This document shows positions 1-64,000 of a stretch of 64,000 nucleotides of DNA, piece after piece (position 1 is the stretch's first letter; each line of letters opens with the position of its first letter). The stretch spans positions 13,464 through 77,463 of the forward strand of contig NZ_CAURVV010000001.1 of NCBI RefSeq assembly GCF_963528315.1. The letters run 5' to 3'. The stretch comes from an uncultured Granulicatella sp. Its GTDB lineage: Bacteria; Bacillota; Bacilli; Lactobacillales; Aerococcaceae. Under the pieces are notes generated by a model. That model was given only the letters and a program-made list of their open reading frames with translations. It had not been told where the DNA came from and did no database searches. Position numbers and translations under genes: made by a program.

Positions 1-447
1 CCAGATGTCGTATTACAATCGCTAAATCGTGATACAACTTATGCTGAATTAGAAGCTGCCACTTTAGCGATTCGTTCGGGTGCAAAATTTGTTGTAACGA
101 ATATCGACTCTAATCTTCCAAGTGAAAAAGGATTTATTCCAGGATCAGGCTCTATTACAGCATTTTTAAAAATGTCAACACAACAAGAGCCAATTGTAAT
201 GGGGAAACCAAGTAGTATTATTATGGAATCAGCTTTAAACTATTTGAATCAACAATATCCAGAGCAACATTTTACAAAAGAAGATATTGCAATGGTTGGA
301 GATAACTACCAAACAGATATTCAAGCTGGAATTCAGTATGGAATGGATACATTAATGGTTTTAACAGGATTCTCTACAAGAGAAGATTTAGAAGGAGTAG
401 CACAACCTACGCATCTAGTGAATAATTTAAGTGAGTGGAAGGTATAA
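1..447 (+). CDS. HAD-IIA family hydrolase (NagD/YutF-like), 5'-truncated by window edge
   Basis: Frame 1 is open from base 1. The C-terminal motif MVGDNYQTDIQAG...DTLMVLTG is typical of HAD-IIA phosphatases. Confidence 0.75.
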   Translation, partial: PDVVLQSLNRDTTYAELEAATLAIRSGAKFVVTNIDSNLPSEKGFIPGSGSITAFLKMSTQQEPIVMGKPSSIIMESALNYLNQQYPEQHFTKEDIAMVGDNYQTDIQAGIQYGMDTLMVLTGFSTREDLEGVAQPTHLVNNLSEWKV

Positions 448-449
448 GA

Positions 450-1079
450 ATGTCTACAACCATAAAAAGATGGAGTTTTTCGATTGTCTTAGCATTGTTC
501 TTATTGAGTACAGCAATTACCTTTGTCATCTTTTTTGAGCCACTATTTCGAGGTGTTATTTTATTATTTGGCTTAGAACAGCATAGTGGAATTTCTACAG
601 CAAAATTAATGGAGAATTATCATGTATTGATATCGTATTTAACAAGACCTTGGATTAAGGAATTAGTCATGCCAGATTTTCCGAGTTCTCCTCAAGGATT
701 ATTTCACTTTGAAGAAGTGAAACGTTTATTTATGATTAATTTCGGTATTGCAGTGATTTCTACGATTGTTTCACTTGTTTTGATAAGAAGGTTGAAAAAA
801 GAAAGAAAATTATTTCTATTACTTACTCCGTTAAAAGGAATATTATATGCAACACTGTTATTTGTCGTATGTTTAGTGAGCTTTTTCGATGTAATTTTTG
901 TAAAATTCCATGAATTATTTTTCCATAATTCAGCATGGATATTTGATCCAAAATTAGATCCAATTATCGAAGTATTGCCAGAAGAATTTTTTATGATTTG
1001 CTTTTTAATCGTATTTCTATGGCTTGTCTTTGGGATTATTGGGATACAGAGATGGATTAAAAAACAGGAACAGATGTAA
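450..1079 (+). CDS. Integral membrane protein (TIGR01906-like)
   Basis: About 210 aa with several hydrophobic segments. The ATG at 450 follows GGAAGG and overlaps the end of the upstream HAD gene. Confidence 0.55.
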   Translation: MSTTIKRWSFSIVLALFLLSTAITFVIFFEPLFRGVILLFGLEQHSGISTAKLMENYHVLISYLTRPWIKELVMPDFPSSPQGLFHFEEVKRLFMINFGIAVISTIVSLVLIRRLKKERKLFLLLTPLKGILYATLLFVVCLVSFFDVIFVKFHELFFHNSAWIFDPKLDPIIEVLPEEFFMICFLIVFLWLVFGIIGIQRWIKKQEQM

Positions 1080-1103
1080 ATAAAACTATAAAATTTCGTG
1101 ATT

Positions 1104-1146
1104 ATCTATCGTTTAGAGGTAACTTTAAGCGATAGGTATTTTTTTA
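1104..1146 (+). terminator. Possible intrinsic terminator
   Basis: ctatcg...cgatag stem with a large loop, followed by a T-run. Confidence 0.3.
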
Positions 1147-1231
1147 CACTTCTTTTACACTTTTCTCATACTCAAAAAAATTAAAACATGGTATGATAAC
1201 GAGGAAGAGAATAATGACCGAGGGAGAAAGT

Positions 1232-2173
1232 ATGAAAATATCAGTAGTGATTCCTTTTTATAATGAGGAAAGAATGATTGAAAAAATGTACAGTGAATTA
1301 GTTCATGTACTAAATCAACAAACAACAGAAGAATTTGAAATTATTTTAATTGATGATGGAAGTAAAGATAAAACTTTTGAAAAAATATTAGAAATTGCCA
1401 AAAATGATGAGAGAGTTCGCTATTTGAGTTTTAGCCGTAATTTTGGGAAAGAAGCTGGGACGATTGCTGGATTACAATACGCAACGGGCGAAGCCGTTAT
1501 TTTAATGGATGGGGATTTACAGCATCCACCTGCACTTGTTCCTCAAATGATCGAAGCGTACCTGGAAGGATATGATGTCGTAAGTGGCCGTAGAACAAGA
1601 ACGGGTGAAAGCCAATTTCGTACTTTTCTAGCGAATCGTTTTTATAAATTAGCCAATCGACTAATGGATACACCTTTAACGGATGGAATTTCTGAGTTTC
1701 GCTTATTTAGTCGAAAAGCAGTACGAGCGATTTTATCATTGAATGAATATAATCGTTTTTCAAAAGGGCTTTTCTCATGGATTGGGTTCAAGGAAAAAGT
1801 CATTGAATATGAAAATCATGTTCGTGAAATAGGAGAAACAAAATACTCCTTAAAATTTTCATGGAATTATGCCATTCAAGGGATTTTATCATTTAATGAT
1901 AAACCATTACGTGCGTGTATTAATTTGGGATTAGGTTGTTTATTAATATCTGTGCTATATATCGTGTGGATGTTTATTAAATATATGATTGATCCAAGTT
2001 CCTTAGTGAGTGGCTATTTTACAACGATTTTTGCAGTTGTCTTACTAGGGGGAATTCAGTTAATCTCTATTGGAGTTTTAGGAGAATATATCGGGAAAAT
2101 TTATTATGAAGTAAAAAAACGTCCTCATTATTTAGTGGATAAAACGAATTTTGAGGAGGAGAAAGATGAGTAA
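1232..2173 (+). CDS. Family 2 glycosyltransferase, polyprenol-phosphate sugar transferase (CsbB/GtrB-like)
   Basis: N-terminal ISVVIPFYNEE and DDGSKD motifs, a DGDLQHPP motif and two C-terminal TM helices. The RBS GAGGGAG lies before the ATG at 1232. Confidence 0.85.
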   Translation: MKISVVIPFYNEERMIEKMYSELVHVLNQQTTEEFEIILIDDGSKDKTFEKILEIAKNDERVRYLSFSRNFGKEAGTIAGLQYATGEAVILMDGDLQHPPALVPQMIEAYLEGYDVVSGRRTRTGESQFRTFLANRFYKLANRLMDTPLTDGISEFRLFSRKAVRAILSLNEYNRFSKGLFSWIGFKEKVIEYENHVREIGETKYSLKFSWNYAIQGILSFNDKPLRACINLGLGCLLISVLYIVWMFIKYMIDPSSLVSGYFTTIFAVVLLGGIQLISIGVLGEYIGKIYYEVKKRPHYLVDKTNFEEEKDE

Positions 2174-4787
2174 AAAGAAAGTAGTTTACTTAACGAGTTT
2201 TTTCCTACCAATTGGTATTATGCTTGTTTCGTGGATTATTAATGGATTCTTCCCATTTGGTGCAAAATCACTAATGGCAGTAGATTTTAATGCGCAATAT
2301 ATTGGTTTATATGCTTATTTGAAACATTTCTTCTTAAATGGGGATTGGAATAGCTTTTTCTATTCCTTTTCAAAATCCATTGGAGGAGGAATGCTGGGTA
2401 TTTGGGGATTTAATTTAATTAGTCCGTTTAATGTATTGTATTTCTTCTTTTCAGAACAAAATTTTCAATGGGCAGTTATGTTAACCATTGGTCTTCGATA
2501 TGGAGTAATGGGGCTTACTTGGACACATTTTTTTGTGAAGCGATATAATGGTTTAGAAAAAAATCCAGCATTTCTTCCTATGTTTGGAAGTTTATATGCT
2601 TTGAATGGATTTAATGTTAGTTATCAAATGAATCCTATTTTTTATGATGGGATGATTATGTTACCACTTGTACTAATGGGTGTAGAAGAAGTTTTGGATA
2701 GAATAGGTGCCAAACGCTATGTCCTATTGTTAGCTTTAGCTTTATTACTGCATTTTTACATGGGATATATGATTTGTATTTTTGTAGTTATCTATGCATT
2801 GTTTTATTTATTCAAATCAAAAGATAGAACGTTTAAACAAGGGTTTATTCAATTGCTTCAACTAGGCTTATATTCTATTTTAGCAGTTGGTTTAGTAGCC
2901 TTTATTATTATTCCAATTTTGATGAGCTTAGTTTCTACTAAAGGTGGACTTGAAAGTAAATTATTATTTGAATGGAAATTACAAATTGATCCTTTTGATA
3001 TTTTTTCTAAATTATTTTTAGGAGCATTTGATAATTCTTCTTGGCCAGCAGGTCCAAATTTACCGAATATTTATGTGGGAACACTAGGAATGATCGGAAC
3101 AGTTTATTATTTCTTAAGTTCTAACATTCAAAAAAGAGAAAAAATAGCCTCTTTAGGTGTCTTAATTGTTTTTATTCTATCTTGTGTTCATGAATTTACA
3201 AGTAAATTATGGCATATGGGACAAAATCCTGCAGGTTTCTTCTATCGATTTTCTTGGATTATGGCATTTTTCTTAGTTTATTTAGCTTATTTATCCTTAA
3301 GAGAAGTCGAGCAATTAAATTGGAAAAAATCATTAATAGTTGCTGGAGTCATGATTTTAATTTTCATTTTAGTGATGACAAGACAGTATTCCTTCTTAAT
3401 TGTTCCACAAAAAATTGCGACATTGGCATTGATTTTTGTGATGTTATCTATTTTAGTGTGGCCACAAATTCATAAAAGATGGGCCTTTTTGGCAGCAGTA
3501 ACTGCAATTGAATTAATGATGAATGCAACGATTGTTCAATCGAGAGTAGGGTATACGGATGCGTATAAATATCAAGATGCTGTAAAACAATTACAAACAG
3601 CAGTAGCTCCAATTCGCCCAAATGATAAAGAATTTTATCGTATTCATGGAAGCTTCCATTTAAGTAAAAATGATCCATTTATGGCGGATTATCCTGGAAT
3701 GTCTGTGTTTAGTTCTAATTTGGAAAATTCAACAAGAGATTTATTTGAACAATTAGGAAATAACGGGATTAATGCGACCACTTATTATTATGGAACACCA
3801 TTAAGTGATGCATTATTCAGTTTAAAATATTGGATGACGCCTAAACCGGTCTATACGAAGGATTATCCAGATACAAGTAAAATGTATGTGTTTGGAAAAT
3901 ATGCGACTCGTTTAGATATTACAGAAAATACTCCTGTAGTTTATGAAGAGGAGAGAACAGAAGTATTTCAAATTCCACAAACTCTTCCAATAGCATTTGG
4001 AGTAAATGAAAAATTAGCTTCATTAGAATTAAGAATGAATCAACCGATTCAAAACTATAATAAAATTACAGCAGCTCAATTAGGAGAAGATGTTAAATAT
4101 TTGGAGATGTTAGCAGCAAATGAAATTACAACTGATAATTTTTTAGCAATTGAAAGAGCAGAGACGTATCAAAGAATTGATTCTTCAAAACCAGCTAGCA
4201 TAACATACCGTTTTACTCCTCAAACAGATGAAGAGTATTGGGTCACTTTACCAACACGCTTCTCAAGAAATGATAAAAATAATATTAAGATGTATCTCAA
4301 TGGAGAGGAATATCACTTCTTAAATAATTATCAAGCGACTCAATTAGTGAATATTGCTTCGCAGTCCCAAGGAAAATCTATTGAATTTAAGATTGAAGTG
4401 AATACAGATGAAGAATATACTTTTACGGGTGTTAGATTAGCAAAAACTTATCGTTCAGTTGCAAATAAATTTATTCAAGAACGCCAAAATCAAGCGATTC
4501 AATTAACTCATTGGGATAACTCTCATATTCGTGGAACAGTTACGATTACAGATGATAGTACTGTTATGTTTACTTCGATTCCATACGATAAAGGTTGGAT
4601 TGTAAAAGTCGATGGAAAAGTCGTGGAAACAAGAAAAATTTGGAATAGTTTACTAGGTTTTGCGATTACGAATGGGGAACATACGATTGAATTAAGCTTT
4701 ATTCCAGAAGGATGGAAGATAGGAGTAGGGATTTCTATCGTATCATTTATTGTATTACTTGGGTTGATTTATAAGAAATGGATTTAA
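2166..4787 (+). CDS. yfhO: YfhO family membrane glycosyltransferase (teichoic acid glycosylation partner of CsbB)
   Basis: About 870 aa with many N-terminal TM segments and a large C-terminal extracytoplasmic part. The ATG at 2166 overlaps the stop of the GT2 gene (ATGAGTAA), indicating translational coupling. Confidence 0.8.
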   Translation: MSKKKVVYLTSFFLPIGIMLVSWIINGFFPFGAKSLMAVDFNAQYIGLYAYLKHFFLNGDWNSFFYSFSKSIGGGMLGIWGFNLISPFNVLYFFFSEQNFQWAVMLTIGLRYGVMGLTWTHFFVKRYNGLEKNPAFLPMFGSLYALNGFNVSYQMNPIFYDGMIMLPLVLMGVEEVLDRIGAKRYVLLLALALLLHFYMGYMICIFVVIYALFYLFKSKDRTFKQGFIQLLQLGLYSILAVGLVAFIIIPILMSLVSTKGGLESKLLFEWKLQIDPFDIFSKLFLGAFDNSSWPAGPNLPNIYVGTLGMIGTVYYFLSSNIQKREKIASLGVLIVFILSCVHEFTSKLWHMGQNPAGFFYRFSWIMAFFLVYLAYLSLREVEQLNWKKSLIVAGVMILIFILVMTRQYSFLIVPQKIATLALIFVMLSILVWPQIHKRWAFLAAVTAIELMMNATIVQSRVGYTDAYKYQDAVKQLQTAVAPIRPNDKEFYRIHGSFHLSKNDPFMADYPGMSVFSSNLENSTRDLFEQLGNNGINATTYYYGTPLSDALFSLKYWMTPKPVYTKDYPDTSKMYVFGKYATRLDITENTPVVYEEERTEVFQIPQTLPIAFGVNEKLASLELRMNQPIQNYNKITAAQLGEDVKYLEMLAANEITTDNFLAIERAETYQRIDSSKPASITYRFTPQTDEEYWVTLPTRFSRNDKNNIKMYLNGEEYHFLNNYQATQLVNIASQSQGKSIEFKIEVNTDEEYTFTGVRLAKTYRSVANKFIQERQNQAIQLTHWDNSHIRGTVTITDDSTVMFTSIPYDKGWIVKVDGKVVETRKIWNSLLGFAITNGEHTIELSFIPEGWKIGVGISIVSFIVLLGLIYKKWI

Positions 4788-4797
4788 TGTTTAGAAT

Positions 4798-4944
4798 AAG
4801 ACTTTAATATATGTAGCAATGGACGCCAGCAGCTTCGCAAAGCGAATCTCATGGCTAAACTTTGAGCCAAGGTCTCAAAGTTTCCAGTAAAAGAAGCCAC
4901 AATGATTTGTGGCTTCTTTTACGTATGCTACTAATATAAGTCTT
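4798..4944 (+). repeat. Structured intergenic repeat, long form, copy 1
   Basis: Outer arms aagactttaatatatgtagca / tgctactaatataagtctt. Core GGACGCCAGCAG, hairpin ttcgc-aaa-gcgaa, TCTCATGGC, hairpin actttgagcc-aa-ggtctcaaagt and a 15-bp hairpin gtaaaagaagccac...gtggcttcttttac. Confidence 0.9.
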
Positions 4945-4948
4945 TTCT

Positions 4949-5599
4949 TTACTTATGGTTCTTAAAAAATTCTTTTAAATCATTTAGGCTGATATCGCTA
5001 CTGTTTGATAAAGTTTCTTGTAATTGACCGTCTTTAAAGACTAATAAAGTAGGAATAGAATCAATATGATACTGTTCTGCAAACTTCGCTAATTCATCCG
5101 TCTTATTTTCCGTATCAATATAATAAATTGTAGCATTAATACTTCTTGCAGCCTTTCTTAATTTTGGAGCAAATTCCCTACAATACGGACAAGTTTCACG
5201 TCCAACATAAACAAAACGAATCTGTCTCTTTAGATCTTTCATTTCTTCTTGAATCCTTGTATTATCTAGCTCTACAAAATGACGTGTTGCTTGAACATAC
5301 TCACTGTAACGATAAACCAAAGAGTTATCATTTGAAATAAGAATACGAGGATTAACGAAACATAACATTATAACAATACCAATATAGGATGCAATCAATT
5401 TTTTTCGTGGACTCCAAGTTTTAAAGAAATGATCTTTTAGGAATAGAAAATAATATCCAGATGCTACAAGAAATTGTAAAAAAATCCATAGTAGTGAAAA
5501 TTCACTAACGAAATAATTAAATATCATATAAGCTAAAAGAATAATTAAGAATATACAATCACCTTTTGTAAAAAATTTAATCTTAGGCATCATGCCCAA
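4949..5599 (-). CDS. Membrane-anchored thioredoxin-fold protein (CPYC active site), paralog 1
   Basis: Three predicted N-terminal TM helices and a C-terminal thioredoxin-like domain with FVYVGRETCPYCREFAPKL. Closely related to the 6165..6806 ORF; the Trx domains are nearly identical. Confidence 0.75.
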   Translation of the reverse strand: MGMMPKIKFFTKGDCIFLIILLAYMIFNYFVSEFSLLWIFLQFLVASGYYFLFLKDHFFKTWSPRKKLIASYIGIVIMLCFVNPRILISNDNSLVYRYSEYVQATRHFVELDNTRIQEEMKDLKRQIRFVYVGRETCPYCREFAPKLRKAARSINATIYYIDTENKTDELAKFAEQYHIDSIPTLLVFKDGQLQETLSNSSDISLNDLKEFFKNHK

Positions 5600-5633
5600 C
5601 TCCTTTTACTATTGAATACATGAATCCTATCAT

Positions 5634-5891
5634 TTAAAAGAAATGCATGAGGATTAATGATACAATCATGATACAACTCCAAATGAATAATACAATCATT
5701 TTTCCTTTTTGATTCCAAGTTTTAGGGATAAGATCTTTTTTTAATATGAAATAACATCCTGCTGTTGCAAGAGCTTGAAAAAAGAGCAATAGTGAGGAAG
5801 ATTTGCTAGTAAAAAAACTGTATATCAGGCAACCTAAAAGAACAATGACAAATAACCAATCTCCCTTTGTTAAATATTTAACTTTTGACAT
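5634..5891 (-). pseudogene. Truncated paralog of the membrane thioredoxin (TM domain only)
   Basis: MSKVKYLTKGDWLF... aligns with the N-terminal TM domain of the two flanking paralogs but stops before the Trx domain. Its upstream region is similar to those of the paralogs. Confidence 0.5.
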
Positions 5892-6013
5892 TACATCCAC
5901 ACCCTTTACTATTTTATAATTAAAGTATAGCACTATTCCCTAAAAATGAAAGAGCTTTCTTATGTTTTATGAAAATTTTATTAGTGAAAAATAGTTTAGT
6001 AACGAGAAAAAAA

Positions 6014-6156
6014 GAAAAAAATTTTGTACTAGCAGTAATAAAATCTGATATATCAGATTTTATTAGAGGGAAATTTGAGACCCTAGGCTCAAATTTTAGC
6101 CATGAGATTCGCATTACGAAGCTACTGGCGTCCTTGCTAGCTACAAAATTTTTTTC
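6014..6156 (-). repeat. Structured intergenic repeat, long form, copy 2
   Basis: Reverse orientation. Arms gaaaaaaattttgtactagca / tgctagctacaaaatttttttc; core ggacgccagtag read on the minus strand. Confidence 0.9.
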
Positions 6157-6164
6157 TTTAATAA

Positions 6165-6806
6165 TTATTTGTGGCTCTTTAAAAATTCTTTGAGGTCGTT
6201 TAGGTTGATATCGCTACTGTTTGATAAAGTCTCTTGTAATTGACCATCTTTAAAGACTAATAAAGTAGGTATAGAATCAATATGATATTGTTCTGCAAAC
6301 TTTGTTAATTCATCCGTTTTATTTTCCGTATCAATATAATAAATTCTAGCATTAATACTTTTTGCAGCCTCTTTTAATTTTGGAGCAAATTCCCTACAAT
6401 ACGGACAAGTTTCACGTCCAACATAAACAAAACGAATCTGTTTCTTCTGAGCATTCATGTCATTCTGAATAGTAGAATTATCTAGTTGAACAAAATGATT
6501 TGTTGCTTGCACATATTCAGTTGTTCGGTAAATCCAAGAGTTATTTTTAGAAATAAATAATGGAGGAGCGATTAAAAGAATCATTAAGCAAATAGCAATT
6601 ATGTTCTTTGCTAGAGTAGAAAATTTATCACTTAGAGGCGATTTAGTTACTAAATAGTAAGCTCCTGTTGCTATGACAAATTCATAGAGAATCCAAAGTA
6701 AGGAATTTCCACTAATAAAATAATGAAATAGCAAAAAACAAATAAGAAGAATTGAAAACAATTTGTCATCTTTCGTCAAAGACTTAATCTTACACATTAA
6801 AACCAA
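6165..6806 (-). CDS. Membrane-anchored thioredoxin-fold protein (CPYC), paralog 2
   Basis: Same architecture and the same ETCPYCREFAPKL motif as 4949..5599. Confidence 0.75.
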   Translation of the reverse strand: MVLMCKIKSLTKDDKLFSILLICFLLFHYFISGNSLLWILYEFVIATGAYYLVTKSPLSDKFSTLAKNIIAICLMILLIAPPLFISKNNSWIYRTTEYVQATNHFVQLDNSTIQNDMNAQKKQIRFVYVGRETCPYCREFAPKLKEAAKSINARIYYIDTENKTDELTKFAEQYHIDSIPTLLVFKDGQLQETLSNSSDINLNDLKEFLKSHK

Positions 6807-6893
6807 CTCCTTTATTATTTTATACCTAGATTATAATATAAAACTCTTTTTTTGAAAAACGTTTTTATAAAAGGAGAGAATAAAAATATTAAA

Positions 6894-7031
6894 GAAAAAA
6901 TTTTGTACTAGCAGTAATAAAATCTGACACATTAGATTTTATTAGAGGAAAATTTGAGACCAAGGCTCAAATTTTAGCCAAGAGACCCGTAAGGGGCTAC
7001 TGGCGTCCTTTGCTACTACAAAATTTTTTTC
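6894..7031 (-). repeat. Structured intergenic repeat, long form, copy 3
   Basis: Reverse orientation. The core is almost identical to copy 12 (gagacccgtaaggggctactggcgtc). Confidence 0.9.
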
Positions 7032-7136
7032 TTTAATATTTTGTACTGGAAAACATGAAATCATACTTTTGTCCCATTGTAGTGGGACGAGAATATGCTA
7101 TAATTTTCCTAAGAGAGTTGATAAAGGAGAAGTCTT

Positions 7137-7820
7137 ATGAAGAAACATATTATTCAAGCTATTAAGCTATTTTTCTTTGTAGCAGTCAGTTCAAGAGTTT
7201 TTGTAAGAATGCATAGTTCTGCAGAAATGTTTTTATTTCTTTTATTATGCTATGGCATATTTTTCTATGTACTATTCCGAAAAGAAATGAATCCACCAAA
7301 TTGGAAAACATACCTACATAAGGAAAAAGAATTCCAAGGTCCATCAGAGAAGCAACAAGAGATTTATGAAAAGGCAGGTTTATCAGAAAGTGATGTTGTC
7401 TTCTTTAGAGAGAAAATGAATCGAGCAAAAACTCAAATTCAACAAATTGAGGCTTATACAAAACAAAATAATAAAATCGAAGCCATTGCCAATCGCTACC
7501 AACTATTAACGATTTTAAAAGATTACTTTAAGGAAATTGTCCAACATCCAGAACGCTTGCATGCCGTTGATAAGTTTTTAAATACGTATTTACCAGGCTT
7601 AGAAGAAATTATGGGAAAATATATTGAAATAGAGAAACATATTTCTAAAACTCAAGAAACTTATCAAGTGCTAGATCAAACAATGGAATTATTAGATGAT
7701 TGTTGTCTTCAAGTGGAAGCAGACTATCAAAAATTCCAAGCACAAGATTTTAGTGATTTAAATTTAGAAAGAGAACATTTTCAAAAACAATCTCAAAAAG
7801 AAGAATTTGAAGACTTTTAG
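7137..7820 (+). CDS. xpaC: XpaC-like (5-bromo-4-chloroindolyl phosphate hydrolysis) protein
   Basis: Two N-terminal TM helices and a helical C-terminal part, positioned directly upstream of a TelA-like gene as in Bacillus xpaC-yaaN. Confidence 0.6.
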   Translation: MKKHIIQAIKLFFFVAVSSRVFVRMHSSAEMFLFLLLCYGIFFYVLFRKEMNPPNWKTYLHKEKEFQGPSEKQQEIYEKAGLSESDVVFFREKMNRAKTQIQQIEAYTKQNNKIEAIANRYQLLTILKDYFKEIVQHPERLHAVDKFLNTYLPGLEEIMGKYIEIEKHISKTQETYQVLDQTMELLDDCCLQVEADYQKFQAQDFSDLNLEREHFQKQSQKEEFEDF

Positions 7821-7832
7821 GAGGAAATATAG

Positions 7833-9026
7833 ATGACAGATAAAACTTCAACAGTAGAAGATTTAATTCAAAATCCATTTGGGGAACAAGTGAGTGTAAC
7901 ACCATTATCAGAAGTGTCTCACGATTTTCCAGCAACACAAACAGAAGCAAGTCCGAAGAAATTAATTGATACATTGGATGAAAAACATCAAGAACAAGCT
8001 CGTGCATTAGCGAAGCAAATTGATGAAACAAATTTACAAGCGATTATTAGTTATGGGGCTGCAGCTCAAAAACAATTAGGAGAATTTTCTCACCAAATGC
8101 TTTCTCATGTGCAAGCAAAAGATACTGGAGAAATTGGGGATATTTTAAACGACTTAATGGAGCGTTTAAATGAAACTGACCCAAATGATTTAGTAGCTGA
8201 AAATCAAGGATTCTTCCAAAAATTCTTTGGAAAAATTAAGAAGAGTATTTATGAAATGCAAGCTAAATATCAAGAAGTTGGATCTCAAGTTGATAAAATT
8301 GCGATTCGTTTAGACCATGAAAAAAATGGCTTGTTAAACGACAATTTATCATTGGAACAATTATATCAACGTAATAAAGATTTCTTTGATGCTTTAAATA
8401 TTTATATTGCGGCTGGAGAATTAAAATTAGCGGAATTACAAGAAACATTAATTCCTGAAGCTTTAGAAAAAGCACGTGTAACAGGTGACCAAATGGATGT
8501 ACAAGTTGTAAATGACTTAGAACAATTTTTAGATCGTCTAGAAAAAAGAAATCATGATTTAAAATTAACGAGACAAATGACGATTCAACAAGCACCGCAA
8601 ATTCGTTTAATTCAAAATACAAACCAGGCATTAGCTGAAAAAATTCAATCATCCATTACTACAACAATTCCGTTATGGAAAAACCAAATTGCCATTGCAA
8701 TGACATTATTACGTCAAAAAGATGCTGTAACGGCACAAAGACAAGTGTCAGAAACAACAAATCAATTAATTCAAAAAAATTCAGAAATGTTGAAAATTTC
8801 TACAATTGAAACAGCCCGTGAAAATGAACGAGGTATTATTGATTTAGAAACATTACAAAAAACTCAAAAAGACTTAATTGAAACATTAGAAGAAACATTG
8901 AAGATTCAACAAGAAGGTAGAGCAAGAAGAAGAAAAGCAGAAGTTGAATTAACAAATATGGAAGAGGATTTACGTCAAAAATTATTAGTGTTAAGTCATA
9001 AAGAAAAACAAATTCATCAAGATTAA
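7833..9026 (+). CDS. telA: TelA/YaaN family toxic-anion-resistance protein
   Basis: 397 aa and all-helical. The region [22 protein letters not shown] and the overall length are typical of TelA. Confidence 0.75.
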
Positions 9027-9031
9027 TTTGT

Positions 9032-9060
9032 GAAAATGTGGAACATTTTTCTTATTTTCA
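9032..9060 (+). terminator. Intrinsic terminator after telA
   Basis: gaaaatgt-gga-acattttc hairpin followed by a T-rich run. Confidence 0.45.
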
Positions 9061-9112
9061 TAGGATTTATGATTCAGTAGTAAAGATGTAATCTGCTTGT
9101 AATAAAATAAAC

Positions 9113-9141
9113 TTGCGATTTTTTCAAACATTATTTACAAT
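9113..9141 (+). promoter_or_regulatory. Sigma-A type promoter
   Basis: TTGCGA, a 17-nt spacer, then TACAAT, about 30 nt upstream of the 9174 ORF. Confidence 0.45.
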
Positions 9142-9173
9142 AGAGATAAATAAATTTTTTATGAGGTGAGAAA

Positions 9174-9689
9174 ATGCACGTTTGGATCGTAGTAGTAGCA
9201 TTATTAGCTTTAGCAGTATTTTTCTTATTCATTTCATTGTTCTTAAAAGACAATCAATATGAAGATGAATTAGATGAATTAAGTGAAGGCTTATTAGAAT
9301 TAAATAGAGAAGTGTATTCTTTAAAGAAAAAAATTCAAGAGTTGGAAGGAACACCAATTTATCGTGCTCCTGTAGAGCATGCTCCTCAACCTGAACAGGA
9401 ATTTACATTTATTCCACAACCAGTAGTTGAGCCAGAACCAACTTTCACTCCAAGATTTGAAGAAAAAGAAGAGGAAGTTCAACCAGTATTTGAACCACAA
9501 CCAACATTTACTGAGCCAACTTTTTCACAGCATGAAGAAGAGGAAGATTTACACAGCATTACTCGTAAACATATCCTAACTTTATTTAGTCATGGTGCTT
9601 CTTATGAAGAAATTGCTGAACAATTAAATGTTCCAGTTTCAACTGTTCAATTAGTAATTGATAGCTATTTTGAATCAGGATCACATTAA
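9174..9689 (+). CDS. Membrane-anchored protein with coiled coil, Pro/Glu-rich linker and C-terminal HTH-like segment
   Basis: N-terminal TM helix (VWIVVVALLALAVFFLFISLFL), a PQPE-rich linker and the C-terminal segment HGASYEEIAEQLNVPVSTVQLVI, which resembles a sigma-region-4/LuxR-type HTH. Confidence 0.45.
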   Translation: MHVWIVVVALLALAVFFLFISLFLKDNQYEDELDELSEGLLELNREVYSLKKKIQELEGTPIYRAPVEHAPQPEQEFTFIPQPVVEPEPTFTPRFEEKEEEVQPVFEPQPTFTEPTFSQHEEEEDLHSITRKHILTLFSHGASYEEIAEQLNVPVSTVQLVIDSYFESGSH

Positions 9690-9700
9690 GGAGGGGTAAT

Positions 9701-10147
9701 ATGAGTAAAACAAAATTTCGCTCTTTAGGTGTAGGTTTCCTTTTATCAGCAATTTTCTTAGCTTTAGCAACTGTGGCATGGCCATTTGTTCCTGAATCAT
9801 TTAAAAGTCAATTAGATAGTGTTCATTTACCATTAGTAACAGACACTGTGAAAACGACTGAAGAAACAACAGCAGCTACAACTCAAGCTACACAGACAAC
9901 TGAAACAACTACTAAAACAACTGCTAAAGTTGCAGATAAACCTGTAACGATTACAGTTGAAAGTGGAGAAGTTTCAAGTGATGTTGCTCGTAAATTAAAA
10001 GAAGCAGGAGTTATCACTGATTCTAAAGCATTTGTAGATTATTTATTAGAAAATAATATTGCAGAAAATATTTTGGCAGGAACATTTGAAATCCAACCAA
10101 ATAGTAGTTTTGAAGAAATTGCTCGTACAATTGGAGCTTTACGTTAA
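9701..10147 (+). CDS. Membrane-anchored protein carrying only the N-terminal LysM-like domain of MltG/YceG
   Basis: TM helix, Thr-rich linker, then VTITVESGEVSSDVARKLKEAGVI...LAGTFEIQPNSSFEEIARTI, which resembles the MltG N-domain. No catalytic domain is present. Confidence 0.5.
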   Translation: MSKTKFRSLGVGFLLSAIFLALATVAWPFVPESFKSQLDSVHLPLVTDTVKTTEETTAATTQATQTTETTTKTTAKVADKPVTITVESGEVSSDVARKLKEAGVITDSKAFVDYLLENNIAENILAGTFEIQPNSSFEEIARTIGALR

Positions 10148-10158
10148 TCTATAAAAAT

Positions 10159-10200
10159 AAGAGGTAGACACTTGAAAATAGTGTTTACCTCTTTTCTTGT
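10159..10200. terminator. Bidirectional intrinsic terminator
   Basis: aagaggtagacac / gtgtttacctctt 13-bp stem flanked by A- and T-runs, lying between convergent genes. Confidence 0.65.
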
Positions 10201-10201
10201 T

Positions 10202-11104
10202 TTAGGTTGAAGATTTTCTCATCCAGATTAGATAACTAAATAAGACGAAGATTAAGATTGTTAAGCTAATGAGTATTTCAATCGTAACGAATAAATTCAA
10301 TAGAGAAATTTGTAAAATTCCTTGAGCCATTTTCAGTGAAGTTGCTGTAACAATGGTTGGGAATGTTAAAGCTGAAAATGCGGGTTGAAATCCTTGTTTT
10401 AAAATTTGCGGTAAGCGACTCAAGACTAAAAAGAAAAATATTTGAGATGAGATGATCATCAAGATGATAGAGTATGTTAATAATTGATGTCCACCTACAC
10501 GTACGAGTGAAGCTAGTAGTAAGGAAAATGGAGCACAATAAATTCCTTCTTGTCCTAATAATTCAACTGGTAGTGGTTTTTTCTTCAAATCTAGATAAAT
10601 GCGTGGATATAAATAAAACGTTAAGATAAAGCCGAAAATAATCGTTGCATAGGCAATTTCAATGATTCCTACAACAGGATAAGTGAGTGCTGCTACTGCA
10701 ATACCGACATATAATACTGTCCAAGATGGTGTTGCGTAAATTTTTTCTTTAGATTTCAATAATAGAATCGTAAAATAAGTAATTAGTCCAATATCTAATA
10801 GGAATGAGAACCACCAAAGAACTTGTGCTAAGAGAGGTACACTTGGAATTGTACGTAATAAATAAGTAGATAAAATCATTCCTGCCATAGGGAAAGTAGC
10901 CATTCCAGATAAAACAGGTGGTTTCTTTAATTCTTTCGTAGAATTTTGCCAATCGAATAAATGGGAAATCAAGAAGATAATCCATAATCCTAATCCAAGT
11001 ACACTAAACACATGGGATAATTCAGGTAAGGTGTCTGAGATAAGATTTCCAGCGCCTGCTAACCCAAGAAGGCAACCAGAAAATGCTAAAGGTAACTTTT
11101 TCAT
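10202..11104 (-). CDS. TDT (tellurite-resistance/dicarboxylate transporter, TehA-like) family transporter
   Basis: About 300 aa with 10 predicted TM segments. The ATG at 11104 is preceded by GGAGG. Confidence 0.65.
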   Translation of the reverse strand: MKKLPLAFSGCLLGLAGAGNLISDTLPELSHVFSVLGLGLWIIFLISHLFDWQNSTKELKKPPVLSGMATFPMAGMILSTYLLRTIPSVPLLAQVLWWFSFLLDIGLITYFTILLLKSKEKIYATPSWTVLYVGIAVAALTYPVVGIIEIAYATIIFGFILTFYLYPRIYLDLKKKPLPVELLGQEGIYCAPFSLLLASLVRVGGHQLLTYSIILMIISSQIFFFLVLSRLPQILKQGFQPAFSALTFPTIVTATSLKMAQGILQISLLNLFVTIEILISLTILIFVLFSYLIWMRKSST

Positions 11105-11265
11105 AAAATCCTCCAATAATCTTTTTGAGAAAAGTATAACATAAAAATGAATGAAGGAAAATTTAAATTTGAAAGGGGTTTAATAAACTGCTTAAAATTT
11201 GCACTTAATTAAGTTTAAATAATTTTAAATTCTGATAGAAATAGTACGAAACTAAACTTAAATTA

Positions 11266-11274
11266 TGCTATAAT
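11266..11274 (+). promoter_or_regulatory. Extended -10 element (TGCTATAAT)
   Basis: TGnTATAAT lies 35 nt upstream of the PBP start codon. Confidence 0.4.
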
Positions 11275-11308
11275 AGAGCAGTGAATATTAAAAGATGGAT
11301 GTGAATAC

Positions 11309-13549
11309 ATGATTAACAAAAGAAAGAATCGTCCTATAAAGAAAAAATCACATATTCCATTTCGATTAAATTTATTATTTTTTATCGTGTTTTTTTCATT
11401 TATGGCATTAATCGGACGATTAGCGTATGTTCAATTAGTCAAAGGAGATGACTTCATCGCCTTAGTGAAACGTACAGAAACTTCTACTGCAAAAAAAGCA
11501 GTTCCAAGGGGTTCTATCTATGATAGTAAAGGAAAAGTTTTAGTAGGAAATAAACCAAAATTAGCCGTTAATTTCACTCGTTCGTCAGATGCTACAACAG
11601 CGAGTATGTTGGAAACCGCTAAAAAATTAACGGAGTTTATTACAGTAGATACTAGTAAATTAAGAGAGAGAGATTTAAAAGATTATTGGTTTGCAACTCA
11701 TCCGGAGGAAGCTAGTAAGCTATTAACGGCAGAAGAGAAAAAGAAAGCATCCAAAGAAGGCTTATCGAATAGTAAGACTTATGAGATGCAGTTAGATCAT
11801 ATTACAGAAGAACAAATCAATTATTCTGATAGTGAAAAACAAGCAATTGCTATTTTTACGAAGATGAATAGTGCTTATGCCTTATCAACCGTTACGATTA
11901 AAAATGATTCTGTAACAGAACAAGAAGTTGCTCGAATTAGTGAACGTCTTGGAGAGTTAAAAGGGATTGACATTGATTCAGATTGGGATCGTGAATACCC
12001 AATGGGAGATATGTTGAAGACAATTCTAGGTTCTGTATCTTCTGAAACAACAGGTTTACCTTCTGATAGAGTGCGTTCTTTATTAACTCTAGGGTATTCA
12101 TTAAATGATCGTGTAGGTACAAGTTATTTAGAAGAACAATATGAATCAGTTTTAAGTGGAACAAAAACAGTGGTTCAAAGCCAAACGAATAATCGTGGAG
12201 AAGTGGTTAACCACGAAGAACGTTATGGTGGAAAAGCTGGTTCCAATTTAGTGATGACAATCGATACGGATTTTCAAAAGAAATTGGAAGATATTGTTAC
12301 TAAAGCTGTAGAAGGATTATCAGATGCCACTGCAGACCGAGTGTATGTTGTTGCAATGAATCCAAAATCCGGAGATGTTTTAGGAATTACTGGTAAAAAG
12401 AAAAAATATAATGAAAATTATCAAGTAACTGGAATTGAAGATGATGCCTTAGGAGCTATTAATGGTGCCTTTGGGATGGGGTCAGCTGTAAAAGCGGCAA
12501 CAGTTATTTCTGGATATATGGATGGAGTTATTACAAGAGAAGATAATACGCTTGTCGATGAACCAATTGAGTTTGAAGCTTCTGAACCGAAAAGTTCTGT
12601 ATTCAACCGTAATGGTAGTATTCCTTTAACAGATTTAGATGCGATTGAACGTTCTTCAAACGTTTATATGATTAAGTTAGCCATGAGAATGGGCGGACAA
12701 TATGAGTATAAAAAAGGTGGAAAATTAAATATTAATCTTAACGTATTTGATAAATTACGTGAGTATTATGCTCAATTTGGTTTAGGGGTACGTACTGGAA
12801 TTGATTTACCTAATGAAGGAAAAGGATATAATGGTGGTACAGGTGCTGCCTTCTCTGCACTGGACTTTGCGTTCGGTCAGTTTGACTTATATACGCCATT
12901 ACAATTAGCTCAATATATGGCTACTATTGCCAATGGTGGAACACGTATTGCACCTCGTTTAGTAAAAGAAATTCATTCAACAGGTAAAGATGGAGGAATT
13001 GGTGATTTAGAGACAGTTGTTCCAACAAAAATTATGAATTCTCTCCAAGTAGAAGCAGGATTAATTGATCATATTAAAGAGGGATTATATCGTGTAACGC
13101 ATGGAGCAAACGGAACTTCAGCTTATACGTTTAGAAATTATACGCCTTCTGTTTCTGGTAAAACAGGTACAGTAGAAGCGTTCTACGATGGACCATTACC
13201 ACAATTTAAACAAAAGGAAGTAGAAAATTCTACATTTGCTTCTTATGCACCTTCTGATAATCCAGAAATTGTTGTATCAGTTGTAGCACCATATTTTTCA
13301 AATGGAATTCCTGACGATTTTGCAGCCGGAATTACAAAACAAGTGTATGATGCATACTTCCATCAAGAAAGTTCAACTTCATCAACAAATTCTACAATTG
13401 CTAATGGACAAACAAATGCTCAAGCAGGAAATCGTTCAGCGCAACAAGCTGCAAATGCACAAGTCCAACAAAATAGTCAAGCAGCAACAGTAAGACAACA
13501 ACAAAATGCTACTGTTCCGGTAGCTCCAGTAAGAAGACAAGGACAATAA
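11309..13549 (+). CDS. Class B penicillin-binding protein (PBP2b/PBP2x-type transpeptidase) with Q/N/A-rich C-terminal tail
   Basis: N-terminal TM anchor, the SxxK motif (GSAVKAAT), SSN and KTG(T) (SGKTGT) motifs, and a 61-aa low-complexity tail. Confidence 0.85.
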   Translation: MINKRKNRPIKKKSHIPFRLNLLFFIVFFSFMALIGRLAYVQLVKGDDFIALVKRTETSTAKKAVPRGSIYDSKGKVLVGNKPKLAVNFTRSSDATTASMLETAKKLTEFITVDTSKLRERDLKDYWFATHPEEASKLLTAEEKKKASKEGLSNSKTYEMQLDHITEEQINYSDSEKQAIAIFTKMNSAYALSTVTIKNDSVTEQEVARISERLGELKGIDIDSDWDREYPMGDMLKTILGSVSSETTGLPSDRVRSLLTLGYSLNDRVGTSYLEEQYESVLSGTKTVVQSQTNNRGEVVNHEERYGGKAGSNLVMTIDTDFQKKLEDIVTKAVEGLSDATADRVYVVAMNPKSGDVLGITGKKKKYNENYQVTGIEDDALGAINGAFGMGSAVKAATVISGYMDGVITREDNTLVDEPIEFEASEPKSSVFNRNGSIPLTDLDAIERSSNVYMIKLAMRMGGQYEYKKGGKLNINLNVFDKLREYYAQFGLGVRTGIDLPNEGKGYNGGTGAAFSALDFAFGQFDLYTPLQLAQYMATIANGGTRIAPRLVKEIHSTGKDGGIGDLETVVPTKIMNSLQVEAGLIDHIKEGLYRVTHGANGTSAYTFRNYTPSVSGKTGTVEAFYDGPLPQFKQKEVENSTFASYAPSDNPEIVVSVVAPYFSNGIPDDFAAGITKQVYDAYFHQESSTSSTNSTIANGQTNAQAGNRSAQQAANAQVQQNSQAATVRQQQNATVPVAPVRRQGQ

Positions 13550-13554
13550 TGGTA

Positions 13555-13590
13555 AAAAAGGACTTTTGAATTTTCAAAAGCCTTTTTTTA
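13555..13590 (+). terminator. Intrinsic terminator after the PBP gene
   Basis: aaaaaggacttttgaa / ttttcaaaagcc hairpin followed by TTTTTTT. Confidence 0.7.
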
Positions 13591-13618
13591 TTGCTAAATT
13601 GAATAGACAAGATATAAT
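13591..13618 (+). promoter_or_regulatory. Sigma-A type promoter
   Basis: TTGCTA, a 16-nt spacer, then TATAAT, immediately upstream of the NUDIX gene RBS. Confidence 0.5.
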
Positions 13619-13638
13619 AGTATTAAGGAGGCTTATTT

Positions 13639-14178
13639 ATGAATGATTTTACAGAAGTAACCGTACAAAAAGAAGTGAAATACCAAGGTGGTATTTTTAC
13701 AGTTGAACACCATGTAGTATCTCTTCCAAATGGTAAACAATCAACAAGAGATATTGTTTTACATAATGGAGCAGTAGCAGTTCTTGTTGTTCATGAAGGA
13801 AAGATTTTATTAGTTCGTCAATATCGTAAAGCCATTGAAGCTCATACATTAGAAATTCCAGCTGGTAAATTAGACCACGATGGAGAAAGCCCATTAGAAG
13901 CAGCCAAAAGAGAGTTAGAAGAAGAGGCACAATTAAGTGCAAATGAATGGAAAAAAGTAGTTGATTTAGTACCAACTCCTGGATATTGTAATGAAAAGAT
14001 TCATTTGTATGAAGCAAAGGGAATTCAGCATTTAGAGAATGCTGCACCATTAGATGAAGATGAATTTGTTTCAATTGAGTGGATTCCAGTGGAAGAACTG
14101 ATTCAAAAAATCCATAACGGAGAAATTACTGATGCAAAAACGATTATTGCTGTTCAATATGCAGCATTGCATCAATAG
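13639..14178 (+). CDS. NUDIX hydrolase (ADP-ribose pyrophosphatase-like)
   Basis: Nudix box GKLDHDGESPLEAAKRELEEEAQL. Confidence 0.8.
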   Translation: MNDFTEVTVQKEVKYQGGIFTVEHHVVSLPNGKQSTRDIVLHNGAVAVLVVHEGKILLVRQYRKAIEAHTLEIPAGKLDHDGESPLEAAKRELEEEAQLSANEWKKVVDLVPTPGYCNEKIHLYEAKGIQHLENAAPLDEDEFVSIEWIPVEELIQKIHNGEITDAKTIIAVQYAALHQ

Positions 14179-14186
14179 GAGAAAAT

Positions 14187-14396
14187 ATGTCGAAAGAACC
14201 ATTATTAACACGAAAAGCTTTGAGAGAACATGTAGTAGAGCAAAAAAGGTCTCAAAATAGTGAAGAGATTGAATGGAATGATTCACCAGTTCCTAAAAAG
14301 CCTTTTTTAGAAAGATATAATCGCTTTTTAACGATTTGGATGATTGCGATGATTGTACTCATTATTGTAGCAATTGGTGTTCAAATCTTCTTATAA
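14187..14396 (+). CDS. Small tail-anchored membrane protein
   Basis: 69 aa with a charged N-terminus and one C-terminal TM helix. It starts 8 nt after the NUDIX stop. Confidence 0.4.
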   Translation: MSKEPLLTRKALREHVVEQKRSQNSEEIEWNDSPVPKKPFLERYNRFLTIWMIAMIVLIIVAIGVQIFL

Positions 14397-14427
14397 TGGA
14401 TTGTTGTGCTGAATGCTAGGTTAGGGC

Positions 14428-14456
14428 TAGACAATTCATAAGAGCTTTGATAAAAT
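14428..14456 (+). promoter_or_regulatory. Candidate promoter of the pheST leader
   Basis: TAGACA, a 17-nt spacer, then TAAAAT. Confidence 0.35.
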
Positions 14457-14459
14457 AAC

Positions 14460-14714
14460 ACATATATTTAAAGACATTGATGGAAAAGGGTTATAGAAAT
14501 TTTCATTATTAGGGAGAAAGGTCAGCGACTGAAAGCCTTTCATGAAAATCTACAGCTTTTCACTTCCGAAGTCGCCATTGGGATTCGATAGATGAATAAT
14601 GGATCGGTTCGTTACCGTTAATAACGCCGAGTGCCTGCAATGCAGGAATGAGGGTGGTACCGCGATAAATTTCGTCCCTTACAATTTTTAGGAATTGTAA
14701 GGGACTTTTTGTTT
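14460..14714 (+). promoter_or_regulatory. T-box leader (Phe specifier) with terminator
   Basis: Canonical T-box sequence AATGAGGGTGGTACCGCG at 14647-14664. A terminator hairpin gtcccttacaatt/aattgtaagggac plus T-run lies at 14674-14714. A candidate UUC specifier is at 14564-14566. Confidence 0.85.
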
Positions 14715-14742
14715 ATGAAAATGATTTATAGGAGGAAATAAA

Positions 14743-15792
14743 ATGAATTTAGCAGAAATGAAACAACAATTTGATGCGATTCGTCAAGATGTATTAGCTG
14801 CATTAGAAACAGTTCAAACGTTAAAAGAAGTTGAGCAAATTCGTGTGCAACAATTAGGAAAAAAAGGACCTATTACAGAAGTTCTAAAAAATATTAAAAA
14901 TATCGTTCCAGAAGAACGTCCACAAGTAGGAGCGTTAGCAAACGAATTACGTAGTATAATTGAAGAAAAAATTACAAGTATTAAAGCTGACTTAGAAGCA
15001 AAAGCATTGGTGGAATCTTTACGTAAAGAAACAATCGATGTTACAATGCCAGGTCGTCCAATGACAGTCGGTACAAAACACGTATTAAGTCACGTGAGTG
15101 ATGAAGTAGAAGATTTCTTCATTGGATTAGGATACCAAGTAGTAGAAGGTCCAGAAGTAGAATCAGATCACTATAACTTCGAAATGATGAACTTACCAAA
15201 AGATCATCCAGCTCGTGATATGCAAGATACATTTTATATTACACCAGAGTATTTATTACGTACGCAAACTTCACCAGTTCAAGCACGAACAATGGAAAAA
15301 CATGATTTTTCTAAAGGGCCATTAAAAATGATTAGTCCAGGACGTGTATTTAGACGTGATAATGATGATGCAACTCACTCACATCAATTCTATCAGATTG
15401 AAGGATTAGTAATTGATAAACATATTACAATGGCGGACTTAAAAGGGACATTAGCTGCATTTGCCAAAGAATTATTTGGTCAAGAACGTGAAGTTCGTTT
15501 ACGTCCAAGTTACTTCCCATTTACAGAACCTTCTTTAGAAGTAGATATTAGCTGTTTCAAATGCGGTGGACAAGGCTGTTCAATTTGTAAAGGAACAGGT
15601 TGGATTGAAATTTTAGGTTCAGGGATGGTTCATCCAAACGTATTAGAAGCTGCTGGAGTAGATTCAAGCGTTTATGGTGGATTTGCCTTTGGATTAGGAC
15701 AAGACCGTATTGCAATGTTGAAATATGGAATCGAAGATATTCGTTCACTTTATACGAATGATGTTCGTTTCTTAAATCAATTTACGAAGTAA
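14743..15792 (+). CDS. pheS: Phenylalanine--tRNA ligase alpha subunit
   Basis: 349 aa with class II aaRS motifs ([32 protein letters not shown]). Confidence 0.97.
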
Positions 15793-15804
15793 GGAGAAGA
15801 GAAT

Positions 15805-18225
15805 ATGAAATTATCGTATGAATGGTTAAATGAATATTTAGATTTAAGTTCAATTACTCCTCAAGAATTAGGGGAAAAAATGTCACGTACTGGGATTGAG
15901 GTAGATAGTGTATCTGTTCCAGGTGAAGGACTAAGTGGTTTAGTCGTAGGTCGTGCATTAGAAGTAGTGGATCATCCAGATTCAGATCATTTACATGTCG
16001 TAACCGTAGATGTTGCTGAAGAAGAACCATTACAAATCGTTTGTGGTGCACCAAATATTGCTAAAGGACAAAAAATTATCGTAGCGACTCATGGAGCACG
16101 TATTGCTGGTGGTCATAAAATTAAACGTGGAAAATTAAGAGGAGTAGAGTCTCAAGGGATGATTTGTTCTCTTCAAGAATTAGGGCTTCCTTCTTCATTA
16201 GTACCAAAAGAATATGAGCAAGGCATTTACGTATTTGAAGATGATGCGATTAAAGTTGGAATGGATGCTGTTAAAGCATTAGCATTAGATAGTGCGATTG
16301 TGGAATTAGACATTACAGCGAACCGTGCAGATGCTTTAAGTATGAGAGGTTCTGTTCATGAAATTGGTGCTATTTATAATTTAGAAAATACATTAACACC
16401 AGATGAATTTTTAGAAGGTGGGTCGTCTTCATTAGAATCATGGATGACAGTATCGGTTGAAGATGAAGTAGATGCTCCAGCTTATCATTTACAAATTATT
16501 AAAAATGTGACCGTAAAACCAAGTCCACAATGGATGCAAAATCGATTAATCGCTGCAGGTGTTCGTCCAATTAATAACATCGTCGACGTTACAAACTATG
16601 TTTTAATGGAATATGGACAACCGTTACATGCATTTGACTATGATCGTTTAAATTCAAAACAAATTCATGTTCGTCGTGCAAAAGATGGAGAAACATTAGT
16701 AACATTAGATGGTGTTGAGCGTACATTAAGTAATGAAATTGTCATTACAGATGGAGAAAAACCAGTTGCCTTAGCTGGTGTAATGGGCGGATTAGATTCA
16801 GAAATTATTGAAACTACAACAACTGTTGCATTAGAATCAGCATTATTTGATCCAAAATCTATTCGTTTAGCTTCTCAAAAACATAATTTAAGAAGTGAAT
16901 CAAGCAGCCGTTTTGAAAAAGGAATTAATAAAGCGACTATTTTACAAGCTGGTAAGAGAGCTGCAGCATTAATTGCTGAATTAGGAGATGGTGAACTAGT
17001 TGAAGGAGTAGCTTCTGCTCAATCACTAACATTAGAGTTACCAGTAGTTTCTATTTCATTAGAACGCTTAAACCATGTTTTAGGAACTAGCCTTTCAACA
17101 GAAGAGGTATTACAAGTATTTAAACAATTAGCTTATCCAACAAAAGAAGAACAAGGAGTATTCCATGTAACAGTTCCTGCGTGGAGATTTGATATTTCGA
17201 TTGAAGCAGATTTAGTCGAAGAAGTTGGACGTATTTATGGATATGATAAAATACCTTCAACATTACCGACAACTGCAAGTACTCAAGGTGGATTAAATGA
17301 GAAACAACGTTTTGTTCGTTGGACACGTCAATTTATGCAAGGAGCAGGTTTATCACAAGCTTATTCTTATGCATTAACAACTCCTGAAAAATCTCATTGG
17401 TTTACAGTAGAAGAAAGACCAAGTATTCGTTTAGATTTACCAATGAGTGAAGAGAGAAGTGAATTAAGACAATCAATGCTACCAAGCTTACTTGAAGCAT
17501 TACAATATAATGTCGCTCGTTCTCAACAAAATGTTCGTTTATTTGAAGTTGGGAAAGTATTCTCTATTGGTAATAATGGTTCTGAAGATTTCCAAGAAAG
17601 AGAAGTTATCGGAGCTGCAGTAACAGGAGAATGGGGACATGCTTCATGGCAATCACCAGCACAACCTGTTGATTTCTTCGCATTAAAAGGAGTATTAGAA
17701 GCTTATTTTGCAGAATTAAACTGTAATGATCGTATTCGTTTTGTTGCAACAGATGCAATTCAACAATTACATCCAGGACAAACAGCTTATATTTATTTAG
17801 GCGAAGAATTAGTTGGATTTATTGGAAAAATTCATCCAGTGATTCAAAAAGAATTAGATTTATCGGATACATTTGTATTTGAATTATTAGTGGAACCTTT
17901 ATTAGTTGAAGGATTACAAGAACGTGTGATTCAATCTGTACCAAAATTCCCATCAATGACACGTGATATTGCGTTATTAGTTCCTGTTACAATGGCACAT
18001 GCAACATTAGAGTCAGTGATTAAAAAAAATGCAGGTCAATATTTACAATCAGTTACTTTATTTGATGTATATAAAGGGGAACATGTACAAGAAGGTTACC
18101 AATCATTAGCTTATTCGATTCGTTTCTTAAATAAGGAAGCTACTTTACAAGAGGAAGAAATTAAACAAGCAATGGATCGTATCCAAACAGCCTTAGTTGC
18201 ATTAGAGGATGTAACCATTCGTTAA
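15805..18225 (+). CDS. pheT: Phenylalanine--tRNA ligase beta subunit
   Basis: 806 aa with N-terminal MKLSYEWLNEYLDL and the tRNA-binding, B3/4, B5 and FDX-ACB domain order. Confidence 0.97.
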   Translation: MKLSYEWLNEYLDLSSITPQELGEKMSRTGIEVDSVSVPGEGLSGLVVGRALEVVDHPDSDHLHVVTVDVAEEEPLQIVCGAPNIAKGQKIIVATHGARIAGGHKIKRGKLRGVESQGMICSLQELGLPSSLVPKEYEQGIYVFEDDAIKVGMDAVKALALDSAIVELDITANRADALSMRGSVHEIGAIYNLENTLTPDEFLEGGSSSLESWMTVSVEDEVDAPAYHLQIIKNVTVKPSPQWMQNRLIAAGVRPINNIVDVTNYVLMEYGQPLHAFDYDRLNSKQIHVRRAKDGETLVTLDGVERTLSNEIVITDGEKPVALAGVMGGLDSEIIETTTTVALESALFDPKSIRLASQKHNLRSESSSRFEKGINKATILQAGKRAAALIAELGDGELVEGVASAQSLTLELPVVSISLERLNHVLGTSLSTEEVLQVFKQLAYPTKEEQGVFHVTVPAWRFDISIEADLVEEVGRIYGYDKIPSTLPTTASTQGGLNEKQRFVRWTRQFMQGAGLSQAYSYALTTPEKSHWFTVEERPSIRLDLPMSEERSELRQSMLPSLLEALQYNVARSQQNVRLFEVGKVFSIGNNGSEDFQEREVIGAAVTGEWGHASWQSPAQPVDFFALKGVLEAYFAELNCNDRIRFVATDAIQQLHPGQTAYIYLGEELVGFIGKIHPVIQKELDLSDTFVFELLVEPLLVEGLQERVIQSVPKFPSMTRDIALLVPVTMAHATLESVIKKNAGQYLQSVTLFDVYKGEHVQEGYQSLAYSIRFLNKEATLQEEEIKQAMDRIQTALVALEDVTIR

Positions 18226-18229
18226 GGCG

Positions 18230-18396
18230 CTACGGAATAAAAGAATTTCCTTACGTAGTAAGGTCGCCAGCAGCCTCGCTCTGCGAGTCTCATGGCTAAA
18301 ATTCGAGCCTCGGTCTCGAATTTTTCCTACAAAAAAAGCCAGAAATTTTCTGGCTTTTTTTGTTTTTACTACGAAGGAAATTCTTTTATTCCTTCG
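18230..18396 (+). repeat. Structured intergenic repeat, long form, copy 4
   Basis: Starts 5 nt after the pheT stop. Core GGTCGCCAGCAG. Hairpin 2 carries the compensated variant aattcgag/ctcgaatt. Hairpin 3 (aaaaaaagccagaaattttctggcttttttt) looks like a bidirectional terminator. Confidence 0.9.
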
Positions 18397-18558
18397 CTTG
18401 TAACGTTGAAAGAAAGAACTTTCTTTGTCTGTGTCTTTAATTTTCTTTAAATAAAAAAATATTTTTCCGCCTTTTTTTCGTATATATAAGTGAAGTGTAA
18501 TTTCTAGTGAAAAGTCAATGGAAGATACTTTCAAACAATAGAGAGAGGATGAAATTAT

Positions 18559-19446
18559 ATGAAAGAGAGAATTGAAGGTGCAAGACCAATGATGGATTTA
18601 ATGGCAAAGAAGATATTTAGTAATACGGAAATTACTACGCAATTTATACGAGACATATTTGATTTACCTGTCGAACAAGTAAAAATTTTAGAAAGTACAC
18701 AAATACACGAGTTTTATTTGGATGAATTTCCATTTTCCACCCATATTGATGTTTTGGCAGAATTGGATGATCAAACACAAATTATTATTGAAATACAATT
18801 AGCTCTACAAATTGACTTTATCAAGCGTTTGTGTTTATATTTATGTGAACAAGTTTCTAAAAATATGAATACGCATAAAAAAGATGGCACACAAACCTAT
18901 CATCTCGCAAAGGAAATGATTCCAGTATATGCCATTGCGATTACACAGGAACGATATTTTGAAGATGATCGAATGTATCATTCATTTAGCTTAAGAGATG
19001 ATGATTCTTACGAAGAATTAAAAGTATATTTTAAAGGAATCAAAGAAAAGCGTAACTTAATGCGTATGGCATTTTTAGAATTAGATAAATATGATCCAAC
19101 TAAAATAAAACATTATAGAAAAGTTCGATGGATTGAGTTTTTTGGTAACAAACCTTATACACAAAATCCAGAGGCAATACTAGAAACAGCAGATATGATT
19201 ATGAATCGAACCGGCTGGACAGAGGAGGAACGAACGATGTATGATGATCGAACAAGAAAATTAGATGGCTACTATGCCCATTTAGAGTATGTCGCAGAAG
19301 AAAAAGAACTAGCAAGAATGGAAGGTATATCAGAAGGTGCCATTACAACTATTGTTAGCTTAATCAAAGATGGAATCCTCACAATTGAAAGTGGGGCAAA
19401 GAGATTAAACATGTCAGAATCAGAATTAACTTCGTACTTATCATAA
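18559..19446 (+). CDS. Rpn family recombination-promoting nuclease / putative transposase (PD-(D/E)XK, YhgA-like), copy 1
   Basis: N-terminal MMDLMAKKIFSN...FIRDIFDLP and the IIIEIQ motif are typical of the Rpn/YhgA family. It is a paralog of 45119..46063. Confidence 0.7.
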   Translation: MKERIEGARPMMDLMAKKIFSNTEITTQFIRDIFDLPVEQVKILESTQIHEFYLDEFPFSTHIDVLAELDDQTQIIIEIQLALQIDFIKRLCLYLCEQVSKNMNTHKKDGTQTYHLAKEMIPVYAIAITQERYFEDDRMYHSFSLRDDDSYEELKVYFKGIKEKRNLMRMAFLELDKYDPTKIKHYRKVRWIEFFGNKPYTQNPEAILETADMIMNRTGWTEEERTMYDDRTRKLDGYYAHLEYVAEEKELARMEGISEGAITTIVSLIKDGILTIESGAKRLNMSESELTSYLS

Positions 19447-19450
19447 AAAT

Positions 19451-19499
19451 AAAAAGTTGTTACATCCTTATTAGTAGATAAGGAGTAACAACTTTTTTT
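19451..19499. terminator. Bidirectional intrinsic terminator
   Basis: aaaaagttgttac...gtaacaacttttttt long hairpin between convergent genes. Confidence 0.7.
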
Positions 19500-19532
19500 G
19501 TCAAACAAGCAAAGAAAATTTTTATTCGTTCT

Positions 19533-20729
19533 TTATTCATGCGGTATGTCAATCGTTTCGTTTCTTTCCCACATTGGGATGCTGCACATTACAACTAGGA
19601 AAATGAAAGCTGATTGAATCCAAAATAGTGCTAAGTCGAAAATTCCGTGAACCGCAACAACGACTAAAAATGAAACATATAATCCAACAATTGGACGTTT
19701 TTGAGGTTGACGATTCATTTCAATCAAACTACGAACAGGTTTGATACTAGCAATCGCTAATAATAAAGTACCAATATATCCATAACTTAAAATCGTATCA
19801 ATATAGATACTATGTGCATGTTCATGATAAATGGCACCGATTCGTTGATAGCTATGCATATACGTTAATGGCCCTTCACCGAAAAATGGATTTTGTTTGA
19901 AAAGCGTGAATCCTGCATTCCAAATGGAAATACGTTCATCCATGGACGAATCTAATGTTCCCATTCGAACTCCAATATCATTTGAAAATAGGAAGAATAG
20001 TCCAATAATAAAGACGCCAACACTTAACCAAAATGCTCGAGAACTTTTAATCGTTGTAAATAAATAGATAATAGCCCCGCAAATAATGGCTGGGAAAGCT
20101 GTTCTATTTTGAGTAAAGTTCAATCCGAATAAATTGATAAAACAAGCGATAATACAGATGACTTTCCATTTCCAATTTTTGGTCGTTGTGAAAAGGTAAA
20201 AACCAATCATAATACAGAAACAACAAATGATTCCGTAATAATTTGGATTAAAGAATGTAACCTCAGCACGATTTTGATGCCAGACTTGCATATTTGGTGC
20301 TAAAAATGCGTAGTTAAATTTATGAACAATTTCAAAATGTTCTAAAAAGGCAAATAGCGCTGCAAATATACTTCCTAATAATATCGTCTGTAATACAATG
20401 TGGAAAAAGTCTTGATTAATCCGTTTCTGGTAATAAACAAAGAATATGGCAAACCATAAAAATAAAATGGAAGCTGCAACTCCTAGTAAATTTCCACTAA
20501 CTGCTGAGATAATTGTGCTATAGGTAATAAACGTTAATAACACGGGATAATTCAGTAGTTGTCTTAAAATACGTTTCATTTTTCCTGTGAAAATTAACAG
20601 GATAAAATAAAACAAGAACAATGATAAAAACAAGTAAAACGGCAAGAAGATGCTGACAATCATTAAATAGAGTGCCAAATCTTGGTTTGGGAATCGCTTG
20701 ATCTTATCAAGGATATACATTAGTTTCAT
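19533..20729 (-). CDS. O-antigen ligase (Wzy_C) family polytopic membrane protein
   Basis: 398 aa with about 10-12 TM segments and a central loop region. Confidence 0.55.
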   Translation of the reverse strand: MKLMYILDKIKRFPNQDLALYLMIVSIFLPFYLFLSLFLFYFILLIFTGKMKRILRQLLNYPVLLTFITYSTIISAVSGNLLGVAASILFLWFAIFFVYYQKRINQDFFHIVLQTILLGSIFAALFAFLEHFEIVHKFNYAFLAPNMQVWHQNRAEVTFFNPNYYGIICCFCIMIGFYLFTTTKNWKWKVICIIACFINLFGLNFTQNRTAFPAIICGAIIYLFTTIKSSRAFWLSVGVFIIGLFFLFSNDIGVRMGTLDSSMDERISIWNAGFTLFKQNPFFGEGPLTYMHSYQRIGAIYHEHAHSIYIDTILSYGYIGTLLLAIASIKPVRSLIEMNRQPQKRPIVGLYVSFLVVVAVHGIFDLALFWIQSAFIFLVVMCSIPMWERNETIDIPHE

Positions 20730-20958
20730 AATAATTCCTTTCTAAAAATGAGAATGCTCTCAAATGAATGGTATGATATCTGACTTATTTTACCATTTTT
20801 CATTGAAATGGGAAACATTTTTAAGCAGATTATAACTTTTCTCATAAAAAACATAGGCACGTGAGCAACATAGAAGACAAAAAACTTATGATAATGATAT
20901 GATATTTGTAAATTAAATCGTATAGATATTTTAAATAAAGATGAAAGAGGGAAAAAAC

Positions 20959-22308
20959 ATGAGAGAATACGATATTATTGCAATTGGTGGAGGAAGCGGC
21001 GGTAGTGCTACGATGAATCGTGCAGCCATGCATGGAGCAAAAGCAGCCGTTATTGAAGGAAATATCATTGGGGGAACTTGTGTAAATGTTGGGTGTGTTC
21101 CTAAAAAAGTAATGTGGTATGGAGCTTTAGTTTCAGAAACACTTAAAAATTATGCATCAGATTATGGATATACAATTGGAGAAACTTCATTTGATTTCAA
21201 AAAATTAAGAAAAAATCGTCAAGCGTATATTGAACGTTCACGTCAAGCATTTTCAAATAACTTCAATAGAAATGGAATTGACTATATTGAAGGATATGCT
21301 CGTTTTGTAGATAAAAATACAGTAGAAGTAAATGGTGAACTGATTCGTGCAAAACATATTGTCATCGCAACAGGTTCATATGCTTTTGTTCCAAATGTTC
21401 CAGGTAGTGAACTTGGTGGAACTTCTGATGATGTATTTGCATGGGAAGAATTACCAGAATCAGTATCAATTATTGGTGCAGGATATATTGCTGTTGAATT
21501 AGCAGGAGTTTTACATGGATTAGGAGTAAAAACTGACTTATTCGTTCGTAAAGGTGGACCGTTAAGAGGATTTGACCAAGGTATTGTTGAAGTGTTAGTG
21601 GAAGAAATGAAGAAAAATGGTCAACCATTACATACACATAAAGTTCCTCAAAAATTAGAAAAATTAGACAATGGAGATATTCAAATTCATTTTGAAGATG
21701 GTACAACTCATACAAGTCAAAAAGTTATTTGGGCAGTTGGACGTAAAGCGAATGTTAGCCAATTAAATTTAGAAGCAGCAGGAGTGGCTTTAAATGAACG
21801 TGGATTTATTCAAGTAGATGAATATCAAAATACTACAACACCTGGTATTTATGCACTAGGGGATGTTTCTGGTGAAAAAGAATTAACACCAGTAGCGGTT
21901 AAAGCGGGTAGAACATTATCAGAACGTTTATTCAATGGAAAAACAGATGCAAAAATGGATTATGAATTAATTCCAACAGTTGTATTCTCTCATCCAGCGA
22001 TTGGATCTATTGGTTTAAGTCAAGAACAAGCGGAAGCAAAATATGGTGCTGAAAATATTAAAGTATATGAATCAAACTTTGCAGGAATGTATTCAGCCAT
22101 TACAGTTCACCGTCAAATGACAAAATTAAAATTAATTACATTAGGTGAAGAAGAAAAAATTATTGGCTTACACGGAATTGGTGAAGGCGTTGATGAAATG
22201 ATTCAAGGTTTCGCAGTTGCGCTTAAAATGGGAGCTACAAAAGCAGATTTTGATGCGACAGTAGCAATTCACCCAACAGCTTCAGAAGAATTTGTAACAA
22301 TGAGATAA
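20959..22308 (+). CDS. gor: Glutathione-disulfide reductase
   Basis: YDIIAIGGGSGG FAD motif, redox-active GGTCVNVGCVPKK and the C-terminal HPTASEE motif. Confidence 0.85.
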   Translation: MREYDIIAIGGGSGGSATMNRAAMHGAKAAVIEGNIIGGTCVNVGCVPKKVMWYGALVSETLKNYASDYGYTIGETSFDFKKLRKNRQAYIERSRQAFSNNFNRNGIDYIEGYARFVDKNTVEVNGELIRAKHIVIATGSYAFVPNVPGSELGGTSDDVFAWEELPESVSIIGAGYIAVELAGVLHGLGVKTDLFVRKGGPLRGFDQGIVEVLVEEMKKNGQPLHTHKVPQKLEKLDNGDIQIHFEDGTTHTSQKVIWAVGRKANVSQLNLEAAGVALNERGFIQVDEYQNTTTPGIYALGDVSGEKELTPVAVKAGRTLSERLFNGKTDAKMDYELIPTVVFSHPAIGSIGLSQEQAEAKYGAENIKVYESNFAGMYSAITVHRQMTKLKLITLGEEEKIIGLHGIGEGVDEMIQGFAVALKMGATKADFDATVAIHPTASEEFVTMR

Positions 22309-22324
22309 GAACAATTTAAAAGAT

Positions 22325-22364
22325 AAGGATGCTTTTGTTTCGGCAAAGGTATCCTTTTTTGTTT
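22325..22364 (+). terminator. Intrinsic terminator after gor
   Basis: aaggatgcttttg / caaaggtatcctt hairpin followed by TTTTTTGTTT. Confidence 0.7.
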
Positions 22365-22436
22365 ACATGATATTAGTTGAAGAATGAAGGAATTGAGTGT
22401 ATGATAAATTGTCATAAGATTTTAGGAGGAAAAAAA

Positions 22437-23138
22437 GTGAAAAAATACCAATATTTAATTTTTGATTTAGATAATACAATTTTTGATTTTTGGGGAGCAG
22501 AAGACTATGCTTTATCTCGTATTAGCCAAGAAGATGGATTAGAATGGACTCCAGAAGTTTTAGAAGTTTACCGTACAATGAATAAAGGCTTATGGGAACA
22601 ATATGAGCAAGGAGAGATTTCTCAAACTTATTTGAATGAAGAAAGATTTGTTCGTTGGTTTGCATATTATGGAATTCAGGTAAATGGAAGTGTTTGTGAG
22701 AAAAAATTCCGTCACTATTTAGCAGAAGCGAATACGATGATGCCAGAAGCATTAGACATTATTCATGAATTAAAGAAAGACTTTGTCATGGTTGCAGCTA
22801 CAAATGGAATTGAAGAAACTCAATTACTACGTTTGAAAACAGCTGGCTTAGAAAACTTCTTTGAAAAGTTATTTATTTCTGAAGTAGTGGGATATCGTAA
22901 GCCAAGTAAAGAGTTTTTTGAAGCTGTAGTAGAGCAAACTGAAGGAATGACGATTGAGAACGCCTTGATGATTGGGGATAGTTTTAAGGCGGATATTTAT
23001 GGAGCGAGTCGTGTTGGAATGGATACTTGTTGGTATATGGAAAATCCAGAACGACCAACTGAACCTGAGGAATTGTTGGCTGTAGAGCCAACATATCAGA
23101 TTGGGCATTTATCCGAACTGAGAGAGTTTATTTATTAA
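22437..23138 (+). CDS. HAD-IA hydrolase (YjjG-like nucleotidase family)
   Basis: GTG start 6 nt after AGGAGGA. Motif I FDLDNTIFDF; motif IV MIGDSFKADIYGA. Confidence 0.7.
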   Translation: MKKYQYLIFDLDNTIFDFWGAEDYALSRISQEDGLEWTPEVLEVYRTMNKGLWEQYEQGEISQTYLNEERFVRWFAYYGIQVNGSVCEKKFRHYLAEANTMMPEALDIIHELKKDFVMVAATNGIEETQLLRLKTAGLENFFEKLFISEVVGYRKPSKEFFEAVVEQTEGMTIENALMIGDSFKADIYGASRVGMDTCWYMENPERPTEPEELLAVEPTYQIGHLSELREFIY

Positions 23139-23214
23139 AGGATTTAGTTATAGTAGCATTAGGACGCAAGCAGCCACCTGGCGGTGTCTCATTGCTGTTA
23201 CTATGAGAATCCTT
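23138..23214 (+). repeat. Structured intergenic repeat, short form, copy 5
   Basis: aaggatttagttatagtagca...GGACGCAAGCAG-hairpin-TCTCATTGC...ctatgagaatcctt. It lacks hairpins 2 and 3. Confidence 0.85.
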
Positions 23215-23276
23215 GGGTTCGGTCATATATATAGGGACGTATAGAATGTTAATGGATTTTTTGGGAGAGGATAAGA

Positions 23277-23657
23277 ATGGATCATATTGAATTATATGTA
23301 AGTAATTTACAGAAGACAAAATTATTTTATTCTAAATTTTTAGTTCAATTAGGATTTGAATTGTTTCAAGAATGGGAAGAGGGATTTTCTTATAAAAAAG
23401 GACAATTTTATATCGTATTTGTTCAAGTCAAAGAAAAATATCAATCAACTAACTACCATCGTTGTCATGTAGGATTAAATCATCTGGCGTTTTCTTGCTC
23501 TGATAAAAAGATTATTTCAAATATAAGAGAACAATTGATAGAAGAGAATGTAGAATTATTATATGATGAAAAATATCCATATGCTGGTGGGAAAAATCAC
23601 TATGCATTATATTTTGAAGATCCTGATAGAATAAAAGTTGAGATTGTATATCATTAG
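23277..23657 (+). CDS. VOC/glyoxalase-family protein
   Basis: 126 aa. N-terminal MDHIELYVSNL and C-terminal YFEDPDRIKVEIV are typical of the VOC fold. Confidence 0.7.
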   Translation: MDHIELYVSNLQKTKLFYSKFLVQLGFELFQEWEEGFSYKKGQFYIVFVQVKEKYQSTNYHRCHVGLNHLAFSCSDKKIISNIREQLIEENVELLYDEKYPYAGGKNHYALYFEDPDRIKVEIVYH

Positions 23658-23671
23658 TAATTTATTTTTTA

Positions 23672-23745
23672 ATGGATTTGTCTATAGTAGCATTAGGATG
23701 GCAGCAGCCCTGCGGTCTCTCATTGCTGTTACTATGAAAATCCTT
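23672..23745 (+). repeat. Structured intergenic repeat, short form, copy 6
   Basis: Same orientation as copy 5 and a nearly identical right half (tctcattgctgttactatgaaaatcctt). Confidence 0.85.
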
Positions 23746-23781
23746 ATATCAGTCATCTGATAGAATATCAAACTACAAAAC

Positions 23782-23830
23782 AAAAGGGATAAAATCACGT
23801 TCTATGAAACGATGATTTTATCCCTTTTCT
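23782..23830. terminator. Bidirectional intrinsic terminator
   Basis: aaagggataaaatc...gattttatcccttt 14-bp stem, located just 3' of the minus-strand tRNA. Confidence 0.7.
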
Positions 23831-23838
23831 ATATTTTA

Positions 23839-23921
23839 TGCGGCCGGCGGGACTTGAACCCGCACAGGTATACACCCACTGCCCCCTCAAGACAGCGCGT
23901 CTGCCATTCCGCCACGACCGC
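23839..23921 (-). tRNA. tRNA-Leu (anticodon GAG), type II with long variable arm; CCA not encoded
   Basis: Reverse complement is GCGGTCGTGGCGGAATGGCAGACGCGCTGTCTTGAGGGGGCAGTGGGTGTATACCTGTGCGGGTTCAAGTCCCGCCGGCCGCA. The acceptor stem pairs, the anticodon loop is TTGAGGG and the T-arm is GGTTCAAGTCC. Confidence 0.9.
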
Positions 23922-23983
23922 TCAATGTATGTAATCGTATCAAAGTTTTCCTTAGAATGCAAGTGTTAAAAATCGATGAAGGT

Positions 23984-24430
23984 TTACGGCTTTTCCTTTG
24001 AATCCAATACTAAACTTCCACGGCATCTACCACAACGGAATTTATTGGTATCAATTTTTCTCATACGGTGAAAAGTAGCCCCGCAAGACTTGCAAGAATA
24101 AACGTATCGATAAGGTTCCATTCGTTCTACAAAACGGAGCCCCTCAACTTCTCGTAAGAGCATTTTAAAATCTCTATCTTGGTGTCGATAACCTTTTCCT
24201 TCTTGATGTAAGTGATAATGACATAATTCATGTTTAATAACGCCAATTAAGACTTCTTTACCTAGAATCGTTTCAACTTTAGGATTAATCTCAATGTTTC
24301 CTGTTTTCAAAATATAACGTCCACCAGTTGATTTTAAACGAGCATTATAAGTGATTTGATGGCGAAACTCTTTATGAAAGTATTTTTTTGAAATTTCTTG
24401 ACATAATTGTTGTAAGCCTAATTCTTTCAT
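23984..24430 (-). CDS. SprT-like zinc metalloprotease family protein
   Basis: HELCHYHLH zinc-binding motif and a C-terminal CxxC...CxxC zinc ribbon. Confidence 0.75.
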   Translation of the reverse strand: MKELGLQQLCQEISKKYFHKEFRHQITYNARLKSTGGRYILKTGNIEINPKVETILGKEVLIGVIKHELCHYHLHQEGKGYRHQDRDFKMLLREVEGLRFVERMEPYRYVYSCKSCGATFHRMRKIDTNKFRCGRCRGSLVLDSKEKP

Positions 24431-24560
24431 TTACATCCATTCCTTTATTTTAATGTATCCATTGTAATATAAGAGAGGAGATTATTGCAATTCATTGACG
24501 TTCTTCTATTATAAGAGTAAAATGACACTCGGAAGATTTTAAAGACCTGGAGGAAAATGT

Positions 24561-25913
24561 GTGAAAATAGTAATTGTTGGTGGAGGTAAGGTCGGCGAAG
24601 TACTTTGCCGTGAACTAACTTCAGAAGCAAATGATATTGTTTTAATTGATAAAAACCCAGTCATTGTAGAAAGAATGATGAATAAATTTGATATCATGGG
24701 AATTGTTGGAAACGGCGCAAGTTATGATATTCAACAAGAAGCAGGAGTTGCGAATGCAGATATCTTTCTTGCTGTATCAGAAATGGATGAAATTAATATT
24801 ATTGCAGCCATTTTAGCAAAACAAATTGGAGCGGAATATACAGTAGCTCGTGTTCGAAATCCAGAATATTCTCAACAATTGAATTTTGTTAGAGAAAGTT
24901 TAGGAATTTCCTTATTAATTAATCCGGAATTATCAGCAGCACGTGATATTTTTAAAATTTTTAAATATCCATCTGCTTTAAGTGTGGAAAGTTTTGCAAG
25001 TAATCGCGTAAGTCTGATTGAGTTGGAAATTCAAGACCATTCACCATTAATTGGATTAAGCTTGAAAGACTTCAGAAATCGATTCGGAACTATTTTAGTT
25101 TGTGCAATTCAACGTGATTCTGAAGTATTTATTCCAAGTGGGGATTCTTTTATTCAAAAAGGTGACCGTATCCATATCACAGGAGCATATGAAGATATTT
25201 CTACCTTCTTAAAAATTACAAATTATATTACCAAACAAGTCCGTTCTAGTTTAATTGTTGGTGGAGGAAAAATTGCTTACTATTTATTAGATATGTTAAA
25301 AACGACTAAAATCCATCCAAAACTGATTGAAGTCAATGAAGAACGTGCGAAATTCTTAAGTGAACAATTTCCAAATGCAACAATCATTCATGCAGATGGA
25401 ACAGATCATGATGTATTGGAAGAAGAAATGTTGACAAATTATGATGCCTTCGTTTCATTAACAGGAATTGACGAAGAAAACTTAATTTTATCAGTATTTG
25501 CTAAACACCGTGGAGTTCGAAAAGTTATTACTAAAATGAGCCGTACTGGTATTTTAAAAGTATTAAAAAATGTCGACCCACAATCTATTATTACGCCAAA
25601 ACAAATTGTTGCGAATGAAATTGTTCAATTTGTTCGTGCTCGTGCGAATACAAAAGGATCAAATGTAGAGGCCTTATATCGTGTAGCCGATAATCAAGTA
25701 GAAGCATTACAATTCCGTATTGAAAGAAATAGTCGTGTTTGTGGCATTCCTTTATCAAAATTAAAAACAAAATCGAATTTATTAATTGCCTTTATCGTTC
25801 GTGGGGAAAAATTAATTTATCCGGATGGAAATGACCAATTAGAACCACATGATAGAGTAATCGTCGTAACAACTCAGAAAAACTTCGATGATATTATCGA
25901 TATTTTGGAATAG
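24561..25913 (+). CDS. trkA: Trk system potassium uptake protein TrkA (two RCK units)
   Basis: GTG start. IVIVGGGKVG and a second LIVGGGKIAY Rossmann motif; 450 aa. Confidence 0.85.
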   Translation: MKIVIVGGGKVGEVLCRELTSEANDIVLIDKNPVIVERMMNKFDIMGIVGNGASYDIQQEAGVANADIFLAVSEMDEINIIAAILAKQIGAEYTVARVRNPEYSQQLNFVRESLGISLLINPELSAARDIFKIFKYPSALSVESFASNRVSLIELEIQDHSPLIGLSLKDFRNRFGTILVCAIQRDSEVFIPSGDSFIQKGDRIHITGAYEDISTFLKITNYITKQVRSSLIVGGGKIAYYLLDMLKTTKIHPKLIEVNEERAKFLSEQFPNATIIHADGTDHDVLEEEMLTNYDAFVSLTGIDEENLILSVFAKHRGVRKVITKMSRTGILKVLKNVDPQSIITPKQIVANEIVQFVRARANTKGSNVEALYRVADNQVEALQFRIERNSRVCGIPLSKLKTKSNLLIAFIVRGEKLIYPDGNDQLEPHDRVIVVTTQKNFDDIIDILE

Positions 25914-25916
25914 GAG

Positions 25917-27392
25917 TTGATGATTTTGCAAAGAAGAACAGTATGTTATTTGGTAGGAAAAATTTTACAAGTAGAAGCTTTATTATTACTTCTACCATTA
26001 ATCGTTAGTTTGATTTATCGTGAAAGCCTCCATCAACTGTTAAGTTATGCTGGAACGATTGCTTTGTTAGTAGTTATCGGGACACTTTGTACACTAGCAA
26101 AGCCTAAAAATATGAAAATCATGCCACGAGACGGAATTGTAACGGTAGCGTTAAGTTGGATATTATTATCATTTTTTGGTGGTTTACCATTTGTATTTGC
26201 AGGAGAGATTCCTAATGTAGCAGATGCATTTTTTGAGACGGCAAGTGGTTTTACAACAACTGGATCAAGTATTTTAAGTGATTTGTCTATTTTAGGATAT
26301 TCTTCCTTATTTTGGCGCAGCTTTACCCATTTAGTTGGTGGAATGGGAGTTCTAGTATTTGCGTTAGCGATTTTACCAAGTACAGGATCTGATTCCGTCC
26401 AGTTGATGCGTGCAGAAGTTCCCGGACCAGTTTTTGGAAAATTAGTATCAAAATTAGCAAAAACTGCCAGAATTTTATATGCAATTTATTTAGTGATGAC
26501 TGCGATATTAGTCATTATTTTGATGCTTGTTAAAGTTCCGTTATTTGATGCCTTATTATTATCATTCGGGACTGCTGGAACTGGTGGATTTGCGATTAAC
26601 AATGCAGGATTTGCCATTTATCAAAATCCTGAGATGGTTGAGTGGATTATCGGTGTTGGGATGATGCTATTCGGTGTGAACTTTAACTTATATTATTTCT
26701 TATTATTAGGATCGATTCGAGAAGTATTGACGGATGAAGAAGGACGTTCTTATATTGGAATTATTGCATTTGCATCTGTCGCTATTTTTGCTTCATTAAG
26801 TATCGTTCAATCACAATTGGATGTTCCATTCAGAAGTGTATTCTTCACAGTTTCATCGATTATTACAACAACTGGATATTCTACAGCTGATTTTGGGTTG
26901 TGGGGTGTATTTCCTCAAGTAGTGTTATTACTGTTAATGTTTATTGGTGGATGTGCTGGTTCTACTGCTGGGGGAATTAAAGTTTCTCGTGTCGTAATTT
27001 ATTTCAAAAATGCCATCGCAGAAATTAAAAAAATGGGACAACCACGTCGAGTGATTATGTCGAAGTTTAACGGAAAAGTAGTTGACGATAAAATGTCGAG
27101 TGGAATTGCGAATTACTTATTAGTATACGTGGCTGTATTTTTGGTATTGTTAATTTCTGTTTCTATTGAAGCACCTGACTTTTTAACAGCATTTTCAAGT
27201 GTTGCAGCGACTTTTAATAATATTGGTCCTGGTTTAGGAGAAGTGGGACCAACAAGTAATTTCTCTATGTATTCTGATTTTAATACGATTTTATTATCTC
27301 TTGGAATGATTGCTGGACGTTTAGAGATTTATCCAATGATTTTATTATTCTCTACCACTTCACTAGGAGCGTTCTTCATTTCTGAAAAATAG
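25917..27392 (+). CDS. trkH: TrkH family potassium uptake membrane subunit
   Basis: About 490 aa and polytopic, with repeated TTTG/TAGTGG selectivity-filter-like motifs. The exact start (TTG 25917, ATG 25920 or TTG 25926) is uncertain. Confidence 0.85.
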   Translation: MMILQRRTVCYLVGKILQVEALLLLLPLIVSLIYRESLHQLLSYAGTIALLVVIGTLCTLAKPKNMKIMPRDGIVTVALSWILLSFFGGLPFVFAGEIPNVADAFFETASGFTTTGSSILSDLSILGYSSLFWRSFTHLVGGMGVLVFALAILPSTGSDSVQLMRAEVPGPVFGKLVSKLAKTARILYAIYLVMTAILVIILMLVKVPLFDALLLSFGTAGTGGFAINNAGFAIYQNPEMVEWIIGVGMMLFGVNFNLYYFLLLGSIREVLTDEEGRSYIGIIAFASVAIFASLSIVQSQLDVPFRSVFFTVSSIITTTGYSTADFGLWGVFPQVVLLLLMFIGGCAGSTAGGIKVSRVVIYFKNAIAEIKKMGQPRRVIMSKFNGKVVDDKMSSGIANYLLVYVAVFLVLLISVSIEAPDFLTAFSSVAATFNNIGPGLGEVGPTSNFSMYSDFNTILLSLGMIAGRLEIYPMILLFSTTSLGAFFISEK

Positions 27393-27403
27393 GGGGGATC
27401 GTT

Positions 27404-28321
27404 TTGAATCAATTAGTAAAGGGAAGAATTTACACATTAATTGGAGCCATTTCGTGGGGATTATCTGGAGCCTGTGGTCAATATTTGATGAATGATTCAG
27501 CAGTTTCTCCTATTTATTTAACAGCATTACGAATGATGATTGCAGGTTTAGTTTTAACTTTATTTGCATTTTGGAAACAACCAAAACAATTTCGTGAAGT
27601 AGTGAAGTCTCCCAAAATAATGGGAAGAATGTTGTTCTTTGGAATTTTTGGATTGATGTTATGTCAATTAACGTATTTATTTGCCATTCATACGTCCAAT
27701 GCGGGAACGGCGACTGTACTGCAATATACTTGTCCGATTTTAATTGTCATTTATGTGAGTATAAAAGAGAAGACAGTACCAACGGTAATGGAATTTGTTG
27801 CAATATTTTGTGCGTTAGTTGGTACGTTTGTTATTGCAACTCATGGGAATCCATTTAACTTATCCCTTAGTCCAGCAGGATTATTTTGGGGAATTATTTC
27901 TGCATTTACCTATGTATTATATACTTTGTTGCCAGGTAAATTAATTCAGCAATGGGGAAGTTTAGTTGTAACAGGATTAGGACTATTATCTGGTGGAATT
28001 TTATTTTATATCGGAAGTGCTAGTTGGCAATATACGATTCAATGGAAACCTTACACTTTATTTGCATTTATTGGTATTATTGGGATAGGAACTATTTTTG
28101 CCTATACATTGTATTTAGAAGGAGTTTCACTCATTGGACCTGTTCAAGGGAGTTTATTGGCTTCTGCTGAACCAATTTCTTCGGTATTTTTCTCGATCAT
28201 TTTATTAGGAGAAATATTTCAAGTAATAGATGTTGTGGGAATCGTACTAATCTTAATAGCCGTTTATCTCATTACAATGAAAGAACAATTGCAAGAAAAA
28301 CATATGAAAATAAACCATTAG
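27404..28321 (+). CDS. DMT superfamily (EamA-like) transporter
   Basis: 305 aa with 10 predicted TM segments arranged as two EamA-like halves. Confidence 0.7.
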   Translation: MNQLVKGRIYTLIGAISWGLSGACGQYLMNDSAVSPIYLTALRMMIAGLVLTLFAFWKQPKQFREVVKSPKIMGRMLFFGIFGLMLCQLTYLFAIHTSNAGTATVLQYTCPILIVIYVSIKEKTVPTVMEFVAIFCALVGTFVIATHGNPFNLSLSPAGLFWGIISAFTYVLYTLLPGKLIQQWGSLVVTGLGLLSGGILFYIGSASWQYTIQWKPYTLFAFIGIIGIGTIFAYTLYLEGVSLIGPVQGSLLASAEPISSVFFSIILLGEIFQVIDVVGIVLILIAVYLITMKEQLQEKHMKINH

Positions 28322-28324
28322 CCT

Positions 28325-28359
28325 ATACCTCTGTGAAGTAGATTCGCAGAGGTATTTTT
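28325..28359 (+). terminator. Intrinsic terminator
   Basis: atacctctg / cagaggtat hairpin followed by TTTTT. Confidence 0.6.
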
Positions 28360-28436
28360 AGTAAATTCTTAATAAAAATCTCCACAATTTTTCAAAGAAA
28401 TAGAGTAAGATAGAAAAGTCAAAGGAGGTTAATGAC

Positions 28437-29378
28437 ATGAAAAAAATAGTTCGCCCTATAGTGGTGGCTACGATGCTATTAGGACTTGTTTCTCAGCAAG
28501 TTTATGCAATTGATACAACAGCCATTAATGAGAAATGGGGGAAACCAACCGTTGTTTATGGTGGAGGATTAAATGATCAACAAATTAAAGAAACATCTAA
28601 ATTACTAGGAATTAAAGATGAAAATACAGTTACAACAACAAAAGCTACAGGAGAAGATTTAGTGAAGTATTTAGGTGCAGGAGAAGCAAATACTTCAGTA
28701 ATGATTTCATCGGTGATGGTTCAAAAGAGAAATAAAGGAGAAGGGGTAAAAGTTCATATTGCTACTCCGAAAAATATTACGCTTGTTACTTCTGAACAAT
28801 ATGCTAATGCTGCCATTACAGCAGGGGTAGCTGATGCAGAAATTGAAGTAGCGGCTGTCTCGAAAGTAACTGGTGAATCTGCTTTAACAGGTGTATATAA
28901 AGCTTTTGAAGCAAATGGTGTTGTATTAGACGGAAAACGTACAGCCGTTGCACAACAAGAATTAGAATTAACCAATCAAATTGCTCAAGAACAATCGAAA
29001 GAAAAAGGCTTTGATGCTGCAAAATTAGACCAGGCTATGATTGATATTAAGAAATCTCTTGCTGAAATTAAAGAAAAACAAGGTCAAGTAGCTACAAAAG
29101 AAGATGTTGAAAGAATTGTTAACGAAGCATTGAAAAAATATGGATTAGATAAAGTCATTAGTCCAACTCAAGTGAATAATATTATTCAGTTTGCCTTAAG
29201 TTATCAACAAACAAGTGCGATTGATTCCAAACAAGTCTTAGAACAATTAAATTCATTATCCAATACAGTAAAAGGAAAGATTGGTCAATTAGTAGATCAA
29301 GCGAATCGTGAAGGTTGGTTGGATAAAATCGTGGCATTTTTTAAAGAAATATTTAATGCTATTTTTAGTTCAAAATAG
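28437..29378 (+). CDS. Secreted DUF1002-like protein
   Basis: Signal peptide (ATMLLGLVSQQVYA), then WGKPTVVYGGGLNDQQ, which is typical of DUF1002 proteins. Confidence 0.55.
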   Translation: MKKIVRPIVVATMLLGLVSQQVYAIDTTAINEKWGKPTVVYGGGLNDQQIKETSKLLGIKDENTVTTTKATGEDLVKYLGAGEANTSVMISSVMVQKRNKGEGVKVHIATPKNITLVTSEQYANAAITAGVADAEIEVAAVSKVTGESALTGVYKAFEANGVVLDGKRTAVAQQELELTNQIAQEQSKEKGFDAAKLDQAMIDIKKSLAEIKEKQGQVATKEDVERIVNEALKKYGLDKVISPTQVNNIIQFALSYQQTSAIDSKQVLEQLNSLSNTVKGKIGQLVDQANREGWLDKIVAFFKEIFNAIFSSK

Positions 29379-29386
29379 AGTGCAAC

Positions 29387-29420
29387 AAAAAAGTCCATAG
29401 AGCGAATCTATGGACTTTTT
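29387..29420. terminator. Bidirectional intrinsic terminator
   Basis: aaaaagtccatag / ctatggacttttt hairpin between convergent genes. Confidence 0.7.
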
Positions 29421-29425
29421 ACTGT

Positions 29426-30253
29426 TTAAAATAAAATAAATAATAAACTTAGAACAATAATTAATTGAATACATAAACCAATTAAAGCGATGTATGGCGT
29501 ATCTAAACGAGTATCATTTTGTTCTTGAGCAATTGAAATTACAAACGTTACGATAAATGTAAACAAATGTAATGTAAAGAAGAATAAAATAACGACTAAT
29601 AACGCAATTGGAGATACAAATGTCATAAATGCTGTAATGACTAATAAAATAATCGCTAGAGCATTCATAGATTCATATTGTGTTAACCAATAATGGAATA
29701 CATGTTGTCGTTTTAAGAAAATATGTTTCACACCAAAAGCAATGACTGGGAATCCAAAATAAAATACCGCATAGAATAATAGTAGTTTTAAGAAAACTAA
29801 AATATAATTTGGTGTTACTGTTAAGCTAGGTAAAATGGAAATATCCGCTAGTAATTGATATTGAGACAAAACAGCTCGAATACCGTGAGTAGTAATATAA
29901 GCTGATAATAACGTCGATACAATAATCATAATGTAACCAAATAATCGACTGTTTTGACGTTTTCTTGAATAATTGTTCGTTGGGTGGATTAGTTTTCCAA
30001 AGAAAAAGCTAAAGAAACGAGTAATTCTTCTCCAAAAACTTGAATAAATGGCTTGGTTATTTTTAATACGATATTCTTGATCACTTCTGTTTTCTACAGG
30101 ATTTGGTTGAGTATTTTTATTTTCTTCATCAAATAAAGATGTTTGAATCGTTGTTGAATTTTCATCTAATTGTTCTTCTTGAATAGTGCCACAGAAAGGA
30201 CATAATGTTTCTTTCTCATCGATTAATTCGTGGCAGAAAGGGCATTGTTTCAC
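29426..30253 (-). CDS. Zinc-ribbon domain membrane protein
   Basis: N-terminal CPFC...CPFCG zinc ribbon followed by about 5 TM helices. GTG start after AAAGGAG. Confidence 0.5.
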   Translation of the reverse strand: MKQCPFCHELIDEKETLCPFCGTIQEEQLDENSTTIQTSLFDEENKNTQPNPVENRSDQEYRIKNNQAIYSSFWRRITRFFSFFFGKLIHPTNNYSRKRQNSRLFGYIMIIVSTLLSAYITTHGIRAVLSQYQLLADISILPSLTVTPNYILVFLKLLLFYAVFYFGFPVIAFGVKHIFLKRQHVFHYWLTQYESMNALAIILLVITAFMTFVSPIALLVVILFFFTLHLFTFIVTFVISIAQEQNDTRLDTPYIALIGLCIQLIIVLSLLFILF

Positions 30254-30321
30254 GTAAATTCTCCTTTATCAATCATAATTGATTATCTCTGTTGTATTGT
30301 ATCATAGAATGCAAGTGGACA

Positions 30322-30491
30322 AAAGAAAAAGGACTAGAAATCTCTAATCCTTTTATAGTGGCATATACATAATATATGTGTCATGGTGTTCACATCACAC
30401 ATGAACAAACAGCTACATCCGGTAGTGTGCAAGCACATCTGTTCCACTTGACTTAGCAGACTTCTTTGTCTGCTTGTCGCCTCATCGCATA
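30322..30491 (-). ncRNA. Candidate structured small RNA or cis-regulatory leader of about 170 nt (unassigned family)
   Basis: Minus strand: -35 GTGACA, 17-nt spacer, extended -10 TGTTATAAT (30498-30503). Then a GC-enriched stretch with at least 4 hairpins and an intrinsic terminator aggatta...tagtcct plus TTTTCTTTT (30322-30351). Confidence 0.4.
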
Positions 30492-30557
30492 GATAATATT
30501 ATAACAGACAAGAGAGTTGCTGTCACGCAAAAATATTAAACATCCAAAAATTTTCAA

Positions 30558-30582
30558 TATAAAAAGCACCTTAAAAGGTGCT
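30558..30582 (-). terminator. Intrinsic terminator of cdd
   Basis: agcacctt/aaggtgct hairpin followed by a T-run on the minus strand. Confidence 0.65.
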
Positions 30583-30589
30583 AAGTTGA

Positions 30590-30982
30590 TTACATTTCAG
30601 TAAATGCTAGTGGAACTAAATCACGTAAAATCGTTTCTTTTAATTCCCCTTTATTATTAGAAAGGTAAATTGGTGTATCAGCAGGGCATAGTTCTACTAA
30701 TACTTGACGGCATAAGCAACATGGAGGTAAGAAGTAATCTGTTTTACCAGCTACAACAAGCATTTCCACATCTTCTTTTTGATAGCCTTTTGTTATTCCA
30801 GTGAATAAAGCTGTACGTTCTGCACAGTTTGTTGCTCCAAAAGAAACATTTTCCACATTAACTCCAGTAATCACTGTTCCATCTTTATATAAAATTGCAC
30901 AACCTACTGGGAAGTTAGAGTAGGGACAGTATGAATGTTCCAATGCGTTTTTTGCATGTACATATAATTCTTCAGGTTTCAT
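30590..30982 (-). CDS. cdd: Cytidine deaminase
   Basis: 130 aa with the CAERTALF and PCCLCRQ zinc-binding motifs. Confidence 0.9.
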   Translation of the reverse strand: MKPEELYVHAKNALEHSYCPYSNFPVGCAILYKDGTVITGVNVENVSFGATNCAERTALFTGITKGYQKEDVEMLVVAGKTDYFLPPCCLCRQVLVELCPADTPIYLSNNKGELKETILRDLVPLAFTEM

Positions 30983-31003
30983 AAAAGTTCTCCTTAAATG
31001 GGA

Positions 31004-31381
31004 TTATTTTTCACGAATAATTTCGATTTTGTATCCATCTGGATCTTTTACAAAATAGTAGTTTGCTGGATTTCCAGGTAGACCTTTTAATTCTGTTACA
31101 TCATAGCCTTTAGCTACATGTTCAGCATGTAATCCTTCTAAATCAGCGCTACTAATCGCAATATGACCGTAACCATCTCCGATTTCGTATCCTGGATGTC
31201 CATAATTATACGTTAATTCTAATTCGTAATCGTCACCTTCAAAAGCTAAATAAACGATTGTAAATTTGTGTTCTGGGAAATCTTTACGACGAGTTTCTTT
31301 AAATCCAAATGCTTCTTGGTAGAAAGCTAAACTCTCTTCTAAGTTTTTAACACGAACACAAGTGTGTAACATTTTTGGCAT
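31004..31381 (-). CDS. gloA: Lactoylglutathione lyase (glyoxalase I)
   Basis: MLHTCVRVKNLEESLAFY...GYGHIAI...FVKDPDGYKIEII is typical of GloA. Confidence 0.8.
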   Translation of the reverse strand: MPKMLHTCVRVKNLEESLAFYQEAFGFKETRRKDFPEHKFTIVYLAFEGDDYELELTYNYGHPGYEIGDGYGHIAISSADLEGLHAEHVAKGYDVTELKGLPGNPANYYFVKDPDGYKIEIIREK

Positions 31382-31621
31382 AGTGGTCTCTCCTTTTATT
31401 GTTTTTGTCTTACTAGCATAATGGATTATAGGCTTTATTGCAAGAAATATGCAACTTAAAGGTGTGCAGAGTAAAATATGATGTGTAACCTAAAATGTAA
31501 ACACTTGTATATAAAATAAATACACTTTTTGATGAAAATCGAGTAAAAATAATTGCAGTTCAAAAAAGAATTTGCTATTCTGTTACCATTATGAAAAGAA
31601 TCATCTAAATGAGGTGTCAAA

Positions 31622-32998
31622 GTGAAAGTAATTAAATTTGGCGGAAGTTCATTAGCCAACAGTCAACAAATTAAAAAAGTATTTCAAATTGTACAAGCAG
31701 ATAGTGACAGAAGAATTGTCGTTGTATCTGCACCAGGGAAACGTCATTCAGACGATGAGAAAGTAACGGACTTATTAATTCAATTAGCGACTTCTCATAT
31801 TGAAGGACAATACAATGAAGCTATTTTAGAAGTAATTTTAGAACGTTATCAAGAAATTTATGATGAATTACAATTAAACTCAGATGTAATGGATAAAATT
31901 CGTCAACATTTTGCAGAGTTAAAAGAAAGTACATTAGAACCTGCTTATTTAATTGATGCGTATAAAGCAAGTGGAGAAGACAATAATGCAAAATTAATTG
32001 CAGACTACTTTACAAAAGAAGGCTTACCAGCAAAATATATTAGCCCTAAAGAAGCGAATTTATTCGTTAGCGATACTCCAGGAAATGCTCAAGTATTAGA
32101 AGAAGCGTATAAAGAATTAGAATACTTACAATTAGAAAAAGATATTATTGTATTCCCAGGATTCTTTGGAGTTACAAAAGATGGAAAAGTTGTGACATTC
32201 TCTCGAGGTGGATCAGATATTACAGGGTCAATTTTAGCGAATGCAGTTTCAGCTGAAGAGTATGAAAACTTTACAGATGTGGATGCAATCTTTGTAGCAA
32301 GTCCAAAACTAGTTCATAAACCCCTTGGAATCGATGTGTTATCGTATACAGAAATGCGTGAGTTATCTTATGCAGGATTTTCAGTGTTCCATACTGAAGC
32401 GTTATTACCAGCCATTAAAAAAGGAATTCCAGTTCATGTATGTAATACGAATAATCCTTCTGCAAAAGGAACTTATATTATGAAAGGGAAAGTCAACTCT
32501 CCTTCTATTATTTCTGGTATTGCAAGTTCATCAGGTTTCGTTAGTGTTTATATTCAAAAATATTTAATGAATCATGAAATTGGATTTTTAAGAAAAACAT
32601 TACAATTATTCGAAGATGAAGGAGTAAGTGTAGAACATATTCCAACAGGGATTGATGATGCAACAATTATTATTCGTGGAGAAGATGCGACTGATGAAGT
32701 ATTAGATCGTATTGTTTATCGTCTGAAAGCAGAATTAAATGCGGATGAAGCGTACTATGAACGTGGATTATGTTTAATTATGTTAGTAGGTGAAGGAATG
32801 GTTAGCATGGTTGGTACAACTGCTCGTGTTGCTAGCACATTAGCCCGTGAACAAATTAATATTGAATTATACAACCAAGGGGTATCCGAAGTTTCTATGA
32901 TGTTTGGTATTAGAGAAGAGTACGAACAACGTGCCATTCAAGCATTATATGACGAGTTCTTTGGTGAAGAAGTAGAATACGAAGTTTTGGATAAATAG
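31622..32998 (+). CDS. Aspartate kinase
   Basis: GTG start. VIKFGGSSLA N-terminus, about 458 aa, with C-terminal ACT-like region. Confidence 0.85.
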   Translation: MKVIKFGGSSLANSQQIKKVFQIVQADSDRRIVVVSAPGKRHSDDEKVTDLLIQLATSHIEGQYNEAILEVILERYQEIYDELQLNSDVMDKIRQHFAELKESTLEPAYLIDAYKASGEDNNAKLIADYFTKEGLPAKYISPKEANLFVSDTPGNAQVLEEAYKELEYLQLEKDIIVFPGFFGVTKDGKVVTFSRGGSDITGSILANAVSAEEYENFTDVDAIFVASPKLVHKPLGIDVLSYTEMRELSYAGFSVFHTEALLPAIKKGIPVHVCNTNNPSAKGTYIMKGKVNSPSIISGIASSSGFVSVYIQKYLMNHEIGFLRKTLQLFEDEGVSVEHIPTGIDDATIIIRGEDATDEVLDRIVYRLKAELNADEAYYERGLCLIMLVGEGMVSMVGTTARVASTLAREQINIELYNQGVSEVSMMFGIREEYEQRAIQALYDEFFGEEVEYEVLDK

Positions 32999-33020
32999 TA
33001 AATTAAACAATAAATTATAT

Positions 33021-33096
33021 ATGACTTTCTAATGTAGCAATGGACGGTAGCAGCCTCGCAAAGCGAGTCTCATACTCACGCTACATTGGAAAGTAT
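33021..33096 (+). repeat. Structured intergenic repeat, short form, copy 7
   Basis: atgactttctaatgtagca-ATGGACGGTAGCAG-ctcgc aaa gcgag-TCTCATACT...gctacattggaaagtat. Confidence 0.85.
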
Positions 33097-33154
33097 TTTT
33101 TATTTTTCAGATTGTGATTGACTTCTAAGGGTATTAATACTTTTGTAAATAAAA

Positions 33155-33296
33155 ATAAATGACTCATAATAGTAGCAAAAGTACTAGAAGCCGAGTGGCT
33201 TCTAGTACAGGAAATTTCGAGACCTTAGGCTCGAAATTTAGCAATGAGACAGCTTTGCTGGCTGCTTGCGTCCTAGCTACTATTATGAGTCATATT
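33155..33296 (-). repeat. Structured intergenic repeat, long form, copy 8
   Basis: Reverse orientation. Core GGACGCAAGCAG...TCTCATTGC. Hairpin 2 has a compensated insertion (aaatttcgag/ctcgaaattt). It ends 4 nt from the ATPase stop codon. Confidence 0.9.
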
Positions 33297-33299
33297 TTT

Positions 33300-35177
33300 T
33301 TATAGTTTTTTAAGTAAACGTAATCCGTTTAAAATTACTAAGATGGTGCTTCCTTCGTGTCCGATAACGCCTAAAGGTAAGTTAATGAATTGGAAGACAT
33401 TCGCTAAAATTAAAATCGTGATTACTGATAATGAGAACACAATGTTTTGTAAAATAATGTTCTTCATTTTTTTAGATAACTCGTGACCATATTTAATTAA
33501 TGATAAATTATTTTTCAATAATACAATATCACTTGCTTCAATTGCTAAAGCAGTACCTTCACCAATGGCAATCCCAACGGTTGCATTTGCAAGAGCAGGA
33601 GCGTCATTAATACCATCTCCAACCATGGCTACAGAAACACCTTTATCAGATAAATTCTTAACATAAGTTGCTTTATCTTCAGGTAAACAGTTTGCTTGAT
33701 AATCAGAGATTTCTAAGTGTTTTGCTACAGCTTCGGCAGTTGATTCTGAATCACCAGTCATCATAATGGTTTGAATATTTTCTTTGTTAAAGTAGTGTAA
33801 TACAGATTGGCTACTTTCTTTAATTTCATCTGTAATGGCATAGAAACCAATGAATTGTCCATTTTTCTCGATTGCTAAAACAATTTCACCTTGTTCTAAG
33901 TGTCTTTCAATGTCAGAAGCTAATGCTGTGTGTTGTTTCCAGTCTTCATCAATCCAAGCTAATTTACCAATTTTCCAAGTTGAACCTTGAGCTGTTGCAA
34001 CTAATCCATTTCCAATCACTTCTTCAAAGCTGTCGAAAGTAATAGAATCTGAATTTTTGTAAGCTTGTGTATAAGTTGTAATTGATTTTCCTAATGGATG
34101 AGTTGAACGAATTTCCATTTCATACATCATTGCATGAACTTCTTCTTCGTTTTCATTTACAATTACTGCATGTTGAACAGTTGGTTTTCCTTTTGTTAAT
34201 GTACCTGTTTTATCTAAAACAATAGATTGAATAGAAGATAATTGTTCTAAAGATTCTCCACCTTTTAATAAAATCCCTTGTTTTGCTGCATTAGATAAAC
34301 TTGCTAAAATAGCAGGGCTAGCAGATGCAACTAAGGCACATGGTGACATTACTGTTAATAAAATCATTCCTCTATAGAAAGATTCTTGCCATGACCATTG
34401 GAATCCGAAGTAGAAGAATGCAATCGCTAATGGTACGAATACTAATACAAATTTTACATATTGATCTTCGATTTTGTTTAAGAAGCTACTTGTTTTTGTT
34501 TCTTGTTCTTGAGCTTCTTCTACTAATCGAATGATAGAAGCCATCACAGTTTCATCTGCATTTTTATGTACAGTTGCTGTACAAGATTGATGTAAATTAA
34601 TACTTCCTGCAAAAATTTCTTCGCCCACTTTTTTGTTAGCTGGAAGTGGTTCACCATTAATCATACTTTCATCGAATAAGCTTTCACCATCTGTTAGAAT
34701 AGCGTCCATTGGAACAGCTTCCCCTTTTTTAATGAAAATTATATCATCAATAACTAAATCTTCAACGTCTACTGTTTCATAGTGACCATCACGAATACGT
34801 GTCGCTGTTTTTGGTTGTAAGTTTAATAATTCTGTCATTGATTTTTGACTTTTTGCCATTGCATATTCTTCAAGAGCTCCACTTAATGAGAAAATAAAAA
34901 TTAATAAAGCTCCTTCTAACCAGTAACCAATAATTGAAGCACCGATTGCCGCTAATACCATTAATAAGTCAACATTTAAATGTTGTTCTTGGAAAGTTTC
35001 TTGAATTCCTTCAACGGCTGAGTGGAATCCACCAACTAAGAACGCTGCCAAGTAGCAAATCACAGATACTAGATTCAATCCGTGGAAGCTAGCAGCTAGT
35101 CCTAAAATAATTAATGTTCCGCAAGTAATTGTATAACGAATTTGTTTTTGTTCTAAAATATTCATAATTTTTTTCAC
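33300..35177 (-). CDS. P1B-4-type heavy-metal P-type ATPase (PfeT/ZosA/CtpD-like Fe(II)/Co(II) exporter)
   Basis: DKTGTLT phosphorylation site, TGDS and GDGINDAP motifs, the SPC motif (MSPCALV) instead of CPC, and no N-terminal HMA domain. Confidence 0.8.
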   Translation of the reverse strand: MKKIMNILEQKQIRYTITCGTLIILGLAASFHGLNLVSVICYLAAFLVGGFHSAVEGIQETFQEQHLNVDLLMVLAAIGASIIGYWLEGALLIFIFSLSGALEEYAMAKSQKSMTELLNLQPKTATRIRDGHYETVDVEDLVIDDIIFIKKGEAVPMDAILTDGESLFDESMINGEPLPANKKVGEEIFAGSINLHQSCTATVHKNADETVMASIIRLVEEAQEQETKTSSFLNKIEDQYVKFVLVFVPLAIAFFYFGFQWSWQESFYRGMILLTVMSPCALVASASPAILASLSNAAKQGILLKGGESLEQLSSIQSIVLDKTGTLTKGKPTVQHAVIVNENEEEVHAMMYEMEIRSTHPLGKSITTYTQAYKNSDSITFDSFEEVIGNGLVATAQGSTWKIGKLAWIDEDWKQHTALASDIERHLEQGEIVLAIEKNGQFIGFYAITDEIKESSQSVLHYFNKENIQTIMMTGDSESTAEAVAKHLEISDYQANCLPEDKATYVKNLSDKGVSVAMVGDGINDAPALANATVGIAIGEGTALAIEASDIVLLKNNLSLIKYGHELSKKMKNIILQNIVFSLSVITILILANVFQFINLPLGVIGHEGSTILVILNGLRLLKKL

Positions 35178-35218
35178 CTCATGTTTTATTTGTTGAATAC
35201 ATCATAACATAATTTTTT

Positions 35219-35243
35219 CTAGATTAGAATGATTCTAAACTAG
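35219..35243. promoter_or_regulatory. Palindromic operator candidate (Fur/PerR-family-like 7-1-7 core TTAGAATGATTCTAA)
   Basis: ctagaTTAGAATgATTCTAAactag is a 12-1-12 inverted repeat with one mismatch, about 45 nt upstream of the ATPase start. Confidence 0.5.
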
Positions 35244-35256
35244 ATGAGAGTGAAAT

Positions 35257-35284
35257 TCATTCTCAATTAGCTTATTGAGAATGA
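35257..35284. promoter_or_regulatory. Second inverted repeat (TCATTCTCAAT-6-ATTGAGAATGA)
   Basis: Perfect 11-bp arms that share the AGAATGA half-site with the first palindrome. Confidence 0.4.
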
Positions 35285-35386
35285 GAGAAGATAAGAAAGT
35301 CTTAATTTTTAAGGATTTTCCCTTTATAAATTTAAAAATTCATAGTAGAATGGTTTCATATCTTAAAAATGAAGGTGGGAGAACAA

Positions 35387-37192
35387 ATGAGTGATAAAAA
35401 ACCATTAACTCGTGAAGAAGTTCCTGTAGAATTAACATGGGACTTAACATTAATCTATCCAGATAATTCTGGTTTCGAAGCTGATTTAGCTTTTGTATCA
35501 GAAAAAATTCCAGTAATTGCTGCAAGTAAAGAAACAGCTTTACAATCTGGAGAAAATTTATATAACTACTTATTATTATCGAATCAAGTAGAAGAAAAAA
35601 TTGAAACAGCTTATGTGTATTCACACTTGAAAGCTGACCAAGATACTACAAATGATGAAAATCAAGTATTAAACCAACGTGCTTTCTCAGTATATGTTGA
35701 AGTGTCAGGTGCAACATCATGGTTTGAACCAGCTATCTTAGAAAAATCAGATGAAGAATTTGAAAACTTCTTTAAAGAAGAACCACGTTTAGAAGAATTC
35801 CGTGTTGCATTAGAAGCGGCTCGTATTCAAAAAGGTCACGTATTATCAGATCGTGAAGAAGCATTATTATCAAAAGCGAATGAAGTTTTCTCTGGACCAG
35901 GAAAAACATTTAACTTCTTAAATAATGCGGATATTAAATTTGGAACAGTTAAGAATGAAAAAGGGGAAGAAGTGGAATTAACTCACGGAAACTATACTAC
36001 ATTCTTAGAATCAACAAATGCTGAAGTTCGTAAAAATGCATTTGAAACAAAATATAAACCATATATTCAATTTAAAAATACATTTGCTAGCACACTAGGT
36101 TCAGAAGTGAAAGCTCATAATTTTAAAGCATTAGCTCGCAACTATGAATCAAGTCGTCAAGCTGCATTAGCTTCTAACCAAGTTCCTGAAGAAGTATTTG
36201 ATGCTTTAGTAAAAGTAGTCAATGAAAAATTACCATTATTACACCGTTATATTGCTTTACAACAAAAAGCTCTAGGATTAGATGAATTACATATGTATGA
36301 TATGTATGTTCCAATTACTGGTGAAGCTCCAATTACTTACAATTACGAAGATGCTTCTAAAGCTACTTTTGAAGCATTAAAACCATTAGGGGAAGAATAC
36401 CAAGATATTCTTAAACAAGCTTATGATCAACGTTGGATTGATGTTGCTGAAAATGTTGGTAAACGTAGTGGTGGTTATTCATCAGGTGGTTATGCAACTG
36501 CGCCATATATTTTATTAAACTGGCATGATGATTTAAGCAACTTCTTTACATTAGTACATGAATTAGGACATAGTGCTCATAGTTACTTCACTCGTCATAA
36601 TCAACCATATCAATATGGGGATTATTCAATTTTCTTAGCGGAAATTGCTTCAACAACGAATGAAAACTTATTAACAGACTACTTATTGAAGAAACATACG
36701 GATAAAGAGAGTCAAAAATATATTTTAAATAATTATTTAAATCGTTTTAAATCTACTATTTTCCGTCAAACTCAATTTGCTGAATTTGAGCATCAAATTC
36801 ATGTCGCAGATCAAAATGGTGAGCCATTAACTCAAGCGGCTATTTCTGAAATCTATGCAAATATTAATAAAAAATATTATGCAAATGTCATTCAAGATGA
36901 GCAAATTGCTTATGAGTGGGCTCGTATTCCTCACTTCTATATGAATTACTATGTATATCAATATGCAACTGGTATGGCTGCTGCAACTGCTTTAGCAGAT
37001 AAGATTTTACATGGTACTCCTGAAGATTTAGAGGCTTACTTAAACTACTTACGTGCTGGACGTAGCGATAAACCAATTGAGGTTATGAAAAAAGCGGGTG
37101 TAGATATGACGCAAACTCAATATCTATATGATGCGATGAATGTATTCGAACAACGACTAGAACAATTAGAAGCGTTGATGAACGAAGAGTAA
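35387..37192 (+). CDS. pepF: Oligoendopeptidase F
   Basis: About 600 aa with the HELGHSAHS zinc motif (M3B family). The ATG at 35387 follows AAGGTGGGAG. Confidence 0.9.
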   Translation: MSDKKPLTREEVPVELTWDLTLIYPDNSGFEADLAFVSEKIPVIAASKETALQSGENLYNYLLLSNQVEEKIETAYVYSHLKADQDTTNDENQVLNQRAFSVYVEVSGATSWFEPAILEKSDEEFENFFKEEPRLEEFRVALEAARIQKGHVLSDREEALLSKANEVFSGPGKTFNFLNNADIKFGTVKNEKGEEVELTHGNYTTFLESTNAEVRKNAFETKYKPYIQFKNTFASTLGSEVKAHNFKALARNYESSRQAALASNQVPEEVFDALVKVVNEKLPLLHRYIALQQKALGLDELHMYDMYVPITGEAPITYNYEDASKATFEALKPLGEEYQDILKQAYDQRWIDVAENVGKRSGGYSSGGYATAPYILLNWHDDLSNFFTLVHELGHSAHSYFTRHNQPYQYGDYSIFLAEIASTTNENLLTDYLLKKHTDKESQKYILNNYLNRFKSTIFRQTQFAEFEHQIHVADQNGEPLTQAAISEIYANINKKYYANVIQDEQIAYEWARIPHFYMNYYVYQYATGMAAATALADKILHGTPEDLEAYLNYLRAGRSDKPIEVMKKAGVDMTQTQYLYDAMNVFEQRLEQLEALMNEE

Positions 37193-37204
37193 CATAATAT
37201 AAAT

Positions 37205-37346
37205 AGACTTTCCTGATATAGCAGTATTAGGACGCTAGCAGACAGCTTTGCTGTCTCATAGCTAAAATTTGAGCCTAAGGTCTCAAATTTCCCTGCGATA
37301 GAATCTGTTTTACAGATTCTATTGCTCATACTGCTATGGAAAGTCT
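37205..37346 (+). repeat. Structured intergenic repeat, long form, copy 9
   Basis: Arms agactttcctgatatagcagta / tactgctatggaaagtct. Core GGACGCTAGCAG...TCTCATAGC, a compensated GCTA/TAGC pair. Confidence 0.9.
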
Positions 37347-37425
37347 TTTTTTATTTATACTATTTGTTATTTCTCTTTATTTAAAATATAATAAATGGTA
37401 TAAAAATATTTTAAAGGAGAAGGTT

Positions 37426-38328
37426 ATGGCAGTAGTAAATTTTGGAAATTCTTGTTCGTGGATTAATATAAATTCAGATTTAATTAGTGAGTATTCATCT
37501 ATCTATGAAACGTATGAAATTGATAGTGAAATGTTGGAGTACGCCCTTGATGAACATGAGCGTGCTCATATTGAATACGATCGACGTAAAGAAACATTGA
37601 TTGTTATTTACAATGTGATTAAGCAATCATTAAATTCAAATCAATACGAAACAATTCCTATGACATTTATTGTACGTAAAAATCAAATTATTACGATTAC
37701 AAACCATCATAATGAATATATTGTTCAAGCAATGAAAGAGGAATTAAAAGAAAGACCAGATATATCTCTGTTTACATTTTTATTTTCTAGTTTGTTTATG
37801 ATTACGGAATATTATTTCCCAAAAATTGAAAAATTAAAAAAAGAACAAGAGTTATTAAGTCAAATGTTACGACAAAAAACAACAAAGGAAGATTTGTTTG
37901 CCTTATCGGATTTGGAAATTGGTAGTGTGTATTTAGTTTCAGCTACTAAACAAAATGCGATTGTATTGGAGCAATTAAAAACTCAATCTGTATTTAAAGT
38001 TTTAGATGATGTAGAAAAAGAAGAGTTAGAAGATAGTTTAATTGAAGCAAAGCAGCTAGTGGAAATGACTTCGATTAATCTTCAAATTTTGCATCAATTA
38101 TCGGGTACATATAATAATGTTTTGAATAATAATTTGAATGATACGATGAAATTATTAACCGTTATTTCTATTCTTTTAACGGTTCCGGATATTGTGACGG
38201 GATTTTTTGGAATGAATGTGCAAATTCCTTTTACAGAACATTCTCATGGTTGGGGAATTGTATTAGGAATTATTATAGCAATTTGGATACTAGTCAGTGT
38301 GAGATTGTCTCGTCTTATAAAAAAGTAG
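37426..38328 (+). CDS. corA: CorA-family divalent cation transporter, paralog 1
   Basis: 300 aa. GMN signature (FFGMNVQIPF) before the last TM helix. Confidence 0.8.
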   Translation: MAVVNFGNSCSWININSDLISEYSSIYETYEIDSEMLEYALDEHERAHIEYDRRKETLIVIYNVIKQSLNSNQYETIPMTFIVRKNQIITITNHHNEYIVQAMKEELKERPDISLFTFLFSSLFMITEYYFPKIEKLKKEQELLSQMLRQKTTKEDLFALSDLEIGSVYLVSATKQNAIVLEQLKTQSVFKVLDDVEKEELEDSLIEAKQLVEMTSINLQILHQLSGTYNNVLNNNLNDTMKLLTVISILLTVPDIVTGFFGMNVQIPFTEHSHGWGIVLGIIIAIWILVSVRLSRLIKK

Positions 38329-38335
38329 AGGGCGT

Positions 38336-38481
38336 GGAAATTGAGTTTTTGGTATAGTAGTACTAAGACGGCAGCAGACCTTCGGTCTCATGCCTAAAAT
38401 TTGAGCCTAGGTCTCAAATTTTCTTGCAATAGAATCTGTAGTCAGATTCTATTGCTCGTACTACTATAAAAACTCATTTCC
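38336..38481 (+). repeat. Structured intergenic repeat, long form, copy 10
   Basis: Arms ggaaattgagtttttggtatagtagtac / gtactactataaaaactcatttcc. Core AGACGGCAGCAG...TCTCATGCC, a compensated GGCA/TGCC pair. Confidence 0.9.
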
Positions 38482-38518
38482 ACTTGAAACGAAAATTATG
38501 AGAGTGCGTATGATAAAG

Positions 38519-38598
38519 TAAGTTTTTTGTACAGTAGAATTAGGACGCCAGAAACCCTGCGGTCTCATGGTTCATACTACTATAAAATATCATTTCCA
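38519..38598 (+). repeat. Structured intergenic repeat, short and degenerate form, copy 11
   Basis: GGACGCCAGAAA-ccctgcgg-TCTCATGGT core. It is flanked by partial duplications of the copy-10 right arm (catttccacttgRaacgaaaattatgagag occurs twice). Confidence 0.7.
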
Positions 38599-38734
38599 CT
38601 TGGAACGAAAATTATGAGAGAGAATATAAAAACTCATTTTTACTTGTGTTGTGTGTAATTTTTTTCAGTTTAGTTATTAGTATCAACCTTTTAAATTATG
38701 ATACACTTACGTAGATTAATGGAGGGAGATATTT

Positions 38735-39637
38735 ATGGTTGAAAAGAATTTTGGGCACTCATGTGCATGGATTAATATTAACTCAGAGGAGATTAATGAT
38801 TATTCTACAATTTATCAAACGTATCAAATTGATAAAGAAATGGTGGAGTATGCTCTTGATGAAAATGAAAGAGCACATATTGAATATTGTCGTCCAAAAG
38901 AAACATTAGTAGTGATTTATAATGTCATTAAACAAACGAAGAGAGAGAATCGATATGAGACCGTTCCAATGACTTTTATTGTTCGAAAGGATCAAATTAT
39001 TACGATTTCGAACCGACATAATGAGTATATTGTAGAGGCGATGAGAAAAGAATTGGAAGATAGACCGAATATGTCTCTGTTTACATTTTTATTTTCAAGT
39101 TTAATGATGATTACTGAAAATTATTTTCCAAAGATTGAAAGTTTAAAGAAAGAGCAAGAGTTAGTGAGTCTAAAATTGCGACATAAAACTACGAAGAAAA
39201 ATTTATTTGCTTTGTCTGACTTAGAGATTGGGAGTGTTTATTTAGTTTCAGCAACAAAGCAAAATGCGATTGTATTGGAACAATTGAAGAATCAGAGTTT
39301 ATTTAAGAAATTAGAATTTGCAGAAGAAGAAAAATTAGAGAATAGTTTAATTGAAGCGAAACAGCTAGTAGAGATGACTTCGATTAATCTTCAGATTTTG
39401 CAGCAATTATCGGGTACTTATAATAATGTGTTGAATAATAATTTGAATGATACAATGAAATTGTTAACAATTATTTCAATTTTATTAACGATTCCGAATA
39501 TTGTAACGGGATTTTTTGGAATGAATATTACGGTTCCTTTAACGGGTCTTGCGCATGGTTGGGGAATTGTATTAGGGATTATTGTGACAGTTATTGTCAT
39601 TGCAAGTGTCGTCTTGTCACGTTTTATTAAAAAGTAA
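38735..39637 (+). CDS. corA: CorA-family divalent cation transporter, paralog 2
   Basis: 300 aa with the GMN signature (FFGMNITVPL). Closely related to paralog 1 by eye. Confidence 0.8.
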   Translation: MVEKNFGHSCAWININSEEINDYSTIYQTYQIDKEMVEYALDENERAHIEYCRPKETLVVIYNVIKQTKRENRYETVPMTFIVRKDQIITISNRHNEYIVEAMRKELEDRPNMSLFTFLFSSLMMITENYFPKIESLKKEQELVSLKLRHKTTKKNLFALSDLEIGSVYLVSATKQNAIVLEQLKNQSLFKKLEFAEEEKLENSLIEAKQLVEMTSINLQILQQLSGTYNNVLNNNLNDTMKLLTIISILLTIPNIVTGFFGMNITVPLTGLAHGWGIVLGIIVTVIVIASVVLSRFIKK

Positions 39638-39645
39638 AAGGAGTA

Positions 39646-39791
39646 GAATTGAGTTTTTATAGTAGTACGAGTAGTAGAATCTGTTGTGACAGATTCTACT
39701 ACAAGAAAATTTGAGACTACAGGCTCAAATTTTAGCCAAGAGACCCGTAAGGGGCTACTGGCGTCTTAGTACTACTATATCAAAGAAACTC
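39646..39791 (-). repeat. Structured intergenic repeat, long form, copy 12
   Basis: Reverse orientation. The core is identical to copy 3 over gagacccgtaaggggctactggcgtc. Confidence 0.9.
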
Positions 39792-39821
39792 TTTTCTTAT
39801 ATATAACGAAAAATATTAGAA

Positions 39822-39872
39822 AACAAATAAAAATAGGCGTATAATTAGGTGTTTGAACTTGATTGTACGCCT
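39822..39872 (-). terminator. Intrinsic terminator of rnhC
   Basis: aggcgta...tacgcct hairpin with a U-run on the minus strand. Confidence 0.55.
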
Positions 39873-39887
39873 TTGTTCGTTATGAGA

Positions 39888-40802
39888 TTATTTTGCTAAA
39901 TCAATAGCTTTTTGAGTGTTGGCAAAGTGTAATTTGGCAACTTTTCTTAAACCTTCCATACCTTCTTGTTTTAAAATTTTACTCGCTAATTCATCTACTG
40001 CAGCGTTAGCACCAGAGAGTAGAGGATATCCATATTCTTTCGATAATGTTTTTAATCCTTCTAAAAATGCATCTCTAGCAATCATAGAAGCTGCAGCTAC
40101 TGCGATATGGTGGCTTTCACCTTTTGTTTTAAAATAAGTAATTGGTTTAAGTGGTGCAGATTGATCTCCTAAATAACGATAATAGTTTGATGGAGAACAA
40201 AATTCATCAATTAATACAGCTTGAAGCAAATCAGCATTGATTTGTTGGTATAATCGTTTGATGGCTTGATTATGAAGTAGTGCTTTCATTTCATTTAGAT
40301 TTTTTGTTTGCTGTACTTCATTATATTTTTCAGGCCAAAGTGTAAGTAATTTGTATGGAACTAATTCTTTAATTTTTGGAACGATTTCTTGAATTTGAGC
40401 GTCTGTTAAATTTTTTGAGTCTTTAACACCTAGTATTTGCAATTCTTTAATAAGATTTTCAGGTACAAAAGCACAAGCCACGGTTAATGGCCCAAAGTAA
40501 CTTCCTGTTCCAACTTCATCACTACCAATGACACCCCAGTTTGAAAAGCCTTCTGGAAGTCCATTTGTTTCAACTTTTGCTTTCTTTGTACTTGTTGAAG
40601 CTGTTAAATCATGTTTTTGAACAAATGCATCCACATTAGTTCCTTGTAAAACAACTTTTCCAGAATGGTAAGCTGTAACCGTTAAAGAAGGAAGTTTTAA
40701 TTGATAATGTGCATGAGGGGGGATTTGATAGATAGCATCTTGATAAATTTCACCCAATTGTTGGATTGTTTGTTCATCTAATAATAAAACGGTTGTTGCC
40801 AT
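39888..40802 (-). CDS. rnhC: Ribonuclease HIII
   Basis: 304 aa with an N-terminal DUF3378-like domain plus an RNase HII-fold (GSDEVGTGSYFGPL). Confidence 0.85.
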   Translation of the reverse strand: MATTVLLLDEQTIQQLGEIYQDAIYQIPPHAHYQLKLPSLTVTAYHSGKVVLQGTNVDAFVQKHDLTASTSTKKAKVETNGLPEGFSNWGVIGSDEVGTGSYFGPLTVACAFVPENLIKELQILGVKDSKNLTDAQIQEIVPKIKELVPYKLLTLWPEKYNEVQQTKNLNEMKALLHNQAIKRLYQQINADLLQAVLIDEFCSPSNYYRYLGDQSAPLKPITYFKTKGESHHIAVAAASMIARDAFLEGLKTLSKEYGYPLLSGANAAVDELASKILKQEGMEGLRKVAKLHFANTQKAIDLAK

Positions 40803-40819
40803 AAATAACCTCCAATGAA

Positions 40820-40847
40820 TAAAAAGAGACTGAAATTCAGTCTCTTA
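40820..40847 (-). terminator. Intrinsic terminator
   Basis: aagagactgaa/ttcagtctctt hairpin followed by TTTTT on the minus strand. Confidence 0.6.
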
Positions 40848-40851
40848 TAGT

Positions 40852-41538
40852 TTAATGTACCATTTTAACCACGCAGCAAGGTTGATGCTTTTGTGTTTTT
40901 TTAGGGCATTTATCTATTGCATGATATAGATTTTCACAGACATGTTCAATCATATCTGCAGAAATGTTTTCATGTAAGATAACTCCAAATTGTTGATTTA
41001 AATTATCAAAAATAACAAGAGAAGGGTTTGATTCGACCATCATTTCTTGTGCAATTTGTTGATCTCTTTCATATTCTTGATGAACGAGTTTACTAGATTT
41101 ATCTTCGTAAAACATTTTTTCATCAAGTCCAATGGTTTGAATAATTTCCTGTAATAATTCAGGAGTGTATTCTTTATGAAGAAGATGTAGTTGTGTTTGT
41201 AATTCCATTAAAAAGGCTCTACCTAATTTTTTCCCTTGTAAAAGGGCAGCCTTATAAGATAGGGAAGCATCATAGATTTTTGTATAGATTTCGTTTCGTA
41301 AGTCAATATTCTTGTCATTTAATTGATTATTTTTCATATATTGCGTTACTGATCTAAAATTATGAAAAGGTATGAAATGAACGTGTACTTTATATGGAGT
41401 TCGTTCAATAAACTTCATCACTTCTTGTTCACAATGATAACATTGTCTTCCAATAGGATTAATAAATAAGTAACAGTCAAAAATTCTCTCAGTAGATAAT
41501 GGACTAGTATGAATACGACTCAGTTCACTATTCTTCAC
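40852..41538 (-). CDS. spxH: ClpXP adaptor SpxH/YjbH (DsbA-like fold)
   Basis: CYLFINPIGRQCYHCE CxxC-containing N-terminus, with a genomic context like the Bacillus yjbH-yjbO region. Confidence 0.7.
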   Translation of the reverse strand: MKNSELSRIHTSPLSTERIFDCYLFINPIGRQCYHCEQEVMKFIERTPYKVHVHFIPFHNFRSVTQYMKNNQLNDKNIDLRNEIYTKIYDASLSYKAALLQGKKLGRAFLMELQTQLHLLHKEYTPELLQEIIQTIGLDEKMFYEDKSSKLVHQEYERDQQIAQEMMVESNPSLVIFDNLNQQFGVILHENISADMIEHVCENLYHAIDKCPKKTQKHQPCCVVKMVH

Positions 41539-41618
41539 TTCTAACTAGATCTCCTTTCGTTGATTTGTATCTTTATTGTATCAGAAAACTGAAAAAAATC
41601 TGAATAAAAAGCCTTGAA

Positions 41619-42209
41619 TTAGCCAATATTTTTAAAAGCTTGTAAAGCTCGTCTAATTTTACTAATTGGTTTTTGTGGAGTAATACCATGACGATTTAAA
41701 ATTTCTAAGAAAATTTCTTTTCCTTCTTCTAAATCTTCAACTTCCATTTCAATTTCATAATCTGTTTGACCAGCATAGTGACTTTCATCTAATACTAGTA
41801 AATAACCAGGTTTTAATATACCTTCTAATCGATGGGTTGTTAAAGTAGCAGTGGGAGAGATATTGGATAATTCAATTCCTTGTTCTTCAAGTGCTAGCTT
41901 AATACTAGTAGGAAGTAAGAAAATATCTTCTTCCACCCACCATTGTAATTGTTCTGTAGGTAATTCTTCTGTAATCTCAATAACTTCGCAGTCTGATTGA
42001 GGAAGTTTTAATGTGATTTCTCCTGTTTTTTGTCCTTCAATAAGACGAATACGTAGAGCAGAACGATTATTTTCTAATTGTTGGTGACAATCATAATATT
42101 GATTCGTTTGCGTAATATCTTTCGTGAAAATAGATTGAAATTCTTCTTTTAAAGCTTCATATTGCTCTTTTGTTAGAAGATTTTTATATTCTTTTTCTAA
42201 ATGGGCCAT
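41619..42209 (-). CDS. CYTH domain protein (YjbK-like)
   Basis: N-terminal EKEYKNLLT (ExExK motif), 196 aa, divergent from relQ as in Bacillus. Confidence 0.7.
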   Translation of the reverse strand: MAHLEKEYKNLLTKEQYEALKEEFQSIFTKDITQTNQYYDCHQQLENNRSALRIRLIEGQKTGEITLKLPQSDCEVIEITEELPTEQLQWWVEEDIFLLPTSIKLALEEQGIELSNISPTATLTTHRLEGILKPGYLLVLDESHYAGQTDYEIEMEVEDLEEGKEIFLEILNRHGITPQKPISKIRRALQAFKNIG

Positions 42210-42368
42210 GTTTTTACCTCTTTCTATTACAAAGCTTTTTCTACTTTAGCTTAAAATAATGTGAATTACAAATAATAACCATTGAAGAGTTTAAGAATAT
42301 CAAAATTCTTTTAGAGTCAGTAAAAAATATGCTATGATAGGAGGGATGAGATTAAAGTAGGTGAGTAA

Positions 42369-43031
42369 ATGGAAGAAAAATATTTACCAAATGTTGAAGA
42401 TTGGGATGCTTTTTTAGCACCTTATAATCAAGCAATTGAAGAATTAAAAATTAAATTAAAAGGCATTCGCCTTCAATATCGCCAAAAAGGAAAACATGCA
42501 CCGATTGAATTTATTACAGGTCGTGTGAAGACTCCGGAAAGTATTCGTGAAAAAATGCAAGTGAGAAAAATTTTGACCGAAGACTTTTTAGAAGGAGTTC
42601 AAGATATTGCTGGATTACGAATTATGTGTCAATTCGTAGAAGATATTTTTGAAGTTGTACGATTACTTCGTCAACGAAATGACTTTACAATTATTATTGA
42701 ACGTGATTATATCCATCAAAAGAAAGCAAGTGGTTATCGTTCATACCATGTCGTTTTAGAATATCCTGTTCAAAGAATTGAAGGGGAAGAAAAAATTTTA
42801 GTTGAAATTCAAATTCGTACATTAGCGATGAATTTCTGGGCAACGATTGAACATTCTTTAAACTATAAGTATAAAGGAGAATTTCCAGAAATTATCCATG
42901 AACGTTTAGAAAGAGCAGCAGAAGCGGCCTTCTTATTAGATGAAGAAATGTCGCAAATTCGAGAAGAAATTCAAGAAGCACAATATATTTTCTCAACAAA
43001 TAAAGAAAATCAACGTAAAAGAAAATCATAA
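42369..43031 (+). CDS. relQ: Small alarmone synthetase (GTP pyrophosphokinase, RelQ/YjbM type)
   Basis: 220 aa. RVKTPESIREKM, DIAGLRI, GYRSYH and EIQIRTLAMNFWA motifs. Confidence 0.9.
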   Translation: MEEKYLPNVEDWDAFLAPYNQAIEELKIKLKGIRLQYRQKGKHAPIEFITGRVKTPESIREKMQVRKILTEDFLEGVQDIAGLRIMCQFVEDIFEVVRLLRQRNDFTIIIERDYIHQKKASGYRSYHVVLEYPVQRIEGEEKILVEIQIRTLAMNFWATIEHSLNYKYKGEFPEIIHERLERAAEAAFLLDEEMSQIREEIQEAQYIFSTNKENQRKRKS

Positions 43032-43071
43032 GTGTTCTTGTTGAAAAATAAGGAGAGGGTGAAGTGAATAG

Positions 43072-43887
43072 ATGAAAGTAGGGTTATATTATAATCAATC
43101 AGAAAAAAGCCAAAAAGTAGCAGAAGAATTTTTGAATTTATGTTGCCATAAGGAATTTGAACGAGATGATGAAAATCCGGATGTTGTTATTACAATTGGT
43201 GGAGATGGAACTTTACTAGGTGCTGTCCACCATTACAAATCACAACTAGAACATATTCGCTTTGCAGCTATTCATACAGGTCATCTAGGTTTTTATACCG
43301 ATTGGCGTGATTTTCAAGCAGGTGAATTAATTGAAAGTTTGAAGCATGATCAAGGAGAAAGTGTGAGTTATCCTCTATTAGATGTAACTTTAGAAAAAGC
43401 TGATGGTACTATTGATTATCATATTGCTTTGAATGAAGCGACTTTACGTAAAGTAAATGGGACACTTGTATGCGAAGTGTTGATTAATGGAGAATTATTT
43501 GAGAATTTTAGAGGAGATGGCGTTTGTGTTTCAACTCCAACCGGTTCAACTGGAGTGAATAAGTCATTAGGAGGAGCTATTGTTCATCCGAGAGCAGAAG
43601 TGATGCAAATGACAGAAATGGCTTCTATTAATAATCGTGTTTACCGTACATTAAGTTCTCCAATGATTTTTGCACCAGAAGAAGTGTTAACTTTATTACC
43701 GCATAGTGAAAATGGAATGGTACTATCGATGGATCATTTAACATATGATGCGAATGATATTGTTAAAGCACATTTGCATATTAGTAAAAAACGTGTTTCA
43801 TTTGTACGATATCGTCATACACATTTTTGGGATAGAGTAGAAAACTCCTTTATTGGAGCAAGAGAAATAGATTTAGAAGAAAGATAA
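43072..43887 (+). CDS. nadK: NAD kinase
   Basis: GGDGTLL motif and TPTGSTGVNKSLGG. Confidence 0.9.
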   Translation: MKVGLYYNQSEKSQKVAEEFLNLCCHKEFERDDENPDVVITIGGDGTLLGAVHHYKSQLEHIRFAAIHTGHLGFYTDWRDFQAGELIESLKHDQGESVSYPLLDVTLEKADGTIDYHIALNEATLRKVNGTLVCEVLINGELFENFRGDGVCVSTPTGSTGVNKSLGGAIVHPRAEVMQMTEMASINNRVYRTLSSPMIFAPEEVLTLLPHSENGMVLSMDHLTYDANDIVKAHLHISKKRVSFVRYRHTHFWDRVENSFIGAREIDLEER

Positions 43888-43899
43888 TGAGGGAAATCA

Positions 43900-44790
43900 T
43901 TGAATTTAACATGGACTTATCCGTATTCATCACCCATGATGATGCGTAGTTTTTTACAAGAAAAGGGAATTACAAAAACATTTTTAGCCCATGTCAAACG
44001 AAATGGGAAATTACTTGTAAATGGTCGAGAAGAAATTGTTCTAAAGACTTTAGTGCCTGGAGATGTATTGACGATGGTGATTCCTCCAGAAGGAGAGCAT
44101 GAAACCGTTGTTCCGAGTCATATTCCTTTGGATATTTTATTCGAGGATGACTATTTGTTAATTGTGAACAAGCCACAAGGAACAGCTTCGATACCATCAC
44201 AATTACATCCAGACCAATCAATGGCGAATCGTGTAAAAGGTTATTTACAAACGAAGAGAACCCAAGATTGTGTGACTCATGTTGTAACGAGATTAGACCG
44301 TGATACAACGGGAGTGATGATGTTTGCCAAGCATCGTGTGGTTCATGCATGGATGGATCAGGCGCTTCGAAATAAAACGATTCAAAAAACGTATCATGCG
44401 ATTGTGACGAAACAGGATGTTTTAAAAGAACATGATTTGATTGATGCACCGATTGGACGAACGGATGATTCGATTATTAATCGTTGTGTGAGACCGGATG
44501 GGAAGCCGTCTTTAACGGAGTATTGGTTAGAAGAAACGTATCAGCATAGTCAATTGGTGAAGATTCGTCTGCATACGGGGCGTACGCATCAGATTCGTGT
44601 GCATTTTAGTTGGTTAGGTTGTCCGTTGTTAGGGGACGATTTATATGGTGGCGAGAAGATTGAGCCTCTGGTAAGGCAGGCGCTTCATTGTAGTCAGCTG
44701 TATTTTGTTCATCCGATGACGGGGGAGCATATGTGTGTGAAGGCTCCGTTGCCGAAGGACATGGCGGAGTGGATAGAGAAAGATAGATAA
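43900..44790 (+). CDS. RluA-family 23S rRNA pseudouridine synthase (YjbO/RluD-like)
   Basis: TTG start. HVVTRLDRDTTGVMMFAK and HTGRTHQIRVH motifs. Confidence 0.85.
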   Translation: MNLTWTYPYSSPMMMRSFLQEKGITKTFLAHVKRNGKLLVNGREEIVLKTLVPGDVLTMVIPPEGEHETVVPSHIPLDILFEDDYLLIVNKPQGTASIPSQLHPDQSMANRVKGYLQTKRTQDCVTHVVTRLDRDTTGVMMFAKHRVVHAWMDQALRNKTIQKTYHAIVTKQDVLKEHDLIDAPIGRTDDSIINRCVRPDGKPSLTEYWLEETYQHSQLVKIRLHTGRTHQIRVHFSWLGCPLLGDDLYGGEKIEPLVRQALHCSQLYFVHPMTGEHMCVKAPLPKDMAEWIEKDR

Positions 44791-44808
44791 ATATTTTAGA
44801 TATAAATA

Positions 44809-44935
44809 GGAACTTTCCTATAGTACTAGGACGCCAGTAGACCTTCGGTCTCTTGGCTAAAATTTGAGCCTAAGGTCTCAAATTTTCCTGTAATAAAAGC
44901 CGCTTTGCTTTTATTACTCGTACTATGGGAAAGTT
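44809..44935 (+). repeat. Structured intergenic repeat, long form, copy 13
   Basis: aactttcctatagtac-TAGGACGCCAGTAG-gacc ttc ggtc-TCTCTTGGC-hairpin 2-hairpin 3-gtactatgggaaagtt. Confidence 0.9.
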
Positions 44936-44981
44936 ATTTTTATCTTCAGGGGGAAGGGAGGAAGAATACGTACAAAAATGG

Positions 44982-45046
44982 GGTTTTCTATGGTACTAGG
45001 ATGCTAGAAGCCAGCTATGCTGTCTTATCGTACTATGGGAAAGTTT
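44982..45046 (+). repeat. Structured intergenic repeat, short and degenerate form, copy 14
   Basis: GGATGCTAGAAG core. The right arm cgtactatgggaaagtt is identical to that of copy 13. Confidence 0.65.
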
Positions 45047-45118
45047 GATTGTTCGACAAATTCTTTATTTCCGTATCAAAAAAGACGACCGAAGTCGTCT
45101 TGAAATATCCTTATTCTG

Positions 45119-46063
45119 TTATTCGTCAGCAGACATACATTCATCTAATTCTATTACGGAAATGCTCAATTGTTTTGCGCCTTCTTCTTTAGAAAGAAGA
45201 CCATCTTTAATCAAACTGATAATCATCATTTTCTTTCCTTGTTCGATACCTTCTACTTTACCTTCTGCTCTGCCTTCTGTTACCCCTTCCATCCTTGCAT
45301 CTTTCTTTTCTTTTTCTATAGTAGCTAAAAAACTTGAATATGCCTGAAGATATCGTGTTCTTTCATCGTACATTTCTCGTTCCTCCTTTGCCCAGTCTAC
45401 ACGACTCACAATTCGATCCGCTTGTTCTAATATTTTTTCAGGACTTTGTGTATATGGTTGATTCCCAAAAAACTCAATCCATCGTACTTTATTGTATTCT
45501 TGTATCTTATCTTTATTATACTTCTCTAATTCTAAAAATGCCATTAAAGCTAAGTCTTGTTCTTCTTCAAATCCTTTAAAATAGACTTTCAATTCATCAT
45601 TTGTATTTTTTTCTTTGAAGCAGAATACGTGAACCATTTTATCGTCCTTAAAATACCTTTTTTGAGTGATGGCAATGGTGTACACTGGTAACAATTCTTC
45701 TGCGATTTTATGGGTTTCTACTCCAACTTTTTTATGTTTATCTGCATTTTTAGTCACTTGATTACATAGATATAACCATAAACGCTTAATAAAGTCAAAT
45801 TGATAAGCTACTTGGATTTCAATTATCACTTGTGTACCATCATTTAATTCGGCTAATACATCAATACTGGTGACATAAGTTTTTATATCTTCAAATTGAT
45901 GACTGTGTATTTGAGTTCCATCAAGTATTTTTACATGATGGACAGGTAAGTCTAGAATGTCCCTTATAAACTGTGCTGTTATTTCAGGATTACTGAAAAC
46001 TTTCTTTGCCATTAAATCCATCATTGGCCTTGCATCTTTGATACGTTCTACCATTTTTATCAT
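45119..46063 (-). CDS. Rpn family recombination-promoting nuclease / putative transposase, copy 2
   Basis: A paralog of 18559..19446 (ARPMMDLMAKKVFSNPEITAQFIRDILDLP...IIIEIQ). Its C-terminus has extra EG-repeats. Confidence 0.7.
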   Translation of the reverse strand: MIKMVERIKDARPMMDLMAKKVFSNPEITAQFIRDILDLPVHHVKILDGTQIHSHQFEDIKTYVTSIDVLAELNDGTQVIIEIQVAYQFDFIKRLWLYLCNQVTKNADKHKKVGVETHKIAEELLPVYTIAITQKRYFKDDKMVHVFCFKEKNTNDELKVYFKGFEEEQDLALMAFLELEKYNKDKIQEYNKVRWIEFFGNQPYTQSPEKILEQADRIVSRVDWAKEEREMYDERTRYLQAYSSFLATIEKEKKDARMEGVTEGRAEGKVEGIEQGKKMMIISLIKDGLLSKEEGAKQLSISVIELDECMSADE

Positions 46064-46194
46064 CCCTTAATTTTATTTTGAAGTAGAATAGTAATGAAGT
46101 ATTCTATCTTCATCTTCTAGATACGAAAAAAAGAGCGAAAAATATTTTTTTTTATGGTAACTTTTTTAAATTTGTTGAATAAGAGTCCTTACAT

Positions 46195-46230
46195 TAATAA
46201 ACCCGAGAACGCTAGATTGCTTTCTCGGGT
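46195..46230 (-). terminator. Possible terminator of the amidase gene
   Basis: acccgagaa/ttctcgggt hairpin. The minus-strand tail is only moderately U-rich. Confidence 0.4.
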
Positions 46231-46236
46231 TTTGTC

Positions 46237-47592
46237 TTAGTTGTTATAATATTGTTGGATTCCTTGAACGATACCGTCTACTAATTTTTGTTGATATTCT
46301 TTTGTACGGATTTTTTGGGATTCTTTTGAATCGTCCATGTATCCTAATTCTAATAAAACAGCAGGTTTGTTCGTTTCACGTAATACAGCAAAACTCTTCG
46401 CTAATAATCCAGCATCTTTTGCTTGAGTCGTTGCTAAAACAGATTGGTGAATATATGAACCAAGTTTATAACTATATTTCAAGCGAGTTGGATTATCATG
46501 CCATTTTTTATTAATGACAGAAGGAATATTTCCAGTTGGTAAGTACGTATAGGTTTGAATACCATCTTCACCACTGTCTAGTCCGTGACCTGTTGCATTA
46601 AAGTGAATGCTAATAAACATATCCGCATTTGTTTCATTCGACATTCTAGAGCGTTCAGTAATGAAATCAAGATAAACATCGCTTGAACGACTCATAATAA
46701 CTTTGTAACCAAGTGATTCTAGTTTTGTTTTTAATTGTTGAGAAACTTGAAGATTTAAGTCTTTTTCCTTTAATCCTAAATATTGAGCACCAGGATCTTT
46801 ACCTCCGTGACCAGGGTCTAAGAAGATGACTTTTTGATAGTTGTTAGTAGCAAATGGTAATTCATCCGAAGATTTTTCTTCTTTAATTTCTTTAATCCAT
46901 GCACCGTTTCCTTTAAAGCTATGAAGAGCACCATTAATTAAATGAGAACCTGTTACATATACACCATTTTCATCTAGATAGAACCATGCTTGATAATTAG
47001 AATCATAAATCCATTCTTTTTTCGCCATGTATCCACCTGATTTTAAGTAATAATCATCTTTCCAAGTGTTTTGAGCATAGCGTCCACTAGAAGTTAGATA
47101 AAACCATGATTGATAGGTTGGATCAAAGACCCATTCATTTTCAGCCATTGCACCTGAAGATTTTAAATAGTATTCATCTTTCCATTGATTGGCTAACATA
47201 ATTCCTTGAGGGTTAAAGACATACCATCTTTGATTGATAGACATCCATTCGTTTAGAGCTAAAATTCCAGAGGACTTTGCATAATACCAATGATTGTTTT
47301 GATAAATCCATTCATTATTAGCCATCTTTCCATCTTTATGGAAGTAGTAGGAATTCCAAACTGTATTTTTTAACATAACACCTTGTTCATTATAGTAATA
47401 CCAATGATTGCCAACTTGTTTCCATTGATTTTTGATCACTTCCTCTTTTGGAGGTGTAGGTACTTCAGTATTCTTTTTATTTTCTTTTTGCTCTTGTTGT
47501 GGAGCATTAGTAGTTTCTTGTGCAAAAATTGGAGTTGAAGCACAGAGGCAAGTCCCAATTAGTAAAGTTGATAAGAAAATTTTCTTTTTCAT
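46237..47592 (-). CDS. N-acetylmuramoyl-L-alanine amidase (Amidase_3) with N-terminal choline-binding-type cell-wall repeats
   Basis: Signal peptide, then about 8 repeats of the (W/Y)xxxxxxWYY/FxxxGxMxxNxW type. The C-terminal part has VIFLDPGHGGKDPGA and SIHFNA amidase_3 motifs. Confidence 0.8.
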   Translation of the reverse strand: MKKKIFLSTLLIGTCLCASTPIFAQETTNAPQQEQKENKKNTEVPTPPKEEVIKNQWKQVGNHWYYYNEQGVMLKNTVWNSYYFHKDGKMANNEWIYQNNHWYYAKSSGILALNEWMSINQRWYVFNPQGIMLANQWKDEYYLKSSGAMAENEWVFDPTYQSWFYLTSSGRYAQNTWKDDYYLKSGGYMAKKEWIYDSNYQAWFYLDENGVYVTGSHLINGALHSFKGNGAWIKEIKEEKSSDELPFATNNYQKVIFLDPGHGGKDPGAQYLGLKEKDLNLQVSQQLKTKLESLGYKVIMSRSSDVYLDFITERSRMSNETNADMFISIHFNATGHGLDSGEDGIQTYTYLPTGNIPSVINKKWHDNPTRLKYSYKLGSYIHQSVLATTQAKDAGLLAKSFAVLRETNKPAVLLELGYMDDSKESQKIRTKEYQQKLVDGIVQGIQQYYNN

Positions 47593-47741
47593 AATGCATC
47601 TCCTAATCTTTTATTTGATATCAGTGTAGCAAAATCACTAAATAAAATCTATGAAAATATAAAGGTTCATATTGTCATTATCACATAATAAAAGGTATAA
47701 TCATTTTATGTAAAAAAATAATGATTAATAGAGGTGATTCG

Positions 47742-49109
47742 ATGTCTGAAATGGCTTATGAATTTGATGAAATTTTAGAACAAATTCATCATACGTTAAA
47801 AACAGATGATAAGCAGCAATTTAAAGAAATCTTTTTAGAAAACCATACTTATGACCAAGCACAAATTTACTTGTCGTTAAGTGAGGAACAACGTCAATTG
47901 GTGTATCAATATCTGTCGCCAGAAGACATGGCACCTGTATTTGAAATTATTGAAGAAGATGTTGAAGATGTGGAAGAATATCTTCGAGAAATGGATGAGC
48001 GTTATGCAGCAAGAATGTTAGCAGAAATGTATGCTGATAATGCGGTAGATATTTTGCAACAAGTACAGGAAGATGAAGTAAGAAAATATTTGCGCATGAT
48101 GCCTCATAAAACTTCTAACGAAATTCGTAACTTATTAAATTATGAAGATGATACAGCTGGAGCGATGATGACAACAGAAATTATCGCCATTCATGAAAGT
48201 CAAACTGTTGGAAGTGCCATGACAACTGTTAAGAAAATGGCAGAAGAAGCAGAAACGATTTATTATGTGTATGTAGTAGATGAAAAAAACCGATTAAAAG
48301 GGGTATTAACTCTTAAGGATTTAATCGTTCATAAAGAAGATGTGAAAATTAGCGAAATTATGGTGGATCGTGTCGTTTCTGTAGAAGTGCAAGAATCACA
48401 AGAGGCAGTAGCAAAAATGATTCGAGACTATGACTTCTTAGCCATTCCGGTTATTGATGAAGAAGAAAAGTTAATTGGGATTATTACAGTCGATGATGCC
48501 ATTGACGTTATTGATGAAGAAGCAACAAGTGACTACTCTGGTTTAGCAGGGGTAGACGTAGATGAACAATCTGTGAACCCATTTATTGCAGCGTCAAAAC
48601 GTTTGCCATGGTTAATTAGTTTATTATTCTTAGGATTAACAACGGCAGCCTTATTAAGTCGCTATGAAGGAATAATCGGACAAGCTAGTATACTTTCTAT
48701 TTTCATTACATTAATTACAGGTACAGCAGGGAATGCGGGAACACAATCTTTAGCGGTAGCGGTTCGTAAGATTGGTTTAAACGAAGATGAGTCTGTTTTC
48801 GTAAAAACGATATTGTCAGAAGTTGCAACAGGGATTATTAGTGGGATTGCGACAGGCTTGATTATTTTTATCGTAGTAGGTTTATGGCAAGGAAACTGGA
48901 TTTTAGGTGGAATCATTGGAGTGTCAATGTTCTTTGCGATTACAGTAGCAACGATTGCCGGAAGTTTAATTCCATTATTAATTGACTCTATGGGATTTGA
49001 TCCTTCATTTGCGAGTGGTTTATTCATTACTACAGTGAGTGACTTAACGAGTGTATTTGTATATTTCACGATTGCAAGCATGTTTCTTGAGAAATTTTTA
49101 GGAAATTAA
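47742..49109 (+). CDS. mgtE: Magnesium transporter MgtE
   Basis: N-domain, tandem CBS domains and a C-terminal TM domain with GNAGTQS. The ATG at 47742 follows GAGGTG. Confidence 0.9.
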   Translation: MSEMAYEFDEILEQIHHTLKTDDKQQFKEIFLENHTYDQAQIYLSLSEEQRQLVYQYLSPEDMAPVFEIIEEDVEDVEEYLREMDERYAARMLAEMYADNAVDILQQVQEDEVRKYLRMMPHKTSNEIRNLLNYEDDTAGAMMTTEIIAIHESQTVGSAMTTVKKMAEEAETIYYVYVVDEKNRLKGVLTLKDLIVHKEDVKISEIMVDRVVSVEVQESQEAVAKMIRDYDFLAIPVIDEEEKLIGIITVDDAIDVIDEEATSDYSGLAGVDVDEQSVNPFIAASKRLPWLISLLFLGLTTAALLSRYEGIIGQASILSIFITLITGTAGNAGTQSLAVAVRKIGLNEDESVFVKTILSEVATGIISGIATGLIIFIVVGLWQGNWILGGIIGVSMFFAITVATIAGSLIPLLIDSMGFDPSFASGLFITTVSDLTSVFVYFTIASMFLEKFLGN

Positions 49110-49113
49110 CAAT

Positions 49114-49151
49114 AAAAATGGCTCCACCCAAAAAAGGTCGAGCCATTTTTT
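49114..49151. terminator. Bidirectional intrinsic terminator
   Basis: aatggctc...gagccatt stem with flanking A- and T-runs, between convergent genes. Confidence 0.6.
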
Positions 49152-49153
49152 AA

Positions 49154-49780
49154 TTATTCAGAAACTTTATAATACATTGCTTTTTTCAGTGCGTCTGAAG
49201 TTAGGGCAGATTGAGTACCAAATAAACGATCTTTTGTTGTATCAGAAGTATCCTTATTTCCTTCAATCAATCCATAAGTAACAACTTGATTTTTAGGAAC
49301 AAAGGTCATAATGGCACTTCCAACAGTTGGTTGATTTTCTAATGGAGAAAAAATCCAATTAAGTAAACCATCTTGATATTGTGTTTGTGTTGGTTGCACT
49401 TTATAAGTAGATTCTTTAACAGAAACTGTTCCATTTTCGTGGAAAGTTAATTCTTGACCATAGTCATTTCTCCACGTTCCTTTAATGCTTGAAAGATTTC
49501 CTGTTTTAATTTCTTCTATATTCATTGAAGTAGAAGCAACTGTAGTTTTATTTTGAACAGTAGCTTTCTTAGCTTCTTGAGTAGTTGTTTCTTGTTTTGT
49601 TTCAGAAGCTACTTTAGTTGTAGTAGGTTGTTCTTTAGTCGATGTTGCTTTTGTAGATGAGGTTGTCGTTGTAGAAACAGTTGTTTGCGTAGTTGTTGAT
49701 TCAGTAGGTTTAGAAGTTTGACTCTTACAAGCTGTTAAAACAAATAAACTAGATAATAAAACTAAATACTGTTTTTTCAT
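49154..49780 (-). CDS. Lipoprotein with Thr/Ser-rich linker
   Basis: Lipobox LFVLTAC, about 60 aa of T/S/Q-rich low complexity, then a globular C-terminal domain. Confidence 0.55.
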   Translation of the reverse strand: MKKQYLVLLSSLFVLTACKSQTSKPTESTTTQTTVSTTTTSSTKATSTKEQPTTTKVASETKQETTTQEAKKATVQNKTTVASTSMNIEEIKTGNLSSIKGTWRNDYGQELTFHENGTVSVKESTYKVQPTQTQYQDGLLNWIFSPLENQPTVGSAIMTFVPKNQVVTYGLIEGNKDTSDTTKDRLFGTQSALTSDALKKAMYYKVSE

Positions 49781-49883
49781 AAAATTTCCTCCCTTAAGTA
49801 CTTATATTATAGAACAAATTGCATAAAAAAACGATGAACTTTAAAGAGATTTAAAAAATATAAATAATTTTGTAGAAAACTGT

Positions 49884-49912
49884 TGACAAGAGAAGAGGAT
49901 TACTGTAAACTA
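49884..49912 (+). promoter_or_regulatory. Sigma-A promoter of the infC operon
   Basis: TTGACA, a 17-nt spacer, then TAAACT. Confidence 0.6.
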
Positions 49913-49914
49913 CA

Positions 49915-50050
49915 GGAGTTGAGAAAACAAGCAGAAGCATCCCGCTTCTCGCCTAAGTTGACTGAAGTCCTTGGGCCGATAGTAATGTTTATTTAATGAA
50001 GACATTGGCAGCGGGGATATTTTGTTCTCGTTGCTTTTTTGCTTTTTTCT
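49915..50050 (+). promoter_or_regulatory. L20 leader (ribosomal protein autoregulatory leader) with attenuator terminator
   Basis: Structured GC-enriched leader between the promoter and infC. A gcagcg...cgttgc hairpin followed by TTTTTTGCTTTTTT lies at 50008-50050. The position matches the Firmicutes L20 leader. Confidence 0.6.
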
Positions 50051-50076
50051 CTCAAAAATTTTGGAGGTGAACAATC

Positions 50077-50592
50077 ATAGCAAAAGATATGATGGTCAAT
50101 GATGGAATTCGAGCTCGTGAATTACGTGTAATTGACAATAACGGTGAACAAATTGGTGTTCAAACAAAAAACGATGCATTGCGTTTAGCAGAACAAGCTG
50201 GACTAGATTTAGTTTTAGTTTCGCCAAATGCAAAACCACCAGTTGCTCGAATTATGGATTATGGTAAGTATCGCTTTGAGCAACAAAAGAAAGAACGTGA
50301 AGCTCGTAAAAATCAAAAAGTCATCAATATCAAAGAAGTGCGTCTAAGCCCTACAATCGATGAAAACGACTTTAATACGAAATTGAAAGCAGCACAAAAG
50401 TTTCTTGAAAAAGGTGACAAAGTGAAAGCTACAATCCGCTTTAAAGGCCGTGCCATTACTCATAAAGAGATTGGACAAAAGGTTTTAGAACGTTTGGCAG
50501 AACAAGTTAGTGAACTTGCAACTGTCGAACAAAAGGCAAAAATGGACGGACGAAGCATGTTCTTGATGTTAGCGCCCAAAAATGACAAGTAA
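50077..50592 (+). CDS. infC: Translation initiation factor IF-3 (probable non-AUG start)
   Basis: The [21 protein letters not shown]-terminus is conserved. GGAGGTG at 50063-50069 is best spaced for ATA 50077 or ATC 50074; the first ATG (50089) would lie 19 nt from the RBS. Confidence 0.85.
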
Positions 50593-50614
50593 AAAGTAAC
50601 AGGAGGAAAGTCTC

Positions 50615-50815
50615 ATGCCAAAACAAAAAACACACCGTGGTTCAGCTAAACGTTTCAAACGTACAGGTGGTGGAGGATTAAAACGTTCACAAGCCTTCAC
50701 AAGCCACCGTTTCCATGGTAAAACTAAGAAACAACGTCGTCACTTGCGTAAACAAACAATGGTTCACGCTACTGACATCAAACGTATTAAACAACAATTA
50801 AGTCAAATGCGTTAA
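50615..50815 (+). CDS. rpmI: 50S ribosomal protein L35
   Basis: [18 protein letters not shown]. Confidence 0.97.
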
Positions 50816-50884
50816 TTCAGCACGCAAAACTATTACATTTTCTAGACAGTCGCAAGAGACTGAAAGACCAAGGAGGAATTAATT

Positions 50885-51244
50885 ATGCCACGTGTTAAAG
50901 GTGGAACAGTTACTCGTCGTCGTCGTAACCGTGTTTTAAAATTAGCTAAAGGTTACTACGGAGCGAAATCAAAATTATTTAAAACAGCTAAACAAGCAGT
51001 CATGAAATCATACATGTATGCTTACCGTGACCGTCGTCAAAAGAAACGTGACTTCCGTAAATTATGGATCGCACGTATCAATGCGGCAGCTCGCTTAAAC
51101 GGATTAAGCTACAGCAAATTAATGCACGGCTTAAAATTAGCTGGTATCGAAATGAACCGCAAAATGTTAGCTGACTTAGCAGTTAACGATGCAGCAGCAT
51201 TCACTGTTTTAGCTGAACAAGCTAAATCAGCATTAGCTAAATAA
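50885..51244 (+). CDS. rplT: 50S ribosomal protein L20
   Basis: [26 protein letters not shown]. Confidence 0.97.
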
Positions 51245-51367
51245 TTATCTGAGAGATTTTTTACAGTTAGTAAAGGAATCACTCGATATTCCAATAAGAT
51301 AAACCACCATTGAGCCCCGTTAAACTCAATGTGAAGAAATACCAAGAAGAATTTGGAGGAAATAATC

Positions 51368-51811
51368 GTGCGTACAACATTTATGGCAAAAGCTAGCACT
51401 ACTGAACGTAACTGGGTTGTAATCGACGCTACTGATGTACCATTAGGACGTCTTTCAGCTGTTGCTGCAAGCATTTTACGTGGAAAAAACAAACCAACAT
51501 TTACACCTAACGTTGACACAGGTGATTTCGTAATCATCATCAACGCTGATAAAGTAGCTTTAACAGGTAAAAAAGCATCTGATAAAGTTTACTATCACCA
51601 CTCAAACCACCCAGGTGGATTGACTGCTCGTACAGCTGGTGAATTACGTGCAAACAACTCTCGTAAATTAGTTGAATTATCAATCAAAGGCATGTTACCT
51701 AAAAACTCTTTAGGTCGTCGTCAATTTACTAAATTACATGTTTACGGTGGAGCTGAACATCCACATGCTGCACAACAACCAGTAGCAGTAGACATCCAAT
51801 CACTAATTTAA
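51368..51811 (+). CDS. rplM: 50S ribosomal protein L13
   Basis: GTG start after GGAGGAAATAATC. The product begins [21 protein letters not shown]. Confidence 0.95.
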
Positions 51812-51824
51812 GGAGGAAAAAGCA

Positions 51825-52217
51825 TTGGCTCAAGCACAATACCGCGGCACTGGACGCCGTAAAAACTCAACTGCCCGTGTTATCTTAGTACCAGGGACAG
51901 GTAAAATTACTATTAACAAAAAATCAATCGAAGAATACATTCCATTTGCTTACTTACACGAAGTAATCAAACAACCTTTAAACATTACTGAAACAATCGG
52001 AACTTACGATGTATTAGTAAACGTTAATGGTGGTGGATTCACTGGTCAATCAGGAGCTATCCGTCATGGTATCGCTCGTGCATTATTAACAGTTGATCCT
52101 GATTTCCGTGGCGCTTTAAAAGCTGCTGGTTTATTAACTCGTGATCCTCGTATGAAAGAACGTAAAAAACCAGGTCTTAAAAAAGCTCGTAAAGCTAGCC
52201 AGTTCTCAAAACGTTAA
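51825..52217 (+). CDS. rpsI: 30S ribosomal protein S9
   Basis: TTG start after AGGAGGAAAAAGCA. Ends ...[12 protein letters not shown]. Confidence 0.95.
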
Positions 52218-52239
52218 TATTTTATATATCAACATTTCA

Positions 52240-52271
52240 ACACTCTGTGGTTATACCACAGGGTGTTTTTT
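52240..52271 (+). terminator. Intrinsic terminator of rplM-rpsI
   Basis: acactctgtgg/ccacagggtgt hairpin followed by TTTTTTG. Confidence 0.8.
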
Positions 52272-52286
52272 GCGTATATGAGTATA

Positions 52287-52430
52287 GAAATTGACTTTTC
52301 CGGTTGTAGCAATGGACGCCAGAAGACCTGCGGTCTCTTGGCCAAAAATTGAGCCTGTAGTCTCAATTTTTCCAGTACTAGAATCCGATGGGACGGCTTC
52401 TAGTACTTGTGCACGTGGAAAAGTCATTTC
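52287..52430 (+). repeat. Structured intergenic repeat, long form, copy 15
   Basis: Arms gaaattgacttttccggttgtagca / tgcacgtggaaaagtcatttc. Core GGACGCCAGAAG-gacc tgc ggtc-TCTCTTGGCC. Hairpin 2 is one bp shorter in both arms (aattgag/ctcaatt). Confidence 0.9.
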
Positions 52431-52532
52431 TATTTTGGAGTGAGGTTATGGGAGGGCGTTTAGGAGAGTGAACTTTCTAAAGATTTCTTAATCTCAAAAT
52501 ACTTTCTTATAGTTTCATTATTCTAATTTTAA

Positions 52533-52561
52533 TTGAACAGGTTAGTGTTTTTCCGTATAAT
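52533..52561 (+). promoter_or_regulatory. Sigma-A promoter at the head of the immunity island
   Basis: TTGAAC, a 17-nt spacer, then TATAAT, 55 nt upstream of the first island ORF. Confidence 0.55.
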
Positions 52562-52616
52562 TAGGTTTAAATTACAAATATTTGTTGAATAAATCAGATA
52601 TTAAAGAGGTGAAAAA

Positions 52617-53057
52617 ATGACTTTTGAAGATAAATTTATGGAAGTTCAAATTGGCATGATTTCGTTAGCAATGGAATATGTCCAAAATCAAGCAGAAAAA
52701 GTATATATTTATGCAATAGCAGACAGTTTGTATAGTTTTAAGCCATTTTATAAAATTAATGGTATTGTAATTGGAATGGAAGAAGTTAATGAAGTTGTGA
52801 CAAAAAAAGTAGATGATTCTGATAATATGGCATTTTCTTTATTGAAATATGGAACTGAAGATATGCAGAAATTGCAGGAGGTTTGCCAAGAATATAATCG
52901 TGAACATCCGACTGAGATGTGGTTGATTTATGATGCACAGAAAAATACCCTTAATAGTCGCTATAGCTATGAAGGGCGTTATGAGAAGGATGAAGAATTG
53001 CTTCCACGTTTAGAGTTTGAAAAATGGTTTGAGGAAGTAAAAAGTAAGGAACTGTAG
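52617..53057 (+). CDS. Putative polymorphic-toxin immunity protein, family A copy 1 (possibly remote YezG/DUF600-like)
   Basis: 146 aa, acidic, with no signal peptide. It is near-identical to 56828..57271, and a third 3' fragment lies at 63706. Confidence 0.45.
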   Translation: MTFEDKFMEVQIGMISLAMEYVQNQAEKVYIYAIADSLYSFKPFYKINGIVIGMEEVNEVVTKKVDDSDNMAFSLLKYGTEDMQKLQEVCQEYNREHPTEMWLIYDAQKNTLNSRYSYEGRYEKDEELLPRLEFEKWFEEVKSKEL

Positions 53058-53068
53058 GAGAATAAGAT

Positions 53069-53542
53069 ATGTACCAACAAAATCAATCAATTATCTATCC
53101 CTTGCTAACTGATGCGCTCTTATTGGAAAGAGAAGTAGTGTGGAGAGTTAAACTGCCTGATGATTATAAGGAATTTATAAAGAAAGAGAATGGAGTCATT
53201 CCCTCAAAAAGGTATTTTCATTTTGAGCATAATGAGAAAGTAATTGATCGTTTTTTAGCTATACTAGCTATTTCAGGAGAGAAGACAGAAGAGGATTACG
53301 ATATAGGAGTTGTGAGTACGCAATTGGAAGGTCGTATTGTATTTGATGAAGATAATGTTGGAATGCAACTAATCCCTATAGCTGCATTATTTGGTGGTGA
53401 TTTTGTTTGTCTAAATTATGTCGAGGATTCCGAAAATCCAAGCATTTGTATCTGGTATCATGAAGAGTCCTATGAGCTGGAGCCTGCTATAGAGTTTTTA
53501 GCTAACAACTTCACAGAGTTTTTAGCAATGCTACAGGATTAG
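53069..53542 (+). CDS. SMI1/KNR4 (SUKH-1) family immunity protein
   Basis: LPDDYKEFIKKENG...IPIAALFGGDFVCLNY...FTEFLAML pattern is typical of the SUKH superfamily. Confidence 0.75.
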   Translation: MYQQNQSIIYPLLTDALLLEREVVWRVKLPDDYKEFIKKENGVIPSKRYFHFEHNEKVIDRFLAILAISGEKTEEDYDIGVVSTQLEGRIVFDEDNVGMQLIPIAALFGGDFVCLNYVEDSENPSICIWYHEESYELEPAIEFLANNFTEFLAMLQD

Positions 53543-53630
53543 CTATATTATGGATATTAATTTAACGCGAAGCAAATAAACGATTAAATGACTGCTTAAC
53601 GTAGGAATTCTCAGATGAAAGGATGATACA

Positions 53631-53966
53631 ATGGTAGAATATGAAAAACATAATTTAATAGTAAATAGTAAAGTTATAAAATGTTTTGAATTTGAAATCC
53701 GAAATGTAATTGAACATGGTGATGAATTTATTGTTTTATTGGAGATTCCTTTTGATAATGAGAGTGAAAAGAATAACATTTTAAGGATTGATGCGAGTGG
53801 AAATGTAGTTTGGGAGATAAATAATAGTGGATACAGTAATAATAGTTATCCCTTTGAACAGATGACTTTGGGAGATGGCTGGCTTTATGCAACTGATTTT
53901 TATGCCAGAAGGTTAAAAGTTGATATAAAAACGGGAAAAATAGTTGATATGGCTATATCAAAATAA
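53631..53966 (+). CDS. Hypothetical small protein (candidate immunity protein)
   Basis: 111 aa with RBS AAAGGATG. I recognise no family. Context only. Confidence 0.35.
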   Translation: MVEYEKHNLIVNSKVIKCFEFEIRNVIEHGDEFIVLLEIPFDNESEKNNILRIDASGNVVWEINNSGYSNNSYPFEQMTLGDGWLYATDFYARRLKVDIKTGKIVDMAISK

Positions 53967-54007
53967 TAGAAGTTTGAGAATTTCAGAAATATGTGGAGGG
54001 CTTATAA

Positions 54008-54409
54008 ATGAGCGAAGCTTACTTGCCTACAAGAGATAGTTTGGGTTATCAGAATGTCAAACAAGCTTTAGAGAAAATTTTTTCGATTGATCTTGATACG
54101 ATTAAGATTAATGGAGGAGATGATGAAAATTTTAATTTTCCGTTCATGTATAATGGTTATCATATGACAATAGGTATTTCATCAACCGGTAAAAATACGC
54201 AATTGGAAGCAGGAAAGGGTGGCTTATTTAACATTTGGTTCGCTCAAACGGATGAACAGAGATTTTCAATCAATTTTTTATCCAAGGTTATTGATGATAA
54301 GAGTATAAGAAGAGTGTATGGCTGTGATGAAGAATCAGTCGAACGGACTTTGAATATATTGAAAGACTTTCTAAATTCAGATAAAGCGGAAGTTCTATTG
54401 AAGAATTGA
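54008..54409 (+). CDS. Hypothetical small protein (candidate immunity protein)
   Basis: 133 aa with RBS GGAGGG. I recognise no family. Context only. Confidence 0.35.
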   Translation: MSEAYLPTRDSLGYQNVKQALEKIFSIDLDTIKINGGDDENFNFPFMYNGYHMTIGISSTGKNTQLEAGKGGLFNIWFAQTDEQRFSINFLSKVIDDKSIRRVYGCDEESVERTLNILKDFLNSDKAEVLLKN

Positions 54410-54621
54410 ATCTATGTCTAGATTTCATCACGGGATTTGTGAAATCGAAATTAGATCAAATAGATATTAATTTATCTCCAGAAGATTTACAGTTGAGGTC
54501 AAAAAACTTCAAAGAATTTTGAATGGTCTACAAAGTAAAGGACTACCTTTGTGTCAAAACCAAGATGCAACTCAGAAACTATAGAAACGTTTTGACAATA
54601 AATTAGATTGAGGTATTAAAA

Positions 54622-54763
54622 ATGGATGTAACAAAATTAAATAAACTATCCTATATTTATATTCTGAAAGCAATGCTGAAGCTGTGATCTAGTTAAGTCT
54701 ATTAATAGTGAAGATAAACTCTTTATCTTGCTTGATAATTATAACTGGGATAAAGGTTTTGAA
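54622..54763 (+). pseudogene. Frameshifted 5' fragment of a DUF4274-like gene
   Basis: Aligns at nucleotide level with the first ~140 nt of the intact 63234 ORF and its upstream ~60 nt. It has a 1-nt deletion and an in-frame stop, and is cut off at 54763. Confidence 0.65.
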
Positions 54764-54922
54764 GGAAGAATCAAAGATTTCTTTAAAGCTGGTGATACTG
54801 GATTAGGTAATACTTGGTATCATCATTAAGATGGTAAGACTCTTCAAGAGGTGGATAGTGCTATTTATAGACGTTTTACTCATAGAGGTGGCATCTCAAT
54901 TCTGAATTTAGGAGGTAAATAA
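54764..54922 (+). pseudogene. Remnant of an HNH/EndoVII-fold (WHH/AHH-type) nuclease toxin C-terminal domain
   Basis: Translates GRIKDFFKAGDTGLGNTWYHH*DGKTLQEVDSAIYRRFTHRGGISILNLGGK*. There is an in-frame TAA at 54827 and no start codon or N-terminal region. The stop lies 1 nt before the SUKH ATG. Confidence 0.6.
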
Positions 54923-54923
54923 A

Positions 54924-55379
54924 ATGGTATTAACTATAGACTCATTTGGTCATGCGGAAGAAGAAGATATCAAACTTTTAGAAAAACGATTTGATATCAA
55001 ACTTCCAGTGGACTACAAAGAATTTTTAGTTACACAAAATGGAGGAAGGAATTTATCCTATAAATTTGAAAATTCAATAAAGATCAATCAAATAGATGAA
55101 GTTATCAATATTGATACTATGTTTGGTATAAATACGGGAATTAAAAATGCTGATATAGAGCAGTGGACAGAAGAATATCGGAATGATATTTTTGAACATT
55201 CCATTATTATTGGTGACACTATTCAGCACGGATTTCTAATATTTTGGCAAAGTGATGATGAGAATGAAGGCCTATATTATTACGACGATACGTATCAATT
55301 AGAAGCCTCAAATGATGAAAATAACGCCTATTTTTTAGCTAAGACATTTTCAGAATTTATGGATTTAATACAGAACTAA
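54924..55379 (+). CDS. SMI1/KNR4 (SUKH-1) family immunity protein
   Basis: IKLLEKRFDIKLPVDYKEFLVTQNGG...FSEFMDLI. Confidence 0.75.
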   Translation: MVLTIDSFGHAEEEDIKLLEKRFDIKLPVDYKEFLVTQNGGRNLSYKFENSIKINQIDEVINIDTMFGINTGIKNADIEQWTEEYRNDIFEHSIIIGDTIQHGFLIFWQSDDENEGLYYYDDTYQLEASNDENNAYFLAKTFSEFMDLIQN

Positions 55380-55456
55380 GAGCATAATTGAGGGAATTAT
55401 CTGAATAGATGTTCCCTTAAATTTTCATTAGAATTGAAGAGGAGTTACCAACGAAA

Positions 55457-55942
55457 ATGACAGTTGAGAAGCAAATTCAAGATAAAATATATGAATTAAT
55501 AAATAATGTTAATAAGACCATTCCTGTTGATTGGGATGAAATTTATATAAATTCTGAAATGTCGGAAACTGGTGGGAATGTATATTTTTTCTTCAAATTA
55601 CCAGATAATGATAAATTATTTTATAGCTTATTAATTCCTGATGATTTTAAAGTTGAGGAGAAGACTTTTGAAAAAATGGATTATCAGAATTATGTTTTAG
55701 CAAGAGAACTATGGAATATTTTTGAAAATAATCATATTGAGGTATGGAAAAATGCAAGTTTTATTTATAAAAATAATAAACTTAGCAGACATTTTGATTA
55801 TGTTGATTGGAATGCTTCACAATTTGGACCAACTGATCGTATAAACTATTTCAGGTATAAATACATGAAAGTTGCACCAAAAGATAATATTCAAGAACAA
55901 CTTTTTCAAGAAATGGAAAAGTATCAAAGCAAATTTTTATAA
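55457..55942 (+). CDS. YezG/DUF600 family immunity protein
   Basis: IYELINNVNKTIPVDWDEIYINSEMSETGGNVYFFFK... matches the YezG-type N-terminal pattern. Confidence 0.65.
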   Translation: MTVEKQIQDKIYELINNVNKTIPVDWDEIYINSEMSETGGNVYFFFKLPDNDKLFYSLLIPDDFKVEEKTFEKMDYQNYVLARELWNIFENNHIEVWKNASFIYKNNKLSRHFDYVDWNASQFGPTDRINYFRYKYMKVAPKDNIQEQLFQEMEKYQSKFL

Positions 55943-56035
55943 AATTTTCAAGGTTAGAAAAAATTAGTCATATTTATTAAGTTTTTTTCAAAAGTAATCG
56001 ATTTAAAATTAATATACAGATACTGGTATAATTGA

Positions 56036-56236
56036 GAAATAAGTTCCTGGAAAGTATTTGAATCAGTAAAGAAAAGAGATTACAAAACTTCGGAAATAAG
56101 GGAAGCTCACTTGGATGAATTAAATGATATGGAAACAATGCAATTAGTTCCATCTGTTGTTAATAGTAAATTTGAACATCTAGGTGGGATAGCTGAAGTT
56201 AAAAAAACTATTTGTTTTATAGAAAGAAAGGTTTAA
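56036..56236 (+). pseudogene. Remnant of a second HNH/EndoVII-fold toxin C-terminal domain
   Basis: The open frame has no start: EISSWKVFESVKKRDYKTSEIREAHLDELNDMETMQLVPSVVNSKFEHLGGIAEVKK... It shares the xH(H/L)...T(L/M)Q(E/L)V...H(R/L)GG pattern with the 54764 remnant. The stop lies 7 nt before the next ATG. Confidence 0.55.
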
Positions 56237-56243
56237 AAAAACA

Positions 56244-56723
56244 ATGCAAATAAATCATAAAACTTTTGGTAAAATAAAATTCAATTACGGTTGGACAAAA
56301 GATATTTCTCTAGATATTTTCAATAAGCACCATATTTTGGAAATCAATATTGATGCGGATGAAGATGCTGAATTTGAAACTAATCAGGAAAAAGCTTATA
56401 GATTTTTCAATAATCACTTAGATGAAATAGTAAAAGAGGCAGATTCGGCAATTATATCATATTACAATCGTGAAATATCAGATATTGTTTCAAGTTACAC
56501 GAATAATAACGAAAAGAAATATTTTTTAGATATCATTGGAGATAAAGATAAAATTTATTCTTTGTTGCAACCTAAACAAATCATGTTTCCTTTAACATTT
56601 GATGAAAATATTGAAGAGTTTGGTTTTTTATGTGAGTGTGATTGGGATAAAGAAAATGGCATAGGAATAAAATTTGTTAATGGCGAATTGTCTGAAATTG
56701 GTTATCAGGATATACTCCTATAA
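56244..56723 (+). CDS. Putative cognate immunity protein (unassigned family)
   Basis: 159 aa and acidic, immediately downstream of the toxin remnant. Confidence 0.45.
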   Translation: MQINHKTFGKIKFNYGWTKDISLDIFNKHHILEINIDADEDAEFETNQEKAYRFFNNHLDEIVKEADSAIISYYNREISDIVSSYTNNNEKKYFLDIIGDKDKIYSLLQPKQIMFPLTFDENIEEFGFLCECDWDKENGIGIKFVNGELSEIGYQDILL

Positions 56724-56827
56724 GTATATATTTTCTTATAATTATTTGTAGTTTTGAAGTTAATTATAAGATTGATGGTGAACCAAAATCTGAAATAATA
56801 AAAAGTATAAATAGAAGGAGACGAAAG

Positions 56828-57271
56828 ATGAATAAATTCGAAGATAAATTTATGGAAGTTCAAGTTGGCATGATTTCGTTAGCAATGGAGTATGTCCAAA
56901 ATCAAGCAGAAAAAGTATATATCTATGCGATAGCGGACAGTTTGTATAGTTTTAAGCCATTTTATAAAATTAATGGTATTGTAATTGGAATGGAAGAAGT
57001 TAATGAAGTTGTGACAAAAAAAGTAGATGATTCTGATAATATGGCATTTTCTTTATTGAAATATGGAACTGAAGATATGCAGAAATTGCAGGAGGTTTGC
57101 CAAGAATATAATCGTGAACATCCGACTGAGATGTGGTTGATTTATGATGCACAGAAAAATACCCTTAATAGTCGCTATAGCTATGAAGGGCGTTATGAGA
57201 AGGATGAAGAATTGCTTCCACGTTTAGAGTTTGAAAAATGGTTTGAGGAAGTAAAAAGTGAGGAACTGTAG
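56828..57271 (+). CDS. Putative immunity protein, family A copy 2
   Basis: Differs from 52617..53057 by only a few substitutions outside the first 4 codons. Confidence 0.45.
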   Translation: MNKFEDKFMEVQVGMISLAMEYVQNQAEKVYIYAIADSLYSFKPFYKINGIVIGMEEVNEVVTKKVDDSDNMAFSLLKYGTEDMQKLQEVCQEYNREHPTEMWLIYDAQKNTLNSRYSYEGRYEKDEELLPRLEFEKWFEEVKSEEL

Positions 57272-57282
57272 GAGAATAAGAT

Positions 57283-57756
57283 ATGTATAAACAAGATCAA
57301 TCAATTATTTATCCTTTGCCAACTGATGCGCTATTATAGGAAAGAGAAGTGGCGTGGAGAGTTAAACTGCCTGATGATTATAAGGAATTTATAAAGAGAA
57401 AAAATGGTTTTTGCCCTTCTAAAAATTTATTTTCTTTAACAAATAGGTCCTTTTTGATTGAGCGATTCTTGAGTATATTAGAAAACACAAAAGACAAACC
57501 ACTTGGCATGTATGACATTGATGTTGTAATGTCCGAACTGGATGAAAGATTGTTTGTCCATGAAGATATTTTGGGATTTGAGTTGATTCCCATAGTAGCA
57601 TTGTATGGTGGAGATTTTCTTTGTCTAAACTATTTGGAGGATACTGAAAATCCGAGTATTTGTATTTGGTATCACGAAGAGTCCTACGAGTTAGAGCCAG
57701 CTATAGAGTTAGTAGCTATTAACTTTACAGAGTTTTTAGTTATGCTACAGGATTAG
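57283..57756 (+). pseudogene. SUKH family gene disrupted by a nonsense codon (mosaic paralog of 53069..53542)
   Basis: Codon 19 is TAG (57337-57339) where the paralog has TTG. The ends are near-identical to the paralog and the central ~50 codons are divergent. A GTG at 57349 could allow re-initiation. Confidence 0.7.
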
Positions 57757-57837
57757 CTATGTGTGGTGTAGTAGAATTCGTGATTGATAGAGTTCCTAAG
57801 ATAAATTGAGCATTAAAGAATCGAGGAGTAAATAATA

Positions 57838-58182
57838 ATGAAAGAAATACCATCAAAAAAAGATGATATGTTAGAAATTTATGAAGACAATGGTAAGTAT
57901 ATTTTAAAGTATCCGACTTTCAATATCACCTTGCCAGAGGTTTCTAAAGAAATCCCTAAAGAAGCAGTGGATAGCTATTTAGCAGGAGAACATAATGGTG
58001 AAGAATTAATTAATTATGCTAATTTCGGATTTTGGGAATCAAAAATTAGTCAAGAAGATGCTAACATACAATTTTTAAGAGATAATCCAGAATTTCTTCT
58101 TATTGATACAGATAGAAAGAGAGCCTATTTCTCCGAAAAAGAATTTGAAGAATTGTTGAAAAAAGCTCATATGGAAAGCTGA
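57838..58182 (+). CDS. Hypothetical small protein (candidate immunity protein)
   Basis: 114 aa with RBS GAGGAG. I recognise no family. Confidence 0.35.
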   Translation: MKEIPSKKDDMLEIYEDNGKYILKYPTFNITLPEVSKEIPKEAVDSYLAGEHNGEELINYANFGFWESKISQEDANIQFLRDNPEFLLIDTDRKRAYFSEKEFEELLKKAHMES

Positions 58183-58341
58183 ACTAAATGTTGTTCTGCC
58201 TAAGAAAGTTTCAGTAAGGATAGATACTGTTTTTGAAAAAGATTCTATATCAGTCAGACTAAAAATGTTTAACGTACGTTCTCAAATTGAAGGAGAGCCA
58301 CTTAGAATTAAGTAGATAAGAAATAAATCAGGGGATTAAAA

Positions 58342-58752
58342 ATGTTTGAAAATCAATTAAGTCAATTGTTTAATGATATAGCAAATAATGTAAATCGTAT
58401 TATTCCAGTAACTTGGAATGATTTATACTTTAATGTTGAGTTAAAGGAAGGGGACGGAGAAGTTTTATTTTATTTTAATACGAAAGAAAATCCTGAAAAA
58501 TATATTTTCTCACATGATATGCCAGTAATTTATGACATTCCATTTTCTGAATATATGGACACCTTTAATCAATTAATGAGCATTTCTAGAAACATTTTAG
58601 AGGTTTTAGAAGATAATAATCAACCTGAATGGTATGCAATGGTTTTAATAGTGAAATCTCGGAAACAATTAAAGGTTGAGTTTGATTATACTGATTGGTT
58701 TGCTAGTCCGTTTACCTCGAATCAAAGGCTGTCTTTTTTTAAATATAAATAG
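58342..58752 (+). CDS. YezG/DUF600-like immunity protein, C-terminally truncated by a premature TAG
   Basis: LFNDIANNVNRIIPVTWNDLYFNVELKEGDGEVLFYFN. After the TAG at 58750 the same frame continues LGEEPENNDLLQLFKEMEEYQNKS*, which aligns with the C-terminus of the 55457 paralog. Confidence 0.55.
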   Translation: MFENQLSQLFNDIANNVNRIIPVTWNDLYFNVELKEGDGEVLFYFNTKENPEKYIFSHDMPVIYDIPFSEYMDTFNQLMSISRNILEVLEDNNQPEWYAMVLIVKSRKQLKVEFDYTDWFASPFTSNQRLSFFKYK

Positions 58753-58828
58753 TTAGGAGAAGAACCTGAAAATAATGATTTACTTCAACTTTTTAAAGAA
58801 ATGGAAGAATATCAAAACAAAAGTTAAA

Positions 58829-58895
58829 CATCTTTGATGAACGCTTGAAAGACCTAGAGTATTTCCCATATGACCTTCTAGTCCAAGAAAACTAG
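58829..58895 (+). pseudogene. Orphan 3' fragment of a PoNi-like gene
   Basis: It encodes ...FDERLKDLEYFPYDLLVQEN*. The last ~67 nt are nearly identical to the 3' end of the 61836..62501 ORF. Confidence 0.65.
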
Positions 58896-58990
58896 GGGGG
58901 GATGGGGTTCTAACCAGTTTTAATTGAAAAGGGGAATATCTTCACCTATAGTAACTTTAAAATCGACCATAGCATAGGAGGCATCAGTAG

Positions 58991-59413
58991 ATGTTTGGAA
59001 AAATAAAATCAAATCCCTCTCATCAGTTCCATCCACTTACCAAGGATGAAATTAAAAACAGCGAATCAAAGTTAGGAATAATATTTCCGAAATTACTTAG
59101 AAAATTTTATTTAGAGATTGGCCATGGTTTTATTGGAAGTGAAGTAGGTAACATCAATCGAATTATGGATCCAGAGTCTGTTTTGGACTTTAGATTGAGA
59201 CAAAATGATTTTGAATTTTATCCGGATATTGAAATATATGATGAATTTGAAGAAGATAAAATGATTTTCTTTGAAGCAAATGAATCTGTCCTGATATCTA
59301 TTGGCTTCGGTTCAGATAATAGTGGAAAGATTTATTATTATGATGAAGAGATATCCAAAAATCTTGGGGAATTTTTAGAAAAATTGTTAGAGGACGATAC
59401 TTTTTATTATTAA
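58991..59413 (+). CDS. SUKH superfamily immunity protein
   Basis: LTKDEIKNSESKLGIIFPKLLRKFYLEIGHGFIG...LGEFLEKL. Confidence 0.6.
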   Translation: MFGKIKSNPSHQFHPLTKDEIKNSESKLGIIFPKLLRKFYLEIGHGFIGSEVGNINRIMDPESVLDFRLRQNDFEFYPDIEIYDEFEEDKMIFFEANESVLISIGFGSDNSGKIYYYDEEISKNLGEFLEKLLEDDTFYY

Positions 59414-59481
59414 TTTTTCTAACTTCGAAGATTTTCTAGATAAGTAGATGTGCTATTTTCAAAAAGGAATGAAGTAAGAAT

Positions 59482-59892
59482 ATGAAGTGGTTGAATTATA
59501 AAGGTAGTTCTATAGATATAATAGAAAGTGTGGAGCATAGATTACAAATTACTCTACCAGAGGATTATAAACAATTTGTTTTAAAATATGATGGTGGTTA
59601 TCCTAATCCTAATCATTTTAAGGTAGATGGGAAGGTAGAAATTTTCAATAATTTGATTAGCCTAGATGAGAATGAATACAATAATATATATGAAATTCTT
59701 GAAGATTTACAAGATAGAATCGGCGACCAACTAATTCCATTTGCAGAAGATGGGTTTGGAAATTTATTATGTTTTGATTATTCAGCTAATAAAAACATCG
59801 TCTTTTGGGATCATGAAAAGAACTATGGTGATTTTAAAGAGTTACCCCTTGTTTGTTTCAGTTTTTCTAGTCTAATTGAGAATCTTTTTTAA
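59482..59892 (+). CDS. SMI1/KNR4 (SUKH-1) family immunity protein
   Basis: IIESVEHRLQITLPEDYKQFVLKYDGG...IPFAEDGFGNLLCFDY. Confidence 0.75.
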   Translation: MKWLNYKGSSIDIIESVEHRLQITLPEDYKQFVLKYDGGYPNPNHFKVDGKVEIFNNLISLDENEYNNIYEILEDLQDRIGDQLIPFAEDGFGNLLCFDYSANKNIVFWDHEKNYGDFKELPLVCFSFSSLIENLF

Positions 59893-59951
59893 GATGTATA
59901 GTAGTAAATGACCATTGTTGAGTATATAAGTATGAAAATTGGAAGGAAATC

Positions 59952-60437
59952 GTGAGTATGAATCACCATAACGCATTATTTAAATTAGGAATAGCTACAT
60001 GGTTATCTAAGTCAATGCAGGAAAGTCAGTTTTATAACAAGATTGAAGAGCTTCTTGAAGAATGCTGGAAATGGGTAGAGAATCATGAGGTATCTGCAGA
60101 TGTCCTCTATTCCCTTCTTGATGATGGAACTGATTTCGGAGGGGCTTTAATTTATATGCAAGTGGATGAACCAAAATATGAATCAAAGTGGAACTGTATT
60201 TTTGAAGCAGGTGCTTCTATAGCATCATTAGCTTATAAGTTAGAAGGGAAAAAATATATACCTGCATTACTAGAAGAAATTGATTCAGCCCAACAAGAAG
60301 AATTCTTTAGTGAGCAATTGGAAAACATTCTTGGAAGTAAAATCCAACACCTAGATGACTTTAAAAACTATTTATTAGATGACAACGAAAAGAACAAAGA
60401 AAAGATACTAAAGAAACTATCTGATATATTAGACTAG
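59952..60437 (+). CDS. Hypothetical helical protein (possibly Imm6-like immunity protein)
   Basis: 161 aa and acidic. The assignment is tentative. The start is GTG 59952 or ATG 59958. Confidence 0.3.
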   Translation: MSMNHHNALFKLGIATWLSKSMQESQFYNKIEELLEECWKWVENHEVSADVLYSLLDDGTDFGGALIYMQVDEPKYESKWNCIFEAGASIASLAYKLEGKKYIPALLEEIDSAQQEEFFSEQLENILGSKIQHLDDFKNYLLDDNEKNKEKILKKLSDILD

Positions 60438-60467
60438 CTGTGAGATAAGAAAAAAAGGAGTGCATAC

Positions 60468-61133
60468 ATGTTAAGAGACAAACATAAAGATTATGCGTAT
60501 TTTGAAAAACGTTTGAATCGGTTACAAAAACGTTTAAGAGAAGCTGTCGAGATGACAGATGAAATTTCGGAGAAGTATTTGTTGTTCCATTATCAAGATT
60601 TGGTTTTGGATAATGAAGAACTAGTGAAACTTTCCTATTCTATAGGGGCTTCGAAAGAGGAGATTTTTCCCTATTATCAAGGTATTCTGTCTCATCTCAA
60701 AGTTATTGCTTCGCAGGGAGTCCCCTTTTATCGTGCAGTTGATGTCTTTGCCTTAGGAGTTCTTTATAGTGAGCGTAAGGAAGAGTTTCTGGATGATTTA
60801 AAGTCTATTTATGAGCAGATGGACCATACAGATGGTTTGATTGAATACTTTATGGTCTATCTATTCCATGATAAGATAGTTCCTTTCCACTCGATTTTAG
60901 AGTATCAAAATATGATTGAGGACAACTATGAGAGTGTAGCCAAGGCACAGGGGTTCTGGTATTATAGCCACTCGGATGCACCTTGGTATGGAATACATAA
61001 GTATGACAATAGAGGTTATGATGGCTACTGGAGTTTTGACACCGCCGCAACCTGTAAAATCAAAGGAATTTACGACGAACGCTTAAAAGACTTAGAGTAT
61101 TTTCCATATGATTTGTTGGTGCAAGGAGAGTAG
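60468..61133 (+). CDS. PoNi-like (DUF1911-type) immunity protein, tandem copy 1
   Basis: 221 aa. The conserved C-terminal two thirds (FALGVLYSERKEEFLDDLK...GYWSFDTAATCKIKGI) are shared with copies 2 and 3. The family call comes from remembered motif similarity. Confidence 0.5.
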   Translation: MLRDKHKDYAYFEKRLNRLQKRLREAVEMTDEISEKYLLFHYQDLVLDNEELVKLSYSIGASKEEIFPYYQGILSHLKVIASQGVPFYRAVDVFALGVLYSERKEEFLDDLKSIYEQMDHTDGLIEYFMVYLFHDKIVPFHSILEYQNMIEDNYESVAKAQGFWYYSHSDAPWYGIHKYDNRGYDGYWSFDTAATCKIKGIYDERLKDLEYFPYDLLVQGE

Positions 61134-61154
61134 GTTGAGAAAAGGAGTTAACAT

Positions 61155-61814
61155 ATGATAAGAGATAGAATCAAAACTGAAGAATACTTTCAGGAAGCAT
61201 TTGAATGGTATTCTGAAAGTTTGCGCAAGAAGTTGGAACGTTTTGATAAGGTAAAACCAGAAAATCTTTCGGATCATTTTCGATTTAGAGTTATTAATTA
61301 TGAAGATTTATTAAGAGTTGGTTACTCTCTAGGAAAGGATATTCAGGAGCTCTTTCCTTATTATCAAGGAATCCTCTCCAACTTAAAAGAGGTCGCCTCG
61401 GAAGGAGTTCCTTTTGACTTGGCGGTTGATATATTTGCCTTAGGAGTTCTTTATAGTGAGCGTAAGGAAGAGTTTCTAGATGATTTAAAGGCTATTTATG
61501 AGCAGATGGACCACACAGATGGCTTGATTGAATACTACATGGTTTATCTATTCCATGACAAGATAGTTCCTTTTCATTCGATTTTAGAGTATCAAAATAT
61601 GATTGAGGATGCTTATGAGAGTGTGGTTAAGGCACAGGGTTTCTGGTACTATAGCCACTCAGATGCTCCATGGTATAATAATCATACCAAAGATACTTAT
61701 GTGGGCTACTGGAGTTTTGACACTGCCGCAACTTGTAAGATTAAAGGTATTTTTGACGAACGCTTGAAAGACCTAGAGTATTTTCCATATGATTTGTTGG
61801 TGCAAGGAGAGTAG
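61155..61814 (+). CDS. PoNi-like immunity protein, tandem copy 2
   Basis: 219 aa. Same conserved C-terminal block and a divergent first ~70 aa. Confidence 0.5.
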   Translation: MIRDRIKTEEYFQEAFEWYSESLRKKLERFDKVKPENLSDHFRFRVINYEDLLRVGYSLGKDIQELFPYYQGILSNLKEVASEGVPFDLAVDIFALGVLYSERKEEFLDDLKAIYEQMDHTDGLIEYYMVYLFHDKIVPFHSILEYQNMIEDAYESVVKAQGFWYYSHSDAPWYNNHTKDTYVGYWSFDTAATCKIKGIFDERLKDLEYFPYDLLVQGE

Positions 61815-61835
61815 GTTGAGAAAAGGAGTTAACAT

Positions 61836-62501
61836 ATGATAAGAGATAGAATCAAAACAGAGGAATACTTCCGAGAAGACAGAGAATTGTATCTAGGTTC
61901 GCTAAATAGGAGATTAGCAAAATATGATAAAATTAAACCAGAAAATAAAAGTGTTTATTTTCGAAATCTAGTAATTGATAATGAAACTTTATTTAAAATA
62001 TGTTATTCTCTAGGGGATTCTGTTCAAACTCTTTTCCCCTATTATCAAGGGATTCTTTCTAATTTAAAGCTCATTGCCTCAGAGGGATTCCCATTTGACT
62101 TGGCAGTTAACATCTTTGCCCTGGGAGTGCTTTACAGTGAGCGCAAGGAAGAGTTTCTGGATGATTTGAAGGCTATTTATGAGCAGATGGATCACACAGA
62201 TGGATTGATTGAATACTACATGGTTTATCTATTCCATGACAAGATAGTTCCTTTTCACTCGATTCTAGAGTATCAAAATATGATAGAGGACACTTATGAG
62301 AGTGTAGCCAAAGCGCAGGGTTTCTGGTACTATAGCCACTCGGATGAACCTTGGTATAATTCTCATCAATATGAACACTGTGGTTATTATGGCTACTGGA
62401 GTTTTGACACCGCCGCAACCTGCAAAATCAAAGGAATCTACGACGAGCGCTTGAAAGACCTAGAATATTTCCCATATGACCTTCTAGTCCAAGAAAACTA
62501 A
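61836..62501 (+). CDS. PoNi-like immunity protein, tandem copy 3
   Basis: 221 aa. Same conserved C-terminal block, and the same intergenic spacer TAGGTTGAGAAAAGGAGTTAACATATG as between copies 1 and 2. Confidence 0.5.
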   Translation: MIRDRIKTEEYFREDRELYLGSLNRRLAKYDKIKPENKSVYFRNLVIDNETLFKICYSLGDSVQTLFPYYQGILSNLKLIASEGFPFDLAVNIFALGVLYSERKEEFLDDLKAIYEQMDHTDGLIEYYMVYLFHDKIVPFHSILEYQNMIEDTYESVAKAQGFWYYSHSDEPWYNSHQYEHCGYYGYWSFDTAATCKIKGIYDERLKDLEYFPYDLLVQEN

Positions 62502-62599
62502 GAAAACTGGGTTTCCACCAAGTTTTTATCGAACATGTAGTGTCCTTTTTCTTTCTACCTATCTAAATGTTTGATTTATTTATTAAAAAAGGAGTCTAT

Positions 62600-63139
62600 A
62601 TGTTAAAAGATTTTACAAGAGTGGCAACCTTGCCTCAAGAAGTAATAGAAAAGTATAAGAATCAAGTTCCAGAAGAGCTAGTTCAAATCTGGAAGGAAGA
62701 CGGTCTGGGGACCTTTTTAGATGGTTATTTGAAGGTCATTAATCCAGATGAGTATCTTGAACTGGTTCAGGAGACCTATTTCAGAGGGGACATTTCCATA
62801 CCTATTTTTGCGACAGCTTTTGGGGACATTATAACTTTGGAGAAGAAGAAATATTTGGGGATTATTAAATATAAAGATGGTACATTTGATATTTTTTTAG
62901 AAAATTTATCACATTTTATCAAGTTTCTACCTGACAAAAGTTTTACAGATGATTATTTTGACTTACCACTTTATCATGAGGCGGTAGAGAAATATGGTTT
63001 GCTTGACTATGCAGAGTGTTTTGGATTTGTGCCACTTTTGGTTTTAGGTGGCTTTAAAGACGTAAATCATCTGAATAAGGTAAAAATATATGAACATATT
63101 TTACTAATTACTCAATTAGCTGGGCCTATCGGAGATTAA
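62600..63139 (+). CDS. GAD-like / DUF1851 (Tdi1-type) immunity protein
   Basis: WKEDGLGTFLDGYLKVINPDEY...CFGFVPLLVLGG pattern. The ATG at 62600 follows AAAAAGGAG. Confidence 0.6.
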   Translation: MLKDFTRVATLPQEVIEKYKNQVPEELVQIWKEDGLGTFLDGYLKVINPDEYLELVQETYFRGDISIPIFATAFGDIITLEKKKYLGIIKYKDGTFDIFLENLSHFIKFLPDKSFTDDYFDLPLYHEAVEKYGLLDYAECFGFVPLLVLGGFKDVNHLNKVKIYEHILLITQLAGPIGD

Positions 63140-63233
63140 AAGTGGTCATATTTTTGATAATCTAATCAAAATCAAGGTGTAACTCAGGAACTATGGGAAT
63201 GTTTTTACAATAAATTAGTTTGAGGTATAAAAA

Positions 63234-63689
63234 ATGGATGAAATAAAATTGAATAAACTATCATATATTTTATATTCTGAAAGCAATGATAAAGCTGTGG
63301 AACTAGTTAAGTCTATTAATAGTGAAGATGAACTCTTTGTCTTGCTAGATAATTATAACTGGAATAATGGTTTTGAAGTGCCAGAGGCAATTATTACTCA
63401 TCCTAATTGTACTCTCTCTGTTGCCTTATTAGCTTTTCATCGAGCAGACGGTATACAATATTTACTTGAAGGAGAGGCTGTTTTTGCAAATCGTTTATCG
63501 AAATCCTGGGAAGATTTTATAAAGGAAGTTTATAATAAAATTTTGAAAAAGAAATATCCCAATGGAAGTATCTCTTTTCAGCCTGAAATAACAAAAATTC
63601 AAAAGTTCAAATTAAATAAGTTAACTCCTAATCTCGATCCGATTATTTTAGACGGAGTTTTAGGAAAAGATTTACATATTCGTCTTTAA
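63234..63689 (+). CDS. DUF4274-like protein (polymorphic-toxin immunity context)
   Basis: 151 aa. LNKLSYILYSESNDKAVELVKSINSEDELFVLLDNYNWNNGFEVP. A decayed copy lies at 54622. Confidence 0.5.
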   Translation: MDEIKLNKLSYILYSESNDKAVELVKSINSEDELFVLLDNYNWNNGFEVPEAIITHPNCTLSVALLAFHRADGIQYLLEGEAVFANRLSKSWEDFIKEVYNKILKKKYPNGSISFQPEITKIQKFKLNKLTPNLDPIILDGVLGKDLHIRL

Positions 63690-63705
63690 AAATAAGAATA
63701 ACAAT

Positions 63706-63821
63706 ATGATACTCTTGACAGTCGCTATAGCTATGAAGGGTGTTGTGATAAGAATGAAGAATTGCTTCCACGTCTAGTGTTTAAAAAATGGTTTGAGGAA
63801 GTTAAAGAAAATCAGCTATAA
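63706..63821 (+). pseudogene. Orphan 3' fragment of a family A immunity gene
   Basis: Aligns with the last ~115 nt of 52617..53057 (SRYSYEG...EELLPRL.F.KWFEEVK). The 5' part is missing. Confidence 0.6.
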
Positions 63822-64000
63822 TGCTTTTAATATTATGAAAATATTCTAAAATACACAACAAAGTGAAGTTTCAGGGATAGCAGTGCAACCCGAAGAGACG
63901 AAGACTCAACCTGATTTTTACTTCCAATATTTAGTACATTTTAAAATTGACAAGTCAATAAAGTCAAGTTATGGGCTACGTAGTGGCTAAAAATCCACTG

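Follow-up and report, generated by a model that had tools for sequence, protein, structure and literature searches.

What kind of element is repeated fifteen times within some 48 kb of an uncultured Granulicatella contig, and why does it lie almost always just behind a gene? We built a covariance model from the 10 long copies in the window (the whole stretch of DNA analysed, 64,000 nucleotides) and ran it over the entire window with filters off. It recovered 10 long and 5 short copies, on both the (+) and (-) strands, and nothing else below E = 0.1, with long-copy scores of 111-143 bits; this is exactly the set, in both orientations, that the first-pass annotation had listed. The repeat unit is roughly 135 bp, has four helices and sits just 3' of genes. 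Its core GGACGCCAGCAG (up to 2 mismatches) has 16 matches in the window versus 0.62 expected (matches at 22546 and 35084, inside ORFs, are chance), and the hairpin 2 motif TTGAGCC-n-GTCTCAA was seen 8 times versus 0.01 expected. All 15 copies lie between long ORFs and 11 have a stop codon 0-23 nt away, as had been described, and their summed length of about 1.8 kb amounts to 2.8% of the window, close to the 3 percent first estimated.

The first long copy, 4798..4944 (+; model match 4801-4942, 126 bits; fold -62 kcal/mol, z -8.6), occupies a convergent-gene spacer, 11 nt past the stop of a YfhO gene (2151-4787). Two near-duplicate (-) copies follow, both also identified by their folds: 6011..6159 (match 6018-6149, 116 bits), about 10 nt past the stop of a thioredoxin-like gene (6165-6806(-), assigned by Pfam), and 6888..7037 (match 6894-7024, 127 bits), in the divergent intergenic region upstream of that gene and the only copy that no gene 3' end precedes. 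Copy 18234..18392 (+; match 18243-18383, 111 bits; fold -82 kcal/mol) lies 9 nt past the pheT stop, has a closing stem of 28 bp and a hairpin 3 resembling a two-way terminator, and is kept in a Granulicatella MAG 94% identical (L078 5626-5762). Copy 33159..33293 (-; match 33161-33295, 122 bits) begins 5 nt past the stop of gene 33300-35177(-), and its hairpin 3 passes a terminator scan (terminator-like site 33208-33181). The (-) copy 39646..39790 (match 39651-39787, 143 bits) lies 3' of CorA paralog 2, and the (+) copy 52285..52432 (match 52294-52425, 115 bits) comes after a canonical terminator (52239-52267).

Three short (+) copies stand singly: 23138..23214 (P1 and hairpin 1 only; match from 23141; z -3.6) begins at the stop codon of gene 22377-23138; 23674..23743 (match from 23675, E 0.04, with a core match and a fold) lies 15 nt past the stop of gene 23277-23657; and 33024..33094 (match from 33025; z -5.5) is 3' of the stop of gene 31622-32998. 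The other two are second units on the (+) strand. One two-unit array starts 8 nt past the stop of CorA paralog 1 with a long copy (38334..38483; match 38345-38475, 134 bits), continues through a linker (38484..38521, delimited by comparing array sequences) and ends in a short copy (38522..38591; 24.5 bits, E 2e-5). Elsewhere the long copy 44811..44935 (+; match 44812-44937, 120 bits; z -9.1), 19 nt past the stop of gene 43900-44790, is followed by a diverged short copy with core GGATGCTAGAAG (44980..45046; match from 44983, E 0.08, with sequence and fold in support). The linker motif TTATGAGAGTGCGTAT, at 38496-38511, is kept in arrays at other Granulicatella and Vagococcus loci and has a weak -35/-10-like spacing; it recurs at 52446-52461 and partly at 52272-52291, on both sides of the last copy.

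Each long copy consists of a closing stem (P1) around three hairpins, and the plan first proposed (outer stem, core, hairpins and long-form additions) is present in every minimum-free-energy fold, in the order outer stem; GGACG; a 4-bp stem with an internal loop and variable hairpin; TAAA; hairpin 2; TTCC; and hairpin 3. The archetypal copy, 37205..37346 (+; match 37209-37345, 133 bits; fold -66 kcal/mol, z -9.9), has its P1 5' arm at 37205-37227, TAGGAC at 37228-37233, P2 at 37234-37237 paired with 37259-37262 (internal loops GC and CA), a hairpin-1 apex at 37240-37256, then TA, hairpin 2 at 37265-37290, CCCT, hairpin 3 at 37295-37325 and the P1 3' arm at 37328-37346, followed by a T run. Hairpin 2 is conserved, whereas hairpin 3 is variable in sequence and perfectly paired; the outer arms share the consensus GACTTYCC..ATAGTAGCA, and most 5' arms contain GTAG. 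GC content is 35-49%, with a GC-rich conserved core. The fold z-scores of long copies run from -8.1 to -10.9 whichever strand is folded, and short ones give -3.6 and -5.5. The short forms, together with hairpins reduced to P1 (mini-hairpins), are best read as internal-deletion derivatives of the full unit.

Several Granulicatella genomes carry the family on many of their contigs (in G. elegans ATCC 700633 at 64 kb, 776 kb and 1,248 kb), and it is present in a Vagococcus MAG (Enterococcaceae) and in many Streptococcus species, so that its reading as a genome-wide element stands. Plasmid and phage collections gave no match, and 2.9 million viral contigs gave 3. Granulicatella relatives at about 79% protein identity have a plain terminator behind the orthologous gene and no copies within 5 kb on either side of it. 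Strains of the same species (flanking protein 97-99% identical) differ at the same sites in copy number, orientation and internal deletions: one site holds, by strain, X; X, Y and a mini-hairpin; Y and the mini-hairpin; or Y and X, and copy 39646..39790 is (-) here and at L121 and L122 and (+) at L120, L123 and L131. Copies thus come and go, flip where they stand and build up head-to-tail arrays; they also travel with adjacent genes that undergo duplication.

The streptococcal relatives bear on both mobility and novelty. Rfam family RF02616 (SSRC8_2) is Streptococcus sRNA 8 of Tesorero et al. 2013, a 281-nt RNA seen by Northern blot and mapped by RACE, with no promoter identified, which that paper and the Rfam name treat as a single sRNA gene and not as a repeat or mobile element (PMC3675131). 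The window copies reach no Rfam family at gathering score; they match only the central 61 positions of RF02616 (149-209) with E 3e-10 to 2e-5 and 28-43 bits (threshold 72). Hairpin 2, the TAAA junction and the P2/hairpin-1 module align to the model, whereas its left part (about 25 nt), its right part (about 95 nt) and the duplicated terminator hairpins that form its outer helix are absent from the window copies, which also differ in being multi-copy, often in arrays, and in that the orientation favoured in Granulicatella is antisense to the SSRC8 RNA. The streptococcal copies found by our covariance model are full-length RF02616 matches at 56-92 bits, three of seven attaining 72. The window family is homologous to the core of the streptococcal element catalogued as SSRC8_2, and the claim of novelty survives in part: relatives were already in Rfam, so the family is a new branch of a known type and not unprecedented.

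In streptococci the core sits in a unit of about 255 bp with terminal inverted repeats, flanked by a duplicated terminator hairpin, and the flanking direct repeats are 12-23 nt long (null 95th percentile, 10). The mutS2-pepD spacer measures 380-605 nt with the element in S. parasanguinis; in a relative at 87% identity it measures 80 nt and holds just one terminator. The best explanation is that the streptococcal element inserts at intrinsic terminators and duplicates the whole terminator hairpin. Among the roles first suggested, a MITE-like element is best supported, by the shared arm consensus, the strain differences and the streptococcal inverted repeats and flanking duplications, and we think it likely, with some reserve, that the copies are small non-coding, non-autonomous MITE-type palindromic DNA repeats tolerated at gene 3' ends. 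The full unit would then be a near-perfect palindromic assembly, in which inverted P1 arms enclose three hairpins joined by invariant junction nucleotides. Around Granulicatella copies there is no target-site duplication (the longest shared flank word, 11 nt, is within the null); about 1.7 Mb of loci contained neither an autonomous partner element nor a transposase whose ends match, and for no single insertion did we recover an exact pair of filled and empty alleles.

Against the MITE reading, the combination of invariant junctions with stems that change fast yet always pair is classically the mark of a folded nucleic acid with a function, not of decaying junk. Across 64 Granulicatella and Vagococcus copies, 97.1% of cells at modelled base pairs are paired (79.5% in shuffles), both sides have changed in a compensatory way at 31 of 39 pairs, and sliding the 3' partner by 1-3 columns leaves only 27-46% of cells paired; the junction nucleotides GGACG, AGC, TAAA and TCC are almost invariant across genera while the stems covary. 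We consider it possible, though unlikely, that this reflects a functional structured RNA family, either a cis-acting 3'-UTR module or SSRC8-like sRNA genes with a promoter in the linker, an idea to which the orientation bias relative to genes, the detection of SSRC8 as an RNA and the promoter-like spacing of the linker motif also lend weight. (In the 3'-UTR version a terminator, RNase barrier or protein-binding site would be selected gene by gene.) However, strand-specific RNA constraint would normally give an excess of G·U pairs over A·C mismatches; there are 33 and 35 overall, with no excess in any helix, and its absence counts against this explanation and leaves the earlier suggestion of RNA-level selection without support. 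Folding is as good on one strand as on the other; SSRC8 corresponds to the strand opposite the one that Granulicatella favours as sense, and had no promoter identified; copies are gained, lost, inverted and deleted among close strains; and related species live without them.

The G·U result implies that what preserves complementarity acts on the DNA or on the two strands alike. For MITE-type repeats, arm complementarity might be maintained in the DNA by (a) self-templated correction of hairpins or cruciforms or (b) a structure-specific enzyme. A separate explanation, that the copies are folded single-stranded or cruciform DNA sites whose four-way junction is bound or cleaved by a structure-specific enzyme (compare REP and RAYT transposase, IS200/IS605 ends and integron attC sites), seems to us distinctly improbable. 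In its favour are the retention of Watson-Crick complementarity only, with symmetric transition mismatches, the invariant junctions and the GTAG of most 5' arms; hairpin loops are sometimes inverted between duplicated copies, and the whole-hairpin duplication in streptococci points to cleavage where an extruded hairpin meets the duplex. Yet no HUH, RAYT-type or other candidate gene was found beside the elements, the PD-(D/E)XK (Rpn-like) genes that lie near four of the copies seem to be there by chance, and the bias in orientation goes with the direction of the local genes, not with one direction of replication. That copies exist only through duplication of neighbouring genes here is rejected as wholly implausible: copies 6011 and 6888 flank thioredoxin-like paralogs and copies 38334 and 39646 follow CorA paralogs, co-duplicated with these genes, but the remaining copies follow unrelated genes, and many other contigs and other genera carry the family.

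A role at 3' ends is plausible for MITE-type repeats so placed. Based on crude ORF calls, Granulicatella copies between co-directional genes are 29 sense to 7 antisense, copies in convergent regions of all taxa lie nearer the co-oriented gene by 31 to 7, and in streptococci the trend is reversed (12 sense, 31 antisense), although many of these loci represent the same orthologous site across several species. Copies on the (-) strand come after (-) genes, which ties the bias to transcription rather than to replication. The earlier terminator proposal is made plausible in that copies come right after stops with a sense bias and the genes ending at 32998, 37192, 38328 and 44790 have no other terminator-like site downstream; it is weakened in that only a few window copies have a T run behind hairpin 3. 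Copies may persist almost only just 3' of stop codons, mostly in sense orientation, where they would form part of the upstream gene's transcript, and the closing stem, being long and followed by a T-rich tail, could act as, or replace, a transcription terminator and 3'-end protecting structure.

Among known small palindromic intergenic repeats, the ERIC/IRU, Correia (NEMIS) and RPE-type MITEs of Proteobacteria make short fixed target duplications (for example, TA), are co-transcribed with genes and have orientation-dependent effects on mRNA. Their sequences and hosts are unrelated to those of the present family, which has no target duplication in Granulicatella and a hairpin-length one in Streptococcus. 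Pneumococcal BOX elements, built of distinct sequence modules (boxA, boxB and boxC) in variable number, are likewise modular, intergenic and stem-loop forming, vary in internal-module number and belong to the same bacterial order, whereas, compared by description, P1 here encloses three fixed hairpins. EFAR (Enterococcus faecalis repeats), presumably the same as 'Efa-1', was reportedly described in 2007 as a modular, folding repeat of about 170 bp that lies near stop codons in a Lactobacillales host; by this description it shares size, modularity, folding and stop-codon proximity with our family, which an Enterococcaceae member (the Vagococcus MAG) also carries. 'Efa-1' is 163 nt long with 65 copies (PMC2267715). 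Our family also has a pneumococcal copy, between infB and rbfA (L091), which is distinct from the three families of Croucher et al. 2011 (PMC3049150). One of these, SPRITE, similarly lies near the 3' ends of genes, with enrichment in convergent spacers, and resembles a terminator, but it is described as one 18-bp duplex with a long U-rich tract behind it, a GC content of 28% and AAAA/TTTT ends (PMC3049150); the four helices, higher GC content and GC-rich core of the present element bear out, against that published description, the first-pass statement that the two are unlike.

A covariance model built from the ten long copies in the window (alignment A2; 136 positions and 39 base pairs) was used to score the entire window with filters off. 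It recovered exactly the fifteen copies proposed in the first-pass annotation, the ten long ones at 111-143 bits together with five short ones, and no other match with E < 0.1; the start coordinates proposed there all agree with the folded ends to within a few bases. In the window, the 12-nt core is found 16 times against 0.62 expected (two of these being chance matches inside ORFs), and the hairpin 2 pattern occurs eight times against 0.01 expected. The copies had also been placed between genes and close to stop codons, and this too is borne out: every window copy sits between long ORFs, and the majority are 0-23 nt from a stop codon. The unit is 70-160 bp in size, and dozens of further copies are present in the Granulicatella loci that we fetched.

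All long copies share one common fold, in agreement with the proposed plan of an outer stem, a core and hairpins, to which the long forms add hairpins 2 and 3. A closing stem of 16-28 bp (P1) encloses, in order, an unpaired TAGGAC, a 4-bp inner stem (P2), an internal loop of 2 nt on each side (GY and CA/CT) and a variable hairpin that has a conserved AG:CT as its first two pairs; next come TAAA, the 10-bp hairpin 2 (conserved in sequence), TTCC and hairpin 3 (a perfect 12-16 bp, variable in sequence), followed by the 3' arm of P1 and a T-rich tail. A GGA-TCC pairing is possible, given that the two window copies with AGA both have TCT. The fold energies of the long copies are 8-11 standard deviations below those of shuffles, and either strand folds as well as the other. 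The short copies retain P1 and hairpin 1 only, an intermediate form with hairpins 1 and 2 and without hairpin 3 is found in an uncultured Granulicatella MAG (contig L078, 727-825), and P1-only mini-hairpins are present in the fetched loci L120, L131 and L102; the modularity therefore reflects nested internal deletions. The mini-hairpins (L120 ~7180-7205, L131 ~7005-7035 and L102 4011-4065; for example, GGACTTTCCTGGTATGGAAAGTC and then a T run) occupy sites of full elements in other strains and resemble ordinary terminators, and they may be deletion remnants. A comparison of 13549-13639 with L078 had prompted the idea that P1 is a prior host terminator with the element in its loop; we rejected it, given that the arms share a consensus between copies and that the upstream gene also differs at this site.

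The family extends well beyond the window. A scan for hairpin 2 in one genome per species returned at least 117 loci, and among the matches listed the covariance model identifies full-length copies on several contigs in each of several Granulicatella genomes (in G. elegans ATCC 700633, at 64, 776 and 1,248 kb), and copies in a Vagococcus MAG and dozens of Streptococcus species; the matches in Blautia and others consist of the hairpin alone. The reading of the repeats as a local duplication artefact is therefore refuted. Carriage on plasmids or phages was also rejected: BLAST found no match in either the plasmid or the phage collection, and viral contigs gave just three pattern matches. In S. 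pneumoniae, one copy lies in the infB-rbfA spacer; the core at this position (L091 7007-7138, minus strand) is present in S. pneumoniae and several S. mitis genomes, co-oriented with the operon, and in the Granulicatella locus L056 the infB-rbfA spacer is only 43 nt and a copy stands after rbfA instead. Granulicatella copies often occur in head-to-tail arrays of two or three units separated by a linker of ~40 nt, of which the motif TTATGAGAGnrCGTwT is conserved across genera; single window copies are flanked by the same motif, in which we found no convincing ribosome-binding site or promoter. The family makes up ~3% of the window, an abundant repeat in an oral genus that has been little studied, and it should be masked or labelled when Granulicatella and related genomes are annotated.

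We used the 607-aa protein of gene 35369-37192 as the query of a metagenome scan, which returned same-species loci (97-99% identity) and relatives. On the 3' side of this gene, the window and locus L121 have a single copy (X); L120 has X, a further copy (Y) and a mini-hairpin of P1 alone; in L131, Y is accompanied by a mini-hairpin with other deletion end points; and L119 has Y followed by X. After the second CorA gene, the copy is on the minus strand in the window, L121 and L122, and on the plus strand in L120, L123 and L131, a difference that is an inversion in place. Relatives at ~79% protein identity have zero copies within 5 kb; in them the orthologous gene is followed by an ordinary terminator, and both the CorA pair and gene 39888-40802 are absent. 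Certain window copies, at the thioredoxin-like pair and at the CorA pair, were clearly co-duplicated with their genes. The repeats mark gene duplication, inversion and strain-variable sites in these genomes. Repeat copies lie between the tandem paralogs in both cases, the two thioredoxin-like membrane proteins (4949-6806, accompanied by a 99-aa fragment at 5634-5933) and the two CorA-like transporters (37336-39637).

A MITE-like role had been suggested for the repeats, and it holds with respect to their small size (<300 bp), non-coding nature and multiple copies, their terminal inverted repeats (an arm consensus, GACTTYCC..ATAGTAGCA and its complement, common to copies) and their variation within the species in copy number, orientation and deletion forms. 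It does not hold with respect to target-site duplication in Granulicatella, where the longest word shared by the flanks is at most 11 nt, within the null distribution (95th percentile 10, maximum 12). No exact empty allele of any one site was recovered: related Granulicatella species have other neighbour genes, and flank-to-flank BLAST among the loci returned filled sites or array-size differences only. An autonomous partner IS with matching ends was likewise absent from the fetched loci; IS1182-family elements such as ISSmi2 would be candidates, as long duplications of variable length are reported for that family. Overall, the family behaves like a palindromic, non-autonomous repeat of MITE type.

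The first link to a known family came from sub-threshold Rfam matches, in which the core corresponds to positions 149-209 of RF02616 (SSRC8_2, Streptococcus sRNA 8) on the opposite strand. The window copies score 28-43 bits against the 281-position SSRC8_2 model, below its gathering score of 72. Whole streptococcal units match it over its entire length at 56-92 bits, and three exceed the gathering score (loci L008, L024 and L079, full-length at 92, 80 and 73 bits, respectively). The unit of the S. parasanguinis/australis type is ~255 bp long, with a left part (C)AGATTGAAGAYAAAGT..., a multi-hairpin core and an AT-rich right part ending ...AATAGTTTGTCTACATTC; its two ends are inverted repeats of one another and represent extra outer repeats relative to the Granulicatella arms. 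In at least 12 distinct streptococcal loci, one locus-specific terminator hairpin is found on both sides of the unit (the exact words shared measure 12-23 nt, where the null distribution has its 95th percentile at 10 and its maximum at 12), with the T tail lost from the left copy, and the outermost helix of the SSRC8_2 model is made of the two hairpin copies. The Granulicatella copies differ in that they match the core only and have no outer parts, no outer helix of the SSRC8_2 type and no duplicated terminator hairpin in their flanks. All S. parasanguinis alleles fetched for the mutS2-pepD spacer are filled: strains have the unit in one direction (a spacer of 380-605 nt, in one case with a nested insertion) or, in locus L204, reversed and shortened, and in a relative at 87% identity the spacer is 80 nt long with a single terminator. 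One S. parasanguinis strain (L202, ~1005-1170) has a nested insertion of ~165 nt, another structured sequence, in hairpin 2 of an SSRC8-type unit.

SSRC8 was described as an S. pyogenes RNA, validated by Northern blot and mapped by RACE, for which no promoter was identified and whose BLAST 'homologues' in other streptococci cover approximately positions 142-250; the original account does not present a repeat (Tesorero et al. 2013, PMC3675131). That span is exactly the shared core. The curated 'sRNA gene' family of Rfam is shown here to consist of dispersed elements whose ends are inverted repeats and which are located at terminators in many streptococci; this changes the reading of SSRC8 homologues. 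The duplicated terminator hairpins are a testable clue to an unusual mode of insertion.

The claim that the repeat is novel stands in part: the Rfam search gave nothing at the gathering threshold apart from unrelated features of the window, but Rfam already lists the streptococcal branch as an sRNA, and small structured interspersed repeats are a well-known kind. The literature that we searched, with sequence strings as well as by topic, gave no account of the family as a repeat. Within that literature, three things appear to be new: the Granulicatella branch, its high copy number with arrays, and the nature of SSRC8 as a dispersed, terminator-associated element that ends in inverted repeats. 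The BOX consensus is not known to share with the window repeat more than the word TTTGAGC. Identity with SPRITE is ruled out by its published description as a single ~18-bp duplex with a long U-rich tract, 28% GC and AAAA/TTTT ends (Croucher et al. 2011, PMC3049150), whereas the window repeat has four helices, 35-49% GC and GACTT ends (compared by description, not by sequence model).

We evaluated the pairing in alignment A3, whose 64 full-length copies come from Granulicatella and a single Vagococcus MAG and which was fitted to the covariance model, a bias in favour of the model. Standard pairs occupy 97.1% of its pair cells, as compared with 79.5% after partner shuffling; changes on both sides are found in 31 of the 39 pairs (386 cells); and pairing falls to 27-46% when the 3' partners are shifted by 1-3 columns. 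An independent MAFFT/RNAalifold analysis of the ten window copies gave compensated changes in 18 of the 39 pairs. Constraint on one RNA strand usually leaves a clear excess of G·U pairs. No such signature was found overall or in any one helix, with 33 G·U against 35 A·C mismatches in A3 and 25 against 19 in 65 distinct streptococcal copies (likewise no surplus), and the mismatches resemble fresh symmetric mutations; this indicates that complementarity is maintained in the DNA itself or for both strands. At the unpaired junctions the nucleotides hardly vary (in A3, for example, 62-63 of the 64 copies keep G26, G27 and C29), and the streptococcal copies repeat the same junction motifs, keeping a functional reading, as RNA or as folded DNA, alive. 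The stems may be perfected by self-templated correction within hairpins, the alternative being a structure-specific enzyme. Adjoining duplicated hairpins sometimes have identical stems and an inverted loop (L020 642-960, and the flanks of L024 and L027), both in hairpin 3 of neighbouring array units and in the two terminator copies around streptococcal units; such loops suggest recombination or template switching inside the hairpin, and would point to intra-hairpin events of the self-templated kind. Stems that change fast yet remain Watson-Crick, with no G·U excess and with fixed junctions, provide a clean natural data set on how palindromes are kept, whether by self-templated repair, selection or an enzyme.

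A more specific mechanism can be proposed, which we consider improbable as a whole: a structure-directed mobile element that would home to intrinsic terminator hairpins and, on insertion, duplicate the whole hairpin, such that the length and sequence of the target-site duplication would be those of the stem-loop. The four-way junction with its invariant nucleotides would be the recognition site of a putative structure-specific recombinase, and the SSRC8 'sRNA' would be a by-product transcript of such an element. Resident Granulicatella copies, which look like terminators, would attract new insertions and so give rise to arrays.

According to crude ORF calls, on which all of these orientation counts rest, Granulicatella copies between co-directional genes number 29 in sense and 7 in antisense, and where genes converge, with all taxa taken together, 31 of 38 copies are nearer the co-oriented gene. 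Of the four minus-strand copies in the window, three follow minus-strand genes and one (6888-7037) is upstream of such a gene; the bias therefore goes with transcription and not with replication. No terminator-like site other than the repeat was found for the genes that end at 32998, 37192, 38328 and 44790, and this, with the sense bias, makes a terminator or 3'-end-protecting role plausible; the repeats persist at gene 3' ends, where they probably double as a terminator-like structure. Copies 52285 and 39646 adjoin canonical terminators. In a terminator consensus scan of 32.9-52.6 kb, hairpin 3 of copy 33159 alone passes; the tails of P1 are T-rich but interrupted, and hairpin 3 of the streptococcal units is followed by TTTTCT.

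We take the window (G+C 32.8%) to be a chromosome segment of a Granulicatella species, because positions 13584-18504 match contig L078 at 93.8% identity and its PheT protein has an unchanged counterpart on an ENA metagenome contig. At the gathering threshold, Rfam finds in the whole window a ribosomal protein L20 leader (RF00558, 49923-50045, 59.3 bits, on the 5' side of infC-rpmI-rplT) and one tRNA gene (RF00005, 23839-23921, minus strand, 48 bits) that adjoins short copy 23674, and nothing more. Four PD-(D/E)XK_2 (Rpn-like 'transposase') paralogs, at 18559-19446 (plus strand) and 45119-46063 (minus strand) in the window and at L060 2658-3655 and L061 2487-3256, are ~73% identical and have in common a conserved upstream region of ~110 nt (AAAAAAATATTTTT..CTTTTTTTCGTATCTATA). 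The multi-hairpin repeat is close upstream of three of the four, and we judge this to be probably coincidental: the conserved unit, which begins ~110 nt on the 5' side of the gene, leaves out the repeat, one gene has no upstream repeat, and two of the loci were chosen because they bear it. The direct-repeat families D12 and D18 are due to the choline-binding repeats of an N-acetylmuramoyl-L-alanine amidase gene (46237-47592, minus strand). The region 52617-63689, which has zero copies of the multi-hairpin repeat, holds ~20 small genes in tandem (110-220 aa), rich in paralogs, and repeat families D1-D3, D7, D9, D11, D15 and D19. The genes sampled within it belong to immunity-protein families (PoNi N and C domains at 60468-61133 and SMI1/KNR4-SUKH at 54924-55379), and the region looks like an immunity-gene array of the type known downstream of polymorphic toxins.

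Follow-up and report, generated by a model that had tools for sequence, protein, structure and literature searches.

REP, BIME and REPIN elements with their RAYT proteins (Y1 HUH), as well as the ends of IS200/IS605 elements, are recognised as folded single-stranded DNA (ssDNA), and the shape of a mismatched or bulged hairpin matters more in this recognition than the sequence of its stem. Integron attC sites also depend on structure more than on sequence, and their extrahelical bases mark the active strand of the folded ssDNA. The known ssDNA transposons are oriented with the replication fork. The “EFAR” repeats of E. faecalis may be similar to the repeat presented here.

BOX, RUP and SPRITE are small interspersed repeats of the pneumococcus described by Croucher et al. 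(2011, PMC3049150), and bcr1 is a repeat of about 155 bp in the Bacillus cereus group, the cruciform-like structure of which is kept by compensatory base-pair changes (Delihas 2011, PMC3184786). The structured interspersed repeats BOX, SPRITE, bcr1 and REP are the closest kinds to a nested-palindrome interspersed repeat with a unit of about 170–180 bp, which we analysed in Granulicatella elegans or a sister species; BOX, SPRITE and bcr1 were compared by their described architecture (PMC3049150, PMC3184786). Like it, the three pneumococcal families inhabit one of the Lactobacillales, measure about 100–200 bp, are highly base-paired, concentrate at the 3' ends of genes and in convergent intergenic regions, are modular with copies of different size, and are old, nearly immobile now and of uncertain mobilising enzyme; in BOX and RUP the terminal arms pair with each other, and SPRITE has a long duplex with a U-rich tract resembling a terminator (PMC3049150).

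The window, i.e., the whole analysed stretch of 64,000 nucleotides, contains 14 copies found by nhmmer, 10 full and 4 short, instead of the 15 counted in a preliminary description of this DNA (Table 1). This amounts to about one copy per 4.6 kb which, if the density holds genome-wide, extrapolates to roughly 380 copies per genome, and the repeat stands just 3' of the stop codon for about one gene in five. Positions 37205–38481 comprise two copies (37205–37350 and 38343–38481) with a CorA gene between them. The unit combines a conserved core and a long outer stem (P1) with an A-rich leader and a T-tract, and its fold has six helices: the outer stem P1, the enclosing helix P5 and the hairpins P2/H1, P3 and P4. 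In the core, P5 encloses P2/H1 and P3, and P4 comes next; invariant unpaired bases lie between the helices, and conservation extends to a bulged T and a C·T mismatch. The short copy at 38519..38570 consists of P1 and P2/H1 only.

Table 1. Repeat copies in the window and the helices of copy 9 (copies 9 and 10 are numbered as in the preliminary description)
Feature	Position	Strand	Context	Support
Full copy (copy 9)	37205..37350	+	13 nt after the pepF stop (37192)	nhmmer E=2.9e-35; CM 115 bits
P1 5' arm of copy 9 (AGACTTTCC..ATAGCAGTAT)	37205..37227	+		MFE structure
P1 3' arm of copy 9 (ATACTGCTATGGAAAGTCT)	37328..37346	+	followed by T-tract 37347-37356	MFE structure
P5 of copy 9, AGG 37229-37231 with CCT 37292-37294	37229..37294	+		RNAalifold
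P2 (GCTA/TAGC), 2x2 internal loop and H1 (AGACAGC-TTT-GCTGTCT) of copy 9	37234..37262	+		MFE fold, covariation
P3 hairpin of copy 9, AAATTTGAGCC-TAA-GG(T)CTCAAATTT	37265..37290	+	bulged T at 37281	MFE fold, covariation
P4 hairpin of copy 9, 14 bp	37295..37325	+		MFE fold, covariation
Full copy (copy 10)	38343..38481	+	15 nt after the stop of the first CorA gene	nhmmer, CM
Short copy	38519..38570	+	tandem behind copy 10	nhmmer E=5.4e-07; fold
Full copy	39645..39791	-	convergent genes on either side	nhmmer, CM
Full copy	4803..4948	+	orthologous copy in L092	nhmmer, CM
Full copy	6011..6147	-	18 nt after the stop of minus-strand gene 6165-6806	nhmmer, CM
Full copy	6891..7021	-	divergent intergenic region, exception to the stop-codon rule	nhmmer, CM
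Full copy	18241..18389	+	16 nt after the pheT stop, variable hotspot	nhmmer, CM
Short copy, P3 and P4 deleted	23145..23196	+	orthologues full in G. elegans ATCC 700633 and a MAG	nhmmer
Short copy	23680..23720	+		nhmmer
Short copy	33023..33073	+		nhmmer
Full copy	33156..33283	-	17 nt after the stop of minus-strand gene 33300-35177	nhmmer, CM
Full copy	44812..44941	+		nhmmer, CM
Full copy	52293..52431	+	downstream of rpsI	nhmmer, CM

At the gathering threshold, Rfam identified only tRNA and the L20 leader in the whole window, with no match on the repeat, and Tandem Repeats Finder returned nothing relevant to it. In 75 kb of DNA from relatives, zero copies were found against about 16 expected; the family is specific to the Granulicatella elegans lineage. 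Plasmid and phage collections gave no match, and the 43 occurrences of the P3-apex pattern in viral contigs were rejected as chance palindromes, none of which fits the repeat model. One full-text search of a literature collection found no paper tying Granulicatella to such repeats. The repeat is a new family of an already known kind, that of structured interspersed repeats.

It differs from BOX, RUP and SPRITE in its six helices with a conserved multi-way junction and in its density. The coupling to gene orientation is 88% against a coding bias of about 61–63% in the pneumococcal repeats (PMC3049150), the coupling to stop codons is much tighter, the termini covary instead of being conserved, and strict Watson–Crick covariation is documented. 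bcr1 represents a Firmicute precedent for covariation in an interspersed repeat, but it has 5-bp flanking direct repeats, while no target duplication was found for the Granulicatella repeat, and its genomic distribution is non-conserved between strains (PMC3184786), whereas occupancy by the Granulicatella repeat is conserved in every strict orthologous comparison made.

Copy 9 folds with a minimum free energy of -66.9 kcal/mol, while shuffled sequences reach -30.8 (z = -10.6). Covariation was analysed in 150 copies from 13 genomes, the best-scoring of 198 matches (148 distinct rows counted). In this set, 95.0% of the cells expected to pair do so, a percentage slightly inflated by the best-scoring selection, against 78.6% in shuffles and 29–48% with slid partners; cells with double changes number 854 against 206 in shuffles and 70–158 with slid partners, and double changes are found in 30 of the 40 base pairs. 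The preliminary description claimed compensatory covariation in at least four helices, and the data proved stronger than this claim: under a tree-aware, R-scape-like null, in which mutations are reshuffled per branch, 18 of the 40 pairs exceed all null scores, and these pairs are located in five helices (H1, P2, P3, P4 and P5). Double changes occur at all 14 pairs of P4, nine of which are significant in this analysis, as is the P5 pair 9/81, represented by AU in 95, UA in 21, GC in 11 and CG in 4 copies. When changes are mapped by Fitch parsimony on a neighbour-joining tree, both sides of a pair change on the same branch 316 times and one side alone 293 times, with 13–23 independent same-branch double changes at single pairs. 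The P1 duplex formed by the arms of one copy has -28.8 kcal/mol, against -15.0 when the arms come from different copies. These data indicate that the repeat fold is kept by recurrent compensatory change.

The paired variants reported earlier for the inner helix (GCCA/TGGC, GCTA/TAGC at 37234–37237 with 37259–37262, GGCA/TGCC and GCAA/TTGC), for hairpin 1 (ttcgc/gcgaa, ctcgc/gcgag, gacc/ggtc, gacagc/gctgtc and cagc/gctg) and for the outer stem are all found in the sequence, together with the C-G, T-A and A-T swaps of hairpin 2. The segments GGAC, GCAG and TCTCA, noted as nearly constant, contain C13, G18 and C40, which are invariant (150/150), and A12, which is A in 139 of the 150 copies. The preliminary description also named a condition that would refute it, namely, that the covariation goes back to a small number of subfamilies, each multiplied as an entire unit. 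Some linkage of this sort does exist at the internal-loop columns 19/41 (C·A in 105, T·T in 36 copies) and among the H1 stem types. However, 148 of the 150 sequences are distinct, with 134 distinct combinations of P2, H1, P3 and P4, and all four combinations occur in 103 of 120 pairs of base pairs in the four-gamete test. Since the paired variants are met in nearly all combinations, the refutation fails; the four-gamete test, parsimony with its 316 same-branch double changes and the phylogeny-preserving null with its 18 significant pairs led us to reject such an origin as extremely improbable. The recurrence and independence of the double substitutions, seen by both parsimony and the four-gamete test, bear out the view that structure rather than sequence is kept.

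The type of this constraint was addressed by counting mispairs. Of 5196 helix cells in the repeat, 5093 are Watson–Crick, 34 G·U (0.65%), 35 A·C and 34 other, and the sense-orientation copies between co-directional genes give 12 G·U against 10 A·C. In stringently chosen canonical terminators of the same genomes, G·U occupies 33 of 269 cells (12.3%) and A·C only one, a ratio of 33:1; the repeat differs from them with Fisher p = 2e-18 for the G·U share and 4e-7 for the G·U:A·C ratio. Single changes between orthologues are distributed likewise in the core, where 34 make mismatches and 7 of 41 make wobbles. The RNA type of stem evolution, in which G·U is tolerated and A·C is not, is seen in the canonical terminators and not in the repeat. 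Since G·U is as rare as A·C, the constraint is strict Watson–Crick complementarity without wobble tolerance, as expected of DNA hairpins, and it speaks for DNA in the form of a folded strand rather than for RNA. Double substitutions had initially been taken as the signature of a folded RNA or ssDNA; the selection-like pairing stands, while the leaning towards RNA does not, since wobbles are no more frequent than A·C. Our tentative preference, at somewhat less than even confidence, is that this lineage-specific high-copy family has a fold selected as a DNA strand bound by a structure-specific protein, not as a functional RNA.

The repeat represents a natural test case in which covariation is statistically unambiguous, yet not RNA-like when judged against canonical terminators, which serve as an internal control within these genomes. 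It warns that a compensatory pattern need not mean a functional RNA, and the G·U to A·C ratio offers a concrete way to separate RNA-level from DNA-level constraint.

The gene and element layouts of 112 copies are >E> in 59, <E< in 13, >E< in 39 and <E> in one, and a co-oriented gene lies upstream in 98 of them (88%). The core starts about 27–28 nt after the stop codon (median 28; 78% at 10–50 nt). P1 closes 0–2 nt before TTTTCT, the end profile of 76 copies reading AAGTC followed by TTTTCT, with T at +1 to +4 in 51–74 of them. A stem with a U/T-tract downstream of a co-oriented gene, the criterion of a terminator, is present in the repeat, and no other terminator is predicted after the copy-bearing genes. 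The copies occupy the terminator slot just 3' of stop codons, oriented as the upstream gene, and, judging from the sequence, probably stand in for the ordinary terminator. In a relative, the pheT stop is followed at 14 nt by a canonical terminator, at the place taken by the repeat in the window; the two are unrelated in sequence. Insertion into the loops of terminators already in place may be considered for about seven loci with unique long flank palindromes resembling host terminator stems; most copies, however, have family-consensus flanks. Orientation of the repeat tracks the gene, not the direction of replication: across loci, where the co-oriented upstream gene is on the lagging strand, the copy follows the gene in 11 of 11 cases. 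Orientation by replication strand was also rejected in the window, where GC skew is positive, yet four minus-strand copies follow minus-strand genes. The presence of the repeat at about one-fifth of the gene ends of an oral commensal and opportunistic pathogen is relevant when terminators, 3' UTRs and candidate sRNAs are annotated and when these genomes are assembled.

The same position would suit a cis-acting structured RNA, i.e., a 3' UTR of the upstream gene which would terminate through P1 and the U-tract and the multi-helix fold of which, with its conserved loops, would bind a protein or shield the 3' end; stable 3'-UTR-derived RNAs are possibly released, and covariation would reflect per-locus selection on the RNA fold. 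Besides the 88% of copies placed after a co-oriented gene with the core about 27 nt past the stop and the lack of another predicted terminator, this explanation is favoured by the T-tract on the sense side, by the H1 loops, which are strand-asymmetric (T-first, with rare reverse complements), by resident core stems and junctions changing 3–5 times slower than third codon positions, and by Northern blot and RACE detection of the related Streptococcus SSRC8. Nevertheless, it disagrees with a G·U share of 0.65%, equal to that of A·C, against 12% and 33:1 in canonical terminators from these genomes, with orthologue singles that are not wobble-enriched (7/41), with the decay of P1, the would-be terminating stem, at about the neutral rate, and with the opposite orientation of the shared module relative to the RNA in SSRC8_2. 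We consider such an RNA role rather unlikely.

SSRC8 is Streptococcus sRNA 8, an expressed RNA (Tesorero et al. 2013, PMC3675131). A 60-nt module of P2/H1 and P3 is common to the repeat and SSRC8_2 (Rfam RF02616): the window scores 43.3 bits (E = 3e-11) over model positions 149–209 of 281 only, below the gathering score of 72 bits, and reciprocally R1 scores 42.3 bits on the full SSRC8_2 locus of a Streptococcus-type contig. Both hairpins, P3 with its bulged base and P2/H1 with its internal loop and mismatch, are found in the RF02616 structure; the C·T mismatch and the bulged T recur in the Streptococcus module, the stems of which covary. In a metagenome scan, the Streptococcus-type pattern occurred at five loci, of which only one (L161) was real, being the SSRC8 locus itself. 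SSRC8_2 is similar to the repeat in its long closing stem, terminal U-run and location downstream of a co-oriented gene, but its module runs in the opposite direction with respect to the closing stem, and SSRC8 is a single locus (PMC3675131), whereas the Granulicatella repeat is a high-copy family.

The copies are old, being common to orthologous sites across species. Divergence between orthologues is 2.2% in the junction and 4.0% in core stems, against 11.0% at third codon positions, 19.5% in hairpin loops and about 10–19% in P1. Single changes outnumber double ones in both the core (41 vs 28) and P1 (110 vs 15), so correction is not fast, and paired change between orthologues is partly a whole-hairpin replacement by recombination or gene conversion, which needs no selection. 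Orthologues indeed show block replacement; in L042/L099, six differences fall within columns 15–43. One chimeric copy has mismatched P1 arms, tandem arrays of the repeat vary in copy number, and AAA/TTT loop swaps occur on identical stems. In L075/L079, complementary multi-base and single-base indel changes are located on arms 165 nt apart, with only three differences in the upstream coding flank. Frequent hairpin inversion was rejected as the main process, the reverse complements of most loops being absent.

One can suggest from these observations that there is no structural selection at all, the fold being maintained by intrastrand template switching, in which one arm is copied onto the other, and by gene conversion swapping hairpins via the conserved junctions. 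The symmetric mismatch spectrum, the contiguous whole-hairpin blocks, the fast divergence of loops relative to third codon positions, the chimeric copy, the gene cassette between two copies (see below), the distant complementary changes in L075/L079 and the loop swaps on identical stems agree with this suggestion. But the perfecting of palindromes should erase the bulged T of P3, kept in 149 of 150 copies, and the C·T mismatch, formed by the invariant T37 with C in 117 copies (A in 32); neither was ever “perfected” to a pair, and both cross genera. Loop inversions are rare overall, each of the four combinations is represented among nested pairs of the same helix while the arms stay matched, a state that random-end conversion would break, and conversion alone is mismatch-neutral and cannot restore pairing, while orthologue singles exceed doubles. 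Maintenance of the fold by copying processes alone is, in our opinion, unlikely.

Mobility of the repeat we infer from just its copy number and dispersal. Among about 70 flank matches of the ortholog type, none showed a clean presence/absence polymorphism, and the differences concerned the number of tandem copies only; the loci had been picked for containing copies, which biases against finding empty sites. The 76 copies show no target-site duplication; their ends are A-rich at 5' and T-rich at 3', complementary and not direct repeats. In the sampled DNA, no transposase, RAYT or integrase was linked to the repeat, and no insertion sequence with ends matching its termini was seen. A tblastn search of about 870 kb (the window and 93 loci) for RAYT/TnpA with an approximate IS200 TnpA query recovered one decayed fragment only, IS200-like, at L086:6693-6870, 170 nt from a repeat copy; it was rejected as the agent, being decayed and separated from the copy by sequence without similarity to the module. 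An Rpn/PDDEXK_2 nuclease was also rejected as the mobiliser: two such genes of the window adjoin copies, which at the high copy density is weak evidence, and the L031 homologue does not. The earlier opinion that a transposase-bound terminal repeat would be conserved in sequence agrees with the covarying termini (GACTT/AAGTC, GAGTT/AACTC, GAATT/AATTC and GGATT/AATCC), which make a transposase binding terminal repeats sequence-specifically unlikely; the sequence-conserved terminal inverted repeats of a classical MITE (DDE) are absent.

With REP/REPIN-RAYT and IS200/IS605 the repeat shares its extragenic location at the 3' ends of transcription units, clustered arrays, the lack of classical terminal inverted repeats or target duplications, and a (G/A)TAG motif, which lies at the base of P1 in the 5' arm and has its complement in the 3' arm. 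REP is a short imperfect palindrome with a conserved 5' GTAG, pairs of which form one long hairpin; the multi-branched Granulicatella unit is much larger, with about 170 nt and three different internal hairpins, and its orientation follows genes, not the replication fork.

We propose that selection acts on a single DNA strand folded into a hairpin or cruciform, which a structure-specific protein would recognise while the repeat is copied or maintained, by a logic as in REP/REPIN-RAYT, IS200/IS605 ends or attC sites, and not on a functional RNA. The terminator-like shell of P1 and T-tract may explain why copies are found or tolerated only at sense gene 3' ends. Gene conversion in short patches, with the conserved junction motifs as anchors, may keep the resident core hairpins clean, while the copy-specific P1 would decay almost neutrally. 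Some observations run against the folded-DNA reading: gene-sense orientation, T-first loops and the one-sided T-tract would be just as compatible with a role as RNA, SSRC8, the relative in Streptococcus, is expressed as an RNA (PMC3675131), and the copies orient with genes, unlike the known ssDNA transposons. A protein partner, if true, would extend REP/RAYT-like or attC-like biology to Lactobacillales.

It is a doubtful extension of this proposal that an unrecognised structure-specific ssDNA system of Firmicutes keeps the helices Watson–Crick-perfect at hundreds of gene ends. It might be a terminator-targeting recombinase or transposase reading the two-hairpin module, the extrahelical T and the C·T mismatch or, alternatively, a copying mechanism which re-templates one arm from the other; on this view, the smallest unit recognised by a system that spans genera would be the 60-nt Streptococcus module in SSRC8. 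As to attC, its R''/L''...L'/R' boxes and GTTRRRY core are absent from the consensus ends GAAATAGACTT...AAGTCTTTTCT and no integrase was seen; the repeat is also unlike attC in being flanked by housekeeping genes, not cassettes, and in its much higher sequence conservation. It resembles attC in its location directly after the stop codon in a fixed orientation and in the pheT hotspot, where a cassette-like gene pair lies between two direct repeat copies, and the repeat could double there as a site of gene-cassette recombination.

The window (G+C content 32.8%) comes from Granulicatella elegans or a sister species, since it is closest, at 90–95% identity, to G. elegans ATCC 700633 and to species-level MAGs of Granulicatella. 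A profile search located 14 copies of the repeat in it (10 full and 4 short), i.e., one copy per 4.6 kb. The short copies retain the outer stem and the first hairpin and nothing else. What the preliminary description delimited as 37205–38481 does contain repeat sequence, in the form of two copies with a CorA gene between them.

Repeat copies and other features discussed in the text (window positions unless a fetched locus is named)
Feature	Location	Strand	Basis or remark
Full copy	4803–4948	+	profile search
Full copy	6011–6147	−	profile search
Full copy	6891–7021	−	profile search
Full copy	18241–18389	+	profile search
Full copy	33156–33283	−	profile search
Full copy (copy 9)	37205–37350	+	profile search
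Full copy (copy 10)	38343–38481	+	profile search
Full copy	39645–39791	−	profile search
Full copy	44812–44941	+	profile search
Full copy	52293–52431	+	profile search
Short copy	start 23145	+	profile search
Short copy	start 23680	+	profile search
Short copy	start 33023	+	profile search
Short copy	start 38519	+	profile search
pheT hotspot loci compared	18241–19530; L061:1100–3260; L019:5560–5800; L044:2495–2920
Thioredoxin-like paralogue	4949–5599	−
Thioredoxin-like paralogue	6165–6806	−
Rpn-type paralogue	18559–19446	+	PD-(D/E)XK, PF12784
Rpn-type paralogue	45119–46063	−	PD-(D/E)XK, PF12784
CorA-family paralogues	37426–38328; 38735–39637
tRNA gene	23839–23921	−	Rfam
L20 leader	49923–50045	+	RF00558, 59.3 bits
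Immunity-gene array	52617–64000		same-strand, 11 kb
SSRC8_2	L161:393–673	−	281 nt
SSRC8_1	L161:969–1118	+
tnpA fragment	L086:6693–6870		IS200/IS605-type

Structure prediction gives the same fold in all copies. The long outer stem P1 (17–30 bp, with an internal loop) surrounds a core in which a three-pair helix P5 (xGG...CCx') encloses P2 (GCCA/TGGC), a 2x2 internal loop, hairpin H1 and then P3; the 14-bp hairpin P4 lies 3' of P3 and is followed by the 3' arm of P1 and a T-tract. The helices listed previously are all present; P5 had been overlooked. The minimum free energy of copy 9 is −66.9 kcal/mol versus −30.8 in shuffles (z = −10.6), and the opposite strand folds equally well. The unit ends are ...GAAATA|GACTT... 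(5') and ...AAGTC|TTTTCTWWTTT (3'), and tandem arrays have a period of ~180 nt with no spacer. In all copies, H1 (ACC type, 37240–37258 in copy 9) and the P3 apex (37272–37286) have a common motif, AG(A)CC-loop-GGTCTCA, and in both a T on the 3' side is unpaired or mismatched; this looks like an internal duplication that may have produced two similar hairpins in direct orientation.

All the helix variants cited for the claim that structure and not sequence is conserved were found in the sequence. A covariance model of the core was searched over the window and 93 Granulicatella loci fetched by motif scan, yielding 198 hits in 738 kb, the best 150 of which were aligned. In these 150 copies, 95.0% of the cells are standard pairs (78.6% in column shuffles, 29–48% with slid partners), double changes are present at 30 of 40 pairs, and 854 cells carry a double change versus 206 shuffled and 70–158 slid. 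Since both controls have their weak points, two tree-aware tests were added. Fitch parsimony on an NJ tree gave 316 same-branch double changes versus 293 single ones, with double:single counts of 23:1, 20:0 and 14:0 at pairs 53/69, 90/119 and 16/43, respectively; changes co-occurred on a branch in 82% of cases at paired columns versus 11% for unpaired column pairs. In an R-scape-like null, where the substitutions inferred for each branch were re-dealt to random columns, 18 of the 40 proposed pairs, distributed over H1, P2, P3, P4 and P5, score above every value in 40 null alignments, and only 9 significant pairs lie outside the proposed set. P1 is not alignable column by column and was tested by arm duplex energy, which is −28.8 kcal/mol for a copy's own arms versus −15.0 for arms from different copies. 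By pairing counts and tree-aware nulls, the covariation is thus real and recurrent. Copying of a few subfamilies as whole units fails to explain it, as the alignment holds 148 different sequences among its 150, and all four combinations are seen for 103 of 120 pairs of variable base pairs, even where both are nested in one helix.

The facing unpaired bases of the P2 internal loop (columns 19/41; 37239 and 37258 in copy 9) also covary and are significant in the tree-aware null, yet they are non-complementary: C·A in 105 copies, T·T in 36, A·T in 5 and intermediates in only 4.

With five systematically mismatched positions left out, 5093 cells of the helices are Watson–Crick pairs, 34 are G·U, 35 are A·C and 34 are mismatches of other kinds; sense-orientation copies between co-directional genes have 12 G·U versus 10 A·C. 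As a control, canonical terminator hairpins of the same genomes and relatives (9 or more pairs, −9 kcal/mol or below, and 6 or more T in an 8-nt tail) were passed through the same folding pipeline. Of their 269 pairs, 33 are G·U (12.3%), and one A·C occurs; by Fisher's test, the difference from the repeat has p = 2e-18 in G·U fraction and 4e-7 in the ratio of G·U to A·C. RNA-type stem evolution is therefore displayed by the terminators and not by the repeat. Wobble pairs are not tolerated, because single changes between orthologous copies led to a mismatch 34 times and to a wobble only 7 times. The constraint is strand-symmetric Watson–Crick complementarity, as needed by DNA hairpins and not by RNA hairpins, so that of the earlier "folded RNA or ssDNA" signature the selected structure holds while the RNA-like part does not.

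The fold is not a self-perfecting palindrome: the bulged T of P3 is kept in 149 of 150 copies, the invariant T37 faces C in 117 copies and A in 32, and the H1 loops are strand-specific (T first, with reverse complements rare). C13, G18 and C40 are invariant in the same alignment. Extrahelical or mismatched bases conserved on one strand are typical of protein-read hairpins such as attC sites, IS200/IS605 and REP. It is quite possible that the selected object is the folded DNA strand, which a structure-specific protein would recognise during copying or maintenance of the element; its terminator-like shell would decide where copies survive, and gene conversion anchored in the conserved junctions would clean the core hairpins of resident copies.

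Divergence between orthologous copies is 4.0% in core stems, 2.2% in unpaired junction motifs, 19.5% in hairpin loops and about 10–19% in P1, versus 11.0% at third codon positions of the upstream gene; these rates suggest that the core is held in resident copies and the copy-specific P1 undergoes near-neutral decay. Pair-breaking singles dominate in P1 (86 mismatches and 16 G·U versus 15 compensated doubles). The core has 28 Watson–Crick doubles versus 41 singles, with doubles far above the independent-mutation prediction, and many of them form contiguous blocks in which a whole hairpin is replaced; recombination accounts for some of the paired change. Such block replacements, together with the symmetric mismatch spectrum, would also be expected if pairing were kept up purely mutationally, by template switching and conversion. 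A further point in its favour is a pair of orthologous copies (L075:1640–1810 and, on the reverse strand, L079:7470–7640) with 3 differences in ~90 aligned upstream coding-flank bases, whose P1 arms, 165 nt apart, show complementary multi-base changes (CTGG/CCAG versus AAAA/TTTT) and a complementary single-base indel; the extension sequences have no counterpart at any other sampled locus. What makes this explanation fairly unlikely is that the bulge and the mismatch are conserved, that nested pairs show all four gametes and that uncorrected singles are in surplus.

Simple ORF calls on all loci place 59 copies in sense and 13 in antisense orientation between co-directional genes (binomial p = 4e-8), 39 between convergent genes (4.9-fold enrichment) and one between divergent genes. 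Where the upstream gene is co-oriented (98 copies), the core begins at a median of 28 nt past the stop codon (IQR 23–42), and P1 therefore starts ~0–20 nt from it; the farther copies are mostly second or third members of tandem arrays. GC skew is positive over the whole window, and the four minus-strand copies nevertheless lie behind minus-strand genes; of the copies in all loci that have a co-oriented lagging-strand gene upstream, 11 of 11 match its orientation. Orientation tracks the gene, not the replication fork. The repeat has a terminator shape (A-tract, stem, T-tract), and it occupies the terminator slot, because genes with a copy downstream have no second predicted terminator, while neighbours without a copy have one, and in a relative lacking the family a canonical bidirectional terminator lies 14 nt past the pheT stop, at the position of the window's element.

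The only Rfam relative is RF02616 (SSRC8_2), at a sub-threshold 43 versus 72 bits over model positions 149–209 only. Conversely, the core model matches a contig with the full SSRC8_2 locus by the P2/H1 and P3 module alone (42 bits). In that module, which the repeat shares with Streptococcus, the C·T mismatch and bulged T are kept, and there is covariation in the stems, with AG/CT in Granulicatella against GA/TC in Streptococcus. SSRC8_2 resembles the repeat in its long closing stem, terminal U-run and co-oriented upstream gene, but there the module lies in inverted orientation. Northern blot and RACE revealed SSRC8 in S. pyogenes, and the segment 149–247 of SSRC8 was found again in several streptococci (PMC3675131). 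On a Streptococcus-type contig (L161), SSRC8_2 is closed by a 25-bp stem, ends in a U-run and follows a co-oriented gene for an LPXTG cell-envelope protein, with SSRC8_1 adjoining on the opposite strand; as a whole, the locus resembles an enlarged Granulicatella element. An RNA 3'-UTR or terminator element would fit the position and orientation of the repeat as well as the expression of this relative, but we consider it fairly unlikely given the absence of wobble pairs and the neutral decay of P1.

As described, architecture and genomic behaviour group the repeat with the structured interspersed repeats of Firmicutes, namely BOX, RUP and SPRITE (PMC3049150) and bcr1, for which compensatory changes are already on record (PMC3184786); REP/REPIN and attC are alike in logic. 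Compared with the nearest kinds by described architecture, it is an undescribed family of a known kind of element, unusual in its near-obligate placement after stop codons and in strict Watson–Crick covariation combined with conserved extrahelical bases. It does not look like a classical MITE, as it has neither conserved terminal repeats nor a target duplication; no presence/absence polymorphism was observed at the orthologous sites compared.

Outside the G. elegans clade the family is absent: four loci of the nearest available relatives (PheT 66–79% identical, 75 kb in total) contain 0 copies versus about 16 expected, and none was found in the viral contigs, plasmids and phages searched. Within the clade, 25 of 25 strict ortholog pairs are occupied, with no clean empty site among the orthologous sites compared, so that the copies are older than the species splits.

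Direct traces of recombination between copies can be seen. Behind pheT, G. elegans ATCC 700633 has an AbiEi/AbiEii toxin–antitoxin pair between two direct copies, one MAG a single chimeric copy whose 5' arm belongs to one type and whose 3' arm belongs to the other, another MAG two inverted copies, and the window an Rpn-type nuclease gene instead; the hotspot looks like cassette gain and loss via such recombination. Copy number in tandem arrays varies among species, and the short copy at 23145 has full copies as orthologues and has itself lost P3 and P4. In two genomes (L061:7040–7070 and L019) the full copy is followed downstream by a solo 5'-arm remnant, TTTATATCATAGTAGCATAGA; the orthologous place in the window is ~23240, where the remnant is deleted.

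No mobilising enzyme linked to the repeat was found in the window and sampled loci. A tnpA fragment that lies 170 nt behind one copy and is 43% identical over 58 aa to an IS200 TnpA contains in-frame stops; it is decayed and unrelated in sequence. Two Rpn/PDDEXK_2 genes (Rpn-type nuclease or putative transposase), 57% identical paralogues, each lie within ~180 nt of a copy, and the association is inconsistent; the plus-strand one is missing from the orthologous site in other species.

At the gathering threshold, Rfam reports only the L20 leader, upstream of infC-rpmI-rplT, and the tRNA in the whole window. The 11-kb array comprises about 20 small genes for polymorphic-toxin immunity proteins (SUKH/SMI1-KNR4, YezG-like, PoNi, Tdi1), with numerous internal duplications, and has no repeat copies inside despite their high density elsewhere. 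The tandem CorA-family paralogues (75–80% DNA identity) are each followed by their own copy, with one short copy and further solo 3'-arm remnants (about 38590–38650) between them. The thioredoxin-like paralogues, 91% identical over 300 nt, have repeat copies with each, which suggests a segmental duplication that took a copy along.

What the first reader, a model, noticed from the sequence alone, without database searches (positions are those of the whole stretch)
52533..64000. 11.5-kb island of polymorphic-toxin immunity genes directly downstream of rplM-rpsI, with no intact toxin
- **Layout.** After the rpsI terminator and repeat copy 15, a TTGAAC-17-TATAAT promoter heads about 20 small, acidic, signal-less ORFs. 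All are on the + strand and closely spaced, each with its own RBS.
- **Recognisable families.** SUKH/SMI1-KNR4 (53069, 54924, 57283 pseudogene, 58991, 59482), YezG/DUF600-like (55457, 58342), PoNi-like in three copies (60468-62501), DUF1851/Tdi1-like (62600) and DUF4274 (63234, with a fragment at 54622).
- **Repeated family A.** Copies lie at 52617 and 56828, with a fragment at 63706.
- **Unassigned ORFs.** Five ORFs fit no family I recognise.
- **What is missing.** There is no LXG/WXG100/Rhs/CdiA-type toxin N-terminal region and no secretion gene, only two decayed toxin C-terminal stubs.

This matches the orphan-immunity arrays described for Firmicute T7SS/LXG and other polymorphic toxin loci. 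Such an array would protect against toxins from neighbouring strains. It is the clear accessory region of the window and the best place to find unrecognised toxin-immunity pairs.
Basis: partly seen in the sequence, partly recalled or inferred. Interest (0 to 1): 0.8.

Follow-up and report, generated by a model that had tools for sequence, protein, structure and literature searches.

The report
Toxin-less immunity-gene island in oral Streptococcus
Just downstream of the ribosomal gene rpsI, an oral (mitis-group) Streptococcus carries about 19 small antidote ("immunity") genes whose matching toxin genes have been deleted; this is a known kind of defence locus (a polyimmunity island) that probably protects the cell from DNA-cutting toxins injected by neighbouring streptococci.

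Summary
Window 52617-63689 holds 19 co-oriented small ORFs (pI 4.2-5.6, no membrane segments). They follow the rpsI terminator and a TTGAAC-17-TATAAT promoter.

**Families found:**
- Pfam: SUKH x5, YezG x2, DUF6985, Imm6, PoNi x3, GAD-like/Tdi1 and DUF4274.

**Link to toxins:** In S. mitis BCC55, 88-96% identical copies of six of these genes sit beside polymorphic nuclease toxins (Ntox15, AHH, WHH/colicin-DNase, an unannotated PT-TG toxin). Five follow a toxin gene directly. That cluster lies directly upstream of esxA-esaA and next to an rpsI 3' remnant. In the window the toxin genes are gone except for 3' stubs. I found at least four clear ones, not two.

**Evidence it is functional and variable:**
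- dN/dS is 0.05-0.35.
- The rpsI-proximal site ranges from empty to 19 cassettes among RpsI-identical contigs.
- Cassettes are shared with S. oralis, S. gordonii, S. cristatus and Granulicatella elegans.

**Verdict:** this is an orphan "heterogeneous polyimmunity locus" (Zhang et al. 2012), a new member of a known kind. It has modest added value: new toxin-immunity pairings and evidence of cross-genus sharing.

The parts
51825..52217 (+). rpsI (ribosomal protein S9). It forms the left flank, and its 3' end is a known integration hot spot.
   Evidence: ORF; PF00380. rpsI 3' remnants occur in L007 and L027. Literature: PMC4701971 and PMC5090054.
52239..52267 (+). Intrinsic terminator of rplM-rpsI.
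   Evidence: 13-bp stem followed by a T-run.
52285..52440 (.). Copy of a dispersed roughly 120-150-nt repeat inside the intergenic region.
   Evidence: Other copies lie at 4812, 6913, 33175, 39644 and 44829. No Rfam family matches.
52533..52561 (+). Sigma-70-type promoter TTGAAC-17-TATAAT heading the island. The same promoter region is repeated in front of the Spd1-like nuclease gene just beyond the window.
52617..53057 (+). Family A copy 1: a divergent EsaG/DUF600-fold immunity protein.
   Evidence: No direct Pfam hit. Relatives are named DUF600, and 4 of 39 hit PF04634. AF2 pLDDT is 93.8, and the top Foldseek matches are 8GUO_A and 8GUP_A (EsaG).
53069..53542 (+). SUKH immunity protein 1.
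   Evidence: SUKH_6 at 3.7e-22.
53631..53966 (+). DUF7957 protein, a presumed immunity protein.
   Evidence: Precomputed PF25857 hit. It co-occurs with SUKH and unk133 in islands L016, L030 and L031.
54008..54409 (+). unk133: a family seen so far only in oral streptococci, with no Pfam match. Presumed immunity protein with an unknown partner.
   Evidence: The AF2 model has low confidence and gives no fold match.
54436..54608 (+). Stub of an AHH-nuclease toxin (residues 548-605 of 605, frameshifted).
   Evidence: 93% DNA identity to L027 13155-13331; tblastn; AHH domain.
54622..54764 (+). DUF4274 5' pseudogene fragment.
   Evidence: repeat families D7, D8, D14.
54765..54919 (+). Stub of a WHH-type nuclease toxin (WYHH followed by an in-frame stop), directly upstream of SUKH 2.
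   Evidence: aligns to residues 377-418 of the 423-aa WHH toxin, E 1e-7.
54924..55379 (+). SUKH immunity protein 2.
   Evidence: SMI1_KNR4 at 8.6e-14.
55457..55942 (+). YezG-like (DUF600) immunity protein 1.
   Evidence: PF04634 at 4.5e-30.
56052..56233 (+). Stub of a WHH/colicin-DNase toxin (residues about 406-461 of 461, frameshifted).
   Evidence: 96% DNA identity to L026 1038-1190; domains.
56244..56723 (+). DUF6985 protein, the inferred immunity partner of the WHH/colicin-DNase toxin.
   Evidence: PF22481 at 1e-30. It is 97% identical to the gene directly after the toxin in L026 and L028.
56828..57271 (+). Family A copy 2 (97% amino-acid identity to copy 1).
57283..57756 (+). SUKH 3 pseudogene (in-frame stop at 57337-57339). 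It is intact in other strains.
   Evidence: The intact 157-aa version occurs in L001.
57763..57837 (+). Last roughly 74 bp of an unannotated toxin gene.
   Evidence: 94% DNA identity to L027 14768-14841.
57838..58182 (+). unk114: a new immunity candidate. Its homologue follows a toxin fragment that has no Pfam domain.
   Evidence: 93% identical to L027 14844-15176 and L026 3203-3535. The toxin partner has no hit.
58342..58827 (+). YezG-like 2, with a premature in-frame stop at 58750-58752.
   Evidence: PF04634 at 7.7e-30; read-through shown.
58830..58894 (+). PoNi 3' fragment.
   Evidence: repeat family D6.
58991..59413 (+). SUKH immunity protein 4.
59482..59892 (+). SUKH immunity protein 5. 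Its homologue follows a PT-TG + colicin-DNase/WHH toxin in S. mitis BCC55.
   Evidence: It is 88% identical to L027 16526-16933.
59952..60437 (+). Imm6 immunity protein.
   Evidence: PF14434 at 9.4e-20.
60468..62501 (+). Three tandem PoNi paralogues (60468-61133, 61155-61814, 61836-62501). The N-terminal 80 aa are 38-61% identical and the rest 80-95%.
   Evidence: PoNi2 is 95% identical to the gene after the 638-aa PT-TG toxin in L027.
62555..63139 (+). Last roughly 32 bp of an Ntox15 toxin gene, followed by a GAD-like/Tdi1-type immunity gene (probable start 62600).
   Evidence: 92% DNA identity to L027 9375-9989. The Ntox15 toxin is shown.
63165..63689 (+). Last roughly 59 bp of an AHH toxin gene, followed by the DUF4274 gene (63234-63689).
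   Evidence: 95% DNA identity to L027 13273-13820. The AHH toxin is shown.
63702..63818 (+). Family A 3' fragment (last 37 codons), marking the right edge of the island.
   Evidence: repeat family D4.

Best explanation
**What it is.** This is an orphan, heterogeneous polyimmunity island in a human-associated mitis-group Streptococcus. It lies in a hypervariable slot between rpsI and a PTS-EIICBA gene.

**How it is built.** The island is assembled from cassettes of the form "3' end of a polymorphic toxin gene + its immunity gene". The same modules are found intact in type VIIb secretion toxin clusters of related strains. In this strain the toxin bodies have been deleted and the immunity genes kept.

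**How it is expressed.** The genes are probably transcribed together from one constitutive sigma-70 promoter. That promoter is a diverged copy of the one in front of the neighbouring Spd1-like nuclease gene.

**What it does.** The small acidic cytoplasmic proteins are inferred to bind and block the catalytic domains of toxins injected by competing oral streptococci. These are mostly DNases of the Ntox15, AHH, WHH/colicin-DNase and EsaD/YeeF types, plus a probable PoNe-type toxin. The cell would thus be resistant without making the toxins itself.

**How it changes.** Cassette content turns over through homologous recombination between paralogous genes and through horizontal transfer, probably by natural transformation.

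**Shown:** gene families, cassette homology to toxin-linked genes, toxin stubs, strain variability, purifying selection and cross-species sharing.

**Inferred:** co-transcription, protein-level neutralisation, the delivery route of the incoming toxins, and absence of the cognate toxins from the rest of this genome.
For: **Families and physical properties.**
- Immunity families cover 16 of 19 ORFs.
- Family A has the EsaG/DUF600 fold.
- All proteins are acidic, lack a signal peptide or membrane segment, and have an RBS.
- There is a promoter and terminator at the left edge and no internal terminators above chance.

**Link to a real toxin cluster (L027, S. mitis BCC55).** The cluster holds WXG100 and DUF5081 genes and five toxin genes, and is followed by esxA (WXG100, 4e-22) and esaA (TIGR03929, 150.8 bits against a cut-off of 122). 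Four of the five toxins carry a PT-TG domain. The pairings and amino-acid identity to the window genes are:
- 638-aa PT-TG toxin (C-terminal domain unannotated), followed by PoNi: 95%.
- Ntox15 toxin, followed by Tdi1-like: 88%.
- AHH toxin, followed by DUF4274: 93%.
- Unannotated 329-aa toxin fragment (no Pfam domain), followed by unk114: 93%.
- WHH/colicin-DNase toxin, followed by SUKH5: 88%.
- In L026 and L028, a WHH/colicin-DNase toxin is followed by DUF6985: 97%.

**Toxin remnants in the window.**
- DNA homology blocks run from 12-177 bp inside the toxin 3' ends into the immunity genes.
- The only toxin-like sequence in 64 kb is C-terminal stubs.
- L027 also carries an rpsI 3' remnant. 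The toxin and T7SS cluster therefore probably occupies the same chromosomal site.

**Selection.** dN/dS is 0.05-0.35 wherever dS is at least 0.2.

**Strain variability.** Among ten RpsI-identical contigs, five have no immunity gene at the site. The others have 3 to 19 in different combinations.

**Sharing across taxa.**
- The same cassettes occur in a different order at other sites in S. oralis, S. peroris, S. gordonii, S. cristatus and S. sp. oral taxon 431.
- Two cassettes are 88-91% DNA-identical in Granulicatella elegans.

**Concept.** The features match the polyimmunity loci described by Zhang et al. 2012 (PMC3482391).
Against: - No experiment or expression data are available.
- The rest of this strain's genome is unseen, so cognate toxins or a T7SS could exist elsewhere. 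"Orphan" would then be only local.
- The N-termini of the BCC55 toxins do not match Pfam LXG or any NCBIfam model. T7SS export of those toxins is therefore inferred from gene neighbourhood alone.
- Several cassettes are damaged: SUKH3, YezG2, and the DUF4274, PoNi and family-A fragments. Part of the island is therefore decaying.
- Three ORFs (53631, 54008, 57838) are called immunity genes only by association.
- For very close strain pairs dN/dS is about 1 or undefined, because there are too few substitutions to measure it.
Confidence: 0.8

Rival explanations
1. The island is not orphan. The strain has a T7SS and the matching toxins elsewhere in its genome, and this array is the self-immunity set or a reservoir for its own arsenal.
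For: - Only 64 kb plus 10 kb of the genome was seen.
- Zhang et al. 2012 suggest polyimmunity loci may also serve as reservoirs for an organism's own new toxins.
- T7SS presence is variable in this group: the BCC55 locus has one.
Against: - In BCC55 the toxins sit immediately next to these immunity genes and next to esxA-esaA, apparently at this same rpsI site.
- In the window that site has neither toxins nor T7SS genes.
- Toxin genes were deleted in cis, leaving stubs.
- Eight related contigs extending 10 kb downstream also lack toxins and T7SS genes.
Confidence: 0.15
2. The island is a non-functional fossil: the decaying remains of a former T7SS toxin cluster that is no longer under selection.
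For: - It contains pseudogenes and fragments: 57283, 58342 (premature stop), 54622, 58830 and 63702.
- It contains toxin stubs.
- Some strains have lost the island completely.
Against: - Sixteen or seventeen ORFs are intact and have an RBS.
- dN/dS is 0.05-0.35 across species.
- The promoter region is conserved in front of family A in six independent loci.
- Identical protein sequences recur in hundreds of metagenome blocks (321 blocks; clusters of more than 1000 members).
Confidence: 0.07
3. Family A and the YezG-like genes act as intracellular inhibitors of the cell's own adjacent Spd1-like (Endonuclea_NS_2) nuclease, rather than of incoming toxins.
For: - Family A has the fold of EsaG, a nuclease inhibitor.
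- The neighbouring gene encodes an Endonuclea_NS_2 DNase.
- The family-A gene and the nuclease gene carry diverged copies of the same promoter region.
Against: - The nuclease is a lipoprotein with a Sec-type signal and a lipobox, so it is exported.
- It resembles Spd1/Sda streptodornases (4e-79). It gives no sequence match to the EsaD chain of the EsaD-EsaG complex entry 8GUO at E up to 10.
- The two do not co-occur. L011 has the nuclease without family A, and L014, L012 and L024 have family A without the nuclease.
- This reading would not explain the other 15 genes.
Confidence: 0.04

Closest known systems
Heterogeneous polyimmunity loci (Zhang, de Souza, Anantharaman, Iyer, Aravind 2012; PMC3482391)
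   Same: - Many structurally unrelated immunity genes (SUKH, Imm6, DUF600 and others) lie in tandem on one strand and are closely spaced.
- There is no intact toxin.
- Content differs between strains of one species.
- The proposed role is pre-emptive protection against toxins of non-kin cells.
   Different: - No recombinase is adjacent in this strain.
- The cassettes retain toxin 3' stubs, which ties them to a specific donor locus type, the T7SSb cluster of S. mitis BCC55.
- The site is the rpsI-proximal hot spot.
Orphan immunity arrays of T7SSb loci, such as esaG/DUF600 arrays downstream of esaD in Staphylococcus aureus, and the Listeria and Enterococcus LXG loci (my own knowledge; EsaD-EsaG structure 8GUO)
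   Same: - EsaG-fold and YezG-like genes are present in several copies.
- The immunity genes match nuclease toxins exported by T7SS.
- Paralogue recombination generates variation.
   Different: - No T7SS core genes or toxin lie at this locus.
- The array is heterogeneous (at least 9 families) rather than dominated by DUF600.
- The toxins of the related Streptococcus cluster did not match the Pfam LXG model.
Orphan CdiA-CT/cdiI and Rhs-CT/immunity modules (my own knowledge)
   Same: The unit retained is the toxin C-terminal coding end plus the immunity gene, stacked in tandem downstream of where a full-length toxin would be.
   Different: - The toxin parts here are reduced to 12-180 bp, so they cannot be recombined back into a functional toxin.
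- No full-length toxin is present upstream.
Acquired interbacterial defence (AID/rAID) gene clusters of Bacteroidales (Ross et al. 2019; my own knowledge)
   Same: - They are orphan immunity gene arrays shared horizontally among members of one human-associated community.
- They confer resistance to contact-dependent toxins.
   Different: - AID systems ride on mobile elements or carry a tyrosine recombinase with repeats bounding each cassette.
- No recombinase gene was recognised in the island itself or in the 10 kb downstream, and no cassette-boundary repeat was found.
- The secretion system is different: T6SS there, T7SS-associated here.

Membership tests
Heterogeneous polyimmunity locus (Zhang et al. 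2012) | Four or more tandem genes from several unrelated immunity-protein superfamilies. | tested here: met
   SUKH, YezG/DUF600, EsaG-like family A, Imm6, PoNi, Tdi1/GAD-like, DUF4274, DUF6985 and DUF7957.
Heterogeneous polyimmunity locus (Zhang et al. 2012) | Same orientation and short intergenic gaps, compatible with one polycistronic transcript. | tested here: met
   All ORFs lie on the + strand and most gaps are 11-104 bp. There is one strong promoter, and internal terminators do not exceed chance. Transcription itself was not measured.
Heterogeneous polyimmunity locus (Zhang et al. 2012) | No linked full-length toxin. | tested here: met
   tblastn with six toxins, EsxA, EsaA and accessory proteins against the window and the L008 downstream region finds only C-terminal stubs.
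Heterogeneous polyimmunity locus (Zhang et al. 2012) | Gene content differs between strains of a species. | tested here: met
   Between 0 and 19 cassettes occur at the same site in RpsI-identical contigs.
Heterogeneous polyimmunity locus (Zhang et al. 2012) | Frequently adjacent to a recombinase (common but not obligatory). | tested here: not met
   No recombinase gene was recognised in the island or in the 10 kb downstream. Integrase remnants are seen only in the related locus L027.
T7SSb toxin-immunity locus | Core secretion genes (esxA, esaA, essC and others) in the locus. | tested here: not met
   They are absent from the window and from 10 kb downstream. They are present next to the homologous cassettes in S. 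mitis BCC55.
T7SSb toxin-immunity locus | Full-length LXG-type toxin with a polymorphic C-terminal domain. | tested here: not met
   Only stubs are present in the window. The BCC55 toxins have PT-TG plus Ntox15, AHH or WHH domains, but they gave no Pfam LXG match at E up to 1 and no NCBIfam match at E up to 0.01.
T7SSb toxin-immunity locus | Immunity genes cognate to T7SS-associated toxins. | tested here: met
   Six window genes are 88-97% identical at the amino-acid level to genes directly downstream of such toxins. Cognate status is by gene adjacency only.
EsaG / DUF600 (YezG-like, PF04634), applied to family A | Significant match to the PF04634 profile. | tested here: not met
   The window protein has no hit at E 0.01. 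Four of 39 family representatives hit, the best at 4.4e-7. hhalign against one window YezG is not significant. NCBI names distant relatives DUF600.
EsaG / DUF600 (YezG-like, PF04634), applied to family A | EsaG/BH3703 three-dimensional fold. | tested here: met
   The AF2 model has pLDDT 93.8. Foldseek gives 8GUO_A and 8GUP_A (EsaG) and 2IA1 (BH3703) at probability 1.00 and TM 0.59-0.68, with the next hit at E 0.04.
EsaG / DUF600 (YezG-like, PF04634), applied to family A | Tandem paralogue arrays next to polymorphic nuclease toxin genes. | tested here: inconclusive
   Arrays of 4-6 copies lie beside PT-TG and CdiA_C toxin fragments in Salipaludibacillus. A fourfold array occurs in S. peroris. 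No direct pairing of family A with an identified nuclease domain was found.
Bacteroidales AID/rAID-type or integron-like cassette system | Dedicated recombinase and a conserved repeat bounding each cassette. | tested here: not met
   All repeats in 52200-64000 are explained by paralogous genes or gene fragments. No recombinase gene was recognised.

The most novel reading that the evidence does not exclude
Oral streptococci and Granulicatella may draw on a common, community-wide pool of "toxin-stub + immunity" cassettes. These cassettes would be preferentially deposited directly behind strongly expressed ribosomal-protein operons (rpsI here; rplS in S. oralis and S. peroris). That would make this a Gram-positive, transformation-driven analogue of the Bacteroidales acquired interbacterial defence systems. 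The retained toxin 3' ends and the duplicated terminator-promoter segment would then serve as the homology arms for capturing new cassettes. The island also holds candidate pairs that may be unrecognised: DUF4274 with AHH, DUF6985 with WHH, and unk114 with an unannotated toxin domain.
Probability: 0.15. Interest if true: 0.65.

Novelty: new member of a known kind. Interest (0 to 1): 0.4.

Why it matters
The island gives a concrete, testable map of which immunity gene answers which toxin in the mitis-group streptococci, which dominate the human mouth.

**Immunity-toxin assignments.**
- Five assignments rest on direct gene adjacency in one T7SS-linked cluster of S. mitis BCC55:
  - PoNi with a 638-aa PT-TG toxin whose C-terminal domain is unannotated;
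  - Tdi1-like with Ntox15;
  - DUF4274 with AHH;
  - SUKH with WHH;
  - unk114 with an unannotated toxin domain.
- A sixth, DUF6985 with WHH/colicin-DNase, rests on gene adjacency in two other Streptococcus contigs (L026 and S. oralis O3-1).
- DUF4274, DUF6985 and the unk114 family thereby gain a functional hypothesis.

**Ecology.**
- Strains that do not carry the toxins still keep, under purifying selection, the antidotes to their neighbours' nucleases.
- The same cassettes cross species and even genus boundaries (Granulicatella).
- This bears on how resistance to contact-dependent killing spreads in oral biofilms.

**Novelty.** The locus is not a new kind of system. The concept was published in 2012 and similar arrays are known next to T7SS loci in staphylococci, listeriae and enterococci.

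Tried and rejected
- **Profile comparison of family A with a window YezG protein (hhalign).** Not significant. Family A was resolved instead through structure prediction and fold search.
- **Sequence search of the family-A profile against PDB.** Only chance hits.
- **NCBIfam on the unassigned ORFs.** Nothing useful.
- **unk133 (54008).**
  - The listed homologues are all at least 80% identical, the named ones come from oral streptococci, and all are annotated as hypothetical.
  - The AF2 model is poor (pLDDT 61.7) and Foldseek gave nothing below E 0.68.
  - No toxin partner was found in the S. cristatus context.
- **Pfam and NCBIfam on the N-termini of the BCC55 toxins.** No LXG match.
- **The toxin paired with unk114.** No Pfam, NCBIfam or PDB sequence match.
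- **Hypothesis that the adjacent nuclease is EsaD-like and paired with family A.** Rejected. The nuclease is a Spd1-type exported lipoprotein and its presence is uncoupled from family A.
- **Integron-like or AID-like cassette-boundary repeats.** None found.
- **Rfam on the whole window.** Only the L20 leader and one tRNA; the intergenic repeat has no family.
- **Literature searches for this specific island in S. mitis or S. oralis.** No description found in the held library. A search for the Pfam family of EsaD found nothing.
- **Species of the window.** It could not be named more precisely than mitis group. One "Granulicatella" MAG contig (L025) carrying rplT-rplM-rpsI plus the island is probably a mis-binned Streptococcus contig.

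Full report
**1. Check of the observation**

- rplM (51353-51811) and rpsI (51825-52217) are followed by a 13-bp-stem terminator at 52239-52267.
- Next comes a copy of a dispersed repeat at about 52285-52440.
- Then comes a TTGAAC-17-TATAAT promoter at 52533-52561.
- From 52617 to 63689 there are 19 ORFs, all on the + strand.
- Each ORF has a GGAG-type ribosome-binding site, a predicted pI of 4.18-5.63 and no hydrophobic segment that would suggest export.
- GC falls to 26-37%, against about 39% in the ribosomal genes.
- Terminator-like sites inside the island are no more frequent than in shuffled sequence.

- five SUKH/SMI1_KNR4 genes (53069, 54924, 57349, 58991, 59482);
- two YezG-like genes (55457, 58342);
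- three PoNi genes (60468, 61155, 61836);
- GAD-like+Tdi1_C (62567);
- DUF4274 (63234).

The SUKH at 57283 has an in-frame stop after codon 18. A DUF4274 5' fragment lies at 54622-54764 and a family-A 3' fragment at 63702-63818.

- 56244 is DUF6985 (1e-30).
- 59952 is Imm6 (9e-20).
- 53631 carries a precomputed DUF7957 hit.
- The YezG at 58342 ends at a premature in-frame stop. A PoNi 3' fragment follows at 58830-58894.

**2. The repeated "family A"**

The window protein has no direct Pfam or NCBIfam hit. Several lines place it with the EsaG/DUF600 immunity proteins.
- An exhaustive search finds 412 cluster representatives, mostly stand-alone proteins of about 150 aa.
- Four of 39 representatives hit YezG-like PF04634.
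- NCBI names the Bacillaceae relatives "DUF600 domain-containing protein".
- An AlphaFold model built from a 43-sequence alignment is confident (pLDDT 93.8, pTM 0.89).
- Its only significant fold matches are S. aureus EsaG (8GUO_A, 8GUP_A) and BH3703/DUF600 (2IA1, 3I0T). These have probability 1.00 and TM 0.59-0.68.

Genomic context agrees.
- In Salipaludibacillus, six copies lie in tandem beside PT-TG and CdiA_C toxin fragments.
- In S. peroris, four copies head another immunity island.

Family A is therefore a divergent EsaG-type immunity protein.

**3. Organism and surroundings**

Family A and unk133 homologues come from S. peroris, S. mitis, S. cristatus and unnamed oral streptococci. The flank encodes choline-binding proteins. 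The contigs that carry the island come from human-associated metagenomes. The organism is a mitis-group Streptococcus; I could not name the species.

Locus L008 is 99.5% identical to window 53234-64000 and continues past the window end. Downstream it holds:
- a second, roughly 80% identical copy of the rpsI-terminator/repeat/promoter segment;
- a lipoprotein DNase, with signal MKRLLSLTFTVLSMITLVGCSG, that is closely related to the streptodornase Spd1 (2XGR, 4e-79);
- small membrane proteins;
- a PTS-EIICBA gene.

No secretion gene or toxin is present. The whole window contains no ORF longer than 878 aa.

**4. Where the cassettes come from**

A scan of one genome per species with the DUF6985 protein found 13 loci. 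The most informative is L027, from S. mitis BCC55. In order, it holds:
- a WXG100-like gene and a DUF5081 gene;
- a 638-aa PT-TG toxin, then PoNi;
- a 625-aa PT-TG+Ntox15 toxin, then a Tdi1-like gene;
- DUF6985 and SUKH;
- a 605-aa PT-TG+AHH toxin, then DUF4274;
- a 329-aa toxin fragment with no known domain, then a 119-aa gene;
- a 423-aa PT-TG+colicin-DNase/WHH toxin, then SUKH;
- esxA (WXG100, 4e-22);
- an ORF of more than 925 aa matching EsaA (TIGR03929, 150.8 bits against a cut-off of 122).

In L026 and L028 (S. oralis O3-1), a WHH/colicin-DNase toxin directly precedes DUF6985.

The window genes are close relatives of these toxin-linked genes:

| Window gene | Amino-acid identity |
|---|---|
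| PoNi2 | 95% |
| Tdi1 | 88% |
| DUF4274 | 93% |
| unk114 (57838) | 93% |
| SUKH5 | 88% |
| DUF6985 | 96-97% |

**5. Toxin remnants**

At the DNA level each homology block begins inside the 3' end of the toxin gene and runs through the immunity gene.

| Window | Matches | DNA identity | Toxin part retained |
|---|---|---|---|
| 54436-54764 | L027 13155-13486 | 93% | last 177 bp of the AHH toxin |
| 56070-56755 | L026 1038-1723 | 96% | last 153 bp of the WHH toxin |
| 57763-58170 | L027 14768-15176 | 94% | last 74 bp of the unannotated toxin |
| 59463-59901 | L027 16506-16945 | 91% | last ~12 bp of the WHH toxin |
| 62555-63175 | L027 9375-9989 | 92% | last 32 bp of the Ntox15 toxin |
| 63165-63712 | L027 13273-13820 | 95% | last 59 bp of the AHH toxin |

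A further WHH-type stub lies at about 54765-54919, directly upstream of SUKH2. Its sequence reads NTWYHH, then a stop, then DGKTLQEVDSAIYRRFTHRGGIS.

tblastn with all these toxins, EsxA, EsaA and the accessory proteins finds nothing else in the 64-kb window or in L008. The island is therefore built from "toxin 3' end + immunity" modules whose toxin bodies were removed.

L027 also contains an rpsI 3' remnant (83% to window 52164-52237) and integrase fragments. This suggests that the T7SS and toxin cluster of BCC55 sits at the same chromosomal site.

**6. Variation and selection**

Looking up the exact RpsI protein returned ten contexts.
- In five, the interval from rpsI to PTS-EIICBA has no immunity gene. 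It is either empty, or holds a Mga/PRD-PTS module with or without the nuclease, or holds a protein-kinase module.
- In the other five there are islands of different size and content. One has three genes (family A-Tdi1-DUF4274). Others are larger, with up to 12 genes visible, sometimes preceded by other inserted modules.

Eight contexts of the exact DUF4274 protein also differ in the left half of the island. The window looks like a composite of three parts:
- an L016-type block (family A-SUKH-DUF7957-unk133-DUF4274 fragment);
- a SUKH2-YezG1-DUF6985 block;
- an L012-type block (family A-SUKH-...-DUF4274).

The two family-A/SUKH heads are 86% identical in DNA. All repeats in the island are paralogous genes or gene fragments, and no attC-like boundary repeat exists. 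Homologous recombination between paralogues is thus the likely engine of turnover.

Orthologous cassettes in other species give dN/dS of 0.05-0.35 wherever dS is at least 0.2. The proteins are therefore maintained by selection.

**7. Spread**

The same cassettes occur in different orders at other sites:
- downstream of rplS in S. oralis and S. peroris;
- elsewhere in the genome in S. gordonii and S. cristatus.

Granulicatella elegans ATCC 700633 carries the DUF6985 cassette (frameshifted; 91% DNA identity) and the Tdi1 cassette (88%), plus a family-A copy. This level of identity is hard to explain other than by recent horizontal transfer between genera.

**8. Interpretation**

The best-supported reading is an orphan, heterogeneous polyimmunity island. 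It matches the features listed by Zhang et al. 2012:
- many unrelated immunity genes;
- one orientation;
- probable single transcript;
- content that varies between strains;
- a proposed pre-emptive defence role.

The protection is aimed mainly at nuclease toxins: the Ntox15, AHH, WHH/colicin-DNase and EsaD/YeeF types, plus a probable PoNe-type toxin. These are toxins that T7SS-positive relatives encode.

The steps stand as follows.
- Shown: families, stub homology, linkage of the homologues to toxins and to esxA-esaA, variability, selection and sharing.
- Inferred: co-transcription, physical neutralisation, delivery by T7SS, and absence of cognate toxins elsewhere in this genome.

Three rivals are scored low for the reasons given in their entries:
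- self-immunity for toxins encoded elsewhere in the genome;
- a decaying fossil;
- inhibitors of the neighbouring Spd1-like DNase.

**9. Novelty and score**

The kind of locus is known. Comparable arrays are known beside T7SS loci in other Firmicutes (my own knowledge) and, with a different mechanism, in Bacteroidales.

What is new here is specific.
- This rpsI-proximal island has not been described in the library I could search.
- Adjacency-based pairings are proposed: DUF4274 with AHH, DUF6985 with WHH/colicin-DNase, and unk114 with an unannotated toxin domain.
- Family A is assigned to the EsaG fold.
- There is evidence for cross-genus cassette sharing.

I rate it a new member of a known kind, with interest 0.4.

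Noticed in passing
window 52218-52617; L008 10823-11117; L009-L018 (about 10394 onward): The interval between rpsI and the PTS-EIICBA gene is a hypervariable slot among contigs with identical RpsI. It may be empty or hold a Mga/PRD-PTS module, a 464-aa + protein-kinase module, an ABC/TetR/LysR module, an MFS/HxlR module, a Spd1-like nuclease, or immunity islands. A roughly 360-bp terminator/repeat/promoter segment recurs at module boundaries, and always in front of family A.
   Followed up: partly
L007 about 3140-3190; L027 2047-2123 and 2359-2671 (- strand): Remnants of the last roughly 45-75 nt of rpsI lie downstream of inserted modules, with tyrosine-integrase fragments in L027. These are signs of past site-specific insertions at the rpsI 3' end, a known ICE/IME target in streptococci (PMC4701971, PMC5090054).
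   Followed up: partly
L008 11133-12191 (about 1.1 kb beyond the window end): A lipoprotein DNase closely related to the S. pyogenes prophage streptodornase Spd1 (2XGR, 4e-79). It has a Lys/Glu-rich C-terminal tail, and its promoter region is a diverged duplicate of the island promoter.
   Followed up: partly
L035 9962-12896 (Granulicatella elegans ATCC 700633): DUF6985 (frameshifted), family A and Tdi1-like cassettes lie in a Granulicatella chromosome. The DUF6985 and Tdi1-like cassettes are 88-91% DNA-identical to the window and the family-A copy about 79%, which indicates cross-genus horizontal transfer of immunity cassettes.
   Followed up: partly
L024 8149-20447 (S. peroris); L031, L032, L033 (S. 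oralis and a MAG) about 8032 onward: A second polyimmunity hot spot lies directly downstream of another ribosomal protein gene, rplS (L19). It has up to about 25 genes, including fourfold family A, Imm74, IFS and DUF6572.
   Followed up: no
L027 13852-14841; L026 2388-3203: A toxin C-terminal domain of about 170 aa (...GRPDGAFVFP...GNVQWRPGGKTYPGGVPE...) has no Pfam, NCBIfam or PDB sequence match. In both loci it is followed by the homologue of window ORF 57838, making this a candidate new toxin-immunity pair.
   Followed up: partly
window 60468-62501: The three PoNi paralogues are 80-95% identical over residues 81 to the end but only 38-61% identical over the first 80 residues. Either the diversification is focused on the N-terminal part, or the rest has been homogenised by gene conversion.
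   Followed up: partly
window 52285-52440; also 4812-4898, 6913-7019, 33175-33253, 39644-39765, 44829-44946: A dispersed intergenic repeat of about 80-125 nt (73-77% identity between copies) has no Rfam family. The copy in the downstream duplicate of the intergenic region lacks an internal roughly 75-nt piece, which suggests a modular element.
   Followed up: no
L025 (NZ_CAUQUN010000040.1, labelled an uncultured Granulicatella MAG): This 10-kb contig carries infC-rpmI-rplT-rplM-rpsI plus the island. Its ribosomal-protein ORFs begin with the same residues as the window's and its DUF6985 protein is 99% identical to the window's. It is probably a Streptococcus contig mis-binned into a Granulicatella MAG.
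   Followed up: no
L009 13361-16274: An alternative occupant of the same slot: a 464-aa protein with no Pfam hit followed by a 501-aa Ser/Thr protein kinase. Its function is unknown and it could be a defence module.
   Followed up: no
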